Of a stretch of 44,452 bases of DNA, positions 1 to 44,452 are shown piece by piece. Location: positions 7,616 through 52,067 of the forward strand of contig CAYOYS010000002.1 in assembly GCA_964408255.1 (NCBI GenBank), in the 5' to 3' direction. This DNA is from an uncultured Christensenellaceae bacterium. Lineage in GTDB: Bacteria; Bacillota; Clostridia; Christensenellales; CAG-1252. The stretch's first letter is position 1. Each line of letters starts with the position of its first letter. The notes beneath the pieces were generated by a model that saw nothing but the letters and a program-made list of their open reading frames with translations, ran no database searches and was not told where the DNA came from. Both the position numbers and the translations under genes were made by a program.

Positions 1-3000
1 GTAAATAGGAACGCGCCTTCGGTGTGAGCGATATCGATGCGTCCGCCCTCGGATATCTGAATTAACCGCGCGCCGCCCGTATACAGGACATGCTCCGCCG
101 GGTCGAGTCCCGCATCTTCTTCCTCAGTTATCGTAACGCCCGCCTCGTCTTGGTAATAGACAACCCAACAGTTCGCTACACCCGTGTCGGGGAGCAACTT
201 GAGTTCGGTATAGATGTTAAGAATCAACGCGAGGTTGCGGATTGCGCCGTCCGCCGCAAGCGAAATGATTGCGGTCGTCCCGCCGTAGCTTTCATCAGCG
301 AACACTATTGAGTTGAACGCGCCGTCGAATACTCCCTCGAATGAGGTTATTGCATTCAATGTGCCGTCTACAATAATCGAAGTTCCGAGCATAAAGGTCT
401 TGCCCTCGCTCTTGTTCTCTATCTCGTTAACGGCATAAGCCAAAACGTTCCACTCCGAGACATTATCAATCACTTTGGGTGCGTAGTACGATATAACGGA
501 AAGTCCCGCCGTATCGCCATGATAGCCCGCGTCGTAGCTGTGCGTGACTGTCAAATCATCGTGAATCTCGTAACCCATGAAGTAATAATCGTCGTTGTCC
601 GAAGAAAGGAAGTCTATTTTGTTATTCAAAAGGTCAATCGACACCTCGATTGTGCCGTTGCTATGGTACATGTAACTTGTGAAGCCCGAATCGATAGTTA
701 AATTATCCGTTAGCAGCCAAACGTTGATTGCGTTAAGGATTGCTTGCGCATTGGCGCTACCTTTGACTATCACTGCGGAGTTCTCAACCGAGCCCGTGCC
801 GGAAGCTACGGTAAGCGTCACATTTTCTTCCGTGTCGATTATAAATATCGTATTGCAGACTGTCGAAGCTAAGCTTGCAAATATCGTCTTGGATGTAGCA
901 ATCGCGCTCAAATCAAGCGAATGACCTCTACCGTCGAACGTCCCCGTGTAGTTTGTAACGGGGATAAAGTCGGCGGGAAGAACTATATCTGTGCCGAGCG
1001 TAACATCACCCGCGAAGCCGTGGGCAATGGCTGTGCTAAGGTATGAGAACTCCTCGGGAGCGTTAATCTCGTTGATTGAGGTAACGAACATATAAACATT
1101 TGAGTCGTTCGAAGATACATACTTATCATAACCTTCAATGTTCAGCGCTTCGCCGACTTCGTTGTACCACACAAGGAACTTGCTTGCATCAGGCGCTTCA
1201 ATCGTCAGTTCGACGTCTTCACCCTCAAGTGTAACCGCTGTGTCCGCATCTATTGCGACAAGGGTGTTCATTCCCGCAATCTCATAAGTGACCTCGGGCG
1301 CTTCTTTGGCAATAAGCCAACAATTAGTCAAGACACCCTCGAACGAATTAGCGAATCCCGCTCTGCCGTCGCTTACTCCTACGACTCTAATAATGGATGC
1401 CGTCGGAGCAATTGCCTCCGCAATGACCGTCTCGGCAAGGCAACTTGCATCATAAGCAATAATAATGTTGCTCAAAGCGCCGGCAAAAGTCTTAAACAGC
1501 GAGTGTTGCGCCCCGCTTACCGTCACCGAATAGCCTGCGCCGTCAAGACTTCCTGCAAAGGAAGTCGCCGCAGTACCTATCTGTACAAAGCCTTCGTCAA
1601 TCACGATATCTGCGCCAAGCTCGAAGGAGTATTCCGCAAGCGTAAAGCTGTTGGCAACGGCGGCGGCAAGCGCTAATAATTCGGCTTTTGACTCGATAAT
1701 GTTCTTAATGAACACTATCTCATAGTCCTTGTCATTGACAAGGCTTATCGTAAAGTCGTTGCTCAAAAGCGCTCCCGAACTGAACCAGCCCGCGAACACC
1801 TGCCCCGAACCCTCGACGGCGGTCGCATCAATTCCAGATGCGCCGAACGCGTAGCTCATAGCCGCCGTTGCGTTAGTGAGGATTATTCCGACGCCCGAAG
1901 ATGTAACGCTCAAAGGATTATTCGTGACAACGAATACCTTTTGCGCTGTGAATGACGGCGATGCTCCGCTTGCAATAATCGCCGAAGCGTTATTATTAAG
2001 CACGATAACATTAGTTAAGGTTACCGTAGCCGAAGCAGTGAATAGGGGAATCGACACCGCGTTATGGTCGAAGATAATGTTCTTAAACGTGCCTTGTGAC
2101 GCGCCGAATATGCTCGTTGCGCCCTCTGAAATTGTCAAAGTATGCCCCTTGCCGTCAATTGCGCCCATAAACGGAGTTGCGCTCTTGAAGCCGTTGAGCG
2201 CGATATCAATCTCGAAGTCCGCGGTGATATTGAAGCTTTCGCCGTAGCTGTCGTACCGCATCATCAGCAAGTCGTTGAGTACAAGTAACTTATCCAATGT
2301 GTCGATATTGGTGGACAAAAATTCCGCCGAATACTTGTTGAGGTTAGCTTGCTCAGCGAAGAAATCGTCGTATTGTGAGATAATTATATCTCCATTGCCC
2401 CAGCCTGCGAACCTGACATCTTCCTTTTCCTCTGCCTTAAATACGATAGAGGATTGCAAGGAATCATAATTGAAGGTAAGACTTCCGTCTCCGTTGACAA
2501 CGATAACCTTATAAGTGTTGTTGCCTGTGGTAACCGCTTCCATATTGTTGCCGCTAATTACCCATGCATCGATGTTGGCGGTCTCGGTACTATACAAAAT
2601 CGGGTTGGATACCGTTATGCCCTTTGTTATATAAACGGCGACCCGCTCTATCTTGCCCAAAACTGTGCTGTTATATACCGTGATGCCGCCCGACTTGTTG
2701 CCCGTAATCGTCCTGTCATACTGTACCGCAAGATTGATAATCGCTCCTCTATTGTACGCGAATATCGAACTGTACTCTCCGAATGTAACATCGGCGCCTA
2801 CCGTTATCTTATGGTACTTACCGTCAAAGGTAAGCGATGGGTCAAAGGGTCGCGCTTCGGTGCCTATCGGAATATATTCTCCTTGCGGCAAAGTAATATC
2901 GCTGCCAAGCGAATATTCGCCGCTAAATACTTGAACTCCGATATTGTACGCGTACGAGAATGCCTTGAGCTCGCTACCCGAATTGAAAGTGCGTCTTGTC

Positions 3001-6000
3001 ACCGCGTTGGCGCTTATGCTTGTCAACCCTGCATTAGAGGTATATACGAGTTTGCTAGGGCTCTCTTGATAGCTAATATTCTCAAGCAAAACTTCCGAGG
3101 GACAGTTCATGTTTTGGAACATAGTAATCTTGCCGTCCTCATAAAGGCTCGCATAGAATATGATATTGCCCGCTCCAATTATCTCGGTAATCTTTGCGCT
3201 GTGGCTTACCGCGACAGTTGCGGAGTATGTCATATTATTTATTACCGCAATCTTAGAATTGAGCGCGGTATTGTTGTTGTATACCCAAACATTGCTTATG
3301 TTGTTCTTATTCGGACTGTTGTCCTTATGTATGGAGATTGCCGAATCCGCAACCACTGCCGCCTTAATGTTGACTAGCACATCCGACACCTTGTTGACGT
3401 TGATACCAACTATTCCGCCCGCGCTAATCGTCGTTGCACTCAAGTCGGGGTGACCTATATTCGCGGTCGATTCAAGGGTGATATACAGCCTAGAAATAGT
3501 GCCTGTATTGCTACCCGCTACGCCACCCGCGTAACAACTGACCGTACTCTCGGATAGAATCTTTCTTGATACTAACAAATCAGTCGTGTGGATTTTGTTG
3601 GTGTTACTGCCGGCAATGCCGCCCGCATAAGCGGAGCCGCTCCCTTTTGCCTTAGCGTAGACCGCCGCTTCCGTCGTAGAACCCGAATGGCTAATAACGC
3701 AGCTTACCGCACCGTCCGTGACAGTACCGCCGACTTCGCCCGAGTTGGTGCCGGCAACACCGCCCGCATAGGCATTATATGCGTCATAAGATTCACTGCG
3801 GATTGTGCCGTTGTTGGTAAGCTTGGTATCGAGTATTCGTCCTCCCGCGGCATTAATGCCCGCTACGCCGCCCACGTTTACACCGTTAAGACGGCAGTTA
3901 GTGCCGATTGTAACGGTGCAGTTCTCGATAGTGCCGCCGTTTTCGCCGGCGATTCCGCCGAAGAACCTCGAAACCGTAAGCTCGGCGCCCGATTCGCTAT
4001 GCGGCGTGCTGTTGCCGAAATTGGCAAGACCGGCGTTGCTTTTGTAAACCACGTTGAGATTCCTAATCTTTGCGCCGTTCGCAACGTACCCGAACAAACC
4101 CAAATAATTGGATGTAATCAGCGAATCGTTGGTAAAGGTAATAGTCTTGCCTTGACCGTCAAATGTGTGCTTAAAGCCGTAGTCGCCCGTTGCCGTCTTT
4201 GTGCCGATAGACACGGTCAAAGGCTCCATGTTTGTGAACTCAATATCGTTCTGCAGCGTGAACAGTATATTGTCATTATACAGACCGTTGTTGACGGTCT
4301 TAGCCATCGTAATAATATCTTGCACCGTCCTTAGCTGCGTATTGATATAAACGACGCTGACAACCCTACCCATTATGTCCGAATTGGGCTTGAATGTGCC
4401 CTCTTCTTTGTTGCTGTTACCTATTTTGTCGGTAATCGGAGCATCGTTGTTGAGATACCAGCCGTCGATAATCGCGCCGCCGTACTCGGTTATGTCAAAG
4501 AACAGTATCGAATTGGCGCTGTCGATAGAAACGTCGAGTTTGCCGTCGCCGTTAATCTGAAGCACGTTGACAGAGACATAGCCATTGCCTACTGCGGTGA
4601 TTGCGGGAGGTACGGGCGAGATGAGCCAAGAGTTAATCGCGCTACCGCTTATATCACCTACAAAATCTCCGCGGTACAGCAGTCTAATTGCGCCTTTGCC
4701 GTTGTCTACTGCGCTTATTGTACCCTCGTTGTACACTACGCTATTCCTTAAGGACGCGCGCGAACGACCCACCAAACCGCCGACGGCAACGCTAGAGCCG
4801 CAAGCGACAATAGACGCGCTTGACGCGATTCGAACTATTACTCTGTTGATAATTGCGTACCCGTCGGACAAGCCGGCTATGCCGCCCGCAAAAGTGTCCG
4901 CTTCTTCATCGGTGTCCGCTTCTATTGAGCCTAGCACAAGAACGGTCGAGGCGATAATATAATCCTCGTAGCTGTCTTCGCCTGTTTTTCTCACAAGTTT
5001 TTCGAGATAATCGCTCCGAGCCTGCTTCCAATACACTTCTTCGCTCTGCGAGCTTCCTATAATGTTGCCGGTGTTTCGACCTACCAAGCCGCCTGCGTAT
5101 GTACTTGCGGCAAGCAACGCGCCCTCTTTAATTATAACAGCTGAGTTGGTTATATTCCCCGAATTATAGCCCGCGAGTCCGCCGACCGTGGCGCCCTTAA
5201 TCTCTGCATTCGAATCGATAACCACAAGGGTATTCTCTATTGTGCCGCCATTATATGCGGCAATGGTGCCGACAGTACCGCCGAATTCGTATATCTTGCT
5301 GTTGAGAATAACCGTCATATTGCGTATTACGCCCGAACTGTAACCGAACAACGGAGTGCCGTTAAGCAATGTGATAGTATAATAAACTCCGTTATGAGAG
5401 CCTGTAAAGGTTCCCTTGAATTGCGTTGTTGCAGTGCCTATTTTGACCGGTTGTAGTATTTCGATGTCCGCGGCTAACGAGAATTCTAGATTCTCAAAGC
5501 TATAACCGCCGATATTGACATCTGCCTCGATAGATTCAAGCTGACTTACCGTAGTGATAACGGTAGACATAATCAAAACTTCAAAGCGGGAGTTGATTAT
5601 ACCCGGATTCGCCTTGTAGCTTCCGTCCGCTCCCGTAGTCAATGGCTCGTATCTGCCCAACTCGCTATTATAATGCGAAATGCCGAGCGTAGACGAAAGC
5701 TGATTATCCTTAGAATAATTACCGTACCAGCCAAGAACGCTGAATCTGCCTTCGCCGATAGAGGTGTTGTTTTCCATAACAACAATATATTCATCCGAAT
5801 CGGCATCATACTCGAAACATAACGCAAGCGCGCCCATTCCTATGACTTTCATCACGTTAATGCTCGAATCGCCGATAGCCTCATTGACCCTTCCGTATGC
5901 AGGAATGTTGTTGGACGCTTTGGTAATAGCCCACGAGTTATATACAAGGTTGGTATCATCGTAGCCGATACCGATACCACCCGCGCCCGATATACCCGAG

Positions 6001-9000
6001 TCGTCTTGAAGCACATAGCTGATTGCCGCGTTATACCCTATAACTATCACATTGCGCGTTTCGCCTTTCGTATAGGCAATCGCGCCCGCGTAAACTGTCT
6101 TTACCTTTCCGCTCAAAAGCTGTGATTCAGAATAGTTAATCCTGCCTAAAGTGCCGTTAATCTCAACGATTAGGTTCATAACCTTGCCGTCCTCGCCGAC
6201 ATTGCCGAAGATACCTGCATATTTGCCTTCGATAAGCACACCGTTGGCGACGGTTATGCGGTTACCTTTACCGTCAAAAGTAGCGTTGAAGCCGCCGTTA
6301 TCATTGCCTATCGCCGCGTATGTGTTGACATCGATTACAATATCGGCAATGAGATTGAAAGTAAGCCCATATAGGTCGTAGCCCGCATTGGTATCCTTCG
6401 CGAGTGCCGTCAACTTCTCAAGGGAATCGATATCAGAATCAAGGAAAGACGCGTAATATATCTTATTTTGAAGCGTCTTATCCGCGTTGTACATATCAAA
6501 ATTAGCAAGCGCAAGCGTTTGCTTATCGCCCAATTCATCGTAATAATACCACTCCTTAGCCGAGTTATCGGTATCGTAATTCGTGAATTGAATGATATTT
6601 TCACCGCCGAATGAGCATTCGAACTGACCCGCCACGACGACAGTAAGCACGTTGATTCCACCGTTGTATCTGCCTTGAACAGTCAATTTGGACGCGCCCG
6701 ACGACAACGCATCCGCAATCGCTATGTCTATTGTGTTATTGAACTGCTGTTCCGAGGCGTTAAGAAGAGCGTTGAAGCGGCTATTATAGTTGAGTACCCA
6801 ACAATTTTCCGCAATATTCAGTCCTTCCCAGCCGACTATTGTATCGTCTTCATATATAGCATTGAAAGTAACGCTTGTTACACCCGCGAATCGTCCTGAC
6901 TCGATTGTCGCGAGCACTTGTGCGTTCTTATCCATTTCGACAATAACATTTTTGAAGCTTGCGCCATAATTGACACCTGTCAAAAAGCCCGCATAACGCG
7001 TATAATCGCTGTTATTCGGATTGGTGTTGCCCACCTTGCCCATAGCAACAAGCTTAAGGTTGCTTATTCTTGCGTATTTACCGGTAATGCCGAATATCCC
7101 CGCATATCTTGCGGATATGGTAACCGTTGACGGAATAATTATCGAACATCCGTTGCCGTTGTAGCCGCCCAAAAACTCAACAATCTTATATTCTGAGCCC
7201 ACGCTGCCGCTTGAAATCTTAATCTGACCGCCAATAGGGACATAATCCGAGCCTATTACAATATCCTGCGTCTGCTGATACACGACTCCCTTATAATTCC
7301 TGCCCGAGTTGACCATAGCGGCAAGGTTTTGGAGGTCGGCATAAGTCGCAATAGACTTATTGAGGAATAGCACGAGTATCTCGCGGTCGTTCCAATTCTG
7401 CTCGCCCGATTTTGCGGTTAATTCTCCCTCGGGTTCGGTCTCGTCATCTATTACCTTATTATCTACAAACCCATAAATATTTGGACCGTCATCGTACTTG
7501 ATAGCGTCGAAAAACACCTGTTTATAGTAAACGCCGTTACTTACATAATCCTCGATACGGATTTGCAATCCACCTACTCCGCACTGATATAGCACGTTGG
7601 GCATTGCGGGACTCTCCTCCCCGTTCAAAACGCCGCCGACTGCCGAAATAGTGTAGAATTCGGGCAAGACAACCCATGAATTGCTCATAACGGCGTCCTT
7701 ATCAACCATACCCACGATACCGCCGCGCGAATCCGCGTTGACATTATAGATAACGGTATCCGTCTGCAATACCACTACTACCTGCTCTAGCTTTCCTTTG
7801 AGAAGGGATACTGCAAAACCGGAATAAATGCTCTTGAAATCGCCTATTGTCTGTCCATTGTATTCGGAAGAATCCTCATATCTCGAGGCGTAATCCGCTC
7901 GAATAATGAGGTTGGATATTACCGCGGTACGCTCGACATACCCGAACAGACCGCTATACACGTTCTCCTTGTCGACCAAATCCCCTATGACCGTAATGGC
8001 ATTGCCTTGACCGTCAAAGCTTCCGGTGAACGGATGCTCAAGCGTCCCGACCGGCTCAAAATAGGCAAAGTCCAAAACGATATGCGCGTTGAGTACAAAG
8101 GATGCGCCTTGGTCGGAATAGGTATTGATATTGCTTGCAAAATTATAGAATTCAGCGGCATTATTGATATCAAGACTGATAAAAGATGCAGTAACGTTCA
8201 AATTGGTCGCTACGGATATCGGCATAAAGCTGACGACGCTTCCCGCAATGTTCTTGGTTACCGCGCCGTAGACGGCGGCGTAATTCGGGACGGCGGTGAC
8301 AAGCTGCCTTGTAGAGATATCGGCATACCAATTATCGAATAATCCGAAGTAACTCGCGGCGTTTTGTCCCTCCGCGTCTATTTCGACGAAAAATCTTGTG
8401 CCGCTGAAAGTCATTCTCAATACGCCTGAGCCGAGAACACCGATGCTGTTGACTCCACGATTGCCGCCTTCCTTGACCGTAGGTACGGATTGGTTGTAGA
8501 TTATCGCCCAGCAGTTGACAATCACAGAGGACGCGGTAAGCTCTCCCGCAAAGCCGCCCATCGTTATCCCTCCGGTAACGTATGGCGTCGCTTCTAGGTT
8601 GAGCCCTACATTCTCGATTCTGCCCTCGCTCTTGCCCGCAACAACTCCTGCATCAGTGCTTGTGCCCGCGCCAAGTATAACCTCTTTGTTGACTTGCACT
8701 ATAAAGTTGCGTATTACGCTGTCCTTGGACGCATAGCCGAACAAGCCGCTATATGCTGTGCCCGCTATGCCGCCGCCCGCGGCAAAGGTAATTGTATGGT
8801 AATTGCCCTCAAAAATGCCCGTGAATTTATTCTCTTCCGTGCCTATCGGCTGTAGTGTCGTAGTGATTGAGATGTCATTCATAAGCCGGAACATAACTCC
8901 GTTGAATAAATCATCCGAGTTAATATAACGATACATCGCGACTAGGTCGGCGGTATTGTTGATTTTGAGGTCGTAATAGCTTACATGATGCAGTTGGTTG

Positions 9001-12000
9001 GTCAAATATGTGTCGGGCGTATACGTGTCGTTCGCCATATTGCCAAGTTCACTTTGCGTAGAAATGTTATTGTACCACATATACGGCGAATTCATCGCCT
9101 TAAAGCTTATGTCGCCCATTGCGCTCAATGTGCCGATAATTGTATCTTTGCCCACGATTTTTAATATGTTGAAGCCGCTTAATTCACTCGAGCTCGCAAG
9201 AGTCCGCACACTATTGTACGCATACGCCCAAGTATTGACACCGACATCCATAACGGATTCACCGGCGAGCAAGCCTTTTTTGCCGTCTGCAGCCGCCGAA
9301 ACGTCTCTTGTAAGATATACCAAAGAATTATATACCTTACCCGCGCTTATTTGACCGACAAGTCCGCCCGCTTTGGAAACGCCCGTGGCGCGACCGACAA
9401 CACCATTGATAGTTATATTGGCAAGATAAATGTTGCCGCTTGATGCGCCTACTGCGCCTCCTACGACATTAGCGGAGATGCGACCGCTCGTCTTAAGTAC
9501 GAATTCAATCGTCCTAATAGTCCCTGACGAGACCGCGGCTATTCCGCCCGCGTAGTCGTTAGCGCGCGCAATACCGGACTGCTCGGCAATAACTCCTAAG
9601 ATTTGACCGTAATTATACGCCGCAATTCCGCCGTACGCAGTAATTGGGGAAACGGATGAAGATTCCATCGTAGCGTCATTGACAAAGCTTATACCGTCTG
9701 ACGTGCCGCTATTGCCTATTCTCGCGCTTGCCGCATTGTAACCGACTACTCCGCCGATATTGCCTCTGACCGCAAGTAGTCCCGTCGCATAGAACCTTAC
9801 GACAGCGCTGTCTATCACCATGTTGTTTGTACCCGCGACACCTCCTCCGTAAGAGTTGATATCGTCCGCCTCGAGCTTGCCATATAACTTTGTATTGGTG
9901 TTGCGGATAATGCCGTCGTTGATTCCAACGACACCGCCTGCGTTATTCAGACCTTCTATGCCCGGAACTAACGCACCGCTATTGATAATTATCTTTACAT
10001 TATCAAAATATTCGCTTCCTATTGTACCTGAGTTGTAACCCGCAACGCCGCCCGCGTTATAGCCGTAGATAAGTCCTGCGTAGTCGTTGCCAAGGTCGTT
10101 AAGGTACATGTATAATATGGAAACGTTTTTGATTGTGCCGTCGTTATAGCCTGCAATGCCTCCCGCATAATCGGCGGCGCTGGTTTCGTTGCCTTCGATT
10201 ACGGCATAGGTCTTTACGATGATATTGGTAATTTGACCGTAGTTAATATCCGCGACAAAGCCAATCGCAGTATTCGAGCCACCCAAAGTGCTACCCTCAC
10301 GCAGCACTATGCCGACTTCTATGTCATAGCCAAAATTCTGCACGATAGATGTTGCCGAGACCGTACCGAACAGCGATTGTCCCTCGTAGTCAAGCGGATT
10401 GTCAGAGTCGATAAATAATCTGATAAGGTAACCGTTTCCGTTGAAGTTGCCTACGAACGCATTGCCTCTTCCGACAGACGCATAACCTATGTCGCTAGGA
10501 AAGAGTCTGAGCTCGGAAGACGAGGGAAGGTTCAATATATAATTCGCGTGTGCGCTAAAGCCGCCGTTGATATTCGCCGCCATCGCGTAAAAATCAGCAG
10601 AGTTCGTTATCTCTGTGTTGACGAATACTCCGTAATAGGTTACTCCTGAGAGTCCCGGCTTGCTTGCGGTTGTAATAGTCGGTGAAAAGTTGCTACCCGC
10701 CGCGCCGTTGAATGCAGAAACTAGCTCACCCGTTGACAAGCTTGCGGTATAGTTGTAGAAATTTTGATTAGTCTTGATTGCTCTGAAAGTAATTGCCCCG
10801 CCGTAGGGTTGAGTGACATTGTTGTCCTCGATAACGCTTATAATATTGCCGCCGCCATACCTGATTAACTTGTTGCCTTTCTCGCTGTCCTTGCCCGTTA
10901 TCAAAGGCATATCGGGATTCGGAAGCGCGAACGGGTCGGACTGAACATAAAGTGTCCAGACCGCGTCGGTATCAGAGCTTATATCATTGTAGCCTATTAA
11001 GGTAGCCGCGATTCCTTCTCCGTCTGCAAAAGAGAATACCGAGGCTATTTCCCGCCCCTCCTCGTCAAGCTCGACCTCGCATACCGTGCTGTAAACCTTT
11101 CCGCTATTATAGCCAACTATTCCGCCGACATACGCGGTACCCGAGAAGCATTTGCCAAATATCCTCGATTCGACATAGTCGGGCTCAATAACATTATAGC
11201 TTACAATGGCATTCTTCAATATGCCGTTCTCCCTATTGAGTCCGACAGCCCCGCCGCCTATACCGTTGGCGCCCGAGCCCACAAAATCTTCGAGTCCGCT
11301 TGCGGTAATACTGCCGTATTTGGAGTAATTAACGCTGCTTTGATTGAAGTTAACCTCGACATTCTTAATTACACCGTTATTGATGCCGGCAATGCCGCCT
11401 ATTATATTGCCTGTTATAGTTTTGTTGATATTGACGACAACCTTATTAGAAGAGCTGTCTTGACCAATCGTGCCGTAATTGTATGCGGCTATCGCGCCGC
11501 CCGTAATATCTTCCTCCGCGCCGATGTCGGAATCTATCGTAACATTTAACTGTTTGACGATACCGCCCGCGCCGATACAGCCGAACAATCCCATAGTATT
11601 ATTGCCCGTGCTCATTCCGCCTTGAATCATTATGCTTAAGCTCTTGCCGTCGAAGATACCACGGAACGGATTGGTAAGCGTACCGATAGGAATGTATGAA
11701 TCTGCTGCGCCGATACTGATGTCAGTGCCCAAAATAAACTCGATACCGCTATAACTTTGTCCCGCGTTCGTGGTAATTGCGATAGTCTTGAGATTGTCGT
11801 AGCTCATTATCATCGAGCTGATAACCGAGGAGAAGAACACTGCCCCCGATTGACCCTGCGGCACAAAATCAGAACCCGCAAGATGCTCTGCGCCGACCAT
11901 TATACTGCAATTATAATCCGTGAACCAGCCCGTAAATACGCGGCTTGTGTCGTGCGGTACGCTGAAGCGTATCGAAGGAGCGGCGACGGAGATATCCATA

Positions 12001-14645
12001 ACACAATCCACAATGCCGCCATTGATGTAGATACGATTCACACCGTATATCGTAGTGTCGTCACTGAAAAGTCTAATTACCTTTTCGCCATTTTCATGCT
12101 CCCCGTCCGACATATACTGCTCATAGCTTGCAGTGAGCCAAGTATTGGTCAAAGACTTTGTAGTTGACCCCGAACCGGCAATCGCGCCTATATGGCTAGT
12201 AGTAGCGTTCAATGTCCTCAATACATCGTTCTTGAAGTTGCTTACATCCTTAACCGTTACAACAAAATTCTTGGTGCTAAGTACCCCTCCCGTCGTTCTA
12301 CCGGCAAAACCGCCGATATCCGCGTATTTGGCTCCGCTTTTGAGGTTGGCAAGAAGCTCGCCGCGTACTGCTATATTGATATTGGAGAATTCAGAGGAGG
12401 ATGTCGCTGTTCCCACCATTCCGCCGAGATACACCGTATTGGACTGTGCCTCGAGCTTGCCCTCAATAATAATCTCCGCTTTACTGATAGCGGTTGTGCT
12501 GTAACCTGCAATACTTCCGACATTAGCCGACGATGAGGACACCGAGGATATCTTTCCACCTTGCGAAAGAGTCAGCGAAACATTGTTAATCGTCCCTTCG
12601 TTGTATCCCGCGATTATACCGACATTAATATCGGCGATATCCGCCGCCCCGTCGGTCATCGTGCCGCCCGAAAGAGTACCCGAGAACACAATCTTTACGT
12701 TTTCTACCATAGCGGTTGGATTCAACTTGGCGAACATTCCGACATTGGAATCCGCCGAGCTGCCCAAAATATGACTGCCGCTATTAAATGTTATGGTATG
12801 GTTATTACCCTTGAATTTGCCATTGAATTCCTTAATAATAGGCATTCCGACCTCAAAAGCAATATCCTGCTTTAACTCGACCGATACCCAACTTTGGTTA
12901 AGTCCCGAATTCATTTCATCGGCGAACTGAACAAGGTTGCCCGCAACGTTGATTTCCTTAGTCAAGAATATCGCATTGACAGTGGTGCTAGTCGTGAGCC
13001 CCGTTCTCGGCAAGAAATAATCGGTTTGAACGGTGACGCCATTCACCACCTTATATTCTCTATGAGTGCCGTCCGTGTATTTTGTGTTATTGGGGATACT
13101 GCTCAACCATTCGTGGAACGGAGAAGTATATATTTTCGCGTCGAATCGTATCTGCTGATTTGTAATAGATATTTCGATATTGCCGCCGCCGTAAATGTTG
13201 AGATAATGCAGAGTTCCGGTATTATCGTTGCCGTTCTGAACCAAAGGCTCTGTGAATTCTCCCACCCTTCTTGTCAGCCAAATATTGCCGCTGTTCCAGC
13301 CGACCATAGTGCCGCTACCGAGCAATATGCCCTTATAATCGTGGTCACCGTAGTCCTCTCCCTTTATCGCGCCGTCCATAAGCCCTTTGTCGCGTTGCTG
13401 ACTCAAGACATTGTGCTGAAAGTTGCCGCTGCCCGTCTTTCTTCCCACGATTCCGCCCTTATGGATGTTGCCGTTGAAACTGCTAAAGGGAGCTTGCCTC
13501 GCGGAACGCGCGGAAATTCTCGCGTTACTGCCGATAGTAACCGCGTTTTGGATAAAATACAAGGAGCTCGGAAGATAACCGATTACACCTCCCGATATCG
13601 CGCCGTCCTTGCTCGTGCTCTTACCGCCGTTCGCATATGTGCTACCGTCGAAAAGAATTATTGATTTTGTAATCGTAATATTCTCGGCTATGCCGACTAC
13701 GCCGCCCGCAGGGAATACCGCGTCGGCTTCGTTATAAAAACCAAGTACAGTTTTCTTAGTCGCATCCACTGTAGCTATGGTGCCGTAAATGTTGATTGTC
13801 GTACTTTCTATCGTACAGCCGCTCAAGCCGCCGCCGACTATGCCGCCCGCATATAGTTGATTATCCTTTGCGTCGTTATTCTGCGAGCTTTCCTCGTCGT
13901 CATCCTTATTTATGTAATAATTACGTATGTCCACAGTACCATTCATTGTCAATGTGGAGCCGACAACTTTGCCTGTCAGCTGTCCGAATAGACCGCCGCC
14001 ATATATTACTCTATCGTTGGAGTTACCGTAGAGCATCACCGTTCCCGAGGACGCCATGTTGCAACCATGGATTTCGCCTTTCATGATTCCCGCAAAACCG
14101 CCGTAATTGACGGAGCCCAAAGCGTGAAGAGTGCCGTTGAATACAAAATTCATGTCGTACAACTTGCCCGCAAAGTTTGCAAAAAGACCTCCCGACGTTC
14201 CCGAGCTTCGATGATTGTAATCGTTTGTAGGAGAAAAAGTTATAGTGCAGAAATATGCCGTTTTCTCAGCACCGTCGTATATCGCTCCGGATATAGTGGT
14301 AAGCTGATTGCACGAATAACCGCCGTTCCCCGTTATAAGGAAGTTTTTCATAAGCAAAAATCGCCTATCCTCGTCCCCCGAATAGGTCGCCGCGTAAACG
14401 AACTGCCCCGCAGTCTCAACCTTATACCATGTGGCGCCACCAAGCGTCACGGTTGCGGTAGGATTGACGGCGCTAGTTGAGCCGGTTACGGTAACTGTAC
14501 CGAGTATCGGCGCTTCTGCCGCCGCCTCGGTGTTTGCTCCGACGGGCGCCGCGATAAATATCGAAAACGATGCGGCGGCTATCAAGAACAGCGCAAGCAC
14601 CGCGGTCCAGACGATTAAGCTTTGTTGTTTTGTTGTCCTTTTCAT
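1..14645 (-). CDS. Giant secreted GLUG-motif / beta-helix-cassette repeat protein; 5' end complete, 3' end runs off the left edge (>=4,881 codons in window)
   Basis: This ORF is absent from the supplied track, which appears to list only ORFs closed by a stop inside the window. Hand translation from ATG 14645-14643 gives MKRTTKQQSLIVWTAVLALFLIAAASFSIFIAAPVGANTEAAAEAPILGTVTVTGS... and stays open for >200 codons. If it stopped in-window it would have been listed, and no minus-strand ORF in this frame (first codon base = 2 mod 3) is listed anywhere in 1-14645. Spot translations in the same frame near 12.86, 11.70, 10.49, 10.20, 9.77, 8.86, 8.07, 7.20, 6.32, 5.45, 4.23, 2.88, 2.20, 1.60, 0.98 and 0.36 kb, and at 92-3, are all open and give related motifs. 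The last readable residues are ...EHVLYTGGARLIQISEGGRIDIAHTEGAFLF. Confidence 0.9.
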   Translation of the reverse strand, partial: MKRTTKQQSLIVWTAVLALFLIAAASFSIFIAAPVGANTEAAAEAPILGTVTVTGSTSAVNPTATVTLGGATWYKVETAGQFVYAATYSGDEDRRFLLMKNFLITGNGGYSCNQLTTISGAIYDGAEKTAYFCTITFSPTNDYNHRSSGTSGGLFANFAGKLYDMNFVFNGTLHALGSVNYGGFAGIMKGEIHGCNMASSGTVMLYGNSNDRVIYGGGLFGQLTGKVVGSTLTMNGTVDIRNYYINKDDDEESSQNNDAKDNQLYAGGIVGGGLSGCTIESTTINIYGTIATVDATKKTVLGFYNEADAVFPAGGVVGIAENITITKSIILFDGSTYANGGKSTSKDGAISGGVIGYLPSSLYFIQNAVTIGSNARISARSARQAPFSSFNGNIHKGGIVGRKTGSGNFQHNVLSQQRDKGLMDGAIKGEDYGDHDYKGILLGSGTMVGWNSGNIWLTRRVGEFTEPLVQNGNDNTGTLHYLNIYGGGNIEISITNQQIRFDAKIYTSPFHEWLSSIPNNTKYTDGTHREYKVVNGVTVQTDYFLPRTGLTTSTTVNAIFLTKEINVAGNLVQFADEMNSGLNQSWVSVELKQDIAFEVGMPIIKEFNGKFKGNNHTITFNSGSHILGSSADSNVGMFAKLNPTAMVENVKIVFSGTLSGGTMTDGAADIADINVGIIAGYNEGTINNVSLTLSQGGKISSVSSSSANVGSIAGYSTTAISKAEIIIEGKLEAQSNTVYLGGMVGTATSSSEFSNINIAVRGELLANLKSGAKYADIGGFAGRTTGGVLSTKNFVVTVKDVSNFKNDVLRTLNATTSHIGAIAGSGSTTKSLTNTWLTASYEQYMSDGEHENGEKVIRLFSDDTTIYGVNRIYINGGIVDCVMDISVAAPSIRFSVPHDTSRVFTGWFTDYNCSIMVGAEHLAGSDFVPQGQSGAVFFSSVISSMIMSYDNLKTIAITTNAGQSYSGIEFILGTDISIGAADSYIPIGTLTNPFRGIFDGKSLSIMIQGGMSTGNNTMGLFGCIGAGGIVKQLNVTIDSDIGAEEDITGGAIAAYNYGTIGQDSSSNKVVVNINKTITGNIIGGIAGINNGVIKNVEVNFNQSSVNYSKYGSITASGLEDFVGSGANGIGGGAVGLNRENGILKNAIVSYNVIEPDYVESRIFGKCFSGTAYVGGIVGYNSGKVYSTVCEVELDEEGREIASVFSFADGEGIAATLIGYNDISSDTDAVWTLYVQSDPFALPNPDMPLITGKDSEKGNKLIRYGGGNIISVIEDNNVTQPYGGAITFRAIKTNQNFYNYTASLSTGELVSAFNGAAGSNFSPTITTASKPGLSGVTYYGVFVNTEITNSADFYAMAANINGGFSAHANYILNLPSSSELRLFPSDIGYASVGRGNAFVGNFNGNGYLIRLFIDSDNPLDYEGQSLFGTVSATSIVQNFGYDIEVGIVLREGSTLGGSNTAIGFVADINYGQITNIIVKTYAVIEGNETSAADYAGGIAGYNDGTIKNVSILYMYLNDLGNDYAGLIYGYNAGGVAGYNSGTIGSEYFDNVKIIINSGALVPGIEGLNNAGGVVGINDGIIRNTNTKLYGKLEADDINSYGGGVAGTNNMVIDSAVVRFYATGLLAVRGNIGGVVGYNAASARIGNSGTSDGISFVNDATMESSSVSPITAYGGIAAYNYGQILGVIAEQSGIARANDYAGGIAAVSSGTIRTIEFVLKTSGRISANVVGGAVGASSGNIYLANITINGVVGRATGVSKAGGLVGQISAGKVYNSLVYLTRDVSAAADGKKGLLAGESVMDVGVNTWAYAYNSVRTLASSSELSGFNILKIVGKDTIIGTLSAMGDISFKAMNSPYMWYNNISTQSELGNMANDTYTPDTYLTNQLHHVSYYDLKINNTADLVAMYRYINSDDLFNGVMFRLMNDISITTTLQPIGTEENKFTGIFEGNYHTITFAAGGGIAGTAYSGLFGYASKDSVIRNFIVQVNKEVILGAGTSTDAGVVAGKSEGRIENVGLNLEATPYVTGGITMGGFAGELTASSVIVNCWAIIYNQSVPTVKEGGNRGVNSIGVLGSGVLRMTFSGTRFFVEIDAEGQNAASYFGLFDNWYADISTRQLVTAVPNYAAVYGAVTKNIAGSVVSFMPISVATNLNVTASFISLDINNAAEFYNFASNINTYSDQGASFVLNAHIVLDFAYFEPVGTLEHPFTGSFDGQGNAITVIGDLVDKENVYSGLFGYVERTAVISNLIIRADYASRYEDSSEYNGQTIGDFKSIYSGFAVSLLKGKLEQVVVVLQTDTVIYNVNADSRGGIVGMVDKDAVMSNSWVVLPEFYTISAVGGVLNGEESPAMPNVLYQCGVGGLQIRIEDYVSNGVYYKQVFFDAIKYDDGPNIYGFVDNKVIDDETEPEGELTAKSGEQNWNDREILVLFLNKSIATYADLQNLAAMVNSGRNYKGVVYQQTQDIVIGSDYVPIGGQIKISSGSVGSEYKIVEFLGGYNGNGCSIIIPSTVTISARYAGIFGITGKYARISNLKLVAMGKVGNTNPNNSDYTRYAGFLTGVNYGASFKNVIVEMDKNAQVLATIESGRFAGVTSVTFNAIYEDDTIVGWEGLNIAENCWVLNYNSRFNALLNASEQQFNNTIDIAIADALSSGASKLTVQGRYNGGINVLTVVVAGQFECSFGGENIIQFTNYDTDNSAKEWYYYDELGDKQTLALANFDMYNADKTLQNKIYYASFLDSDIDSLEKLTALAKDTNAGYDLYGLTFNLIADIVIDVNTYAAIGNDNGGFNATFDGKGNRITVANGVLIEGKYAGIFGNVGEDGKVMNLIVEINGTLGRINYSESQLLSGKVKTVYAGAIAYTKGETRNVIVIGYNAAISYVLQDDSGISGAGGIGIGYDDTNLVYNSWAITKASNNIPAYGRVNEAIGDSSINVMKVIGMGALALCFEYDADSDEYIVVMENNTSIGEGRFSVLGWYGNYSKDNQLSSTLGISHYNSELGRYEPLTTGADGSYKANPGIINSRFEVLIMSTVITTVSQLESIEADVNIGGYSFENLEFSLAADIEILQPVKIGTATTQFKGTFTGSHNGVYYTITLLNGTPLFGYSSGVIRNMTVILNSKIYEFGGTVGTIAAYNGGTIENTLVVIDSNAEIKGATVGGLAGYNSGNITNSAVIIKEGALLAASTYAGGLVGRNTGNIIGSSQSEEVYWKQARSDYLEKLVRKTGEDSYEDYIIASTVLVLGSIEADTDEEADTFAGGIAGLSDGYAIINRVIVRIASSASIVACGSSVAVGGLVGRSRASLRNSVVYNEGTISAVDNGKGAIRLLYRGDFVGDISGSAINSWLISPVPPAITAVGNGYVSVNVLQINGDGKLDVSIDSANSILFFDITEYGGAIIDGWYLNNDAPITDKIGNSNKEEGTFKPNSDIMGRVVSVVYINTQLRTVQDIITMAKTVNNGLYNDNILFTLQNDIEFTNMEPLTVSIGTKTATGDYGFKHTFDGQGKTITFTNDSLITSNYLGLFGYVANGAKIRNLNVVYKSNAGLANFGNSTPHSESGAELTVSRFFGGIAGENGGTIENCTVTIGTNCRLNGVNVGGVAGINAAGGRILDTKLTNNGTIRSESYDAYNAYAGGVAGTNSGEVGGTVTDGAVSCVISHSGSTTEAAVYAKAKGSGSAYAGGIAGSNTNKIHTTDLLVSRKILSESTVSCYAGGVAGSNTGTISRLYITLESTANIGHPDLSATTISAGGIVGINVNKVSDVLVNIKAAVVADSAISIHKDNSPNKNNISNVWVYNNNTALNSKIAVINNMTYSATVAVSHSAKITEIIGAGNIIFYASLYEDGKITMFQNMNCPSEVLLENISYQESPSKLVYTSNAGLTSISANAVTRRTFNSGSELKAFSYAYNIGVQVFSGEYSLGSDITLPQGEYIPIGTEARPFDPSLTFDGKYHKITVGADVTFGEYSSIFAYNRGAIINLAVQYDRTITGNKSGGITVYNSTVLGKIERVAVYITKGITVSNPILYSTETANIDAWVISGNNMEAVTTGNNTYKVIVVNGDGSLTFNYDSLQSSIVFKAEEKEDVRFAGWGNGDIIISQYDDFFAEQANLNKYSAEFLSTNIDTLDKLLVLNDLLMMRYDSYGESFNITADFEIDIALNGFKSATPFMGAIDGKGHTLTISEGATSIFGASQGTFKNIIFDHNAVSIPLFTASATVTLTNVIVLNNNASAIIASGASPSFTAQKVFVVTNNPLSVTSSGVGIILTNATAAMSYAFGASGIDATAVEGSGQVFAGWFSSGALLSNDFTISLVNDKDYEIVFIKNIIESKAELLALAAAVANSFTLAEYSFELGADIVIDEGFVQIGTAATSFAGSLDGAGYSVTVSGAQHSLFKTFAGALSNIIIAYDASCLAETVIAEAIAPTASIIRVVGVSDGRAGFANSFEGVLTNCWLIAKEAPEVTYEIAGMNTLVAIDADTAVTLEGEDVELTIEAPDASKFLVWYNEVGEALNIEGYDKYVSSNDSNVYMFVTSINEINAPEEFSYLSTAIAHGFAGDVTLGTDIVLPADFIPVTNYTGTFDGRGHSLDLSAIATSKTIFASLASTVCNTIFIIDTEENVTLTVASGTGSVENSAVIVKGSANAQAILNAINVWLLTDNLTIDSGFTSYMYHSNGTIEVSIDLLNNKIDFLSSDNDDYYFMGYEIHDDLTVTHSYDAGYHGDTAGLSVISYYAPKVIDNVSEWNVLAYAVNEIENKSEGKTFMLGTSIIVDGTLNAITSFEGVFDGAFNSIVFADESYGGTTAIISLAADGAIRNLALILNIYTELKLLPDTGVANCWVVYYQDEAGVTITEEEDAGLDPAEHVLYTGGARLIQISEGGRIDIAHTEGAFLF
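301..12860 (-). repeat. At least 14 diverged protein-level cassettes: helical 'cap' + [PIG]-x(3-8)-F-x-G-x-F-D-G-x-G-x-x-I + GLUG-type (A/G)GG(I/V/L)(A/V)G-x-N-x-G-x-I turns
   Basis: Hand-translated motif hits (approximate kb position): 12.82 EFNGKFKGNNHTITF; 11.67 PIGTLTNPFRGIFDGKS; 10.45 GRGNAFVGNFNGNGYLI; 8.81 PIGTEENKFTGIFEGNYHTITFAAGGGIAG; 8.02 PVGTLEHPFTGSFDGQGNAITV; 7.16 GGYNGNGCSI; 6.28 IGNDNGGFNATFDGKGNRITV; 5.40 IGTATTQFKGTFTGSHNGVYYTITL; 4.17 IGTKTATGDYGFKHTFDGQGKTI; 2.83 PIGTEARPFDPSLTFDGKYHKITV; 2.15 TPFMGAIDGKGHTLTI; 1.55 IGTAATSFAGSLDGAGYSVTV; 0.94 NYTGTFDGRGHSLDL; 0.33 FEGVFDGAFNSIVF. GLUG-type turns were verified at ~10.15 kb (DYAGGIAGYND) and ~9.75 kb (VRGNIGGVVG). Spacing between cassettes is irregular, ~0.6-1.6 kb. 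Assignment to the GLUG motif family rests on motif resemblance only. Confidence 0.75.
14535..14645 (-). other. N-terminal signal peptide (or signal anchor) of the GLUG-repeat giant protein
   Basis: MKRTTKQQS (basic n-region), then LIVWTAVLALFLIAAASFSIFIAA (hydrophobic core), then PVGA|N (small residues at -3/-1, a plausible SPase I site after Ala37). There is no Cys, so this is not a lipobox. Confidence 0.7.
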
Positions 14646-14651
14646 AATTAA

Positions 14652-14657
14652 CTCCTC
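14652..14657 (-). promoter_or_regulatory. Shine-Dalgarno site of gene 2 (GAGGAG, 6-nt spacer TTAATT to ATG)
   Basis: Plus-strand ctcctc at 14652-14657 reads GAGGAG on the minus strand. The ATG is at 14645. Confidence 0.85.
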
Positions 14658-14678
14658 AATAAATCATAGGATTATGCC

Positions 14679-14690
14679 ATCTTGCAAGAT
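14679..14690. promoter_or_regulatory. Perfect 12-bp palindrome ATCTTGCAAGAT, 34-45 nt upstream of the gene-2 start
   Basis: The sequence atcttgcaagat at 14679-14690 is its own reverse complement. It sits between the intercistronic stem-loop and the RBS. It may be an operator or protein-binding site; function unknown. Confidence 0.35.
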
Positions 14691-14693
14691 TCT

Positions 14694-14731
14694 CGGAGGG
14701 ATGCGGCTCGGCATTCGCCGCATTCGCTCCG
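14694..14731 (-). other. Intercistronic composite stem-loop (5-bp outer + 7-bp inner stem, 9-nt loop), no U-tract
   Basis: On the plus strand, cggag (14694-14698) pairs with ctccg (14727-14731), and atgcggc (14701-14707) pairs with gccgcat (14717-14723). In the minus-strand transcript the stem-loop is followed by AGAAUCUUGCAAG, not a U-run, so it is not a canonical intrinsic terminator. It could be an RNA processing or stability element. Confidence 0.4.
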
Positions 14732-14742
14732 CTTGAGTTTTG

Positions 14743-14917
14743 GTTGTTACGATACGATTTCGAACGGTGTCACAGTAGTTGTCACGGCACGATTTCGAAC
14801 GGTATCGCAGTAGTTGTCACGGCACGATTTCGAACGGTGTCACAGTAGTTGTCACGGCACGATTTCGAACGGTATCGCAGTAGTTGTTACGGTACGATTT
14901 CGAACGGTATCGCAGTA
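14743..14917. repeat. Tandem direct repeat, 5 x 35 bp, overlapping the last 10 codons and stop codon of gene 1
   Basis: u1 14743-14777 gttgttacgatacgatttcgaacggtgtcacagta; u2 14778-14812 gttgtcacggcacgatttcgaacggtatcgcagta; u3 14813-14847 gttgtcacggcacgatttcgaacggtgtcacagta; u4 14848-14882 identical to u2; u5 14883-14917 gttgttacggtacgatttcgaacggtatcgcagta. On the minus strand each unit reads T[AV][IT]PFEIV[PS] followed by TGA or TAA. Only u5 is in the CDS frame (ITAIPFEIVP-TAA, stop at 14889-14887). Every unit has a TTCGAA palindromic core. Confidence 0.95.
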
Positions 14918-17900
14918 ATTGAGCCTGAGAAGAACTCGCCCGAATATTCGATAGTAACCGAGTACATTCCCGCTACGGACGGAAGGTCTTCCGATGTCTC
15001 GGCGACACCGTCTTTGTACTCGACTTGTGCAATGAGCGTAGTTCCCAAGTAATATTTGATTTTGACATTGGTGAACAAGCTTGCGTCAAAGTCGAGCTTA
15101 ACATAGCTGACGTTGCCTTCGACAGAATTGAACTCGGTATTAGACTCGTCAACGCTTTCCTTATACGCAATCAACAGCCCCGCTTTAAGGACAAGCGTGT
15201 AAGCGCCGTCCGTATATTCGCACATACCGAGCTTTATCGGTTTGGATAAAATCAAAGGATAATCCGTGCCGTCCTTGGTGTAGTACCAACGCAGTGCAAA
15301 GTAGTCGTTAGGGCATACGGAGCTTCCTCCCGGTAAGTCGTACGCTTTCAAGTACATTCCGTCATAAATCACAACATCGGGTTCTCCCGCGACCTTGATA
15401 ACAATAGGTGCGATAATCCTGAATGGGACGCTGCGTGTACCCTTGTAATTGGCGGAATTGACCGTTACAACGGCGGTGTATAGCCCTACCGCTGACGGCG
15501 GTGTCGCCAACAGGGTCTCACCGTCATAGTATTCTACCGAAACTGTCGCGAGTCCGCCTTGCACATTCGCAAGTATCATCTTTTCGACGGGCACACCCGA
15601 CGCGTTCTCCTCGTATGCCTGCGTAGTGTCGGCAACGACAATCATATCTCCGATGTCGAGCTTCTCTATAATGTAGCCGAACTCTATCGTATGTTCTAAC
15701 ACCTTATCGCCAAGGATATTGAAGCCTTCGACATACACTCGCACTTGATAATCACCTGCGTTAAGCAAGCCGATACCGACTCCCGTCTCGTTTGCGATAC
15801 TTCCGTCCGCGTTGTATTCGACAAGCTTCACAGACTCATATACCGCAACGCCCTCAACGAGAGTAATACGGAAATATTCTATAGCGGTTACCGCAACGCC
15901 CTCGTCGCAAGCGAAGCCGACGTGCTTGCTCTTGCCGTACGCGTAAATAAATTCTGTGGCTTGTTCGCCGAACATGTCACGGAAGAAATGTACCTTTGCC
16001 TCTATTTCGGCAACGTTGCCGCTAATCGTGACGGTATAGATTAAGGTCGTACCGTCCGCTAATTTTGCAATATTGCCGTTGCGGTCGTATATTCTTGGTT
16101 CAAACACGTATTTTGCGCCAATCATCGCGGTGTCCGCCGCGCCAAAATCGTTCTCGCTAAGTCCCGCATAAGGCGTGGTCACACCGTTGTAAATACGGCT
16201 TACCAACACCCAATTGGCTCTTACTGTCTTTGACACGGTGGTCTTGCCTTTCGCTACATTGACGGCAATTGTCGGGAACATAGACGCGGTAAGCTCTCCG
16301 CCTACCGGCAGCTCGACATCCGCGCTAACGCTTTCGATATGGTTGATATAGCTGCTATAGACTTGTACTTCGACATCGCGTACCCAAGTCATGCTGCCGC
16401 AATTAATCGTGCCCTTCATCAAATAAGTATCCTCAATGGCAAGATAGGGTCTATCAGACCACACGACGTCAAAATACGGAGTGTCGTCCAAGACAAAGGA
16501 CGCGCCGTCCTTTTTCACTACAATCTGCTTAATCGAATCAGGATACTCTATTGTCGAGCCTCTCTTGACCGAATAGAAGTCTTGCAAGTTGTCGCCTAGC
16601 ACAAGTCTGTCCGCAGTCACGATAACGGTAACCGCTATCTTTTGACCGAATACGACTGTCGAAACCTCGTAGTTACCATATCTGTAATTGCCCAAGCCGT
16701 CGTGGGCTATGTTGTCAAAGTTCCATTCGACCATAACGTCGATAGCCGTACCGTCGCTGTATAACAACCACAAGTAATTCGGCAAGTTGAAGTATTCGCC
16801 CAAGCCGATTTCCAAACGGTCGCTTAAGTCGTCAACGATAATCTTTTGAGCGGTCTTGCTAACGACATACTGCATATTTGCCGTATTCACCGTCTTCTTC
16901 CGCACCTTTACGGGTACTTGAACGGTCTGCGTACCCCCGATTGAGTTGCCAAGCGTAAGCTTTGCATTGTACAAGCCGCCCTTTAAGTCAAGTGATACCT
17001 CGCTGAAATCCCACGCGCCGACTTTCGCATTGGCAAAGCTAAAGCCTACGACGCCATCGGCGGCATAGCGAATCTTAGCAGTATCTACCTCGAATACGCG
17101 CTGTGTCCCGTCCTCGAATGTGACAGTGAAGCTGCCTGACGGCAGATTGAGTTCTTTCAAGAATTGGTCAATCTGCAACAACTCGATATTATTGAGTGTG
17201 CTGATAATCTTTTGCGACACATTGAGCTTGTAGCTGAATTTTTGTATGCCGCCAAGCGCAGTTCCAATCCTTGCCTCGAGGTTGAACGAACCGCCGGTGT
17301 AGTTGACCATATCATCGGTAAAGCGTGTGTCGGTACCCGCATAGTAGAACTCGACCGGCAAAGCCTCTGTTCCGCCCGTCTTGTATGTTACTAAGAGCGT
17401 CTCGGGTAGGACATAAACATACGGGTCCACCCATTTGTTGTCGAATGCAACGGTATCTATCTCTTTTTTGGCGAGCGTACAATCATAATAGATATATTTA
17501 TAACCCGCCTTAGCGTTGCCGACTTCTACCCTTACTCTGATTTGACCTCCAATATAGCCTAACACGTTAATCACGTTATTATCGGTGTCGGTATACACCA
17601 CGCTCTTTATCTCGATGCCGTATCCTGTATTAAGTACAGCGCCGCCCTCAAGCTCTACCGAAATATAGCCTAGCGCGAACGCGGGCGGAGCGTACGGATG
17701 AATGGGGCTTTCCAAGCCATAGTGCGTTGCGAACTCTTGCGCTCCCACATATAGCTTGACTATGGATTCGGAAACGACATTGATATTAACAGTTATCGGA
17801 GTAGGCTCACCTTCGACTAAGAACGTGCTTTGATACCCGCCTACGGAATTGCCGATTTCCACGTTGACCTTAAAGTTTTTCGCGTCAAATATGCCGTCAT

Positions 17901-20900
17901 AATCACACGCGTAAACAAAAGCTTCCTTGAGCCTGACGTTGAACATCAAGGACTTGGAGCCGTCACCGTAATATGCGCGAATCTGTAACGGTGTGCCGTT
18001 GGCATTGAGGATTGTAAGGTCGGACGCGACGTTCAAGCCTGCGCTATAAGGATTGACGGTCAAATATGTCGGGTCATAGGACACGACTGTCATATCCGTA
18101 ACATTAAGCGGTACGTTGTTAATCCATTGGTAACCGCTACGCTCGTTGCCGACTCTAATCTTTGCGATTACGGTGTCGGAATTATATTTTATTGATGACC
18201 TATCTACTATACATTCCAAAACCTCCATGCGCGCAGTGACGCCGCCGTCGTTGAAGTAGACGCCGACATGGCTCGGCAGTGGGCAGTTCGCATCGTAAGG
18301 ATTGTAATAATAGGTGTTGCCGTTGGCATCATAGGCATCTGCTCTTGTTGCGACCATTCTATGAATTACGATGTTAACTTCGACTTTCTGATAGCCGCCC
18401 TGCGCGTTGCCTATAAGTACGAACGCTTTGCTTGAGCCGCCCTTGTAATGGTAGTTGATGTTAGCATAGCTCCACAGTACACTCAAAGTGCCTCTTATGT
18501 AGCTGCCGCTAGCGTCCTTGTCAAAGAACTCAACGTCGATTACATTGGAGGGAAGAGTGGTTGCGCCGTTTGTGCCGCCATAAGGTGTGATTTTCTGTTC
18601 GAATTCACCCTTGTCATTGAGAAGTCTACTTGAGGTAACGCCTCTTATCGTGCGGTTGGCGACCTTCAACAGCAATCGGACATTTTGATACCCGCCCCGT
18701 CTTGTGCCGACGCTTGCATTGAGAATATAGTAGCCTCCTTGATAGAAGAACTCGTTGTTGTTGACAGGTATGCCGTAGAATGCCGCTTCTGCCTCGGTAA
18801 CTTTCGTCGCGTTCATAAGGTTGGCTTGCAGCTCCAAATAGCCTGACATTCCGTTCTCGTAAAGAACGCTGATTTCTGAAGGCAACGCGGCATAATCATA
18901 CGGGTCTACTTCGAATTCGTCCTTTTCTACCGCGATAACGATGCGCTCCATTATGACGACCTTGACTTCTACCGCTTTGATGCCGGTGTTGTCGTCGCCT
19001 ACATATACATTAACAGTCTGCTCTATCCCGCTCACGGTATAATGATAATTGATATCCGCCTTGGACCAATCCGCCTTAAGCATCAAATCTTTACCTGCGC
19101 AGTCGGGATATTCCTCGGGTGTGACAACTCTATACGAATCCACCTCCCAAACCTTTGCCGCGCCTATCTTAACGGTGAGTGAATCGGGCAGCGACACATT
19201 ATAAGGGTCTATCGCAATTAGCGTCTCCGAATCTATCGTGACATCCCGCTCCACTTTCATAACGCTATAATTAAAGGTTTGATAATCATATTTTGAATTA
19301 CCGAGCGTAATGCTCGCGCTATCGCCGCGCTTGACCCAACTGACTATTTTTGCAATTCCGTCCGAAACGCCGCCCTCGGTTACGACAAACTCGAACCAAA
19401 GTTGATTGGGATAAGAGCTTGTGTTGTACGCGTCGTCTACGATATTGGTAAGCAGTCTTGGATTGACGGGATTGCCCGTCTCGTCAAGGGCATCAAAGGT
19501 ATAAATCAAAGGATTATTGTCTAAAGAACGAACTTTCCTCGATATTACTCTAACTTTGAATTCGAGCTCAAAATATCCGACCGTGCTGTTGCCTAAGGTC
19601 AGTATCGCGCCCTTGGTGTTGTTGTTCAGTCCGCTATAGAACTCTTTGCCCTCATAGTTGCAGCCCTCGATATAGCTGTAATCCCAAATCGCTTTGAGGT
19701 TGCGCTGTGTGCCGTCTTGTAGGAAAGAGGTATTGAAGCGCGAAGGCATGTCGTTGTACGAAATGTATGTCTCGGCATCCAACCCTTCGCCGATAACGGT
19801 GGCATACACTAACTTTGTCGTGTCTTCCCACGGGTCTATCTCGATATAGACGCTACGGGTATACTTGATTCCGTCTACATAATAGACAAAAGTGTCCGTT
19901 GTTAGCGCTTCATTCTCGCCTGTACCCACTCTTAGCGATACTATCTCGTTGCCGTTGGTAAGAGAGGTAACTGTCTTTTTGATTACGCTTATCGGAATCA
20001 CCTTGGTCTGATAGCCGCCGATGTAGTCGCCGATTCTCGCGTTGACCGTGCCCGACACATACTCGCCCTCGCTTGAGGCATTGAGTACCTTCAAGTCGTA
20101 ATTCTTGCCTATCCATTCCACAGGCATTGACCTTGTCGAGCCGTCCTTGAACTGAACGGTAACGACCGTAGGCAGACTATCGCTGCTGAACGGGTCAATA
20201 GTAATCTCGACAGGGATTATTGACTCAATCTCGCGATTAAGCACTCTTACTGTAATCTCCTTGGTCTGGTAGCCCACAGAGCTGTTGCCCACGTTGCCGA
20301 AGATTATGAATTCTTGGAATAAGCTATCTCCCGCCTTGCTCTTATAGCCCTTGTAGCCGTTAATAACGTTGTTGATATCCCAAATAATGTTGACTTCGCC
20401 CTTGTTGCCGTTCTTGAACACTACGTCGACAAGCTCGGGATACGCGGCATTAAGTCTTGGGTCGATACCCGCGTAAGGGTCGAATATAATAGTGTTGAGT
20501 TCGTTGAGCTCGTAGTCCGTAATCTCCTTATTCTCTACGGTAACCTTGATTTGCACATTCTGATAGCCGCCGTAGTCGTTGCCGATTTTTGCCGTGATAA
20601 AGGTTTCGCCGCCCACACAGTTCCAAATCGCATAAAGCGAGGTAAGGTCCCAACGTATGCCGGAGAAAGTATAATTGGAATCGTCGGTAAATCGTACCAT
20701 TGCGGTCTTCGGATACGGCGATTGTTTTACCACATTACCCGCTCCGTCGTACTCTGTATCTTTCAAGAACGGAGTATGCTCGGTATTGTAAGGGTCGAAT
20801 ACGAACGCCTCTAGCTGCACCGATTTTATGATTTTGGGCTGAATGACGACCTCATGTCGGATATTCTGATAACCCGCGTCCTTGCTACCAACTTGCGCAA

Positions 20901-23900
20901 CGGCATAATAAGTGCCGCCATTATAGGTCTGATTGATGCCCGAAAGGTTCCAATCTATCGGATAGTAGTCGGAGGATTGAGATGTGAATATCACATTACT
21001 GCGTACCGAATCCTCGGTCTGCGTGACATACAGCAAGTTGCCTCCGTTCTCAGGATAGTATATCTCATCGGTAGCGTTCTCGGTGTAGGGGTCGAACACA
21101 TAACTCGCCCTAACCTCTTTAAGGTTGATACTCGAAATCGTGCGATTCGCGATATTTATCGGGATGTTGACCGTTTGGTAACCGCCCGCCGCGTTGCCGA
21201 TAGTAAGCGCGGCATAATATATGCCTCCCATATAGTTGAGCTTGAGTCCGCTAGTCGCCCAAATTACCCCTCCCGTATTAAGATAGGTGTTGCCGTTGCT
21301 CGAAAGCTCTGCTTCGAATGTCTTTTGCGTACCGTTCTTATACATTGCGGTAACCGTCTTAGGATAACTCATGGCATCGAGCGGATTGGCAATCTTGTTG
21401 TTAATCATGTCCCATACCACCAAGCTCGACTGATATTTTGCAAGCTCGACGTCCGAAGTGATTTCGTTGCCGAACATATCGCGAGGCGCCTCGCCCTTTA
21501 CATATTTGCAGTAATTTATGATATTGCCTTCATTGTCCTTTTTGGTGTAGATAAAGTACAGTGGGTCAATATATGAAGCAAGGTCTGTCATCTCAAGGCG
21601 GGCGCTGTCGAACGTCGCGTCAATAATAGTTACAGGGACCTCGAGCGTCTGATAGCCCGCGTTCTCGATACGCGCCGTTTCTTCTTCCGTGTTGCCCGTT
21701 ATTCTAAAGGTCGCGCGCGAGGAAGTGTTGCCCTCATAAGTGTTGTTGACTCCCCTTAAGTTCCACTGTACGGGCGTCAATATATAATTGGGATTGCCCG
21801 AGGCGTCATCATCGCCCTCGTAATGCAACCAAAGATAGCTAGGATACATGTTAGGATTCTTACTGTCCGCAAGAGCCTCTTTGCCAATCATCACATAGCT
21901 ATATGGGTCAAAGGTCAAGTCAAGGTCGTAATATTGCCCCTGTGGATTCTTAAGCTTATAGTCCACAAGCATCCATGGCTTGATTATTATGGATATGCCC
22001 TCGAACTTGTAATACCCGATTTCGAGGTTGCCGATTTCTGCGCTTACCGTGTAGGTGATACCTGTGTAAGACGGCTTGATATCGCTTTCGCTTATGCTCC
22101 ATTTGATGTTGTAAAGCTTGGGCTCGGTGTTGCCGAAAGTCGCCCAAACTTGCTTAGGCAATTTAATCTCGTCGTATGGGTTGAAAATCAAGCTACTCGC
22201 GCCGTTCTCGTAAGTGCCGTCCTCGCTCGGGAATACAACCTTATTAAGTGCAAGGTTGCGCACGGTGATAGGTATCTCGACTTTATAACTCTTAACTTTC
22301 TTATCGCCGAATGTAAGACCTAGCACGAAGCTACCGCCCGAATACGAGTCTTTAAGTTGGCTAGTATCCCATTCGACAATGCTGTCGCCGGTGCCCTTTG
22401 TACCGTCGAACGTCTTGATAAGCTCATTTTTGCCGTAGCCGTCCGTCATCGTCACATAGATTATCTTAGGCAGGTTGGCAATTAACTCGTCAACCTTATT
22501 CGCATCGACAATCATAGGCAAAGTCAGACCCGCGCCCGCAATAAGCGGAACAACTACACTTCCTGTGCCGCTCGGCAAGGTCATGGTCTTTACGAGTCGA
22601 GCCGCGGAGTAAGGCAACTTGACATTGACCTTGTGAACGTCGTTCATAACATAGCCTTCAATCTGATAATTCTGGAATTCTGTCGCCTCGTTAACCATTG
22701 GCACAGGGCCTGACAAGCCCGCCGTCGGGTCGATAAGGAACATAGAATCCGCCCAAGACATGCTAACGTTATCGGTCTCCGTCTCACTGCCGGCAACAAC
22801 CGTCCCATTAAGATAGCGAGTAACAATCGCATTATCGGGCAGATTCTCCATGTAATCCACTATGCCGTTCTTGTTGTAGTCGAGCTCAAACACGTCGATT
22901 ATAGTTCTATCGTCAATGTTCTGACCGCTGCCTAATACAGGCGAAGAATTAACCACTGCCGCGAGCTTGATACCATTATTTTCAATCTTAATATCAAAAT
23001 ACTCGTTGCTTGTTTCGGTATAAGTCCTCAAATATACTTTTCTGAACATGCCGTAATCGCCGTTTGCAAGCTGCGTGTCATTTAGCTCGACGACTACAAA
23101 GCACACCGATTGGTCGGTTAATTCGGGGAAAGGCAACAACCGTGCAAGCAAATCGATAACAGTATTACCGACAAGCCCGTCGACTAGCCACTTGAGGAAA
23201 CCCGAATCGCCTATAAGTTTTTTCAGTATCGCCCTATACATCATATATGCTTGCTGATTGTTGGGCAAATCTCTCTCATATTTTAGTAAGCTAAATATCT
23301 TGGGCGGAAGCATAGCAAGCACACCGCCGATAAGCTTCGGATTAAGGTCTAGCCTTATAGTCGATATCGAAGGAGTGCTTCCGTTAGTGTCGACCTCGCC
23401 GCTTTTGCCGATGCCTGCCGAGCCGAGGTTGATAGTGATACCAAGAACAGGATTCTTGAGTCCTTCCGCTAAGTCATCCGCGGTTATTTTGCCGCTTCCG
23501 TCCTCTTCTTCTTCTACAAGCGGTGGTATGGGGTCGTAATCGGAGTTCACACTCATCTTAATAAGAGAGCGTATGTCAAGTTCGGCAACAGCAAAGGAAT
23601 ACTGCCCTATAAAGCCTAAATCTATATCAAGATACAGTTCGTTATCAAAGAACGATACACCCGATACAATGCCTCCGAGCAATGTATTTCCTAAGTCGAT
23701 TTTTAGTCCGTGTACATAATCACCGCTTCCGATTCTCGTTACCAATACATCGGTGGAACGACCCTTGCCCGTGACAACGCTGACGCCCGATTTGTCAACA
23801 TACGCAACATTAGTCATGATTGTGAGTTTCAAACCATCGCCCGCGGGATACAGTGCGTCAATCACCGAACCGAGTATGTTGGAGATACCGGGTTCCGAAT

Positions 23901-26900
23901 AATTGTTGGGCAAGCCGAACAAGCCGCCGAAGTTCAAGCCGCTGTAAGTACCAAAGTTAACGCCGCTCAATATATTGGTCACGCCCGCGCCGTAGCCTAA
24001 CTTCACTTCATCGAACACCAACTTGACATGATTAAGGTTGTTCATGCTAACTGTTCCCGAACTTTGAATGATGTCGTAAGCGCCTACATCGACGCTGAGG
24101 CTATCAAAGCCGTTGCAAAGGCTGAGGTCGAGCGCAAGTTTGACACCCTCGGGTACCTCAAAGTTAAGCCCGAGCATGCCTAGCAACATCTGAAGCATAG
24201 CAGTATCGAACTCAATTCCGACGTGAGTGCCTTGAATGTTATTTTTGATGTACGAGTTGATTATCATTTTTGCCGAGACCGCGCCTCTTATCACAGGGTC
24301 GGGGTCAGGGTCAGGGTCGGAATCATCATCATCCTCGATATCTCCGAACAAATCTTTCTCCTCTTTTTCCTCGAGCATCTTGTCGATAAGCTCACCGAGA
24401 TTAGAGACTCCGAGTCTAGATTCGAGCAAGTCGCTTACAATGCTCAATGAGCCGTCCAAATCCAAGCCGGCAAGCTCTTTAAGTATCGCCTTTATGTCCA
24501 GCCCCATAAGCTTGACTTTCATTAAGCCCATGCCCGAAAGGTCTGCATAGACGGAGTTATCTGCTGCACTGTAATACAGTCCTATCAATAACACATTGAT
24601 ACCGGATTCGCCCGTAAGCCTATAACCAAATTCGACCAATAGTTGTGTGTTTTCCCAATGTTCAAAGTCGATTTTTGCATCGATTCTGATACCGTATCTC
24701 CACTCGTCCGTGCAGTTGCGGTTGATGACAACTGCGCTCTTATCAACGCCCAACAAGTCCGCTACCGTGGATTCGAGGAAATCGACAAGCATATTGACTT
24801 TGCCGCCCTCGTCCGCCGTTGTCTCGAGAGTTATCGCGCCGTTAAGCGTCAGCCTGAATGCGTTTATGTCCAAGACGTTGGGATACTCCCCGAGATTGGC
24901 AAATATTGCTCTGTTGACAAGCGTTCCGCCTCCGTATTGGGATGCGCCTGTTCCCGACATGTGCGGGAATACAAGGTATGTGCCGTCTAAGCCGCCGATT
25001 CCGGATAAGTTGTTCTTAGTCAACTCCAACGCGCCGCCCGACTCGCCGAGCGCGATGTTCAAGCCGCCAAGCTTTATCTTCAAGCCAACCCAATCGAGGT
25101 TTGTCGTATCGAGTCCGGATTCGTTGCCGTTCTTATCAATATATAGATTTACATTGATGCTCGATTGATTGATAACGGTCTCACCCGGCTGAAGGTCGGA
25201 GTCGCCCGAGTCAAAGTAAACCTCTACTCTGTCAAAACTCTCGCGAGTGTTATCTCCCGTAATAATCTTAGGCAAAATGATATTGTCTACGCCCGCAAGA
25301 TTTAGAATCATATCGACAAGCGCAAAGTTCAAAGAAATACCATAGCGGTGCTGGCTTACAAGGAGCATGAACTCCGCGCCGTCTATTCCCTCGACTCCGT
25401 TAATCATGCCGATATAATCGTTTTTGATTTTTTCCATATCGAGTCCGAGCAAATCGGACAGCAATCCCCATTCGGAATCGTCCTCACCCGCTCCGGCAGT
25501 TTCGCCTGCTCCCGCCTTGCTTGCCCAATTGACACCGAGTATTCCGGCAAGTACTCCCGACAAGTCAATATCGGTAATCATCAAGCCGTCGATATCCATA
25601 ATCGGCAAAGTTAGGTAAAGCGATTCTGTCGCGTTGACATAGTATACACCGAGCAACAAATAGTGCTTGGTAGTTCCGCCTTGCTCGTATTCTTTGATTA
25701 TCTCGAGCAACAGTTCGGTATTGCGCGGCTCGGTAAGGTCGAGCATCGCTTCTATTTTGATTTTTAACCTCATATTCGTAGGAACATAAGACGAAGTGGC
25801 AGGATTATAAGTAGAGTTGTCGATTACGAGCTTGATAAGGTCACCCATGCTCGGATTCAACACGAGTAGCGAGGCAAGCGTAGGTGTCAAGTCGATGTCT
25901 ATGCCATTGTTTTCCCCGCTTGCGTTTGTGCCGCCGCTTAAGGTTATATACGAGGTCGTGGAAAGCTTGATTTGAAGCGCCTTGCTGTCTATCCATGACT
26001 TATGAGCATCGTCCTTATTAGGACGCAAATCAGCGGTAAAGTAGCTAGACTTAGCCAAAGTCGAGATAGGTGTCGCAGCGTCATATCCAATAGTGTAGTC
26101 ACTCCCGTTATCGGTTATTGTAAGCCCCTTGAATATGTTATTCTGCCCCATATGCAAATCGTCGAGATAAAGCGCCAATCTTTCCGCGTCGCTCAAAAGG
26201 TAATCGCTGTTGAGCCTTGCGGGGTACGCCACCGCCTTAAGGTCGGAAATAATCAATTCGGCTTTTACCGCGTGGTCTTTATCCTCAATAGGCATAAAGA
26301 CAGATAACTTAAGGAAACTGTCCTCAAAATTCCTCAATATTTTGCCTTGCAGATACATTTCGGTTTGCGGGAAGAACGCCTCGATAGTGAACATTGCAAG
26401 CAAATTGTTTATAATATCGGGGTTCATCAACAAAATCAGCATATTATTGCCAATACCGACGCTGTTGATTAGCTTGGGTAGCATCGAGGTCAAATCCAAT
26501 TCCCTTGCGTCCTCGGCGGGCGCGCTTTCCGTCTCGGGCGAGACGTACTCGGGGGCGGTTATAAAGGAGTTCATCCAATTCCTCATCTCGGTAATCAAGT
26601 CGAGCTTAATTGAGAACGCATCGATGCCTACCGAAGACAAATCGATATAAAGCGTGGAAAGCTCGCTACTGCCGCCACCGTCATAATATATGACTATGGG
26701 AGGCAATCCGGGATACTGCAACAGATGAATCTTAATAATAGCCTCGGTTAAGAATGGGTCGTCGGCGTTTATCTTGACTTCCACATCAATTCTTATAGTG
26801 GTGTCGATACCCGAGAACGCGACTACAGAGCCCGCAATGGTATTGATAAGCGAGCCAAAACCGCTAGTTACATTCGCCCCGAATAAATCAAAGTCGAAAG

Positions 26901-29900
26901 TGTCGAGCTGATATGTGAATTCGATGCTCGTCTTGATATAGAATTCCAAATCGTTCCAACGCTGGAATTCACTGAGCTCGAGTCCTCTTGTAGATGCGAT
27001 TATGCCAACATTGTAATGCTTATATTCATCGTTCGCATGGTAAGGACCTCCCGAGCCGTACACTCCATTCTCGGCTATGCCGCCTTGCGCCTGTGTCTTA
27101 AATCTGTCAGGAAGCTCAAAGGCAAGCTCTACTTCGCCGATTGTCGCTCTGAATATCAATGCCTGTGTATTGTAGCCTTGATTATCAAGCGCAATCCTTA
27201 CAAGGATGTTGTCCGCGACAGCAAAGCCGATTCTTGTTACCGAGCTAAGTTCTATGTCGGCGGCAAGCGAAGGAATCGCTATCACCGCGTAACCGTTGTA
27301 ATAATATACGGATACCGTCTCACCGCCATAGCTCGCTAATGCCGTACTTCCCGTAAAGTCGAGGTCAATAGTCGCAAGCGTTACATTCCCCGCACCGAAC
27401 AGTGCAAGTTTGAATTCGCCGTCCATAAATCTGTCGAAAAGGTTCTTTGGAATCTTCAATTTGTCGCCGTCCGTGATGAACGAGGACAGATATATCATAT
27501 CATCGGAATCGTATTCGACACGAATTTTGGCTATATTCGAAAGTGTGACGTTCGCCTTAAGATGATAATTATCTAAGCAAAGGCAATCATCAAAATACCG
27601 TATCGGCGTTGTAACGCCGTCATATGTAACGGTAGGCACAAGGGACATACGGTTCAAGCTCAGTGTTCCGAGTAGAACGTTTGCGCCGTTGTACAATGAC
27701 AGCTTGAATATTCCGCAAGTGCTCATCGAATTAATCTTGTCGGATAAGCACAACTCGCCTTCCTTTATATCGAAGCAGAAGTATGGGTTCGTGCCCGCGC
27801 CCGCTTTCAAATAATCTATTTGCGATACCGCCATTACTATTTTTGAGATAGCTTTACCCGCCGCAAAATCAGCGTATATGCCCGTAAGCTCCGCAGGGGC
27901 GTTGCCCGAAGCAACGAAAGTCCCCGACTTTGCGCCGTAGCTGAAGCTTCCGCCCGAACCGTTAAAGGAGAGCGAGAAGTCCGCCGTCGAGCCGTCCTCA
28001 TAATACATAGTTACAGTCCAATCCGATATAGGATAATTCCTCATAGCCTGTGCGGTAACGAACAGTTTTGCCACATCGTCATCAAGGATAAAGGTACGAT
28101 AATCCTCATAAGGTTCGCCGTCCGTGTTAAGGAAAGCTTCGCTCGGGTTATATTTTGTATATTTGGCGATATCCAATGTTACCGCGCCGTTAAAGACGTC
28201 CACCACAAGGTCGAATTTGTCAATCTCTATCTCAATTTCGTCCATATCTGGAACAATCATTGCGAACAGTCCGCCAATGAAGTTCTTGCCAAGGTTCATG
28301 GCAACTGTGCCTTGACCTATAGTCACACCCGCTAACAAGTTGATAAGTCCGGCAATAGAGAAGCTGTCCTCAGCTGCGGCAAAGTCTTCGACAAGGCGCG
28401 AAGGTGTGCTTGCCGCGGCAAGCTCCTCCGAGGTAATTCCCCAGAACTCTAAAGAGCCTTGCACCGCGATGTACACGGGCGGAGCCGTTAAGAAGCGGAA
28501 TGTCTCAAGATTCGGATTAAGGAAAATATTGGCGCCGTCGTAATAAATCGTCAATATGTCGACGAATGCATCGTCATAGAGTATGCCGTCAAGCATTATG
28601 TTATAGCATCGTTTTTCGAGTTTGATATATATCTTGATATCGCTTAACGCAAGGTTTGCGAAGTCTAAGCTGCCTAGATACACGCGCAGATGCAATCTGT
28701 AATCGCCTGTCAACATCTCGCGATTGAAGCCGAGAGCAAGAAGCACGTTGCCTATATACGAGGCGATATTATCGCCAACGTTGTACAAAGAGCCGCCCGG
28801 ATTGAACATATCATCAAGGCTTGAGATGTTGTTGGCGGGTATGTCTATCGCAAAATCGATAATCGTAGATACATAAACCTCGTTAAGGTCGTTGATGATA
28901 TCCGAATACTCGCCGTCGTCTATGACTGTCACTCCGTCAACTTTCTTTGTAACGATATTATTGACGGGGCTAGTATAATCCAACAAGTTCTCTGCGCCCA
29001 CTTTGGCAGAATAATTGTTGAGCCCGATTGTAAAGGTAAGCTCCTCGTATTTGACGCCGATAACTCCTATAGCTTGAACACTCTTATTGAAAGTGTTTTG
29101 ATAAAGCATTGTTTCAGATGCATCGTACAGCGCAAAGCTCCATGTACCCGAATTGAGTTTTTTGACCTTGTCGGAGTTGCGGACGGTTACAAAATTGTCC
29201 GCAATAATAAAGTAATCCGCAATATCGCCGCCCGTAAACTCGAGTTCGGCGTCGTAAACCGCATTGCTTATTACCGCTTTTGCTACCGTAGCCGCCGACA
29301 ACCCCTCTACCTCGTACGTTATATCCGAGGTCACGTTGCTCAACGCAAAGTTACCGCCCTTGGTAAGGGTGTTCTGAAGTCTTACGCTTATGTAGCCTTC
29401 GTCTGCGGAAGTGCCTTTAAGCGGTATACCGAAAAACTCCTCAATAATCATCAAGGTATTGTTGTTGAGCATTAGCGTCGAAACGTCCTGCGTCGCCATA
29501 ATGCCGCCGAACAATGACAGTATAAGATATAGAATCCCGTCTGAATCGTTTTTGTCAAGTACGAATTTTTTGCTTATCGTGCTATCCATATACAGTACGC
29601 CTTGCGAAGTGTATATTCTTATCTCAAAATACTTGCCATTTTCGTTAAGTGCGCGTACCTCATCGGTATTATTGAAAGCTATATAAGTCACGTTGCCTCT
29701 CGTTGCCATGGTGAAATATTTTGCAATCTCAGTAGCGCCGTTGGCGGTGGCAAAAGCTTCGTCGGGAATGGGGAATACGCTGCTCTTATAGAACTCTACT
29801 TTCTGTATAGTCGCGCCCTTTAGCGCCATCTTATATTGGTTGGTCGACCTTATTATCGAGGGAATAATATTGCTCGTGACTACCGTCAGATGCGTATATC

Positions 29901-32900
29901 CCAAGCCTATCGCGGTGCTGTTAAGCGATATCGTGGTGCTTGCCGCGACTCCCTGCATCGAGATAAATTGATTCCATTCCTCGGGCGAGGTCAACGTGAC
30001 GCCGTCCGCTTCGGGCGAGGTTCTTAACGTGACGCTAATAATCTCACGTTCAACAAGGTTGAGCGTCAGCGTATCGTCCGTGCTTTGGGTTCTTGTAATA
30101 AAGCTTAACAGTTCAAGGTCATAGAACAATATGCCGTTGACGGGCGTCAGCTTGTTGTCGCCGGATTGGGTTCGGGCAAATTCGGTAAAATAGAAATAAG
30201 TAAGCCCGTTCTTCTCCACAATATTGAAGTATTCGTTCCATTCTTCGCTAGTAAGCGTTACTGTTTCATCTTCGTTTACTAGCCTTATCGTATCAATCGA
30301 AGTATTGCTCAAGTCGACAAGATAATAACTTTCGCCTTCAAGATAATGATAAATTCTCGTTGCCGATATCAACTGCGGTGTCGTGCTAGCATAATCTACA
30401 TGCATTTCCGAATTATATTGCGCGCTCTCAGCATGGGATTGCCCCGGAGTCTCCTCGTCCGTAATCTCCCGTCCCATTCCTATAAGGCTGATTAAATCGA
30501 GCTTGATAGGCGGTGCGCTCTTCAAAATACCAATATTTACATACGCAATACCGTCTGTAACATAAACGGACAACAACAACGACGGAATCATGGGGTCGGT
30601 GACATCGATTATCTCGAGAAGTATCTCGTTATTCAGCAATAATGTGTTGATGTCAAGGCTGTTCAAGCCGCCGAAGCTATTGAAAATCGTGCCGAGGTCG
30701 ACATTGAGCAGCAAATTGAATTGCAAAGATATCGAGCTGTCCTCGAAGCCGAGCGCAAAATCAATGTTTTCTTCGAGCAACGAAGATATAACATTGGTCA
30801 GCGAATATATGCCCGCTTCCGAGCGTCCGTCGAACTGCCCGCTTATGGACAACGCGATTTTGCTATCGAGCGTAAGTTCCGAATAGTTTGCCAATTGACT
30901 AGCAATGTCCGCGGGTATAGTCAACGTGTCCTTGGAAAGTTTCAGTCCGATACCGTCGATGCTAATTCTAAAGAACGGAGGTTGTGTGCCGTCTACCGCG
31001 TCAAGGGAGGCTTGCAAGTTGATACCCAAGCCGTCCTCAACACTCAATCTCAAGCCGACCTTGAGTTCGCCAATCTCGTCGAGAGCGTCCACGTCGACAT
31101 TGTACCCGAGCGCTTGGGCGAATATAGATATAAGAGCGGTCTTGATACTTATCTGAACGCCCGCGCTTTGAGAAACGGTAATTCTAGATATGTTTTTGAA
31201 TATTGTCTTAAATGTCGCATTAAAGTCCTCGAGGAATACACCTTCATCATTGTCGCCGTCCTCAGCCGAAGAAGTGTTCGAACCGCCGCTAAACAACGAA
31301 TCAAGGCCGTTTGCGGGAAGCAACGCCGCAAGGTCAAGCCCCACATATTTTATCTTGTTGACGTTAAGCGCGGGCATATCTATATATAATGTGCCATTAT
31401 CGGGACCGTTATAATAGATTGTTCCCATGCGTCTTTCCACCGTACCATTTATTGCACCGCCCTCGATTAATGAGATGAATATCTCAGAATCAGAGAGATT
31501 ATTGAGGTCGATGCTCGCGCTCACGTTAAGCGTAAACACCATATTCGTCTCAAAAGTCTTGGTTGTGAAAGTCGCCATCGCTTCAAGACCGGGGAACAAC
31601 GCGTTAAGCACCTTGCCGATATCGGCAAAGTAATCGACGCTACCCGGACTTTCTTCGAACTGTATTCTCAAGTTAAAGGTCAGCTTGCTCATCTCGGAGA
31701 ATAGCTGATAATCCATCTTTTCCGCTCCGGTATCCTTCTCGTTGCCCGAGGCGGTGTCTATCTCGAAGAAGTCAATGTGCTGTTTGCCGGCTACAAACAT
31801 CATGTCGCCCATACCCATTTCGATAACCGATTTTGCTTCCTCGGGGAGCGGGTCTTTAAGCACTCCGTCCTCGTATATCATCGACCTGTCATAAACTTCT
31901 AACATCAATTTGGCATTAAAGTTCGACTCGCCCGTCTCACTGTTATGGAAGAAAGGCAGTATGGCATTGGTTACGGGGTCTCTTTCGAGCAAATTAATGA
32001 CCAACTTCAGTCTTGTGAAAGGAGTATCCTCAAAAGGAAGCACTTCTTTCATCATTATTTCAAAGACATTGGCTAGGAAAGAATAACTCGATGTTATGGT
32101 GATTCCGTTCTTGGTTATGAGTATGTTGTCAAACATACCCGAGATAAGCTCTGCTCTCCAGATATTTTCCTCCTCGGGCGTCATATCCATAGCCGTTGCC
32201 GTATCCGTTATACCCGATAGAAGTTCGCCAAGATTAAGCGCGACTTTGATATTGTACAATCCTATCATTGGCGCATCGAGGTATAGCGCGTTGTCCAACC
32301 CGACATAATAGGCGCGGACGAACAGTGCTTTTTTCTCGTTAACTGTGTCCGGATACTCGATTAAAATTATCTTGAGCATCAGTTCAGAACGTCCGATATT
32401 TTTAAGGTTTAAGTTTGCCTTTAGCTCCACTTCGAAACGCAAATCAATATAATCCGTTATATCGAGCGTAAAGTCCTCGCTTAGAATATACATCAACAGC
32501 GCTTGCAAATCGAGACTCTGCTCTTTCATCTCGGCATCAAGATAGAATTTTGATTCAAAATAAATATTCTCGAGCATCAAATTGTCACCCGTCGGCATAT
32601 TAAAGTCATATATGCTCTTGTATTCGGTAACATCTTGCGTCCTTTCGGGACGTATCGAGGTGTCGTTGAACTCGATTGTGTTCAATTCGCCAAGGAAACT
32701 GACATAACCCGCCGTCTCGGGATTTTGCCCGCCGTCCGGCAGTTCGTTATTGTTGACGAACTCGGCGTTGAAGCTGATATATTGGTCGCTAATGCTGAAT
32801 ATCGTCGCCATGTCGGTAATTTGCACAGGTAAAACAAGCTGTATCTCGGAGAGAAGCTCGCCGAGAATCAGTTCGAGCATATCATTGTTATACACGATAT

Positions 32901-35900
32901 GCAGCCCTTCGGCATAATTGTCGCTACCGTCGCTAATTATAATCTTGTTGATTACTCTGCCGACTAGCAATAGATAATTGCCGGCATCTCCCAAATCTGC
33001 CGCCCCGCTTTCCTCGGTTTCGGCAAGCGCGTCTTTGAGCAATGACGACAAGTCTATGCCCGCAATGAGAATCTTGGGCACATCAAACCAAGGAATGTCG
33101 ATATAGATTTCTCCTCGGTATATGTCAAAATAAACCGAAAGTAGCAGATTTGGATTATCGGGGTCGTTACTCGGATAGTAGATAGAAAGGTTAACTTCGC
33201 TATCCATAATATTGACGATGCCTATTTTTGCTTCGAGTATTACCTCAAAGAAGCCGTCTATTCCTTGCATAGTTACGGGGATATTCAGTCCCGGAATCAA
33301 TGTCTCGAACAAGCCGCCTATGCTATACAGTCCGTCCGCGAAGTCATAATCCAGCCTACCCGACGCTTTGATGCTAAGGTGCTTGAAGTCGTCGGTCGTA
33401 TTATACCTATTGCCGTCGAAAGCAATCTCTTGCTTTGTGCCACGGAAAGAATAATTGCTTATATCGAGTTTGAACCGTGGGTCGTTCTCGGTGCCGGGCT
33501 TTTTATTCCATACCATATCGATGCCAAAATTGGTGTTAAAGAAGTCGAACCTGACATCAAGCGCCTTGAGCGACGGCATGTCAAGACCGATACCGCCTAA
33601 GAACCTTTCGGATATCTCGTGGAATATCGTGGTCGTGAACTTTATCACGAATTCGCCCGAATCGGTAAGGTTGAGCGAAGACACTATCGCAGTGACCAAT
33701 TCGAAAATATTGTTATTGTCGTTCTCGGCGGGTGATACATCGCTCGTCTCTGCCGCGTAATTCTCGCCGTAAATCAGCGAATATATCATGTCCGCTATAT
33801 TGAGGTTATCCAGCATCTCTTGAAGACCGGTGCCCGACAATAGCGATGCGATATCGAACTCTATGCGAATATTCAAATTATCCTCGAGAATGGGGGCGGA
33901 TATGTATAAATAGCCGTTCCCGTCGTAGAATAATGTAATCATCTCTTCCCTATTGGTAAGACTGCCTGTTTTGACTATCTCGCATACGCTGATATACAAC
34001 TCGGACATCGAAATGTCTACAAGAGAGATGTTGACCGCAAACGATATCCCTAAGGTTTTCCGCACGTTGCCCGTCAATATGACCGGTATTCTGTCCTCCT
34101 CGTTGACAAACAGCGACTGCAACAAGTCGGTAAGGTAGTATGCATTGTTTTCGTCGACTGCGTCGATAGCTATCTCGATAGTCGCGTCGGCGGAAAGGTG
34201 TATGAATTCCAAACTGTTGACGAATGCGTAATCCGCCGCGTCGTCCACCGTCTTGGTAATATGACCGCCCAAGCTTAGAACGGGCTTATTAATGCTCATT
34301 GATAGAGTCGTAACATCGCTGTACCCACCCTCGCCATTGGGCACATTGCCGCCCACCGCGCCAAAATCCAACCTTATAATCGGGTCGCCTTCGTTCACGG
34401 GGTTAAGGGACACTAAGGCATTGAGCGTAAACATCGCGTCTAGATTGACGCCCAACAGCCCCAATGCGTAATCGATAAAGTTCACGCTAGCGCCAACACA
34501 CAATCCCTCGGGGTTGAACGCGATATTCAAAGCGTCGTCCGCCGCTCCCGCTGTCTCGCCGCCGGTAGTTGAGCCGAATAATATTTTGAGCAAATCGGAT
34601 AACGATATCTCGATTGCAAGCTTGGGCAGCCCAAGCGCGGACAAATCCGCGTAAATATAGTTATTGTAATAATAAAGTTCTAATAATGTATTTTGTTCGT
34701 GATAATCGCCCGCTTGAACGGTACGCACAATATCAAAATACAAGTATAAGTCTTGTACAAGATTTATTAGCAACTCGTCAAGGGAAAGTCCGCCGCTCTT
34801 GCCTAACTCCGCAATGTTATCGCCGCCAAGCCCTATATTCATCTCGAGATTGAAGTCAAGTCTTTGATACGAAGCGGCAATATTAAGGGCAAGTTCGCTT
34901 TCGATGCCGAACAACTCGCCTAGACCTTGCAAGTTAATGGAGTTGTCTATCGGAGTATCCAATTCGACCGTACCGCTCAACTTGAAGAACAGCGCCTTTG
35001 CCTCGGTCAACGACTGATAGTAACCTAGCGGAACATCGTACGATATCGCTCGATTGAATCCAATCTCGGTATTGTAAAGCACAAAGTTAATGTATGCCGA
35101 GAATACATCAACACCGCTTGGCGGTACGTCGAAGTCAATCAACAAATCAATGAACTTGGTATATTCGAGCAGTTTGCCGCCCTTGTCGATAGTAACCGTG
35201 GGCGCTCCGTCCAAATAAACGGACAGCTTAGAAGTGTCCGCCTTGACCGCGGGCATATTCAAGTCATTCATGCCCGCAAGGGAAAGCGCAGCATTGAACA
35301 TATCTCCCGCGAACCCGATTTGAGCGCCCGAATTATTAAGAGTGAGTCCGGTGAATAAGCCGAGAATTCCGCCCATATCCAACGCGTTCGCTTCTCCCGC
35401 TCCCGCTATCTCGTCGCCGCCGAGATTCAAAAGACTCTTTAATAAATTGTCTATAAGCGAGGAGAACGCAATTTCGTCTATCTTAAGCATAAGGTCAAAG
35501 TACGGAATATTGACATATATAACGCCGTCCGCCTCTGTGCCTACATAATAGAATGCGAATTTTAGATTGCCCAATACCTTAGTCGCGCCGGTAGAATCCA
35601 CCTCATAGACCTGAATCGCGAACTCCGAGCCGCCAAGGTCTACGGGTATCTCGGCATATTGGTCTACCCGAATATTGGCTTGGAGCATCACCAAATAGTT
35701 CATACCGATTATCTCGTTGATATCAAGTTCAATCTTAAGTTCGGCCAATGCCCCGTCCATAAGGCTTGAGAGCACCGAGCCGAGCATGTCATTGACTGCA
35801 TAATTAATCCCCGCATCGGCATGGATATCCACTTCGAGCGCGGTGGAAACGGACAGATATTCGATGTTGCTTATATAGGATTCGCGTTTTTCTATTTCCT

Positions 35901-38900
35901 GATATTTGCCCTTGAAAACAAGTTCCTTAAGCGTAACCTTAAAATAGGTGTCCTCTTTGAGCGCAAAATACATGCCCGTTGAAGAGCCGAGCGCTACGCG
36001 GAACTCGCCGCCCGTGGGATTGATTGCAAAATATTTGCCCCACTCCGCACCCGAGGCAAGCGTTGCTACAATGTTCGCCCCTTGCTTGATTGTAATCGAT
36101 TCAATCTCAAAAGTGGTCAAATCAATAGAATCATATGTATATATTTTAATGGATTTATCCATAGAAAACACGCTTGGCTCCGTTCCGTTGTCAAGCTGAA
36201 CGGATACAGTGTAGCCGCCTAGGGGCAGAGCGTTGAATTCGGCGGTATTCGCGAATTCGATTGTGCCGTCCGCTCGGTTGATAATAAAGTATTTTGACCA
36301 TGCGCTTTCCGAGTTGAGTATCGTGTCGATGCCGTTGCCCGAAAGCGTTATCCTTATTATGTTCGCGGTACCTAACGCCAAGGAATATTTGTTTCTTATT
36401 ATCGATTTTGTGAATGCGAAACTGTGCGCGCCGCCCTCGGTATCCGTTATCTCCGCGGTATATGTTCCGTCGGAAAGCTCGTTCATCTCGTCGCTATTTT
36501 TGAGTGTGACTCCCTTCGCGATTGAGGGCAAGTAGTCGTTGTATCCGAGCATAACAAGTACCGTCCCGAGTATCTCGCCCGAGATTGTAAGCGCTATATC
36601 CTCATCGCCTATGTATATGCCGCATACGCCCGAAATCGAGTTAAGCAGACCGGTAATACCTCCGTCAATACCAACAATATCGCCCGATGCTTCGGCATAA
36701 TCTATATCCGATGCTTCGCTTGCAAAAAGTCCGCCGAGCAACTCGCCGAGGTCCAAATCGAGTTGGAAAGGCTCGACGCCGAGCAGCCCCTCAAGATTTA
36801 TTCCGAGCGTACCACGGCTATAATAAATGCTCATAATCTTTTCAAGCGTCTCGCCGCTTGCGTCCTCGCCTACCTCATAAAGGCTCATATAGAGGCTCAA
36901 GCCGTATAGATGGTTCGCCCCCTCTGCGAAGTTGAAGCTAGCCTCAATCGTCAACCGATAACATCCGGAAAGAATATCCGTAATATTGATTTCAAAATCG
37001 CTTGCGCCCAAGAATTCGTCAAGCAGTTTTTCGAACCTCAATGCGTTGGTATCGTTCGGGTTGTTATTCGCTGCGATTCCGAACTCAAGGTCGACAGAAA
37101 GACTTATATACGCTTGTATGGAGTCAAGTCCTACGTATTCGCTTAGGAATCCGAAGAAATTGCCTGCTTCGTCAGCCGCTTCGGGATTATTCGCATCAAT
37201 TTCGATAAGTACAGGCAACAAATCCTCTCTGAATTCAAGCACAAAGTCGCCGATAGCAATATCAATCGCGTAACCTTCGTTGAACAATGTATTGACATGT
37301 ATGCCAATGCCGCTTTGGATATAAGTCTCGCCGCCGGAGAAGATATCGCCGAGAGTACCAAGACCTATAAGCGTGTTGATTTCGGGCAGAGAAAGGTCGA
37401 TACCCGCAAGCAGTATCGCTCTGCTGAGTATCTGAGAGGACAGCTCGACAGTCACCGCGCTCTCGGTAAGTCGGACGCGTTCGAGGAATTTTATAATCTG
37501 CAGCACTCCGAAGCCGTCCGCAGACTCGGGTTCGCTTGCCGCAGCAGTATTCACGGAGCTTAGAAGATTGTATAATATCTCCCTCAAATCGAGCGCGTTG
37601 CGGATTGCAAGTTTGAGTTCAAGAGCGGGTACATGTATGTAAATCACATCCGTAACATCACTCAAATAGTATATGCCGATGACAGGCTTACCCTCGGGAT
37701 ATTCCGTTGTAATGCCGTCCGTTGTCTCCTCCGTCACATTCTTATCGCGAATCATAACGAGCAGTTCAAGACGCATTTTGTCTATTATGGAATCGATATT
37801 ATCCGCAAGGTTAGAGCCCGTGTACGCGTCTATGCTCAAGTTGGTAAGGTCAAGCCCACTGATGCCCAACTCGATATCTACGCCATAATAATACTCGCGG
37901 TCGCTGTCCGCGGTTAAGAGCAATTGCAATACATTCTGATAATTAGCGTAGCGCACAAGTTCTTCTGTTCCGTCAAGCTCCGCTAAGCCTAGCTTGACGC
38001 TCATCGAGGTGGAAAAATAGAGTTGTCCGAGGTCTTGCAGTCCGGTCGCCGTATCTCTCATAGAGGTGATAGGCGCGCCGTATCTCGGAAGCTCCGCAAG
38101 CGAATCCTTAAATATCAGCGCGTAATCCTCCAACCTCAACGCGAGGTGCGAATTCTCGTTGAAATCGAGCGAAAGTTGCATCAAATCGGCGGAAACCGTC
38201 ACGCTAACGCCCTCCAACGGCGGCAAAAGTACGCTTAGTCCGAGTACCTCAAGAAGATATGAAATCACTCCGCCGTTGACGCCGACTACCAAACCGTCCG
38301 AAACAAGTAAGGAAATAATAGGCGATAGCGGACTCTCGTTTTCCGCGGCAGCAGCAGGAGCGCTAGACGCAGCAGGAGCACTAGATGCGGGAGAGCCAAG
38401 CAGATTGAGTACAAGTTCGATTATGCCTAGGTTGTCTATACGCACTGCCTTACCCTCGGAGGCATCCGTATTACCGTAGATAAAGTACAAGGATTCGACA
38501 TAGCTGTTGGTCGCCGCGTCCAGCTTATCATGAGAATTATAATAAACCGTTATAAGTCTATTGTCGTTGGCGAACAGTTCTCCGCCCGCGCTCATGTAGT
38601 AAACCGACATAAACAGTTCGATTCTCGTATCGATAAGTGATTCGAGGTGCACATTGAATGCAAAATCAAAGCCAAGCCGCGCGACAAGCGTATCACCCGA
38701 CGCGTTGTCTTTGACAAAAAGCTCGAAACTTTGCCCGACTACTTGTTCGGCAATATATTGGTTGATTGCCGCGGCATATGCCGAGTCTATCGCAAATTCT
38801 GCTTGTGCCCTTGCTTCAAAGCCAAAATTGAGGTCGGTCCAATCGCAATAGGACGCGGTGTCGGAAGGAAGTATACCTTGAGGCTCGCAAAACGCAATAC

Positions 38901-41900
38901 CGAAGCCGCCCAACCCTAATCCGAGCTCAAAAGCCTCGTTGAGGTCGCCGTCAAAGACGCTGAGTCCGATTCCAATACCGATATCCTTAAGGTTCAAATC
39001 AAGAGTAGCAATAATATCGGGAAGCTGTAAGCCCGACAAGTCAATCGCCAAAAGTGAAAGCGCCGCCGTCAGGAAGTTGCCCTTGGTCGCTATGCCGATT
39101 ATGCCGCTTTCGCCGTCAATGGTAACGGAGCCGAGAATAGCGTTGATAAGCGCCATGATATCAATATCAAGCGAGCTTTCTTCGACTTCGCCGCTCTCAG
39201 GCTCTACGGGCGTAGAAGTCGGTTCTTCGACTTCGCCGCCGATTAACGAGTCGATAAGATTTTTGACCGTATCGAGAACGCCCGTTCCTTCAATTTTGAA
39301 TTTCTTGGCGCCGATGCTCGTTAAGTCTATATAGAGCGCATCGTCTACACTGTCATAATATATACCAATTATCGTCCCCTCTATATTCGATATCTCTATC
39401 GCAAGGCGGCAATAATCAAAGTTCGCTATATCAAGATAGACTTTGAAACCTACGGTTACGGGCAAGTTGAGCAGTTCGCCAATGTCGCCTGTACTGCCAA
39501 TATAAATGGATAGTTGATTGAGAATCGAGACAATCGTGTCGCCGAGTCCTACCGCGCCTGCTATATGCGCAAGTGTCTCGGAAAGCGAAACATTGGGATT
39601 GCCCTCACTATCCACGCCAAAGACTCCGGTACGCAAATCGAGCGCAACAGTCGCCGCAAGATAAATTCCTTCTATCGCAAGCTTGCCCGTCTCATCGCTT
39701 ATCGGAATATATTCCAACTCCTCATGCGCGTTGGCGAACGCATACTGCGCGATATTTGAGCTGCCGAGCGAAAGCATTATGCCGTTGAGCCGCAAGGTAA
39801 GATTTACGCCCGCCGCGCCCAAGCCAACCGATACCGCGTAATCGGTGGTAAGTCCGACGCTTATCGAGTCCAAAAACTCGCCAAAATCCAAGCCGCCGAT
39901 GTCTATGCCAAGCTGTGCCAAAACATCAGCTATAAGCACACCCGAAATGATTACAGAGATGCTGTTTTGGTTAAGTTTGAGCGCGACAAGCTTTTCTCCG
40001 AGAGAGAGGGGCTCGCTCGCTCCCGCCGATTCCTCACTGTTGTTCAGCAAGCTTGAAAGCAGCGAGGATACATCAAGACCGTTGTAGCGCACCGCGCCCA
40101 CTCCGAATAAGGGCGCTTTTGCATAAACAGACTGCGATGACGCGTTGTAGTAGAGAAGCAACGCAAGACTCGTGCGGTTATGCGCGGCGTCCGTAACGTA
40201 CACCCTCAGCAATAGTTCGAGTTCGTCAAGAATGTTCAAAACGGTAGCACTATTGCTGAAATCTACCGCTTCGAGATTGATATTCGCCATAAGGTCGAAT
40301 GACAATCCAAGGTGTGCGGCTTGGGTAACCGATATGCCTATATCCGAGCCGGCAAGCAATGCTTTCACCAAGTTTTCGAGCGTTGCTCCTTGGTCGCCCG
40401 AATTGAACGCATCGAGATGCAAATCAATCTCGCCGGTAAGCGCAAGTCCCACCTCGTTAAGCGCCGCAAAATCAAGCTCGGGATAGTCCGCGACTGCGTC
40501 CAAGCCAAGATTTTGCTTTTCAAAGCTCGCGCTTATCTTATCAATACCAAAAGATATGTAGTTATTATCATCTTTTGAAAGCTTAATCCCCACGCCTACA
40601 CCGTCAATAAAATTGACATAGCCTTCGGGAGTCAGCTTGTCAAATATGTCGCCAACATCGTAGCCAAGTATTGCAATTAAGGTCGAAAGCGCGGTGTTGG
40701 AAAGCGCAACGCCCACTCCTCGCGCGTTGATGTTGATTGCGCTCAATATGCCGATATTGGACAAAAGTGTATCCATTATTCCGTCAAGCGCTCCGTCCTC
40801 CGCCGCCGCCTGCTCATCGAACAAGCCCGAGAGAAGGTCTCCCACATAGAATTTCATATGCGGAAGGTTGAAGCCCTTGACGCCGTTTGCGGTAATTGCA
40901 CCAAAAGAAGCGTTGATATATACATATGCTCCGTCAAAATACAATGTAAGTATGCTGTCTCCGTTCATAAGTATTTCGGCTTTGAGCTCCATTCTGCCCA
41001 ATATATCGTTCAAATCGATATTTGCGCTGATTTTGAGTCTGAATTCTCCGGAAATATCGCCTTCCACAAGAATATCAAAAATCAATCCGTCGAGAAGCTC
41101 CGCAATACTGTCGGGCAACACGCTTTCCGCAATGCCCAAAAGCGCGGCAAAAGAGGGTCTATCAGCTTGCCGATTGTCTTCCCACGCATATTCCAATAAA
41201 AGCTCGGTCGAAACATAAATCTCTTGAATTGCAGTGACATCGACATAATCGTCTTGCCAAGCCACCGATGCCGGCAGAATCTGCCGTTTTTCAAGCGCAA
41301 GCACAAAGTTGTGGATGCGCACAGAAAGATAGGGATTGACATAATCGGGTGTGCCGTCAGAGGTGTCGAGAGCAACAATCAGACCCAGCTCAAGCCCCTC
41401 CGAGGTCTTTATGTAGACCTTGCTACTTTCGTCAAGGCTAATAATCCCGTCCGCCTCAGTACCTAAAAGCAACTCAAAAACGGTAGCAATAAGTCTTTCG
41501 CCGATATATACTGCCGCCTCGTTCTGGTCAAGCGAAATGCCGCCCAAAACTCCGCCCAAAATTTTGATAAGAAGCTCGGGGGTCATTTCGCCGTCCTCTG
41601 CGCCGGATAGCGTGGAGGGAATAGCGCTAGCTAAAGCCTCATCGTCAAGCAGCCCTCTCAGCATGTCTTCAAGGTTGATTTTGTACATAAATTTGGGCAA
41701 TCCGACGCTGCCGTCAATAGAAATGCCCGACGCATCCACGAATATCGCACTTTCGTTGGGAGCGTATTCGCCATAATAAATCGCAAGTATCTGATGTGTG
41801 CGGTCACGGAATCCTCTATCGTATACTCTTACTGCAATCTCGATTTTGCCCAGGTCGATATTGAGTCCGGCTCCCGCAATAATGTCGGATAGCTTGAAGC

Positions 41901-44097
41901 CGTCAAAGCCGACGTTGACATCAAAAACAATGTCAAAACCGCCGTCAAACGGGTTCTTTACATTCAAAACGCAAGCAAGCTCGGCAATAATACCGCCGAG
42001 CGCGTCGTATAGGTCAAGCGAAGTAAGGCTACCTGAGTTCATGTCCACCGAAAGTTCGGCAGAAAGACTTACCGCGGATAAAGAATCCAAGTCGAGATAG
42101 GAATTCTTATTGAGGGTATCTACATTGATTGCGAACTCGGGTCTTAAGCCCAATGTCGCTTTGGGCATCTCAAGCTTGAGCGAAAGATTGTCATTGAGCT
42201 TGAGTCCGACGTCCAAATAAACGCCGAACTCACCCTCAAGCAGTCCGATTTCAAGACGAATCTCTCTCAATATGATATCTTCATCAGAATAGGTTGTGAC
42301 TAGACCGCCAAGGATTGCGTCAAAAATAGACATCGTTGTTTCTGCAGAGGCAATTGCCGCGTCCAATTCCGCAATTTCGCCCGCTGTCATTCCCGTCCTT
42401 TCCGTCGCGTTAAGTTTGTCAAGGTTCTGCTTTTGCGTATAGCCGATACCGTTAATCAGCGTCTTAAGCGTGGCTCTGTCAAGGGTAACCGCAAGCGCCG
42501 TTCTGCCGTTCGGACCCTTTTCAAGTGTGCCGAGAATCGCTACTATGAGTTTCATAGTATCAAGTTGGACATAAGTAACGTTGCTCGCCGCGGAAACCTC
42601 GAAAGTAGCGGTTCTTGCATAATTCGCAATAGCCTCGTCGAGATTTGAGCCGCCGTAAGCTGCTATCATACCCGCTTCCGCCGCCTCGCCCGCCTCGCCG
42701 GTCAAAAGTCCGCCGAGCAATCCGCCCAACAGATTGTTGAGAATACCCGAAAGGTTGATACCGCCGTATTTTAGCTTGGGCAACCCAATAGGAGACAAGT
42801 CGACGAGTATCATCTCGTCCCTGCCTCTATACGCGATATTTGCGACTGCCCCGCCCGAAAAATCGGACAGAGTAAGCAAGATAACGTTCGAAGAATTATT
42901 CGCAAAGTCAAGCGCGACTTGAAGTCGTCCGCTAAGTCCCATGGAGGATTCTCCGAGACTTATCGTCTTGCGCCCGAGGTCACCGAGGTCGTCAACGCCG
43001 AACAATAGCGCAAGAATTCCGCCGATAGTGTCGCCGACTGTAACCGTCTGCGCCACTTTATTCTCGTACATTAAGTTAAACTCTATATCAAGATTAAGCA
43101 CACTGAAAGTCTCGTAATCGGCAAAGCTCGGGAATGCGATATCGGGCATCGCATACCTATCCGTGCCGTAGTATTCTGCACCCGCTTTGACTCCCAATCC
43201 AAAAATGCCCTTGCCGTAGCTCGCGTCAAGGCTCATATCGGAAAATACACCATTCTCGGTTCGGATACTGAAATCAAGCGCGATTTTATCCAAAGGATAA
43301 CTAGTAATATTCGCAAGTCTTAGTCCGAAAACGGGATACAGGATATCGTCGAGATTTATTCCCAAAAATGTAGGGATTATCGGAGCGACTGTCTTAAGTA
43401 TATTGAACATTCCGGATATAAAAGTGGAAATGTCAGTCTCAACATAAAGCTCCTCTGTTGTGCCGGTGGTGGTCAGCGTCGCAGTCTTAATAAGACCGCT
43501 CAAAACGCCCGAAAGCATTGAGCCGAGATTTATCCCGGCGACATCAAGCGTCTCTATCTTCTCGACAACTCCGCCGAGCATGCCCGTTGCCGAAGAGGCG
43601 AGTTGTACGATTTGCTGAAGGTTGACTTCTTTGATTAAAAGGTTGGGGCCGTTTTCACCCGCGATATCGAGATAGAATTTACCCGCATCATAGTAAAGTC
43701 CAAGCACGGTATCGTTATTGACGCTTTCTTTCAATTCGAACAAAATATCAGATTTTGTGTCGTCAATACGGTTATATTTCGCTTTGAAATTTATGTAATA
43801 CTCTCTTGTCTCGTCGTCGATTGTCAACGACAGCCGTTCGGATTGAAAGCTGAACACAAGATACTCTTCATTCTCGTCAGATGAGAGCGAGTCGGATGCA
43901 AATGCTATCACATATTGCAAAAATTCGAAAAAATCGCTTGTGTCGAGCGTCTCTACAACCGATGTCGTCCCATTATGGTTGGTGTCCGCGCCCGGTTTGA
44001 TTATTATCGGGTCGATGTTTTTACAAGCGACAAGCCCGAATGTTGCCAAACATATAATTGTAATCAAAATTGTCAGAAAAACGATGCGTTTATTCAT
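14887..44097 (-). CDS. Giant (9,736-aa) predicted surface lipoprotein: ~21 novel ~270-aa modules + ~20 Ig-like (Big_4-like) repeats + MBG-like C-terminal domains
   Basis: The ORF track gives one open frame of 29,211 nt. The ATG at 44097-44095 is preceded by GGAGGT (44107-44102). I re-derived the C-terminal codons ...ITAIPFEIVP and the TAA stop at 14889-14887 from the DNA. In-frame spot translations at 42.72, 41.64, 40.83, 39.24, 38.40, 36.48, 35.94, 30.42, 22.86 and 16.02 kb match the supplied protein. Confidence 0.97.
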   Translation of the reverse strand: MNKRIVFLTILITIICLATFGLVACKNIDPIIIKPGADTNHNGTTSVVETLDTSDFFEFLQYVIAFASDSLSSDENEEYLVFSFQSERLSLTIDDETREYYINFKAKYNRIDDTKSDILFELKESVNNDTVLGLYYDAGKFYLDIAGENGPNLLIKEVNLQQIVQLASSATGMLGGVVEKIETLDVAGINLGSMLSGVLSGLIKTATLTTTGTTEELYVETDISTFISGMFNILKTVAPIIPTFLGINLDDILYPVFGLRLANITSYPLDKIALDFSIRTENGVFSDMSLDASYGKGIFGLGVKAGAEYYGTDRYAMPDIAFPSFADYETFSVLNLDIEFNLMYENKVAQTVTVGDTIGGILALLFGVDDLGDLGRKTISLGESSMGLSGRLQVALDFANNSSNVILLTLSDFSGGAVANIAYRGRDEMILVDLSPIGLPKLKYGGINLSGILNNLLGGLLGGLLTGEAGEAAEAGMIAAYGGSNLDEAIANYARTATFEVSAASNVTYVQLDTMKLIVAILGTLEKGPNGRTALAVTLDRATLKTLINGIGYTQKQNLDKLNATERTGMTAGEIAELDAAIASAETTMSIFDAILGGLVTTYSDEDIILREIRLEIGLLEGEFGVYLDVGLKLNDNLSLKLEMPKATLGLRPEFAINVDTLNKNSYLDLDSLSAVSLSAELSVDMNSGSLTSLDLYDALGGIIAELACVLNVKNPFDGGFDIVFDVNVGFDGFKLSDIIAGAGLNIDLGKIEIAVRVYDRGFRDRTHQILAIYYGEYAPNESAIFVDASGISIDGSVGLPKFMYKINLEDMLRGLLDDEALASAIPSTLSGAEDGEMTPELLIKILGGVLGGISLDQNEAAVYIGERLIATVFELLLGTEADGIISLDESSKVYIKTSEGLELGLIVALDTSDGTPDYVNPYLSVRIHNFVLALEKRQILPASVAWQDDYVDVTAIQEIYVSTELLLEYAWEDNRQADRPSFAALLGIAESVLPDSIAELLDGLIFDILVEGDISGEFRLKISANIDLNDILGRMELKAEILMNGDSILTLYFDGAYVYINASFGAITANGVKGFNLPHMKFYVGDLLSGLFDEQAAAEDGALDGIMDTLLSNIGILSAININARGVGVALSNTALSTLIAILGYDVGDIFDKLTPEGYVNFIDGVGVGIKLSKDDNNYISFGIDKISASFEKQNLGLDAVADYPELDFAALNEVGLALTGEIDLHLDAFNSGDQGATLENLVKALLAGSDIGISVTQAAHLGLSFDLMANINLEAVDFSNSATVLNILDELELLLRVYVTDAAHNRTSLALLLYYNASSQSVYAKAPLFGVGAVRYNGLDVSSLLSSLLNNSEESAGASEPLSLGEKLVALKLNQNSISVIISGVLIADVLAQLGIDIGGLDFGEFLDSISVGLTTDYAVSVGLGAAGVNLTLRLNGIMLSLGSSNIAQYAFANAHEELEYIPISDETGKLAIEGIYLAATVALDLRTGVFGVDSEGNPNVSLSETLAHIAGAVGLGDTIVSILNQLSIYIGSTGDIGELLNLPVTVGFKVYLDIANFDYCRLAIEISNIEGTIIGIYYDSVDDALYIDLTSIGAKKFKIEGTGVLDTVKNLIDSLIGGEVEEPTSTPVEPESGEVEESSLDIDIMALINAILGSVTIDGESGIIGIATKGNFLTAALSLLAIDLSGLQLPDIIATLDLNLKDIGIGIGLSVFDGDLNEAFELGLGLGGFGIAFCEPQGILPSDTASYCDWTDLNFGFEARAQAEFAIDSAYAAAINQYIAEQVVGQSFELFVKDNASGDTLVARLGFDFAFNVHLESLIDTRIELFMSVYYMSAGGELFANDNRLITVYYNSHDKLDAATNSYVESLYFIYGNTDASEGKAVRIDNLGIIELVLNLLGSPASSAPAASSAPAAAAENESPLSPIISLLVSDGLVVGVNGGVISYLLEVLGLSVLLPPLEGVSVTVSADLMQLSLDFNENSHLALRLEDYALIFKDSLAELPRYGAPITSMRDTATGLQDLGQLYFSTSMSVKLGLAELDGTEELVRYANYQNVLQLLLTADSDREYYYGVDIELGISGLDLTNLSIDAYTGSNLADNIDSIIDKMRLELLVMIRDKNVTEETTDGITTEYPEGKPVIGIYYLSDVTDVIYIHVPALELKLAIRNALDLREILYNLLSSVNTAAASEPESADGFGVLQIIKFLERVRLTESAVTVELSSQILSRAILLAGIDLSLPEINTLIGLGTLGDIFSGGETYIQSGIGIHVNTLFNEGYAIDIAIGDFVLEFREDLLPVLIEIDANNPEAADEAGNFFGFLSEYVGLDSIQAYISLSVDLEFGIAANNNPNDTNALRFEKLLDEFLGASDFEINITDILSGCYRLTIEASFNFAEGANHLYGLSLYMSLYEVGEDASGETLEKIMSIYYSRGTLGINLEGLLGVEPFQLDLDLGELLGGLFASEASDIDYAEASGDIVGIDGGITGLLNSISGVCGIYIGDEDIALTISGEILGTVLVMLGYNDYLPSIAKGVTLKNSDEMNELSDGTYTAEITDTEGGAHSFAFTKSIIRNKYSLALGTANIIRITLSGNGIDTILNSESAWSKYFIINRADGTIEFANTAEFNALPLGGYTVSVQLDNGTEPSVFSMDKSIKIYTYDSIDLTTFEIESITIKQGANIVATLASGAEWGKYFAINPTGGEFRVALGSSTGMYFALKEDTYFKVTLKELVFKGKYQEIEKRESYISNIEYLSVSTALEVDIHADAGINYAVNDMLGSVLSSLMDGALAELKIELDINEIIGMNYLVMLQANIRVDQYAEIPVDLGGSEFAIQVYEVDSTGATKVLGNLKFAFYYVGTEADGVIYVNIPYFDLMLKIDEIAFSSLIDNLLKSLLNLGGDEIAGAGEANALDMGGILGLFTGLTLNNSGAQIGFAGDMFNAALSLAGMNDLNMPAVKADTSKLSVYLDGAPTVTIDKGGKLLEYTKFIDLLIDFDVPPSGVDVFSAYINFVLYNTEIGFNRAISYDVPLGYYQSLTEAKALFFKLSGTVELDTPIDNSINLQGLGELFGIESELALNIAASYQRLDFNLEMNIGLGGDNIAELGKSGGLSLDELLINLVQDLYLYFDIVRTVQAGDYHEQNTLLELYYYNNYIYADLSALGLPKLAIEISLSDLLKILFGSTTGGETAGAADDALNIAFNPEGLCVGASVNFIDYALGLLGVNLDAMFTLNALVSLNPVNEGDPIIRLDFGAVGGNVPNGEGGYSDVTTLSMSINKPVLSLGGHITKTVDDAADYAFVNSLEFIHLSADATIEIAIDAVDENNAYYLTDLLQSLFVNEEDRIPVILTGNVRKTLGISFAVNISLVDISMSELYISVCEIVKTGSLTNREEMITLFYDGNGYLYISAPILEDNLNIRIEFDIASLLSGTGLQEMLDNLNIADMIYSLIYGENYAAETSDVSPAENDNNNIFELVTAIVSSLNLTDSGEFVIKFTTTIFHEISERFLGGIGLDMPSLKALDVRFDFFNTNFGIDMVWNKKPGTENDPRFKLDISNYSFRGTKQEIAFDGNRYNTTDDFKHLSIKASGRLDYDFADGLYSIGGLFETLIPGLNIPVTMQGIDGFFEVILEAKIGIVNIMDSEVNLSIYYPSNDPDNPNLLLSVYFDIYRGEIYIDIPWFDVPKILIAGIDLSSLLKDALAETEESGAADLGDAGNYLLLVGRVINKIIISDGSDNYAEGLHIVYNNDMLELILGELLSEIQLVLPVQITDMATIFSISDQYISFNAEFVNNNELPDGGQNPETAGYVSFLGELNTIEFNDTSIRPERTQDVTEYKSIYDFNMPTGDNLMLENIYFESKFYLDAEMKEQSLDLQALLMYILSEDFTLDITDYIDLRFEVELKANLNLKNIGRSELMLKIILIEYPDTVNEKKALFVRAYYVGLDNALYLDAPMIGLYNIKVALNLGELLSGITDTATAMDMTPEEENIWRAELISGMFDNILITKNGITITSSYSFLANVFEIMMKEVLPFEDTPFTRLKLVINLLERDPVTNAILPFFHNSETGESNFNAKLMLEVYDRSMIYEDGVLKDPLPEEAKSVIEMGMGDMMFVAGKQHIDFFEIDTASGNEKDTGAEKMDYQLFSEMSKLTFNLRIQFEESPGSVDYFADIGKVLNALFPGLEAMATFTTKTFETNMVFTLNVSASIDLNNLSDSEIFISLIEGGAINGTVERRMGTIYYNGPDNGTLYIDMPALNVNKIKYVGLDLAALLPANGLDSLFSGGSNTSSAEDGDNDEGVFLEDFNATFKTIFKNISRITVSQSAGVQISIKTALISIFAQALGYNVDVDALDEIGELKVGLRLSVEDGLGINLQASLDAVDGTQPPFFRISIDGIGLKLSKDTLTIPADIASQLANYSELTLDSKIALSISGQFDGRSEAGIYSLTNVISSLLEENIDFALGFEDSSISLQFNLLLNVDLGTIFNSFGGLNSLDINTLLLNNEILLEIIDVTDPMIPSLLLSVYVTDGIAYVNIGILKSAPPIKLDLISLIGMGREITDEETPGQSHAESAQYNSEMHVDYASTTPQLISATRIYHYLEGESYYLVDLSNTSIDTIRLVNEDETVTLTSEEWNEYFNIVEKNGLTYFYFTEFARTQSGDNKLTPVNGILFYDLELLSFITRTQSTDDTLTLNLVEREIISVTLRTSPEADGVTLTSPEEWNQFISMQGVAASTTISLNSTAIGLGYTHLTVVTSNIIPSIIRSTNQYKMALKGATIQKVEFYKSSVFPIPDEAFATANGATEIAKYFTMATRGNVTYIAFNNTDEVRALNENGKYFEIRIYTSQGVLYMDSTISKKFVLDKNDSDGILYLILSLFGGIMATQDVSTLMLNNNTLMIIEEFFGIPLKGTSADEGYISVRLQNTLTKGGNFALSNVTSDITYEVEGLSAATVAKAVISNAVYDAELEFTGGDIADYFIIADNFVTVRNSDKVKKLNSGTWSFALYDASETMLYQNTFNKSVQAIGVIGVKYEELTFTIGLNNYSAKVGAENLLDYTSPVNNIVTKKVDGVTVIDDGEYSDIINDLNEVYVSTIIDFAIDIPANNISSLDDMFNPGGSLYNVGDNIASYIGNVLLALGFNREMLTGDYRLHLRVYLGSLDFANLALSDIKIYIKLEKRCYNIMLDGILYDDAFVDILTIYYDGANIFLNPNLETFRFLTAPPVYIAVQGSLEFWGITSEELAAASTPSRLVEDFAAAEDSFSIAGLINLLAGVTIGQGTVAMNLGKNFIGGLFAMIVPDMDEIEIEIDKFDLVVDVFNGAVTLDIAKYTKYNPSEAFLNTDGEPYEDYRTFILDDDVAKLFVTAQAMRNYPISDWTVTMYYEDGSTADFSLSFNGSGGSFSYGAKSGTFVASGNAPAELTGIYADFAAGKAISKIVMAVSQIDYLKAGAGTNPYFCFDIKEGELCLSDKINSMSTCGIFKLSLYNGANVLLGTLSLNRMSLVPTVTYDGVTTPIRYFDDCLCLDNYHLKANVTLSNIAKIRVEYDSDDMIYLSSFITDGDKLKIPKNLFDRFMDGEFKLALFGAGNVTLATIDLDFTGSTALASYGGETVSVYYYNGYAVIAIPSLAADIELSSVTRIGFAVADNILVRIALDNQGYNTQALIFRATIGEVELAFELPDRFKTQAQGGIAENGVYGSGGPYHANDEYKHYNVGIIASTRGLELSEFQRWNDLEFYIKTSIEFTYQLDTFDFDLFGANVTSGFGSLINTIAGSVVAFSGIDTTIRIDVEVKINADDPFLTEAIIKIHLLQYPGLPPIVIYYDGGGSSELSTLYIDLSSVGIDAFSIKLDLITEMRNWMNSFITAPEYVSPETESAPAEDARELDLTSMLPKLINSVGIGNNMLILLMNPDIINNLLAMFTIEAFFPQTEMYLQGKILRNFEDSFLKLSVFMPIEDKDHAVKAELIISDLKAVAYPARLNSDYLLSDAERLALYLDDLHMGQNNIFKGLTITDNGSDYTIGYDAATPISTLAKSSYFTADLRPNKDDAHKSWIDSKALQIKLSTTSYITLSGGTNASGENNGIDIDLTPTLASLLVLNPSMGDLIKLVIDNSTYNPATSSYVPTNMRLKIKIEAMLDLTEPRNTELLLEIIKEYEQGGTTKHYLLLGVYYVNATESLYLTLPIMDIDGLMITDIDLSGVLAGILGVNWASKAGAGETAGAGEDDSEWGLLSDLLGLDMEKIKNDYIGMINGVEGIDGAEFMLLVSQHRYGISLNFALVDMILNLAGVDNIILPKIITGDNTRESFDRVEVYFDSGDSDLQPGETVINQSSINVNLYIDKNGNESGLDTTNLDWVGLKIKLGGLNIALGESGGALELTKNNLSGIGGLDGTYLVFPHMSGTGASQYGGGTLVNRAIFANLGEYPNVLDINAFRLTLNGAITLETTADEGGKVNMLVDFLESTVADLLGVDKSAVVINRNCTDEWRYGIRIDAKIDFEHWENTQLLVEFGYRLTGESGINVLLIGLYYSAADNSVYADLSGMGLMKVKLMGLDIKAILKELAGLDLDGSLSIVSDLLESRLGVSNLGELIDKMLEEKEEKDLFGDIEDDDDSDPDPDPDPVIRGAVSAKMIINSYIKNNIQGTHVGIEFDTAMLQMLLGMLGLNFEVPEGVKLALDLSLCNGFDSLSVDVGAYDIIQSSGTVSMNNLNHVKLVFDEVKLGYGAGVTNILSGVNFGTYSGLNFGGLFGLPNNYSEPGISNILGSVIDALYPAGDGLKLTIMTNVAYVDKSGVSVVTGKGRSTDVLVTRIGSGDYVHGLKIDLGNTLLGGIVSGVSFFDNELYLDIDLGFIGQYSFAVAELDIRSLIKMSVNSDYDPIPPLVEEEEDGSGKITADDLAEGLKNPVLGITINLGSAGIGKSGEVDTNGSTPSISTIRLDLNPKLIGGVLAMLPPKIFSLLKYERDLPNNQQAYMMYRAILKKLIGDSGFLKWLVDGLVGNTVIDLLARLLPFPELTDQSVCFVVVELNDTQLANGDYGMFRKVYLRTYTETSNEYFDIKIENNGIKLAAVVNSSPVLGSGQNIDDRTIIDVFELDYNKNGIVDYMENLPDNAIVTRYLNGTVVAGSETETDNVSMSWADSMFLIDPTAGLSGPVPMVNEATEFQNYQIEGYVMNDVHKVNVKLPYSAARLVKTMTLPSGTGSVVVPLIAGAGLTLPMIVDANKVDELIANLPKIIYVTMTDGYGKNELIKTFDGTKGTGDSIVEWDTSQLKDSYSGGSFVLGLTFGDKKVKSYKVEIPITVRNLALNKVVFPSEDGTYENGASSLIFNPYDEIKLPKQVWATFGNTEPKLYNIKWSISESDIKPSYTGITYTVSAEIGNLEIGYYKFEGISIIIKPWMLVDYKLKNPQGQYYDLDLTFDPYSYVMIGKEALADSKNPNMYPSYLWLHYEGDDDASGNPNYILTPVQWNLRGVNNTYEGNTSSRATFRITGNTEEETARIENAGYQTLEVPVTIIDATFDSARLEMTDLASYIDPLYFIYTKKDNEGNIINYCKYVKGEAPRDMFGNEITSDVELAKYQSSLVVWDMINNKIANPLDAMSYPKTVTAMYKNGTQKTFEAELSSNGNTYLNTGGVIWATSGLKLNYMGGIYYAALTIGNAAGGYQTVNIPINIANRTISSINLKEVRASYVFDPYTENATDEIYYPENGGNLLYVTQTEDSVRSNVIFTSQSSDYYPIDWNLSGINQTYNGGTYYAVAQVGSKDAGYQNIRHEVVIQPKIIKSVQLEAFVFDPYNTEHTPFLKDTEYDGAGNVVKQSPYPKTAMVRFTDDSNYTFSGIRWDLTSLYAIWNCVGGETFITAKIGNDYGGYQNVQIKVTVENKEITDYELNELNTIIFDPYAGIDPRLNAAYPELVDVVFKNGNKGEVNIIWDINNVINGYKGYKSKAGDSLFQEFIIFGNVGNSSVGYQTKEITVRVLNREIESIIPVEITIDPFSSDSLPTVVTVQFKDGSTRSMPVEWIGKNYDLKVLNASSEGEYVSGTVNARIGDYIGGYQTKVIPISVIKKTVTSLTNGNEIVSLRVGTGENEALTTDTFVYYVDGIKYTRSVYIEIDPWEDTTKLVYATVIGEGLDAETYISYNDMPSRFNTSFLQDGTQRNLKAIWDYSYIEGCNYEGKEFYSGLNNNTKGAILTLGNSTVGYFELEFKVRVISRKVRSLDNNPLIYTFDALDETGNPVNPRLLTNIVDDAYNTSSYPNQLWFEFVVTEGGVSDGIAKIVSWVKRGDSASITLGNSKYDYQTFNYSVMKVERDVTIDSETLIAIDPYNVSLPDSLTVKIGAAKVWEVDSYRVVTPEEYPDCAGKDLMLKADWSKADINYHYTVSGIEQTVNVYVGDDNTGIKAVEVKVVIMERIVIAVEKDEFEVDPYDYAALPSEISVLYENGMSGYLELQANLMNATKVTEAEAAFYGIPVNNNEFFYQGGYYILNASVGTRRGGYQNVRLLLKVANRTIRGVTSSRLLNDKGEFEQKITPYGGTNGATTLPSNVIDVEFFDKDASGSYIRGTLSVLWSYANINYHYKGGSSKAFVLIGNAQGGYQKVEVNIVIHRMVATRADAYDANGNTYYYNPYDANCPLPSHVGVYFNDGGVTARMEVLECIVDRSSIKYNSDTVIAKIRVGNERSGYQWINNVPLNVTDMTVVSYDPTYLTVNPYSAGLNVASDLTILNANGTPLQIRAYYGDGSKSLMFNVRLKEAFVYACDYDGIFDAKNFKVNVEIGNSVGGYQSTFLVEGEPTPITVNINVVSESIVKLYVGAQEFATHYGLESPIHPYAPPAFALGYISVELEGGAVLNTGYGIEIKSVVYTDTDNNVINVLGYIGGQIRVRVEVGNAKAGYKYIYYDCTLAKKEIDTVAFDNKWVDPYVYVLPETLLVTYKTGGTEALPVEFYYAGTDTRFTDDMVNYTGGSFNLEARIGTALGGIQKFSYKLNVSQKIISTLNNIELLQIDQFLKELNLPSGSFTVTFEDGTQRVFEVDTAKIRYAADGVVGFSFANAKVGAWDFSEVSLDLKGGLYNAKLTLGNSIGGTQTVQVPVKVRKKTVNTANMQYVVSKTAQKIIVDDLSDRLEIGLGEYFNLPNYLWLLYSDGTAIDVMVEWNFDNIAHDGLGNYRYGNYEVSTVVFGQKIAVTVIVTADRLVLGDNLQDFYSVKRGSTIEYPDSIKQIVVKKDGASFVLDDTPYFDVVWSDRPYLAIEDTYLMKGTINCGSMTWVRDVEVQVYSSYINHIESVSADVELPVGGELTASMFPTIAVNVAKGKTTVSKTVRANWVLVSRIYNGVTTPYAGLSENDFGAADTAMIGAKYVFEPRIYDRNGNIAKLADGTTLIYTVTISGNVAEIEAKVHFFRDMFGEQATEFIYAYGKSKHVGFACDEGVAVTAIEYFRITLVEGVAVYESVKLVEYNADGSIANETGVGIGLLNAGDYQVRVYVEGFNILGDKVLEHTIEFGYIIEKLDIGDMIVVADTTQAYEENASGVPVEKMILANVQGGLATVSVEYYDGETLLATPPSAVGLYTAVVTVNSANYKGTRSVPFRIIAPIVIKVAGEPDVVIYDGMYLKAYDLPGGSSVCPNDYFALRWYYTKDGTDYPLILSKPIKLGMCEYTDGAYTLVLKAGLLIAYKESVDESNTEFNSVEGNVSYVKLDFDASLFTNVKIKYYLGTTLIAQVEYKDGVAETSEDLPSVAGMYSVTIEYSGEFFSGSITAIPFEIVP
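14890..15995 (-). other. C-terminal region with three MBG-like (Y-x-G ... AG-x-Y-x-V ... NY-x-G ... F-x-I) domains; no LPXTG, no terminal TM helix
   Basis: aa ~9,369-9,736. Motif strings: 'LNAGDYQVRVYVEGFNILGDKVLEHTIEFGYIIEK', 'VEYYDGETLLATPPSAVGLYTAVVTVNSANYKGTRSVPFRIIAP', 'VEYKDGVAETSEDLPSVAGMYSVTIEYSGEFFSGSITAIPFEIVP'. The call rests on motif-level resemblance to MBG (YGX-type) domains of large adhesins; no HMM was run. Confidence 0.45.
15996..22890 (-). repeat. Array of ~20 diverged ~95-130-aa Ig-like repeats (Big_4-like) with an [IV]-G-[ND]-x2-[GS]-G-Y-Q signature
   Basis: aa ~7,070-9,368. Each unit follows the pattern ...[IV]DP[YF]...LP..V.V.[FY].[DN]G.....V.W......Y.GG.Y.....[IV]GN..GGYQ..V.V.V..[RK]. 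Examples: 'IDPFSSDSLPTVVTVQFKDGSTRSMPVEW...ARIGDYIGGYQTKVIPISVIKK', 'LTIGNAAGGYQTVNIPINIANR', 'AKIGNDYGGYQNVQIKVTVENK', 'ASVGTRRGGYQNVRLLLKVANR', 'VLIGNAQGGYQKVEVNIVIHR', 'VEIGNSVGGYQSTF', 'LTLGNSIGGTQTVQVPVKVRKK'. The 'LP.TV.V.y.DGs...v.V.W' core is the hallmark of bacterial Ig-like group 4 domains. Confidence 0.6.
22846..22881 (-). other. Single EF-hand/dockerin-like Ca-binding-loop motif DYNKNGIVDYME at the junction of module array and Ig array
   Basis: aa 7,073-7,084, verified from the DNA (TTT GAG CTC GAC TAC AAC AAG AAC GGC ATA ...). It fits D-x-N-x-N-G-x-V-D-x-x-E but fails the last position of the PROSITE EF-hand pattern (N instead of a hydrophobic residue). Confidence 0.3.
24295..24342 (-). 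repeat. Hyper-acidic linker DIEDDDDSDPDPDPDP including an in-frame hexanucleotide (GACCCY)x4 repeat
   Basis: aa 6,586-6,601. Plus strand: agggtc ggggtc agggtc agggtc (24295-24318), then gga and atc x4. It is preceded by EEKEEK (24355-24375). Confidence 0.9.
27345..28090 (-). other. Insertion cluster 3: ~250 aa of small beta-sandwich-like domains interrupting one scaffold module
   Basis: aa ~5,337-5,585: 'NYPISDWTVTMYYEDGSTADFSLSF...TNPYFCFDIKEGELCLS...GIFKLSLYNGANVLLGTLSL...LSSFITDGDKLKIPKNLFDRFMDGEFKLALFGAGNVTLATIDLDF'. This module is ~0.6 kb longer than the 0.8-kb base period. Confidence 0.5.
29075..29350 (-). other. Insertion 2b: single ~90-aa beta-sandwich-like domain
   Basis: 'ALSNVTSDITYEVEGLSAATVAKAVISNAVYDAELEFTGGDIADYFIIADNFVTVRNSDKVKKLNSGTWSFALYDASETMLYQNTFNKSV'. 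It shares the [DE]-x-x-x-YF-x-I signature with the other insertions. Confidence 0.45.
29535..30405 (-). other. Insertion cluster 2: ~290 aa, about three ~95-aa beta-sandwich-like units with a W-x-[EQK]-[YF]-[FI] signature
   Basis: aa ~4,565-4,855: 'VTLTSEEWNEYFNIVEKNGLTYFYF', 'VTLTSPEEWNQFISMQGVAASTTISL', 'NGATEIAKYFTMATRGNVTYIAF ... GKYFEIRIYTSQGVLYMD'. It lies directly after the linker at ~30.45 kb and before a normal anchor A ('ILYLILSLFGGIMA...EEFFGIPL'). Confidence 0.5.
35900..36500 (-). other. Insertion cluster 1: ~200 aa, two ~95-aa beta-sandwich-like units with the same W-x-K-Y-F signature
   Basis: aa ~2,535-2,732: 'LSDGTYTAEITDTEGGAHSFAF...ITLSGNGIDTILNSESAWSKYFIINRADGTIEF...GGYTVSVQLDNG' and 'ITIKQGANIVATLASGAEWGKYFAINPTGGEFRV...TYFKVTLKELVF'. 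Both boundaries were verified by in-frame translation at 36480 and 35940. Confidence 0.5.
44023..44097 (-). other. Lipoprotein (SPase II) signal peptide with lipobox L-V-A-C; lipidated Cys25 predicted
   Basis: MNKR (basic), then IVFLTILITIICLATFG (hydrophobic), then LVAC|KNIDP. The Cys25 codon TGT at 44025-44023 was checked in the DNA. Confidence 0.8.
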
Positions 44098-44101
44098 AAA
44101 T

Positions 44102-44107
44102 ACCTCC
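44102..44107 (-). promoter_or_regulatory. Shine-Dalgarno site of gene 1 (GGAGGT; GGAGG is 5 nt from the ATG)
   Basis: Plus-strand acctcc at 44102-44107. The minus strand reads CTGGAGGTATTTATG. Confidence 0.9.
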
Positions 44108-44139
44108 AGCCGACTCCCGTTAAGGAAAAAGCTACTACC

Positions 44140-44168
44140 ATTTTACTAAAGTAAATGATTAATGTCAA
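44140..44168 (-). promoter_or_regulatory. Near-consensus sigma-70/SigA promoter: -35 TTGACA (44168-44163), 17-nt spacer, -10 TAAAAT (44145-44140)
   Basis: The minus strand reads TTGACA-TTAATCATTTACTTTAG-TAAAAT-GGTAGTAG. The predicted TSS is ~44133, giving a ~35-40-nt leader to the ATG. The promoter lies in a visibly AT-rich 355-bp non-coding region. Confidence 0.65.
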
Positions 44169-44183
44169 TAGTTTTATACATAC

Positions 44184-44201
44184 ATATGCGCGCAAGCATA
44201 T
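44184..44201. promoter_or_regulatory. Inverted repeat ATATGC-N6-GCATAT with a GCGCGC core, 15 nt upstream of the -35
   Basis: atatgc at 44184-44189, gcgcaa at 44190-44195, gcatat at 44196-44201. It is the only GC island in the AT-rich leader region. Its position (about -50 to -70) suits an activator or operator site; function unknown. Confidence 0.3.
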
Positions 44202-44355
44202 AGAAAAAACAACCAAAAAAATAATTTTTTTATATTGCAAATTCAAAACAAAATTAAGCACAAGTAAAAAACAGCCCGATATTTAGGAATAAATTTGACA
44301 ACACTTTGATAACGCTCTATTTATATTCACAAGGCTTGCAAGTTTTCAATAAGGC

Positions 44356-44452
44356 ATGACAAAAGATAAAAATTTAATAATAGAAGTCGCAAATGTTATA
44401 AGTATAGCTTATGTATTATATTCAAAATTTTTAATACTTTTTTCAATATTTT
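44356..44452 (+). CDS. Tentative 5' end of a divergently oriented small or membrane protein ORF, running off the right edge (32 codons visible)
   Basis: Hand translation from ATG 44356 gives MTKDKNLIIEVANVISIAYVLYSKFLILFSIF..., open to the window end. It has a charged N-terminus followed by a hydrophobic helix. Staying open for 32 codons is mildly unexpected in such AT-rich, stop-prone sequence. A TTGACA lies at 44295-44300, upstream. Against the call: AAGG sits only 1-2 nt from the ATG, the -10 is weak, and the composition is very different from the giant genes. Confidence 0.25.
   Translation, partial: MTKDKNLIIEVANVISIAYVLYSKFLILFSIF

Follow-up and report, generated by a model that had tools for sequence, protein, structure and literature searches.

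Two adjoining genes for giant predicted surface proteins in an uncultured Christensenellaceae bacterium

Results

Organisation of the locus

The window, by which we mean the whole 44,452-nt stretch of DNA that was analysed, comes from an uncultured member of the Christensenellaceae, and its features are listed in Table 1. The open reading frame list and the translation place two giant genes on the minus strand. Gene 1 runs from an ATG at 44097 to a stop codon at 14887-14889 with its frame intact over 29.2 kb, while gene 2, with its ATG at 14645, stays open to base 1 and has no stop over the visible 14.6 kb. Its 4,881 codons give a lower bound on its length (at least 4,881 aa), and its C-terminus, a possible anchor site, lies beyond the window and beyond every related contig. 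We counted 14,617 codons in both genes together and a spacer of 241 nt (14646-14886), in agreement with the original prediction of more than 14,600 codons in two same-strand genes 241 nt apart. The prediction had also stressed that no secretion, sortase or regulator gene lies within the 44 kb; this is true but trivial, because the two reading frames occupy all of the window but 355 bp upstream. Both products are strongly acidic, with net charges of -691 (gene 1) and -192 (gene 2), and in both the hydrophobic segments are confined to the N-terminus.

Table 1. Positions of the genes and sequence features in the window.
Feature	Position	Strand	Basis
Gene 1 promoter: -35 TTGACA (44168-44163), 17-nt spacer, -10 TAAAAT (44145-44140)	44140..44168	-	Consensus scan, 11/12
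Gene 1 Shine-Dalgarno GGAGG	44103..44107	-	Block GGCTGGAGGTATTTATGA identical in L001
Gene 1, 9,736-aa giant predicted lipoprotein	14887..44097 (stop codon included)	-	ORF list, translation
Gene 1 signal peptide and lipobox L-V-A-C, aa 1-25 (Cys25 at 44025-44023)	44023..44097	-	Sequence
About 21 diverged ~280-aa modules, aa 75-7047	22957..43875	-	Iterated HMM, alignments
About 19 Big_4-like Ig repeats, aa 7230-9153	16639..22410	-	Pfam and internal HMM
Gene 1 C-terminal region, aa 9154-9736, one weak MBG_3-like stretch	14890..16638	-	Below-cutoff match
35-bp tandem repeat, 5.1 copies, alternating A/B variants	14743..14921		TRF score 288, 91% matches
GC-rich stem-loop GGAGCGAATGCGGC / GCCGCATCCCTCC, no U-tract	14695..14730	-	Fold -21.4 kcal/mol
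Candidate extended -10 TGGCATAAT, 25 nt before gene 2 ATG, no -35	14671..14679	-	Read from sequence
Gene 2 Shine-Dalgarno GAGGAG	14652..14657	-	Read from sequence
Gene 2, 5' part only, predicted exported multi-cassette protein	1..14645	-	Stop-free translation
Gene 2 signal or signal-anchor, aa 1-37	14535..14645	-	Sequence, hydrophobicity
At least 15 cassettes, aa 567-4881	3..12947	-	Iterated HMM, alignments

Gene 1 encodes a predicted giant lipoprotein

The near-consensus -35/-10 elements that had been noted upstream of gene 1 were recovered by our scan. At locus L001, which encodes a gene 1 orthologue of 65% identity, the promoter hexamers and the ribosome binding site are invariant, and the other upstream DNA has diverged. 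The N-terminus of the gene 1 product, MNKRIVFLTILITIICLATFGLVAC, has a standard lipobox ending at Cys25. When we looked for a basic n-region, a hydrophobic h-region and a [LVI][ASTVI][GAS]C motif within about 15-35 residues, these were found as MNKR, IVFLTILITIICLATFG and LVAC, as expected from the sequence of an SPII substrate. The signal peptide is the sole strong hydrophobic segment of the protein, and the lipobox is identical in L001. It is also present in 66 of the 72 N-terminally complete members of the module family described below, which supports the earlier proposal of a lipid anchor, and the product is probably lipidated on Cys25. No LPXTG motif was found in gene 1, and its end, ...SGSITAIPFEIVP, carries no hydrophobic tail or other anchor; with neither feature present, the sortase-anchored class was ruled out.

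Most of the protein is built from the diverged modules, which share a core motif (IYYD..LYIDL..GLPK.KI) and, in every copy, an acidic, low-complexity Ala/Glu/Gly linker. Unrelated sequence interrupts the array in three places (aa 2520-2775, 4560-5110 and 5280-5743). The internal repeats are 15-35% identical to one another, and the modules are rich in Leu, Ile and Val (about 27% together), with alternating hydrophobic strands. Searches of aa 1-7047 against Pfam and NCBIfam gave no match for the modules, and neither did a comparison of the module with PDB sequences. A structure model of the module (pLDDT 71.7) was beta-rich with short helices, and comparing it with PDB folds (best E 0.03 and TM at most 0.23 among the matches listed) and with BFVD returned no fold match.

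A profile search with the module recovered 139 clusters among 1.84 billion representatives, and the family is therefore rare. Nearly all of its members are giant lipoproteins of metagenome-assembled genomes of Clostridia/Christensenellales, and all of the named members that we checked were labelled "hypothetical". With 9,736 aa, gene 1 tops the sizes seen in the family, whose lipoproteins reach 5,600-9,736 aa; besides the L001 protein, an orthologue of about 35% identity (range 27-43%) is encoded at locus L002. We conclude that the wider module family occurs in Christensenellales and other gut Clostridia metagenome-assembled genomes and that, as judged by these comparisons, the ~280-aa repeat is previously undescribed, with three quarters of gene 1 unknown to Pfam.

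Beyond the modules, one of the Ig-like repeats (about aa 7962-8002) belongs to Pfam Big_4 (PF07532), scoring 75.5 bits against a threshold of 22.1 bits, and the remaining 18 copies were picked up only with an HMM derived from gene 1 itself. In the C-terminal region the MBG domain (PF18887) scored 17.5 and 21.6 bits, under the 25-bit cutoff. A phage tail fibre or tailspike was considered and rejected: gene 2 and the C-terminal third of gene 1 have no PHROGs match, there is no viral fold match in BFVD, and a search of viral contigs yielded no relatives.

Gene 2 encodes a multi-cassette protein with a predicted export signal

The gene 2 product starts with MKRTTKQQ, followed by about 30 hydrophobic residues ending AAPVGA/N, and has no lipobox cysteine. 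It had been described as having a cleavable-looking signal peptide. An export signal is indeed predicted, but cleavage is less certain: the hydrophobic stretch exceeds the usual length of a cleavable signal peptide and could just as well be a signal-anchor. The L002 orthologue differs in carrying a lipobox, LLSAC, at its N-terminus.

Each cassette opens with a head motif (..L..A..N.G....F.L..DI......PIG....F.G.FDG.G..IT....GLFG), after which comes a variable number of GGxAGxNxGxIxN turns. The whole gene 2 protein matched no Pfam family at E<=0.01. When 13 cassettes were scanned singly, GLUG (PF07581) was found in three (best E 8.6e-7) and Beta_helix (PF13229) in one (E 0.0012), and there was a weak match to Peptidase_M26_N in one cassette. 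The piece spanning aa 3301-3700 scored 23.2 bits for GLUG against a gathering threshold of 20.5, another piece scored 15.2, and five of the six profile-search matches carried PF07581. No relative of gene 2 was found among PDB sequences, and no protease domain in its visible part.

The gene pair is conserved within the gene 1 subclade

The synteny search proposed in the original prediction gave a divided answer, positive for three relatives within the gene 1 subclade and negative for 15 more distant loci of the family. In all members of the subclade whose 3' end is visible (L002, L003 and L006/L004, of 25-35% identity), the gene 1 orthologue is followed after 60-134 nt by a giant cassette gene on the same strand. 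In the L002 pair the two genes have diverged alike, gene 1 being about 35% and gene 2 33.5% identical, the latter over 3,300 aa. Since no cassette gene was found downstream at the 15 other loci, the module family itself is independent of such a partner. These comparisons support the view that genes 1 and 2 form a conserved unit, a linked surface pair, within the gene 1 subclade.

The spacer contains a hairpin and a candidate promoter element

The 35-bp tandem repeat, which the original prediction did not mention, fills 60% of the spacer, its first copy being the final 35 nt of gene 1 including the stop codon, and its RNA structure is not significant (z = -0.5). The spacer had been reported to lack a canonical terminator and a convincing promoter. 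In keeping with this, the consensus scan found neither a sigma-70-like nor a terminator-like site there; however, the strong hairpin and the extended -10 TGGCATAAT had been overlooked. The L003 spacer has comparable structure, as does the sequence at the stop codon of L002, and none of these hairpins has a U-tract. Promoter-like sites on the coding strand, matching 10-11 of 12 consensus positions, were found in all three orthologous spacers: TTGCAA-18-TATAAT with TG (TGGTATAAT) in L006 (10/12, 24 nt before the ATG), TTGGCA-16-TATAAT in L003 (11/12) and TTGAGA-16-GATAAT in L002 (10/12). The distance of TGGCATAAT from its ATG is about that of the L006 -10 (25 versus 24 nt).

The genes share a strand, and their spacers are short enough to be compatible with an operon (241 nt here, 60-134 nt in the relatives). 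The 241 nt are nevertheless long for an operon, and together with the hairpin and the possible extended -10 they argue against one. The hairpin, TGGCATAAT and the promoter-like sites in three of three relatives leave unproven the claim that one promoter drives both genes, and we regard the single-promoter idea as weak.

Discussion

Giant Ig-repeat adhesins of Gram-positive bacteria typically have a C-terminal anchor, provided by sortase or wall-binding modules, and typical bacterial lipoproteins are a few hundred residues long. Gene 1 differs from the former in that it has no C-terminal anchor, its lipid, if any, is N-terminal, and three quarters of it is a module outside Pfam. With bacterial lipoproteins of the Lgt/Lsp pathway it shares a canonical n-region, h-region and lipobox, but members of the module family are far longer. 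The Mobiluncus mulieris adhesin, a giant Gram-positive adhesin of 7,651 aa (PMC10619420), resembles gene 1 in its several thousand residues, tandem Ig-like domains and presumed surface attachment; S. epidermidis Embp is also a giant Gram-positive adhesin (PMC9302970). The gene 2 cassettes, with their GGxAGxNxGxIxN turns and with three of 13 reaching the GLUG gathering score, come closest to GLUG (PF07581) proteins such as streptococcal M26 IgA1 proteases in their N-terminal regions, but gene 2 has no protease domain, and the motif lies inside at least 15 repeated cassettes with a head of their own (PIG..F.G.FDG.G..IT).

By description, the locus is also like giant1-5 of the Firmicute Apilactobacillus kunkeei, which are consecutive co-directional genes for giant extracellular proteins of 3,000-8,000 aa, each with an N-terminal signal peptide and long highly imperfect repeats; a beta-solenoid domain is predicted among them, and the neighbours giant4-5 co-diverge (PMC12863079). 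Adjoining same-strand giant genes, N-terminal signals and imperfect repeats are common to both loci. The Giant proteins, however, have Sec/SPI signal peptides and a C-terminal DUF5776 (PMC12863079), whereas gene 1 has an SPII lipobox, no DUF5776 match and a different, unannotated module.

We lean, with modest confidence, towards a conserved cassette for two very large surface proteins, passed on as a pair and probably co-expressed. A possible, although rather unlikely, alternative is that these are two independent giant adhesins that merely adjoin, with their own promoters, separate regulation and no physical or functional dependence, their adjacency persisting by inheritance, as in other giant surface-protein gene clusters. 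The promoter-like sites in the L006, L003 and L002 spacers, the L006-like placing of TGGCATAAT before the gene 2 ATG and the strong intergenic hairpins in the window, L003 and L002 would all fit this, as would the absence of a cassette gene next to most genes of the module family and the fact that separate promoters have been discussed for the adjoining A. kunkeei genes (PMC12863079). Against it, three lineages whose proteins have diverged to as little as about 25% identity keep the order and orientation of the genes, with 60-241 nt between them. The consensus scan also gave no match in the window spacer, which lacks a -35, and the hairpins lack a U-tract.

It seems very unlikely that gene 1 is instead an AsmA/TamB-like envelope scaffold or conduit, organising the wall or carrying hydrophobic molecules, with gene 2 as cargo or cap. 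The Leu/Ile/Val content and alternating hydrophobic strands of the modules and their beta-rich model with short helices are what would suggest it, but aa 1-7047 match neither AsmA, TamB, DUF490 nor any other lipid-transfer family in Pfam or NCBIfam, and the module model has no PDB fold match; with no family or fold match, we did not assign the modules to the bridge-type lipid-transfer proteins. In addition, the acidic low-complexity linker in each module is ill-suited to a continuous groove, and the Ig-like and MBG-like character of the C-terminal 2,500 aa is typical of adhesins. That the locus is an artefact, through mis-assembly of repeats or because the genes are decaying pseudogenes, is hardly credible. 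In favour of this, the source is uncultured, the encoded proteins are highly repetitive, the gene 1 stop coincides with a 35-bp tandem repeat and an in-frame stop interrupts the L002 gene 1 orthologue. Yet the frames are unbroken for 29.2 and 14.6 kb, and the internal repeats, at only 15-35% identity, cannot make an assembly collapse. Besides the 35-bp array, the DNA of the reading frames holds just three tandem repeats, all short and with low scores, and collinear orthologues are present in independent assemblies.

On the reading that we favour, the gene 1 product would be exported by Sec and, once lipidated, held on the outside of the cytoplasmic membrane. Together, the ~21 modules and 19 Ig-like domains may then make up a long acidic fibre, with the C-terminal region held at a distance from the cell; it is the repeat architecture that suggests this shape, the module model being of moderate confidence and matching nothing. 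The gene 2 product would be exported via its N-terminal signal or signal-anchor, displaying at least 15 GLUG-type cassettes that are probably beta-helical. Both proteins would most likely serve to attach the cell to other cells or to polymers, or to aggregate cells, and they may be in contact with each other, as in the stalk with an associated beta-helix array of the original prediction. Transcription would begin at the conserved gene 1 promoter and in part probably read through into gene 2, and the spacer hairpin and a weak candidate promoter within the spacer may tune the ratio of the two products.

A more ambitious and doubtful extension is that the module is a new fold from which gut Clostridia of the Christensenellales type, and they alone, build lipid-anchored filaments of megadalton size, and that in the subclade the filament and the gene 2 product make up a two-component appendage for cell-cell aggregation. 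Flocculation of Christensenella and its co-aggregation with a methanogen have been described (PMC7002349), and if the two-component appendage were real, this behaviour might, speculatively, be an example of its action.

Two giant genes on one strand

The locus is a giant surface-protein pair, the main block of which comes from an unannotated module family and the two-gene order of which is conserved in a subclade. The original prediction of two co-directional giant genes separated by a 241-nt gap was borne out by the ORF coordinates, both genes lying on the minus strand (see the table below). As to whether the locus is an artefact, at a G+C content of about 48% open reading frames as long as 29.2 kb and 14.6 kb cannot be explained by chance, and collinear homologues of both genes are present in independent assemblies. 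Antisense ORFs of 166-307 aa are also found on the plus strand (2454-3377, 3588-4334, 12894-13664, 20854-21576 and others), and we assume that these are by-products of the long coding strand and not genes.

Features of the locus and promoter-like elements of related spacers
Feature	Window position	Strand	Description
Gene 1 promoter	44168..44140	minus	TTGACA-17-TAAAAT, 11/12 against consensus
Gene 1	ATG 44097 to stop 14887-14889	minus	9,736 aa (ORF and translation)
Insert 1 in module array	35773-36540		gene 1 aa 2520-2775
Insert 2 in module array	28768-30420		gene 1 aa 4560-5110
Insert 3 in module array	26869-28260		gene 1 aa 5280-5743
35-bp tandem repeat	14743-14921		5.1 copies, TRF score 288
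Gene 1/gene 2 spacer	14646-14886		241 nt
GC-rich stem-loop	14730-14695		-21.4 kcal/mol, without a U-tract after it
Candidate extended -10	14679-14671		TGGCATAAT, without a -35, 25 nt before the gene 2 ATG
Gene 2	ATG 14645, still open at base 1	minus	4,881 codons (translation)
L006 spacer element		coding	TTGCAA-18-TATAAT preceded by TG, 10/12; -10 lies 24 nt before ATG
L003 spacer element		coding	TTGGCA-16-TATAAT, 11/12
L002 spacer element		coding	TTGAGA-16-GATAAT, 10/12

The near-consensus -35/-10 that had been predicted before gene 1 was likewise found. When the region was aligned with that of L001, the locus of a 65% identical relative in the Clostridia MAG GCA_009928745.1, both promoter hexamers and the GGAGG-ATG block were invariant, while the flanking upstream DNA was poorly conserved. 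The invariance of the hexamers amid diverged upstream DNA amounts to a phylogenetic footprint that favours the gene 1 promoter.

The gene 1 N-terminus, MNKRIVFLTILITIICLATFGLVAC, contains a textbook lipobox. Gene 2 begins MKRTTKQQ, followed by some 30 hydrophobic residues and then AAPVGA/N. The hydrophobic export segment expected from the cleavable-looking signal peptide of the original prediction is present; judged by its sequence, this segment could equally be read as a cleavable signal peptide or as an uncleaved signal-anchor.

Gene 1 is built largely from a module without a Pfam, NCBIfam or PDB match

About 21 copies of a module of some 280 aa were delineated by iterated HMM across aa 75-7047 of gene 1, and these are mutually just 15-28% identical (alignment A1). 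The first half of each module is rich in strands and closes with a core like IYYD..LYIDL..GLPK.KI..IDL..LL, after which come an acidic Ala/Glu/Gly linker and a second strand/helix half. The three inserts in the array are unrelated to the module and are themselves repetitive, in units of about 100-120 aa that share a motif like ..EWN.YF.I....G.; none gave a Pfam match at E<=1. The array is followed by about 19 Ig-like repeats (aa 7230-9153), one of which matches Pfam Big_4 at 75.5 bits, the remainder being detected with an internal HMM, and the sole match in the last 580 aa is to MBG_3, below threshold. A motif and hydrophobicity check found neither LPXTG nor a C-terminal hydrophobic segment, the signal peptide being the sole strong hydrophobic stretch of the protein, which is very acidic (net charge about -691). 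We also observed that a CAGGGT hexanucleotide repeat on the plus strand (window 24294-24318) encodes a (DP)n run, SDPDPDPDPV, at gene 1 aa ~6594-6601, within the extremely acidic linker of module 20, EDDDDSDPDPDPDP.

Searches of Pfam and NCBIfam returned nothing over aa 1-7047, and the PDB held no sequence relative of the gene 1 protein or of the module profile. An AlphaFold model of the module made with the 21 internal repeats as alignment was poor (pLDDT 57) and gave no fold match. With 68 family modules as alignment, a second model reached pLDDT 71.7 and pTM 0.56; its residues 27-98, a five-strand meander plus helix, are confident (pLDDT 85-96), the second half less so. Foldseek found no significant PDB match to this second model (best E 0.03, TM <=0.23 among the matches listed) and no match in BFVD. 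The fold thus stays unassigned, and since the model is only moderate we do not claim it as new; the new element is the repeat module itself, which makes up about 7,000 residues of gene 1 and has no counterpart in Pfam, NCBIfam or the PDB.

The module family consists of giant lipoproteins

A word-indexed search of 5.8 billion proteins recovered a single relative of gene 1 aa 1-2000, P0001 encoded at L001, and no close relative of this region was found in the first genome-contig scan, in viral contigs or in metagenome contigs. When 1.84 billion cluster representatives were searched exhaustively with a HMMER profile, 139 proteins were recovered at E<=1e-3, including 46 at E<=1e-30. The profile matched up to 16 stretches per protein; 25 of the 139 are 5,000-7,924 aa long, and gene 1 is the largest member seen. 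A lipobox is present in 66 of the 72 members with a signal-like N-terminus; of the other six, one carries a lipobox-like MYAC and five are fragments or have non-signal N-termini that slipped through a crude filter. We conclude that the module family is one of giant lipoproteins, and the lipid anchor predicted for gene 1 is supported both by its own lipobox and by those of its relatives.

All of the named members checked are annotated "hypothetical protein", and their MAGs are labelled "Clostridia bacterium" or "Eubacteriales bacterium". The loci of one subfamily belong to Christensenellales, Christensenella, Catabacter and other Clostridia MAGs, and their record titles suggest samples from humans (Hadza), chicken and roe-deer rumen. 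A phage or plasmid origin was rejected, as neither protein had a plasmid tblastn match, gene 2 and the C-terminal third of gene 1 had no PHROGs match, and gene 1 aa 1-2000 had no relative on a viral contig. No relevant paper on giant proteins or lipoproteins of Christensenellales came up in a literature search.

Several relatives have features of their own. In the distant locus L005, SpoIIGA lies near the family gene, which indicates that the host is a spore-forming Firmicute. The giant lipoprotein gene there is immediately preceded by a response-regulator/histidine-kinase pair (L005 2136-4169) and followed, 17 nt downstream, by a 2,363-aa MBG-containing gene; the regulator pair hints that at least some members are under two-component control. 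Downstream of the family protein P0116 are three or four tandem paralogues of about 340-350 aa (L020 12745-17263, L021 7863-11185) whose N-termini are signal- or lipoprotein-like and which had no Pfam match, a conserved neighbour type that differs from gene 2. At L002, the gene 1 orthologue is split by a single in-frame stop (9998-10001), near window aa ~5860-5890 and inside a Cys-rich insert (...CGCSEED-stop-VLRVVCNNQEGLVVCSDACTCTCH...) that is absent from gene 1, where Cys makes up just 0.3%. Comparable Cys-rich inserts (CGCTCPDC..., CGCGCSSC...) occur in the module linkers of other family members. The stop could be a sequencing error, a pseudogene, a site of read-through or a real split.

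Gene 2 is an array of cassettes

Behind its signal, gene 2 has a unique region of about 560 aa and then at least 15 cassettes of 200-550 aa (iterated HMM). The conserved cassette head is ..L..A..N.G....F.L..DI......PIG....F.G.FDG.G..IT....GLFG (alignments A7 and A8), and is followed by a variable number of GGxAGxNxGxIxN turns. The whole protein matched no Pfam family at E<=0.01. When 13 cassettes were scanned in pieces, three matched GLUG (PF07581; best E 8.6e-7, 23.2 bits against a cutoff of 20.5), one matched Beta_helix and one, weakly, Peptidase_M26_N. The cassette profile A8 made six short matches in the word-indexed protein search, five of which carry PF07581; given these and the three GLUG matches, "GLUG cassette" is a fair label for the longer cassettes. 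The cassettes are probably beta-helical, and no sequence relative was found in the PDB. Module and cassette do not share an origin (hhalign of A6 against A8, probability 0.07%).

Gene 2 aa 1-2000 had no match in the word-indexed search. That search also missed the L002 orthologue of gene 2 (33% identical, BLASTP bit score 1,358), so its silence on gene 2 relatives says little about their spread and does not indicate rarity.

The gene pair is conserved within one subclade

Among the family representatives, only P0043, P0088 and P0114 share the long Ig-rich C-terminal region of gene 1 (phmmer), and downstream of all three the next gene is co-directional and of the cassette type. At L002 (ENA ERZ27256818), the gene 1 orthologue is 27-43% identical and collinear over aa 2785-9635, and after a spacer of 94 nt there is a gene 33.5% identical to gene 2 and collinear over 3,300 aa. 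At L003 (ERZ16299686), a gene 1 relative of about 25% identity is followed, across 134 nt, by a gene of 25-29% identity with five cassette matches. At L006/L004 (Clostridia MAGs GCA_036653655.1 and GCA_036648595.1), which carry the P0114 cluster, the spacer is 60 nt and the downstream gene encodes at least 4,332 aa with seven cassette matches. At L005, L007-L018 (twelve loci), L019 and L020/L021 the family gene has no cassette gene downstream, and cassettes fused within module-family proteins were not found. The synteny expected from the original prediction thus holds at L002, L003 and L006/L004 and fails at these other loci: the pairing is conserved down to about 25% identity inside one subclade and is not general to the module family. 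Within the gene 1 subclade, the three downstream cassette genes bear out the view of the two genes as a linked unit. At L002 both orthologues have diverged to a similar degree, which fits co-inheritance of the two genes. The N-terminal signal of the partner gene varies, with a lipobox (LLSAC) at L002 and none in the window, L003 or L006.

Related spacers lean against a strict one-promoter reading

A consensus scan of the spacer detected neither a promoter nor a terminator, in line with the original prediction that both are missing; against this, a hairpin lacking a U-tract and the candidate extended -10 TGGCATAAT, which is followed by GAGGAG, are present. Rfam returned nothing over the whole window, and the whole-spacer RNA fold was no better than that of shuffled sequence (z = -0.5); a riboswitch or other known RNA in the spacer was rejected on these two results.

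Promoter-like elements are present in the spacers of L006, L003 and L002, and it can be seen from the table that TGGCATAAT has the geometry of the L006 element, minus the -35. A strong hairpin without a U-tract (-18.1 kcal/mol) lies between the genes at L003, as it does in the window; a 9-bp hairpin lies at the stop codon at L002, and L006 has none of this kind. The earlier claim that one promoter drives both genes is unproven, and the promoter-like sites in all three orthologous spacers, together with the intergenic hairpins, lean against a strict form of it.

The tandem repeat makes up 60% of the window spacer and is absent from those of L002, L003 and L006. It starts within gene 1, copy 1 being formed by the final 35 nt of the gene (the 11 final codons plus stop), and two variants alternate along the array with a super-period of 70 bp. 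Three units span 105 nt (35 codons), so that a ribosome reading through the TAA would reach an identical ...TAIPFEIVP-stop 35 residues further on. The array may have arisen by slippage or in assembly.

Discussion

Giant surface proteins, and clusters of genes for them, are a known kind, and in giant Gram-positive adhesins the anchor is usually C-terminal. To our knowledge, an N-terminal lipid anchor is unusual on a protein of nearly 10,000 aa. After processing by Sec, Lgt and Lsp, the gene 1 product is predicted to be tethered to the outer face of the cytoplasmic membrane through an N-terminal diacylglyceryl-Cys. The 21 modules and 19 Ig-like domains would form an extended acidic fibre, presenting the C-terminal region far from the cell, and the gene 2 product would display a series of cassettes that are probably beta-helical. 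The gene 2 product may be retained by that of gene 1, by an N-terminal anchor of its own or by a C-terminal anchor beyond the window, and the two-component apparatus of the original prediction is one possible form of the pair. Part of the transcription that starts at the conserved upstream promoter probably continues into gene 2, and a hairpin and a putative weak internal promoter could decouple the levels of the two products. Both proteins may serve attachment or aggregation. Alternatively, the two could be independent neighbouring adhesins, a reading to be weighed with the promoter-like sites in the related spacers on one side and the retention of the pair in the subclade on the other; or, less probably, gene 1 could act as a scaffold or conduit.

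The Giant1-5 cluster of Apilactobacillus kunkeei comes closest in organisation: its five genes lie in succession and encode extracellular proteins of 3,000-8,000 aa, all of them with signal peptides, imperfect repeats and predicted beta-solenoids, and giant4 and giant5 co-diverge (PMC12863079). The Giant proteins, however, have SPI signals and DUF5776 C-termini, and gene 1 has neither. The giant genes on record from gut Clostridia encode other domains, such as RCC1, beta-propeller and dockerin (10.1101/2023.11.21.568195).

The locus has so far offered no mechanistic surprise, and its value lies in a family that is clearly delimited yet uncharacterised, from a gut lineage of interest. The Clostridia/Christensenellales are a gut group of health interest, and we know of no molecular basis for their aggregation behaviour. 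The profile alignments A6 and A8 could serve to annotate such genes, and the survival of the pairing with a GLUG-cassette gene down to about 25% identity provides a concrete, testable hypothesis of functional coupling.

Follow-up and report, generated by a model that had tools for sequence, protein, structure and literature searches.

Ebh/Embp, SasG/Aap and Cna are presumably examples of the fibrillar adhesins of Gram-positive bacteria. Proteins of this class are defined by tandem stalk domains, an adhesive domain and an anchor (Monzon, Lafita & Bateman 2021, PMC8286594). In the survey that gives this definition, nearly half of the candidates have no known anchor, and the word 'lipoprotein' does not occur (PMC8286594). 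Predicted bacterial giant proteins of 10-85 kaa (thousand amino acids) have also been reported, among them proteins of 10-30 kaa in gut Clostridia (West-Roberts et al. 2023, bioRxiv 10.1101/2023.11.21.568195). The giants of gut Clostridia contain RCC1, Listeria-Bacteroides repeat, YG-repeat, dockerin and LRR domains, and a lipoprotein anchor is not mentioned for them (bioRxiv 10.1101/2023.11.21.568195).

The window, which is the whole stretch of 44,452 nt analysed here and contains 0 Ns, holds a 29-kb gene for a predicted lipoprotein (the giant gene and giant protein), followed by a second giant gene (gene 2; Table 1). Like the fibrillar adhesins, the giant protein is a single giant polypeptide with long tandem arrays of diverged stalk domains (20-22 modules and 19 Big_4-like domains), has Ig-like domains and no enzymatic domain, would carry its putative binding end distal to the anchor and occurs in Firmicutes. 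It is unlike them in its predicted anchor, an N-terminal lipobox in place of a C-terminal LPXTG, SLH or other surveyed anchor, with reversed polarity; the known anchors of the class (LPXTG, SLH, LysM, choline-binding and others) were not found in it. It also differs in its main repeat, which at ~270 aa is far above the usual stalk domain size and is in no Pfam family, and in that no known adhesive domain reaches threshold in it (MBG_3, 20.1 bits against a cut-off of 25).

Like the gut Clostridia giants, the giant protein is a very large, repetitive, predicted surface protein from uncultivated Clostridia for which a role in binding cells or glycoproteins can be proposed, and the habitat is shared in that one homologue comes from a human-gut metagenome-assembled genome (MAG). 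In contrast, the earlier giants have 10-30 kaa or more, and their RCC1, YG-repeat, dockerin, LRR and other domains were not found here. The initial annotation placed the giant protein among the very largest bacterial proteins, which holds only in relative terms given the predicted proteins of 10-85 kaa (bioRxiv 10.1101/2023.11.21.568195). Size alone is not exceptional, because giant repetitive proteins of gut Clostridia have already been reported. What appears to be new is the combination of an undescribed domain family with an unusual predicted anchor in a giant surface protein.

A further likeness is to the Mollicutes surface lipoproteins, such as Lmp1 of Mycoplasma hominis, which presumably share with the giant protein an N-terminal lipobox, a large, repetitive and acidic sequence and a wall-less/monoderm Bacillota lineage. 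Repetitive lipoproteins of the Lmp1 kind are, at a presumed 1-2 kaa, far smaller. No sequence relation to Mollicutes lipoproteins was detected: the lone hint from NCBIfam, to the P110/LppT N-terminal domain, was at chance level (E=0.08, in 1 of 25 segments).

Table 1. Features of the window, ordered by position (aa positions refer to the giant protein)
Feature	Position	Strand	Remarks
Second giant gene (gene 2)	3..14645	-	>4,881 aa, runs off the window; GAGGAG ribosome-binding site; GLUG motif
Five tandem copies of a 35-nt unit	14743..14921		Unit matches the 3' end of the giant gene, its final 10 codons plus stop (..TAIPFEIVP-stop)
Giant gene	14887..44097	-	9,736 codons plus stop codon (14887-14889); dN/dS 0.08 vs L001
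C-terminal ~578 aa, three MBG-like units	14890..16623	-	aa 9159-9736; motifs read from the sequence
19 tandem Big_4-like Ig-type domains	16624..22512	-	aa 7196-9158; ~85-100 aa each; G-x-x-x-GGYQ motif
Junction region	22513..24333	-	aa 6589-7195; weak module remnants only, no recognised domain
Array of unnamed ~270-aa module	24334..43905	-	aa 65-6587; 20 significant copies
Long break in the module array	27409..30255	-	~aa 4615-5563; small beta domains (aa ~4586-4831) and divergent/split modules
Insertion between modules	35929..36447	-	~aa 2551-2723; unnamed small beta domain of ~85-90 aa, present twice
Predicted lipoprotein signal peptide with lipobox L-V-A-C	44023..44097	-	aa 1-25; predicted lipidation at Cys25, which would be the first mature residue
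Ribosome-binding site GGAGG	44103..44107	-	5 nt before the ATG at 44097; read from the sequence
Sigma-70-type promoter-like site TTGACA-17 nt-TAAAAT	44140..44168	-	11/12 matches; ~43 nt upstream of the ATG

In the ORF listing of the window, the giant gene is a single uninterrupted ORF with an ATG start and one terminal stop, in agreement with the initial annotation. The gene lies on the minus strand, which had been left unstated. The promoter and GGAGG ribosome-binding site reported earlier were both located again; the promoter is promoter-like by consensus match only. GC content (0.45-0.49) and GC skew are uniform over the whole window. The giant protein has a strong acidic excess (D+E 13.5% vs K+R 6.4%), which would fit an extracellular protein.

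Because the stop-free run spans 9,736 codons, a chance origin of the giant gene is excluded. A JGI metagenome contig of 4.7 kb (L001) is collinear with its first 1,417 codons (74% nucleotide and ~75-81% aa identity), and across this orthologous stretch synonymous sites are nearly saturated and dN/dS is 0.08. The 29-kb ORF is a genuine gene, intact as first described, and is under purifying selection. Distant homologue fragments of 30-35% identity are also collinear with the giant protein: P0002 with aa 54-3184, P0003 with aa 2082-3960, P0027 with aa 5893-9635 and P0049 with aa 6148-9296. P0027 runs across the junction from the module array into the Ig region. The collinear fragments cover aa 54-3960 and aa 5893-9635, and none was found independently for aa 3960-5855. 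Within the gene, the longest DNA repeat measures 41 nt (<=80% identity). Given such short repeats and the low identity of the module copies (15-23%), there is nothing on which repeat collapse could act, and a collapsed-repeat artefact was ruled out.

Most of the giant protein is made up of one module. Internal HMMs detect 20-22 copies from aa 65 to ~6590, with weak remnants to ~6900, or 67-71% of the protein's length; the earlier estimate had been about 72%. Sixteen significant copies are found at aa 65-4613 and three at aa 5564-6587, with divergent or split copies at ~aa 4970-5430. The repeats are old, and pairwise identity between copies is 15-23%. In each copy, ~10 long amphipathic beta-strands are accompanied by 2-3 short helices. 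The family consensus alternates Leu/Ile with Asp/Glu/Lys (e.g. ..LSLELELDLDL.., ..LTLDLKANLDL.. and ..LLLGVYYKDGTLYVDLSGLGLPKIKIEGLDLASLL..), which is the pattern of long amphipathic beta-strands. The module ends with the motif hhhYYxxxxxhYhDhxxhGhPKhKhxxhDLxxLL, after which comes an Ala-rich, often acidic linker; Ala is enriched 1.5-fold in the linkers, whose median length is ~18 aa. The array is broken at aa 2493-2656 and again at aa 4614-5563. In the insertion at the first break (~aa 2551-2723), a jackhmmer self-search found two copies of the small beta domain, at aa 2550-2640 and 2641-2724, and this domain has no Pfam match. At least five copies of the ~85-aa domain are present in the array interruptions.

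The ~270-aa module is a previously undescribed domain that is in neither Pfam nor NCBIfam and that found no match in the PDB. When the giant protein was divided into 10 tiles of ~974 aa, neither Pfam nor NCBIfam gave a match in aa 1-6800, and no match recurred among 25 two-unit segments from across the family. No catalytic domain was detected in the 10 tiles, as the initial annotation had stated. PDB sequence profile searches with the module profiles A1 and A4 gave zero matches at E<=10. An AlphaFold2 model of a single unit, built from 15 paralogous rows, had a pLDDT of 59 and was too poor for fold assignment. The two-unit model (25 rows including homologues) reached a mean pLDDT of 67 and a pTM of 0.47; its second unit was at pLDDT 65-90 and the inter-unit linkers below 50. 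The modelled unit has a short beta-hairpin with a helix and some nine more strands, several of them 12-14 residues long; helices are also present at its C-terminal end. Foldseek searches with these medium- or low-confidence models against PDB (two runs) and BFVD found nothing at E<=1e-3 or at TM >0.32. The best match overall had E=0.007, and SPLUNC1 was matched with E=0.04 at TM 0.11. The weak top matches, all non-significant, were SPLUNC1/BPIFA1, retinol-binding protein, VtrC, LmcA, DUF1329 and 4eg9 (Foldseek probability 0.95, TM 0.32). These proteins share curved-sheet, ligand-binding folds, which may serve as a lead only. The AlphaFold and Foldseek checks proposed in the initial annotation thus gave no significant structural match for the module, and its description as a module that cannot be named is borne out.

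The N-terminus of the giant protein is MNKRIVFLTILITIICLATFGLVAC, followed by KN. It has K3 and R4 in the n-region, an uncharged h-region and the sequence L-V-A-C with Cys25, and so agrees with the PROSITE PS51257-type lipobox rule (charged n-region, uncharged h-region, [LVI][ASTVI][GAS]C and Cys at about position 15-35). The same rule is satisfied by 27/27 of the N-terminally intact family representatives longer than 1 kaa. The 12-member N-terminal alignment A5 is invariant only at M1, at the lipobox Cys and, in the first YY motif, at a G and a Y. The canonical LVAC lipobox recognised at the outset is therefore a conserved trait of the family. The signal peptide is the sole TM-like segment of the protein. 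A search for another anchor found no LPXTG, no C-terminal TM helix and no Pfam anchor domain, and the C-terminus is free. The giant protein can be classified as a predicted lipoprotein of the signal peptidase II type, which would be anchored to the membrane by lipid at its N-terminus.

The C-terminal part of the protein carries other domains. An internal HMM detects 19 Big_4-like copies, and Pfam Big_4 (PF07532) is above its cut-off of 22.1 in the last three tiles (57.6, 29.8 and 22.8 bits). Near the C-terminus, Pfam MBG_3 (PF18887) scores 20.1 bits (E=6.8e-4), below its cut-off of 25, and the likeness to MBG_3 consists of motifs only (YDG..AG.Y.V..NY). The remainder outside the modules is thus Ig-like and MBG-like, as had been proposed, with the Big_4-like domains above threshold and the MBG_3 match below it. 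PDB sequence searches with the junction and C-terminal regions returned chance matches only, and a word-index protein search with the C-terminal 579 aa found no homologues.

The initial annotation could match the giant protein to no described family. The family is indeed unnamed, and it is small, but the protein does have relatives: when 1.84 billion representative proteins were searched exhaustively with a profile, 75 were matched at E<=1e-3, and for 49 of these E was <=1e-10. These 75 representatives define an unannotated family with ~450 module copies. Nearly all are labelled 'hypothetical'; among the members with a source name, the one exception is annotated as 'carboxypeptidase-like regulatory domain-containing protein'. 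Many members have 5.6-7.9 kaa and 11-17 module copies; MDY5440424.1 is a common homologue of ~5.6 kaa. The recurrent architecture is a lipobox, then 9-17 modules, then 1-3.5 kaa of other domains; in the homologues, arrays of variable copy number start at aa ~30-100 and end at 3.2-5.8 kaa. The giant protein is the longest member, the only complete one encountered here and the one with the most modules (20-22). Its nearest relatives (P0001, P0002, P0003, P0027 and others) are assembly fragments. Other searches were less productive. A word-index protein search with aa 853-1926 found one fragment only, and one with a 32-row alignment found no homologue. The first 850 aa had no relative in the genome contig collection, and aa 5500-9736 had none in the metagenome contig collection. 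When P0078 was used to query genome contigs, one locus was found (L004, human-gut MAG HGM11377).

All named sources of family members are Clostridia, Clostridiales, Eubacteriales or Bacillota MAGs and, as far as these source names show, the family is confined to uncultivated Clostridia/Bacillota. Neighbouring genes at the homologue loci encode SpoIIGA, SigI/RsgI and a two-component system. The presence of SpoIIGA and SigI/RsgI nearby, together with the Clostridia, Eubacteriales and Bacillota sources, suggests a Gram-positive-type, sporulating monoderm host, and the hosts of the family appear to be monoderm. A phage or viral origin was ruled out, the neighbours at the homologue loci being housekeeping and sporulation genes.

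The giant protein may best be regarded as a very long, flexible surface protein with an N-terminal lipid anchor, most likely a tether or adhesin, although this reading has only slightly better than an even chance of being correct. Big_4 Ig-like and MBG-like domains are typical of Firmicute surface and adhesin proteins. The mechanism envisaged for a tether or adhesin has four steps. The protein would be exported by the Sec pathway and cut by signal peptidase II at LVA/C, after which Cys25 would be diacylglycerol-modified and the lipid would hold the N-terminus in the outer leaflet of the cytoplasmic membrane. The ~20-22 globular, beta-rich and strongly acidic modules, alternating with Ala-rich linkers predicted to be disordered, may then form a stalk resembling beads on a string, as the medium-confidence model suggests. 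Rough arithmetic from domain sizes would give this stalk a length of well over 100 nm, which would take it across the cell wall and past it. At its membrane-distal end, the 19 Big_4 Ig-like domains and the MBG-like units would contact a target, for which host glycan or mucus, a particle and another cell are candidates. Lastly, and speculatively, a co-expressed giant membrane-anchored protein of the GLUG/MBG type might act alongside the giant protein or bind it. Several observations count against parts of this scheme. No adhesive domain reaches its curated threshold, which weakens the adhesin reading, and the weak Foldseek matches are to lipid- or ligand-binding half-barrel folds and not to known stalk domains. 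At one homologue locus (L004) a second giant gene is missing, gene 2 has no BLAST similarity to the neighbours elsewhere, and only this assembly shows the continuity of aa 3960-5855. At the confidence of the two-unit model, the units of the array may be arranged either as flexible beads or as a continuous sheet.

The neighbouring gene bears on a second explanation. Gene 2 has an N-terminal signal or signal-anchor (MKRTTKQQSLIVWTAVLALFLIAAASFSIFIAAPVGA). No terminator-like site was found in the 241-nt gap that separates it from the giant gene, and the two are probably co-transcribed. Similar pairs occur elsewhere: at four of the five homologue loci with downstream sequence (L002, L005, L006 and L007), a second large gene starts 17-23 nt after the lipoprotein gene. 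The partner genes in L002, L006 and L007 encode 2.3-3.1 kaa, and the copy in L005 breaks off after 1,284 aa, where the contig ends. All of the partner products have an N-terminal signal, and the three complete ones also have a C-terminal TM helix and a basic tail, without LPXTG. MBG_2/MBG_3 matches were found in the three that were scored and none is recorded for L006. In BLAST comparisons, the partner genes at the homologue loci form two homologous pairs. The giant protein could accordingly be pictured as a spacer or scaffold of the envelope, that is, a long acidic 'brush' or coat that sets surface distance or a barrier, or a scaffold that anchors the giant GLUG/MBG protein encoded beside it. 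The conserved pairing with a second giant membrane-anchored protein, the absence of a recognised adhesive domain at threshold and the extreme acidity with flexible linkers would all suit such a role. However, L004 has no second giant gene, and because this partner is lacking the pairing is not obligatory; moreover, BLAST found no similarity between gene 2 of the window and the partners at the homologue loci, and the distal Ig-like and MBG arrays are typical of binding proteins. A spacer or scaffold is therefore a possible but unlikely account of the giant protein.

The structural leads suggest another function. The modules could be ligand- or lipid-binding half-barrels, and their array a long chain or conduit that would take up hydrophobic molecules or hand them on between the membrane and the outside or another cell, in the manner of TULIP, LolA-like or bridge-like proteins. 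The giant protein resembles the bridge-like, AsmA/TamB and TULIP lipid-transfer proteins in having arrays of long amphipathic antiparallel beta-strands with helices or loops, and a membrane tether at the N-terminus. The module of long amphipathic strands and helices is consistent with this idea, as is the fact that the sole structural leads, although all non-significant, are to such folds (the six listed above). On the other hand, the match thresholds (E<=1e-3, TM >0.32) were passed by none of them, and TamB, AsmA, VPS13 and ATG2 entries are missing from the best Foldseek matches. AsmA/TamB-like, RBG and TULIP families had no Pfam match in the 10 tiles or the 25 segments and no significant Foldseek match with the medium- or low-confidence models, and no Pfam family of lipid-transfer proteins was matched in sequence. 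The giant protein also differs from these proteins in having a lipobox and not a TM helix, linkers predicted to be disordered between its units, and apparently monoderm hosts, with no second membrane to bridge. A conduit of this kind is thus rather improbable. It is a similarly long shot that the module is a new fold binding hydrophobic or small ligands, with the 20-odd copies forming a device for long-range capture or transfer, or a bridge to a host or partner cell. If true, the ligand-binding array would be no passive stalk but an extracellular molecular machine of a new kind, belonging to a monoderm gut bacterium.

The linkers raise the question of processing. If the giant protein were a polyprotein precursor cleaved at its Ala-rich linkers, it would yield ~20 similar subunits for a surface layer or matrix. 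The linkers are indeed recurrent, with the Ala enrichment and median length given above, and those of many homologues contain A-x-A-like strings such as ALATAE and AMTAAD. The linker motif is nevertheless weak in the window's own protein, which has no protease or processing domain, and the conservation of module positions across distant homologues fits a single ordered chain; a polyprotein is very improbable. Least credible of all is an artefact, in which the contig is chimeric or mis-assembled or a pseudogene passes for one ORF: the window is metagenome-type sequence, L001 carries two frameshifts relative to it and aa 3960-5855 are without independent collinear support, but the 9,736 sense codons, the dN/dS of 0.08, the uniform composition, the lack of long repeats and the collinearity of P0027 over the junction of modules and Ig region all speak against it, as does the recurrence of the same architecture in many independent assemblies (5.6-7.9 kaa), including one cluster of 39 members of ~5,593 aa and another of nine identical copies of 7,879 aa.

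N-terminal lipid anchoring, a type of anchor outside the fibrillar adhesin surveys, would appear to be usable for giant fibril-like surface proteins of Gram-positive-type bacteria. Family members are among the largest genes of their contigs, and at least one is from a human-gut MAG; if their function is adhesion, they are candidate determinants of gut attachment for these bacteria. With a Pfam-style model of the aligned modules, several hundred domain copies could be annotated at once.

The locus also has a series of short tandem repeats at the end of the giant gene (Table 1). These 35-nt units, for which neither an Rfam match nor, by RNA folding, an unusual fold was found, occupy most of the gap between the giant gene and gene 2.

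Clusters of a small beta domain are inserted between the ~270-aa modules of the giant protein. This domain has the recurrent motif ..YF.I....G...F.. and no match in Pfam; it is also present in P0002 and P0003, two members of the homologous protein family. The positions of these clusters and of the other features discussed here are listed in the table.

Positions of features in the window, in homologous proteins (P) and at homologue loci (L)
Feature	Location	Strand	Remarks
Unnamed small beta domain, ~85-90 aa	window 27409-30255 and 35929-36447		aa 4615-5563 and 2551-2723
Cys-rich inserts	P0002 aa ~1726-1830; P0003 aa ~1087-1150 and C-terminal ~300 aa; P0027 N-terminus
Tandem repeat, 35-nt unit, five copies	window 14743-14921		overlaps giant gene end
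Gene 2 (second giant gene)	window 3-14645	minus	>4,881 aa, truncated by window edge
Antisense ORFs opposite both giant genes	window 2454-4334, 12894-13664, 20854-25168, 30721-31389	plus	166-307 aa
SigI-type sigma factor and RsgI-like anti-sigma factor	L007 4814-7710		immediately upstream of homologue
Two-component system	L002 2136-4169		immediately upstream of homologue

In some homologues, the linkers between the modules contain Cys-rich inserts with a repeated C-x-C-x-x-C pattern (e.g. CGCTCADCLAAGYCGH). The giant protein of the window has no such inserts, and its 9,736 residues include a total of 31 cysteines. Many linkers of the homologues (e.g. in P0004, P0006 and P0019) also share a recurring short string, S/G-E/S-A-L/M-A/T-T/A-A-D/E (for example ALATAE, AMTAAD or ALSSAD), which is far weaker in the giant protein than in its homologues. 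This string may serve as a site of processing or modification.

The first copy of the 35-nt tandem repeat forms the terminus of the giant gene (..TAIPFEIVP followed by the stop codon). Copies 2-5 present the same codons again, including the stop codon, and the frame shifts from copy to copy because 35 is not divisible by 3. The repeat has no match in Rfam, and RNA folding of the region revealed nothing unusual. Downstream lies gene 2, whose product has a GLUG motif and an N-terminal signal or signal-anchor; a Pfam scan of this gene in five tiles gave no match beyond GLUG. The plus-strand ORFs opposite the two giant genes were rejected as genes: they arise as a side effect because the other strand carries long frames without stops.

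The closest orthologous contig to the giant gene is L001 (JGI 3300038675, Ga0416708_013463). Relative to the intact ORF of the window, it has two reading-frame changes (at 1551-1564 and ~3251). Either the L001 assembly contains sequencing errors at these points, or its copy of the gene is decaying.

Upstream of the giant gene, the window extends for 355 nt before its edge. At two homologue loci, L007 and L002, regulatory genes directly precede the homologue, an arrangement that suggests signal-dependent expression.

Follow-up and report, generated by a model that had tools for sequence, protein, structure and literature searches.

Giant bacterial surface proteins include the RTX adhesins MpIBP, LapA and SiiE, which carry an extender of BIg-like repeats and are anchored at one end, and Ebh, a ~1-MDa giant staphylococcal surface protein with FIVAR-GA repeats. 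Most known giant adhesins make do with 100-aa Ig-like domains, and arrays of Big_4 and MBG domains are typical of adhesin-like proteins. The putative giant lipoprotein described here is encoded in a window of 44,452 nucleotides (the whole stretch of DNA analysed) from an uncultured Christensenellaceae bacterium. It resembles the RTX adhesins in its great length, its apparent anchoring at one end, its tens of beta-rich modules as a presumed extender, its putative distal ligand-binding domains and its strongly acidic character. However, the extender modules of RTX adhesins are ~100-aa Ig-like domains, whereas those of the present protein are ~270-aa alpha/beta units with no detectable Ig similarity. 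RTX adhesins also depend on type I export, a C-terminal RTX signal and retention at the outer membrane, while here a Sec/lipoprotein signal would provide a lipid anchor in a presumably single-membrane host. With Ebh, it would share the properties of a Gram-positive surface giant built mostly of one tandem module as a long rod and held by a membrane anchor other than LPXTG; in contrast, the Ebh modules are ~126-aa all-helical bundles, about half as long as the beta-rich ones found here, and Ebh is anchored by a C-terminal transmembrane segment rather than by an N-terminal lipobox.

Comparison extends to proteins that handle lipids. TamB, YhdP, VPS13 and ATG2 are likewise long, N-terminally membrane-anchored and dominated by amphipathic beta-strands, but this beta-groove/AsmA-like class lacks three helices per unit, disordered acidic spacers, a lipobox and an Ig-like far end, and its bacterial AsmA-like members stay below 1,500 aa, against an array of ~6,900 aa here that is several-fold longer. 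With the LolA-like open barrel and its helical plug, the module as modelled would share a size of ~240 aa, ~11 antiparallel strands, a sheet with one hydrophobic face and helices that might cover it (a weak match, with a model pLDDT of 65); LolA-like proteins, however, are single-domain carriers and not tandem arrays. The module is a new domain family within a familiar kind of protein.

The giant ORF and the neighbouring giant gene occupy the entire 44-kb window. According to the ORF list and its translation, the giant ORF is single and unbroken, and its principal features outside the repeat array are as follows:

14887..44097, minus strand: giant ORF (9,736 aa), with the lipoprotein signal first, then a half unit and 20 repeat units, and an Ig-like array at the C-terminus
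44140..44168, minus strand: promoter-like site, TTGACA, 17 nt, TAAAAT (11 of 12 consensus matches in a consensus scan; a consensus match only)
44023..44097, minus strand: predicted N-terminal lipoprotein signal peptide, aa 1-25 (MNKRIVFLTILITIICLATFGLVAC), with lipobox L-V-A-C
14890..22797, minus strand: C-terminal region, aa 7101-9736, with ~18 Big_4-like repeats and a weak MBG_3-like end

A GGAGG sequence lies 7 nt upstream of the ATG. Judged by pattern, the N-terminus is a cleavable lipoprotein signal: a positively charged n-region precedes a hydrophobic h-region, and the lipobox fits [LVI][ASTVI][GAS]C within ~15-35 residues of the start. At the other end, the chain closes with ...SITAIPFEIVP, which is not an LPXTG-type anchor; by eye, neither an LPXTG motif nor a hydrophobic C-terminal tail is present there or in the printed 25-residue tails of the large homologues, so that the N-terminus appears to be the protein's sole anchor. 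The whole chain is strongly anionic, with a net charge of about -576. Within the C-terminal region, and only there, Pfam detects Big_4 (PF07532) at E 2.2e-23, its 82 bits lying well above the gathering score of 22.1; a self-profile counts ~18 Big_4-like copies of ~100 aa at aa 7208-9162, so that these repeats fill the last quarter of the protein, and the terminal MBG_3 match (E 0.0023) falls under the curated cut-off.

The repeat array accounts for ~70% of the protein. A preliminary description, made from the sequence alone, had proposed about 21 copies of an unassigned ~270-aa module forming a ~7,000-aa scaffold across 22891..44010 (aa 30-7069). With a profile built solely from units of other proteins, we delimited 20 units and one N-terminal half unit at aa 71-6882:

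43552..43887, minus strand: N-terminal half unit, aa 71-182 (i-E 6.6e-10 with the other-protein profile; 3.1e-11 with a C-half profile)
30394..43533, minus strand: units 2-16, aa 189-4568, 15 contiguous full units of 249-329 aa (48.8-140 bits each with the other-protein profile)
within 30394..43533, minus strand: unit 10, aa 2478-2910, longer than 249-329 aa and bearing a nested insert
35866..36498, minus strand: nested insert of unit 10, aa 2534-2744, in place of the module's variable middle (profile alignment broken here; no Pfam match)
29542..30393, minus strand: non-unit segment between units 16 and 17, aa 4569-4852 (no unit-profile match, no Pfam match)
28498..29541, minus strand: unit 17, aa 4853-5200, degenerate, with a nested insert at ~aa 4905-5007 (i-E 1.1e-05, envelope 4853-5200)
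26503..28362, minus strand: unit 18, aa 5246-5865, degenerate, split by a nested insert at ~aa 5312-5699 (profile from other proteins' units)
23452..26502, minus strand: units 19-21, aa 5866-6211, 6225-6565 and 6607-6882 (109.9, 125.3 and 36.0 bits)
22798..23451, minus strand: junction of the unit and Ig-like arrays, aa 6883-7100 (no significant unit match)

The proposed copy number therefore stands as 20 units and a half, each supported by the profile, while aa 6883-7069 hold no recognisable unit. Likewise, the proposed span does lie in one intact minus-strand ORF, the modules making up a ~6,900-aa body, but aa 4569-4852 and stretches in units 10, 17 and 18 are inserted unrelated segments. 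The first of these comprises, as judged by eye, some three beta-rich segments of ~95 aa, and unit 18 is recovered as an N-terminal part (aa 5250-5311; 2.8e-05) and a C-terminal part (aa 5700-5836; 6.2e-11). Extra domains are thus tolerated both between modules and within their variable middle, as would be expected of a modular chain. Successive units start 245-429 aa apart, with a mean of 293 aa or ~0.88 kb, the periodicity first noted being ~0.8 kb. In a leave-one-out test of the 17 clean units, each scored 19.5-90.4 bits against the profile of the remaining 16, whereas shuffled-unit controls (20 per unit) reached at most 11.8 bits. The low identity among the giant protein's own units (14-23% to a reference unit), together with the finding of no DNA-level repeat in the array, indicates that the unit duplications are old. 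The half unit aligns solely to the module's C-terminal half (profile positions 165-250). We also considered a circularly permuted domain, with the linker as an internal loop, which was not supported: the array does start with a C-half, yet N-half profiles match nothing after aa 6720.

Each linker had been described as acidic and flanked by two conserved anchors. Both anchors are present in the consensus of the protein's own units and recur in the family-wide consensus derived from 212 units of other proteins, where the first reads '...ll~iYy~g~~~~lYvdl~~lg~~k~kI~~idl~~li' and the second 'i~~il~~lg~~~~lp'. Net charge is negative at all 20 inter-unit boundaries (-1 to -12), and 11-13 of the 20 carry clear A/S/G/E/P/D/T low-complexity stretches. 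Alignment with a 66%-identical orthologue (L001) identifies the linkers as the fastest-evolving and most indel-prone segments of the protein: of 11 internal indels, 8 coincide with unit boundaries, among them the longest, of 12 aa, and the identity minima (0.33-0.53) lie there too. This pattern is what unconstrained spacers would show.

Word-indexed homology searches, using either the unit alignment or a four-unit query, found no relatives, and an exhaustive profile search was therefore needed. Conducted against 1.84 billion cluster representatives, it recovered 95 relatives, many of them giants of 5,600-7,900 aa with 9-15 units; all named relatives are annotated as "hypothetical protein" and come from Clostridia or Bacillota MAGs. 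A scan of one genome per species yielded only one orthologue, with 67% identity, in a Clostridia MAG. In total, ~840 module copies were gathered from ~150 proteins. The layout is kept across the family, running from an N-terminal lipoprotein signal through a half unit and the unit array to C-terminal Big_4 Ig-like repeats. Among 24 large homologues with a signal-like N-terminus, 22 carry the lipobox pattern [LVI..][AST..][GASC]C, and the remaining two have A-F-A-C and M-F-A-C at the same position; many homologues have a matching half unit at ~aa 75-200, and Big_4 repeats were found C-terminally in P0047 and P0089.

We searched for the module among known families at several levels. Against Pfam (hmmscan with the complete protein cut into four pieces, E up to 1), aa 1-7100 gave only a chance Ntox25 match at E 0.15, and the 17 units taken one by one, at E up to 10, gave only two single-unit chance matches; there was no match to FIVAR, GA, RTX repeats or the Pfam families of the LolA clan. 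NCBIfam returned nothing relevant at E up to 0.1, and no family matched the homologues P0001, P0012 and P0021. A MiiA-motif match in NCBIfam lay below the cut-off, and the literature on that term was uninformative. Among PDB sequences, the unit profile reached a best E of 0.066 with mutually unrelated hits, and a two-unit profile found no match at E up to 10. Foldseek searches of the PDB with one- and two-unit models (pLDDT ~65) retrieved nothing at E up to 0.001, TM-scores being at most 0.32, and a search of BFVD found nothing. The weak resemblances below that level were to the MICA/MHC-I platform (E 0.004-0.02; model pLDDT ~65) and to LolA3 (9tp6; E 0.015-0.11, prob 0.92, TM 0.18-0.32, rmsd 12-16 Å; model pLDDT 65), the latter not figuring among the 50 hits that the one-unit search listed. 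As to a phage origin, a tblastn search with four units matched none of 50,697 phage records, and Rfam had no matches in the window. Literature searches with accessions and descriptive terms returned no account of the module family, and a survey of giant genes names other Clostridia giants (RCC1, Listeria-Bacteroides repeats, dockerin) and not this module (bioRxiv 10.1101/2023.11.21.568195). The module is, as first suspected, unassigned: a domain family absent from Pfam and NCBIfam and without a detectable relative among solved structures.

Each unit is predicted to combine three amphipathic helices, two of which contain the leucine-rich anchor motifs, with ~10-12 antiparallel strands in which hydrophobic residues alternate. 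The predicted strands are up to 14 residues long and alternate strictly between hydrophobic and polar positions, the face opposite the hydrophobic one being polar or acidic. In the two-unit AlphaFold2 model (pLDDT ~65, pTM 0.41), the boundary is predicted with moderate confidence as a helix (228-236), a stretch of pLDDT <50 (237-251) and a second helix (249-260), which does not have the look of a sheet continuing from one unit to the next. Given this low-pLDDT boundary and the low pTM, set against 80-90 pLDDT for sub-parts of the module, the model offers no confident fixed packing between two modules. Mean-field covariation over 842 units (effective number 389) was robust for three hairpins only (profile columns 227/235, 198/215 and 180/200); non-adjacent column pairs such as 132/236 were near noise level and are not relied on. 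For covariation across the junction, the top z was 4.0 with adjacent units and 4.3-5.4 with non-adjacent controls from the same proteins, a test without power either way.

On balance, we lean towards reading the array as an extender with a lipid anchor, in which fast-evolving acidic spacers link alpha/beta modules and which keeps an adhesive tip at a great distance from the cell. After export by Sec and lipid modification at Cys25, the protein would stay attached to the cytoplasmic membrane, on its outer face, in a host that we assume to be single-membraned. Beyond this anchor would follow the half module and the 20 full ~270-aa modules, neighbours being connected by the short acidic low-complexity spacers, and the anionic chain would carry the ~18 Big_4 domains and the MBG-like end, presumably the binding part, far past the wall; as a rough estimate, the tip would reach on the order of 100 nm or more. 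A stalk of this kind, one of two ideas in the preliminary description, fits the conserved lipobox, the unit array and the Big_4 architecture. We infer the surface location, the stalk role, the length of the chain, its flexibility or rigidity and the adhesive function of its end. Against the stalk we count the modest confidence of the fold models and their lack of a Foldseek match, which leave room for a specific activity of the modules, and also the size of the module, since 270 aa are not obviously needed for a passive spacer.

That same size suggests another reading, in which the modules are the working parts: a multivalent array of ~21 ligand-binding alpha/beta modules, for polysaccharide, host glycan or a hydrophobic ligand, for example, offering a binding surface along its whole length. 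The retention of the top motifs across copies of only 14-23% identity is consistent with this, as are the best weak structural likenesses, which are to sheet-plus-helix folds that present or hold ligands (the MICA/MHC-I platform and LolA3, target TM 0.31). We nevertheless regard it as rather unlikely: the fold matches are not significant (TM-scores of 0.1-0.3, rmsd 12-23 Å), the conserved positions are nearly all hydrophobic and core-type (L, I, Y, G) rather than polar and site-like, and no column is invariant among 17 of the giant protein's units. The gene neighbourhood introduces a further reading. Immediately downstream lies a second giant exported repeat protein, GLUG-like, and this second gene is conserved (33.7% identity over 3,153 aa) beside a distant homologue of the first; locus L003 has three giant exported repeat genes in tandem. 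Such a recurring pair suggests a surface-structure locus, in keeping with the extender reading; alternatively, the two products could together build a structural coat, sheath or matrix, S-layer- or capsule-scaffold-like, instead of an adhesin; the extreme negative charge would suit this as well. However, no wall-binding domain, SLH and CWB2 included, was hit, the pairing is absent from locus L004, and arrays of Big_4 and MBG speak for an adhesin, so that we hold a coat to be distinctly improbable.

The other idea in the preliminary description was a repeating beta-groove, bridge-like, in which the strands of successive units form one sheet whose hydrophobic face carries lipids or other cargo from the membrane. 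The long, strictly alternating strands, the N-terminus at the membrane and the weak likeness to the lipid-binding fold of LolA3 would all be in keeping with such a conduit, but the other observations make it very improbable. No AsmA, AsmA_2, TamB, DUF748, DUF3971, Chorein_N or related bridge-like profile matched at E up to 10, and none of the 50 matches listed for each Foldseek PDB search was described as TamB, VPS13, ATG2 or Lpt. Each unit has three predicted helices, the modelled junction runs from helix through low-confidence linker to helix with low pTM, and linker length differs even between close orthologues; a lipobox rather than a transmembrane helix forms the anchor, and the far end is Ig-like, not membrane-binding. 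Nor does the unit show an internal duplication, into halves or five-strand sub-repeats (off-diagonal probability 0.2% in a self-hhalign of the family profile). Taken together, this is a weak negative, the models being only moderately confident. To a last reading we assign the smallest chance of all: the modules could be LolA-like half-barrels with helix-covered hydrophobic pockets, and the lipid-tethered chain of ~21 modules would then relay or store hydrophobic cargo, such as lipids or lipoproteins, outside the cell at a single-membrane surface.

Few gene products of uncultured gut and rumen Firmicutes are as poorly understood as their giant surface proteins. For one family of them, our analysis supplies the boundaries and consensus of the module and a conserved layout in which a lipobox, the array and Big_4 repeats follow one another. 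Solving the structure of the module would probably enrich the bacterial extender repertoire with a new fold or with an old fold put to a new use, and would make it possible to annotate thousands of kilobases of "hypothetical" Clostridia MAG sequence. The interest would be much greater if the modules bind hydrophobic cargo; a LolA-like relay, if true, would represent a novel means of carrying hydrophobic molecules across ~100 nm, mechanistically unlike the continuous-groove bridge proteins.

The window contains two giant genes, both on the minus strand. The first encodes an intact protein of 9,736 aa and is preceded by a GGAGG ribosome-binding site, read from the sequence. A preliminary description had placed about 21 copies of an unassigned ~270-aa module at 22891-44010, which corresponds to aa 30-7069 of this protein. 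We cut the protein at its YY...LY[IV]D anchors and aligned the regular units, and the resulting profile tiled aa 77-6886 with 23 domain matches. As this own-unit test is circular, two independent tests were run. In the leave-one-out test, a profile made from 16 of the 17 clean units gave the one left out 19.5-90.4 bits (E 4e-08 to 1e-29), above all shuffled units (20 per unit; maximum 11.8 bits). The other test used a foreign profile of 212 units, all from other proteins, whose matches resolve the array into 20 units and one half unit.

Features of the window, in window coordinates or residues of the first giant protein
44168-44140, minus: near-consensus promoter-like site upstream of the first giant ORF (TTGACA, 17 nt, TAAAAT; consensus scan)
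14887-44097, minus: first giant ORF, intact, 9,736 aa (ORF list, translation)
43552-43887 (aa 71-182), minus: half unit (foreign profile)
aa 189-4568, minus: 15 contiguous units (foreign profile)
35866-36498 (aa 2534-2744), minus: nested insert in unit 10 (profile alignment interrupted)
29542-30393 (aa 4569-4852), minus: foreign insertion between units (unit-profile gap)
aa 4853-5200 and 5246-5865, minus: two degenerate units, broken by foreign segments (foreign profile)
~28777-29385 (aa ~4905-5007), minus: nested insert in unit 17 (unit profiles)
~27001-28164 (aa ~5312-5699), minus: nested insert in unit 18 (profile alignment interrupted)
aa 5866-6882, minus: three further units (foreign profile)
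16612-22473 (aa 7208-9162), minus: about 18 copies of a Big_4-like ~100-aa repeat (self-profile)
14890-16611, minus: C-terminal end, last ~570 aa, unlike the Big_4-like repeats (weak MBG_3-like match, E 0.0023)
14743-14921: 35-bp tandem repeat, 5.1 copies, 91% matches (repeat scan)
3-14645 (start ~14645), minus: second giant ORF, at least 4,881 aa, directly downstream of the first and exiting the window

The early copy number and module size hold for these units, but not for aa 6883-7069, where profile searches recovered no recognisable unit. Unit starts in the regular part lie on average 293 aa (about 0.88 kb) apart, bearing out the ~0.8-kb periodicity first noticed, and both anchors described around the linkers (YY...LY[IV]D with DL-x2-LL before, L-x2-LL-x2-LG-x-[DN]...[LM]-P after) are present in the consensus of the protein's own units and in the family-wide consensus. 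Twenty acidic linkers had also been counted: all 20 unit boundaries do have a net acidic charge (-1 to -12) and many A/S/G/E/P/D/T residues, but only 11-13 carry clear low-complexity stretches. The array is interrupted by the insertion at aa 4569-4852 and by the nested inserts of units 10, 17 and 18, which sit in the variable middle of the module. These inserted segments are beta-rich and, by eye, resemble domains of ~95-100 aa in which the pattern '...Y-F-x-I... G-x-[YF]-x-[LF]-x-[LI]-[YF]' recurs; Pfam did not match them, and BLAST showed no significant similarity among them. Since identity to the reference unit is a mere 14-23% and no DNA-level repeat was found in the array region, the array is ancient rather than an assembly artefact. 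It opens with the C-terminal half of the module only, and a matching half unit lies at ~aa 75-200 in many homologues. The C-terminal half can therefore stand alone, which suggests that it folds independently; a trailing N-terminal half at the array end was not supported by an N-half profile search.

While a word-indexed protein search returned no relatives, an exhaustive search with the profile, over 1.84 billion cluster representatives, recovered 95 proteins at E up to 0.001, of which 35 reached 1e-30 or better. In 23 of these 95, with lengths of 5,600-7,900 aa, the profile matched 12-15 stretches per protein, or 9-14 units under our own stricter threshold. The named members are "hypothetical protein" entries from metagenome-assembled genomes (MAGs) of Clostridia, Clostridiales, Eubacteriales or Bacillota, the sole exception in naming being one called after a carboxypeptidase-regulatory-like domain. 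A one-genome-per-species scan found a single close relative, a Clostridia MAG protein with 67% identity. Large homologues whose N-terminus is signal-like number 24; 22 of them match the lipobox pattern, and the remaining two have A-F-A-C and M-F-A-C at that position.

No sequence-based test placed the module in a described domain family, in keeping with its initial designation as unrecognised. Pfam searches with the whole protein (E up to 1) and with each unit (E up to 10) returned nothing beyond chance matches in aa 1-7100, and NCBIfam nothing on the module. Against all PDB sequences, a one-unit profile reached a best E of 0.066 with unrelated proteins and a two-unit profile gave zero matches. 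We built two AlphaFold2 models, one of a single unit from an alignment of 17 internal copies (pLDDT 64.9, pTM 0.49) and one of two units, aa 3456-3984, from 33 rows including 22 diverse homologue unit pairs (pLDDT 65.5, pTM 0.41). In Foldseek searches of PDB and BFVD with these models, nothing reached E 0.001 (TM 0.32 or less). The weak top matches, to the MICA/MHC-I platform, LolA3 (9tp6) and porins, share a large antiparallel sheet, in some cases covered by helices; we take them to describe the general character of the models rather than homology. The order of elements is identical in both models.

Predicted elements of the module (AlphaFold2), from N- to C-terminus
1: helix that follows the linker directly
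2: two short strands
3: second helix, terminating in the LG-x-D...LP anchor
4: about four strands
5: variable low-confidence loop, the site of nested inserts
6: long strand of 14 residues
7: short helix
8: hairpin series with the YY...LY[IV]D motif (pLDDT 80-90)
9: last amphipathic helix (DL-x2-LL-x2-L)
10: acidic linker (pLDDT below 50)

In family-wide column statistics, hydrophobic and polar residues alternate strictly along the strands, often with acidic residues on the other face, and the helices follow an i/i+3/i+4 hydrophobic pattern. Mean-field covariation over 842 units (effective number 389) independently recovered three hairpins, and no internal duplication was detected within the unit.

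Big_4, an Ig-like Pfam domain, matches the C-terminal region at E 2.2e-23, and the repeats there carry the motifs [FIV]DP[YFW] and GGYQ; Pfam itself reports only three stretches. Big_4 is likewise present in the C-terminal parts of homologues, where scanned. A lipobox, a half unit, a unit array and an Ig-like array thus constitute a conserved architecture. By reading, no LPXTG motif or hydrophobic C-terminal tail is apparent in this protein or in the 25-residue tails of the large homologues. The scaffold (aa 30-6882, window 23452-44010) has a net charge of about -576, with 14% D+E against 5.7% K+R, and ~0.2% Cys; the Ig-like region is far less acidic (-114). NCBIfam gave a sub-threshold match to a 'MiiA motif' at aa 7979-7992 (window 20122-20163).

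The second giant protein is predicted to be exported, with a signal/anchor-like N-terminus, and contains at least 10 modules with F-x-G-x-F-D-G-x-G-x-x-I and 27 GG[IVLF][AVI]G motifs; its only Pfam matches are sub-threshold ones to Glug (E 0.011). In locus L003, the gene immediately downstream of a distant member of the scaffold family encodes its homologue, with 33.7% identity over 3,153 aa; the pairing has therefore been kept in one distant lineage or more. Three giant genes follow one another head to tail in that locus (1-32477), with products of at least 5,138 aa, of 4,158 aa and of at least 3,529 aa. In locus L004 (7803-28055), which lacks the pairing, the scaffold (3,758 aa) has a gene to itself, followed by one for an MBG-domain protein (2,254 aa); upstream of the scaffold gene is a two-component system, made up of a response regulator and a histidine kinase. 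The parts of the family can therefore be divided among genes. In our window, the 35-bp repeat covers the stop codon of the first giant ORF, its first copy encoding the last ~11 aa (ITAIPFEIVP*), and fills the spacer before the second gene. Its period is not divisible by 3 and Rfam gave no match; a role in regulation or as a recombination site is possible.

Taking every part into account, the simplest and most likely interpretation is that the giant protein is a lipid-anchored surface extender. It would be exported by the Sec pathway and acylated at Cys25, its 20.5 alpha/beta modules would form a chain linked by acidic spacers, and the Ig-like (Big_4/MBG) array at the far end would be the presumed binding part. 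Surface location and adhesion are putative, and we estimate that the chain may extend on the order of 100 nm or more. Several observations favour separate modules with spacers. Relative to an orthologue with 66% identity, 8 of 11 internal indels, among them the longest at 12 aa, fall at unit boundaries, as do local identity minima of 0.33-0.53 (mean 0.66); the modelled junction is a helix, a low-confidence segment and a helix, with low pTM despite confident module sub-parts; and whole extra domains are tolerated both between and inside modules. Such a chain may be stiff or flexible. Covariation as a sign of a fixed inter-module interface, a test without power here, did not differ between adjacent pairs and non-adjacent controls.

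The continuous beta-groove first proposed would suit the long amphipathic strands and the weak LolA3 resemblance, but appears very improbable. AsmA, TamB and Chorein profiles were unmatched even at E up to 10, bridge-protein structures are absent among the Foldseek matches listed, and no five-strand sub-repeat was detectable; each unit has three predicted amphipathic helices, two of them containing the leucine-rich motifs, the linkers vary, and the protein has a lipobox rather than a transmembrane helix as anchor and an Ig-like far end. We grade this reading as unsupported and go no further, because the models are only moderately confident. That the modules themselves bind ligands is plausible from their size, yet unlikely given that the residues conserved are hydrophobics of core type and that not one column is invariant. 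Less probable again is a structural coat formed jointly with the neighbouring giant protein, to which synteny alone points and for which wall-binding domains were not matched.

Among known giant adhesins, extenders are built with BIg repeats in RTX adhesins and with FIVAR-GA repeats in Ebh. The surface extender proposed here would resemble these regions in function, but its module, export route and anchor are all unlike theirs, which places it outside both families. Nothing so far points to an unusual mechanism. The proposed design, an anchored giant of repeats that ends in a presumed binding tip, is familiar, whereas the ~270-aa module of which it is made is previously undescribed and, judging by the sequences sampled, confined to uncultured Clostridia. 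The module family, a clean and clearly delimited part of protein dark matter, now has a profile from which structural work can start.
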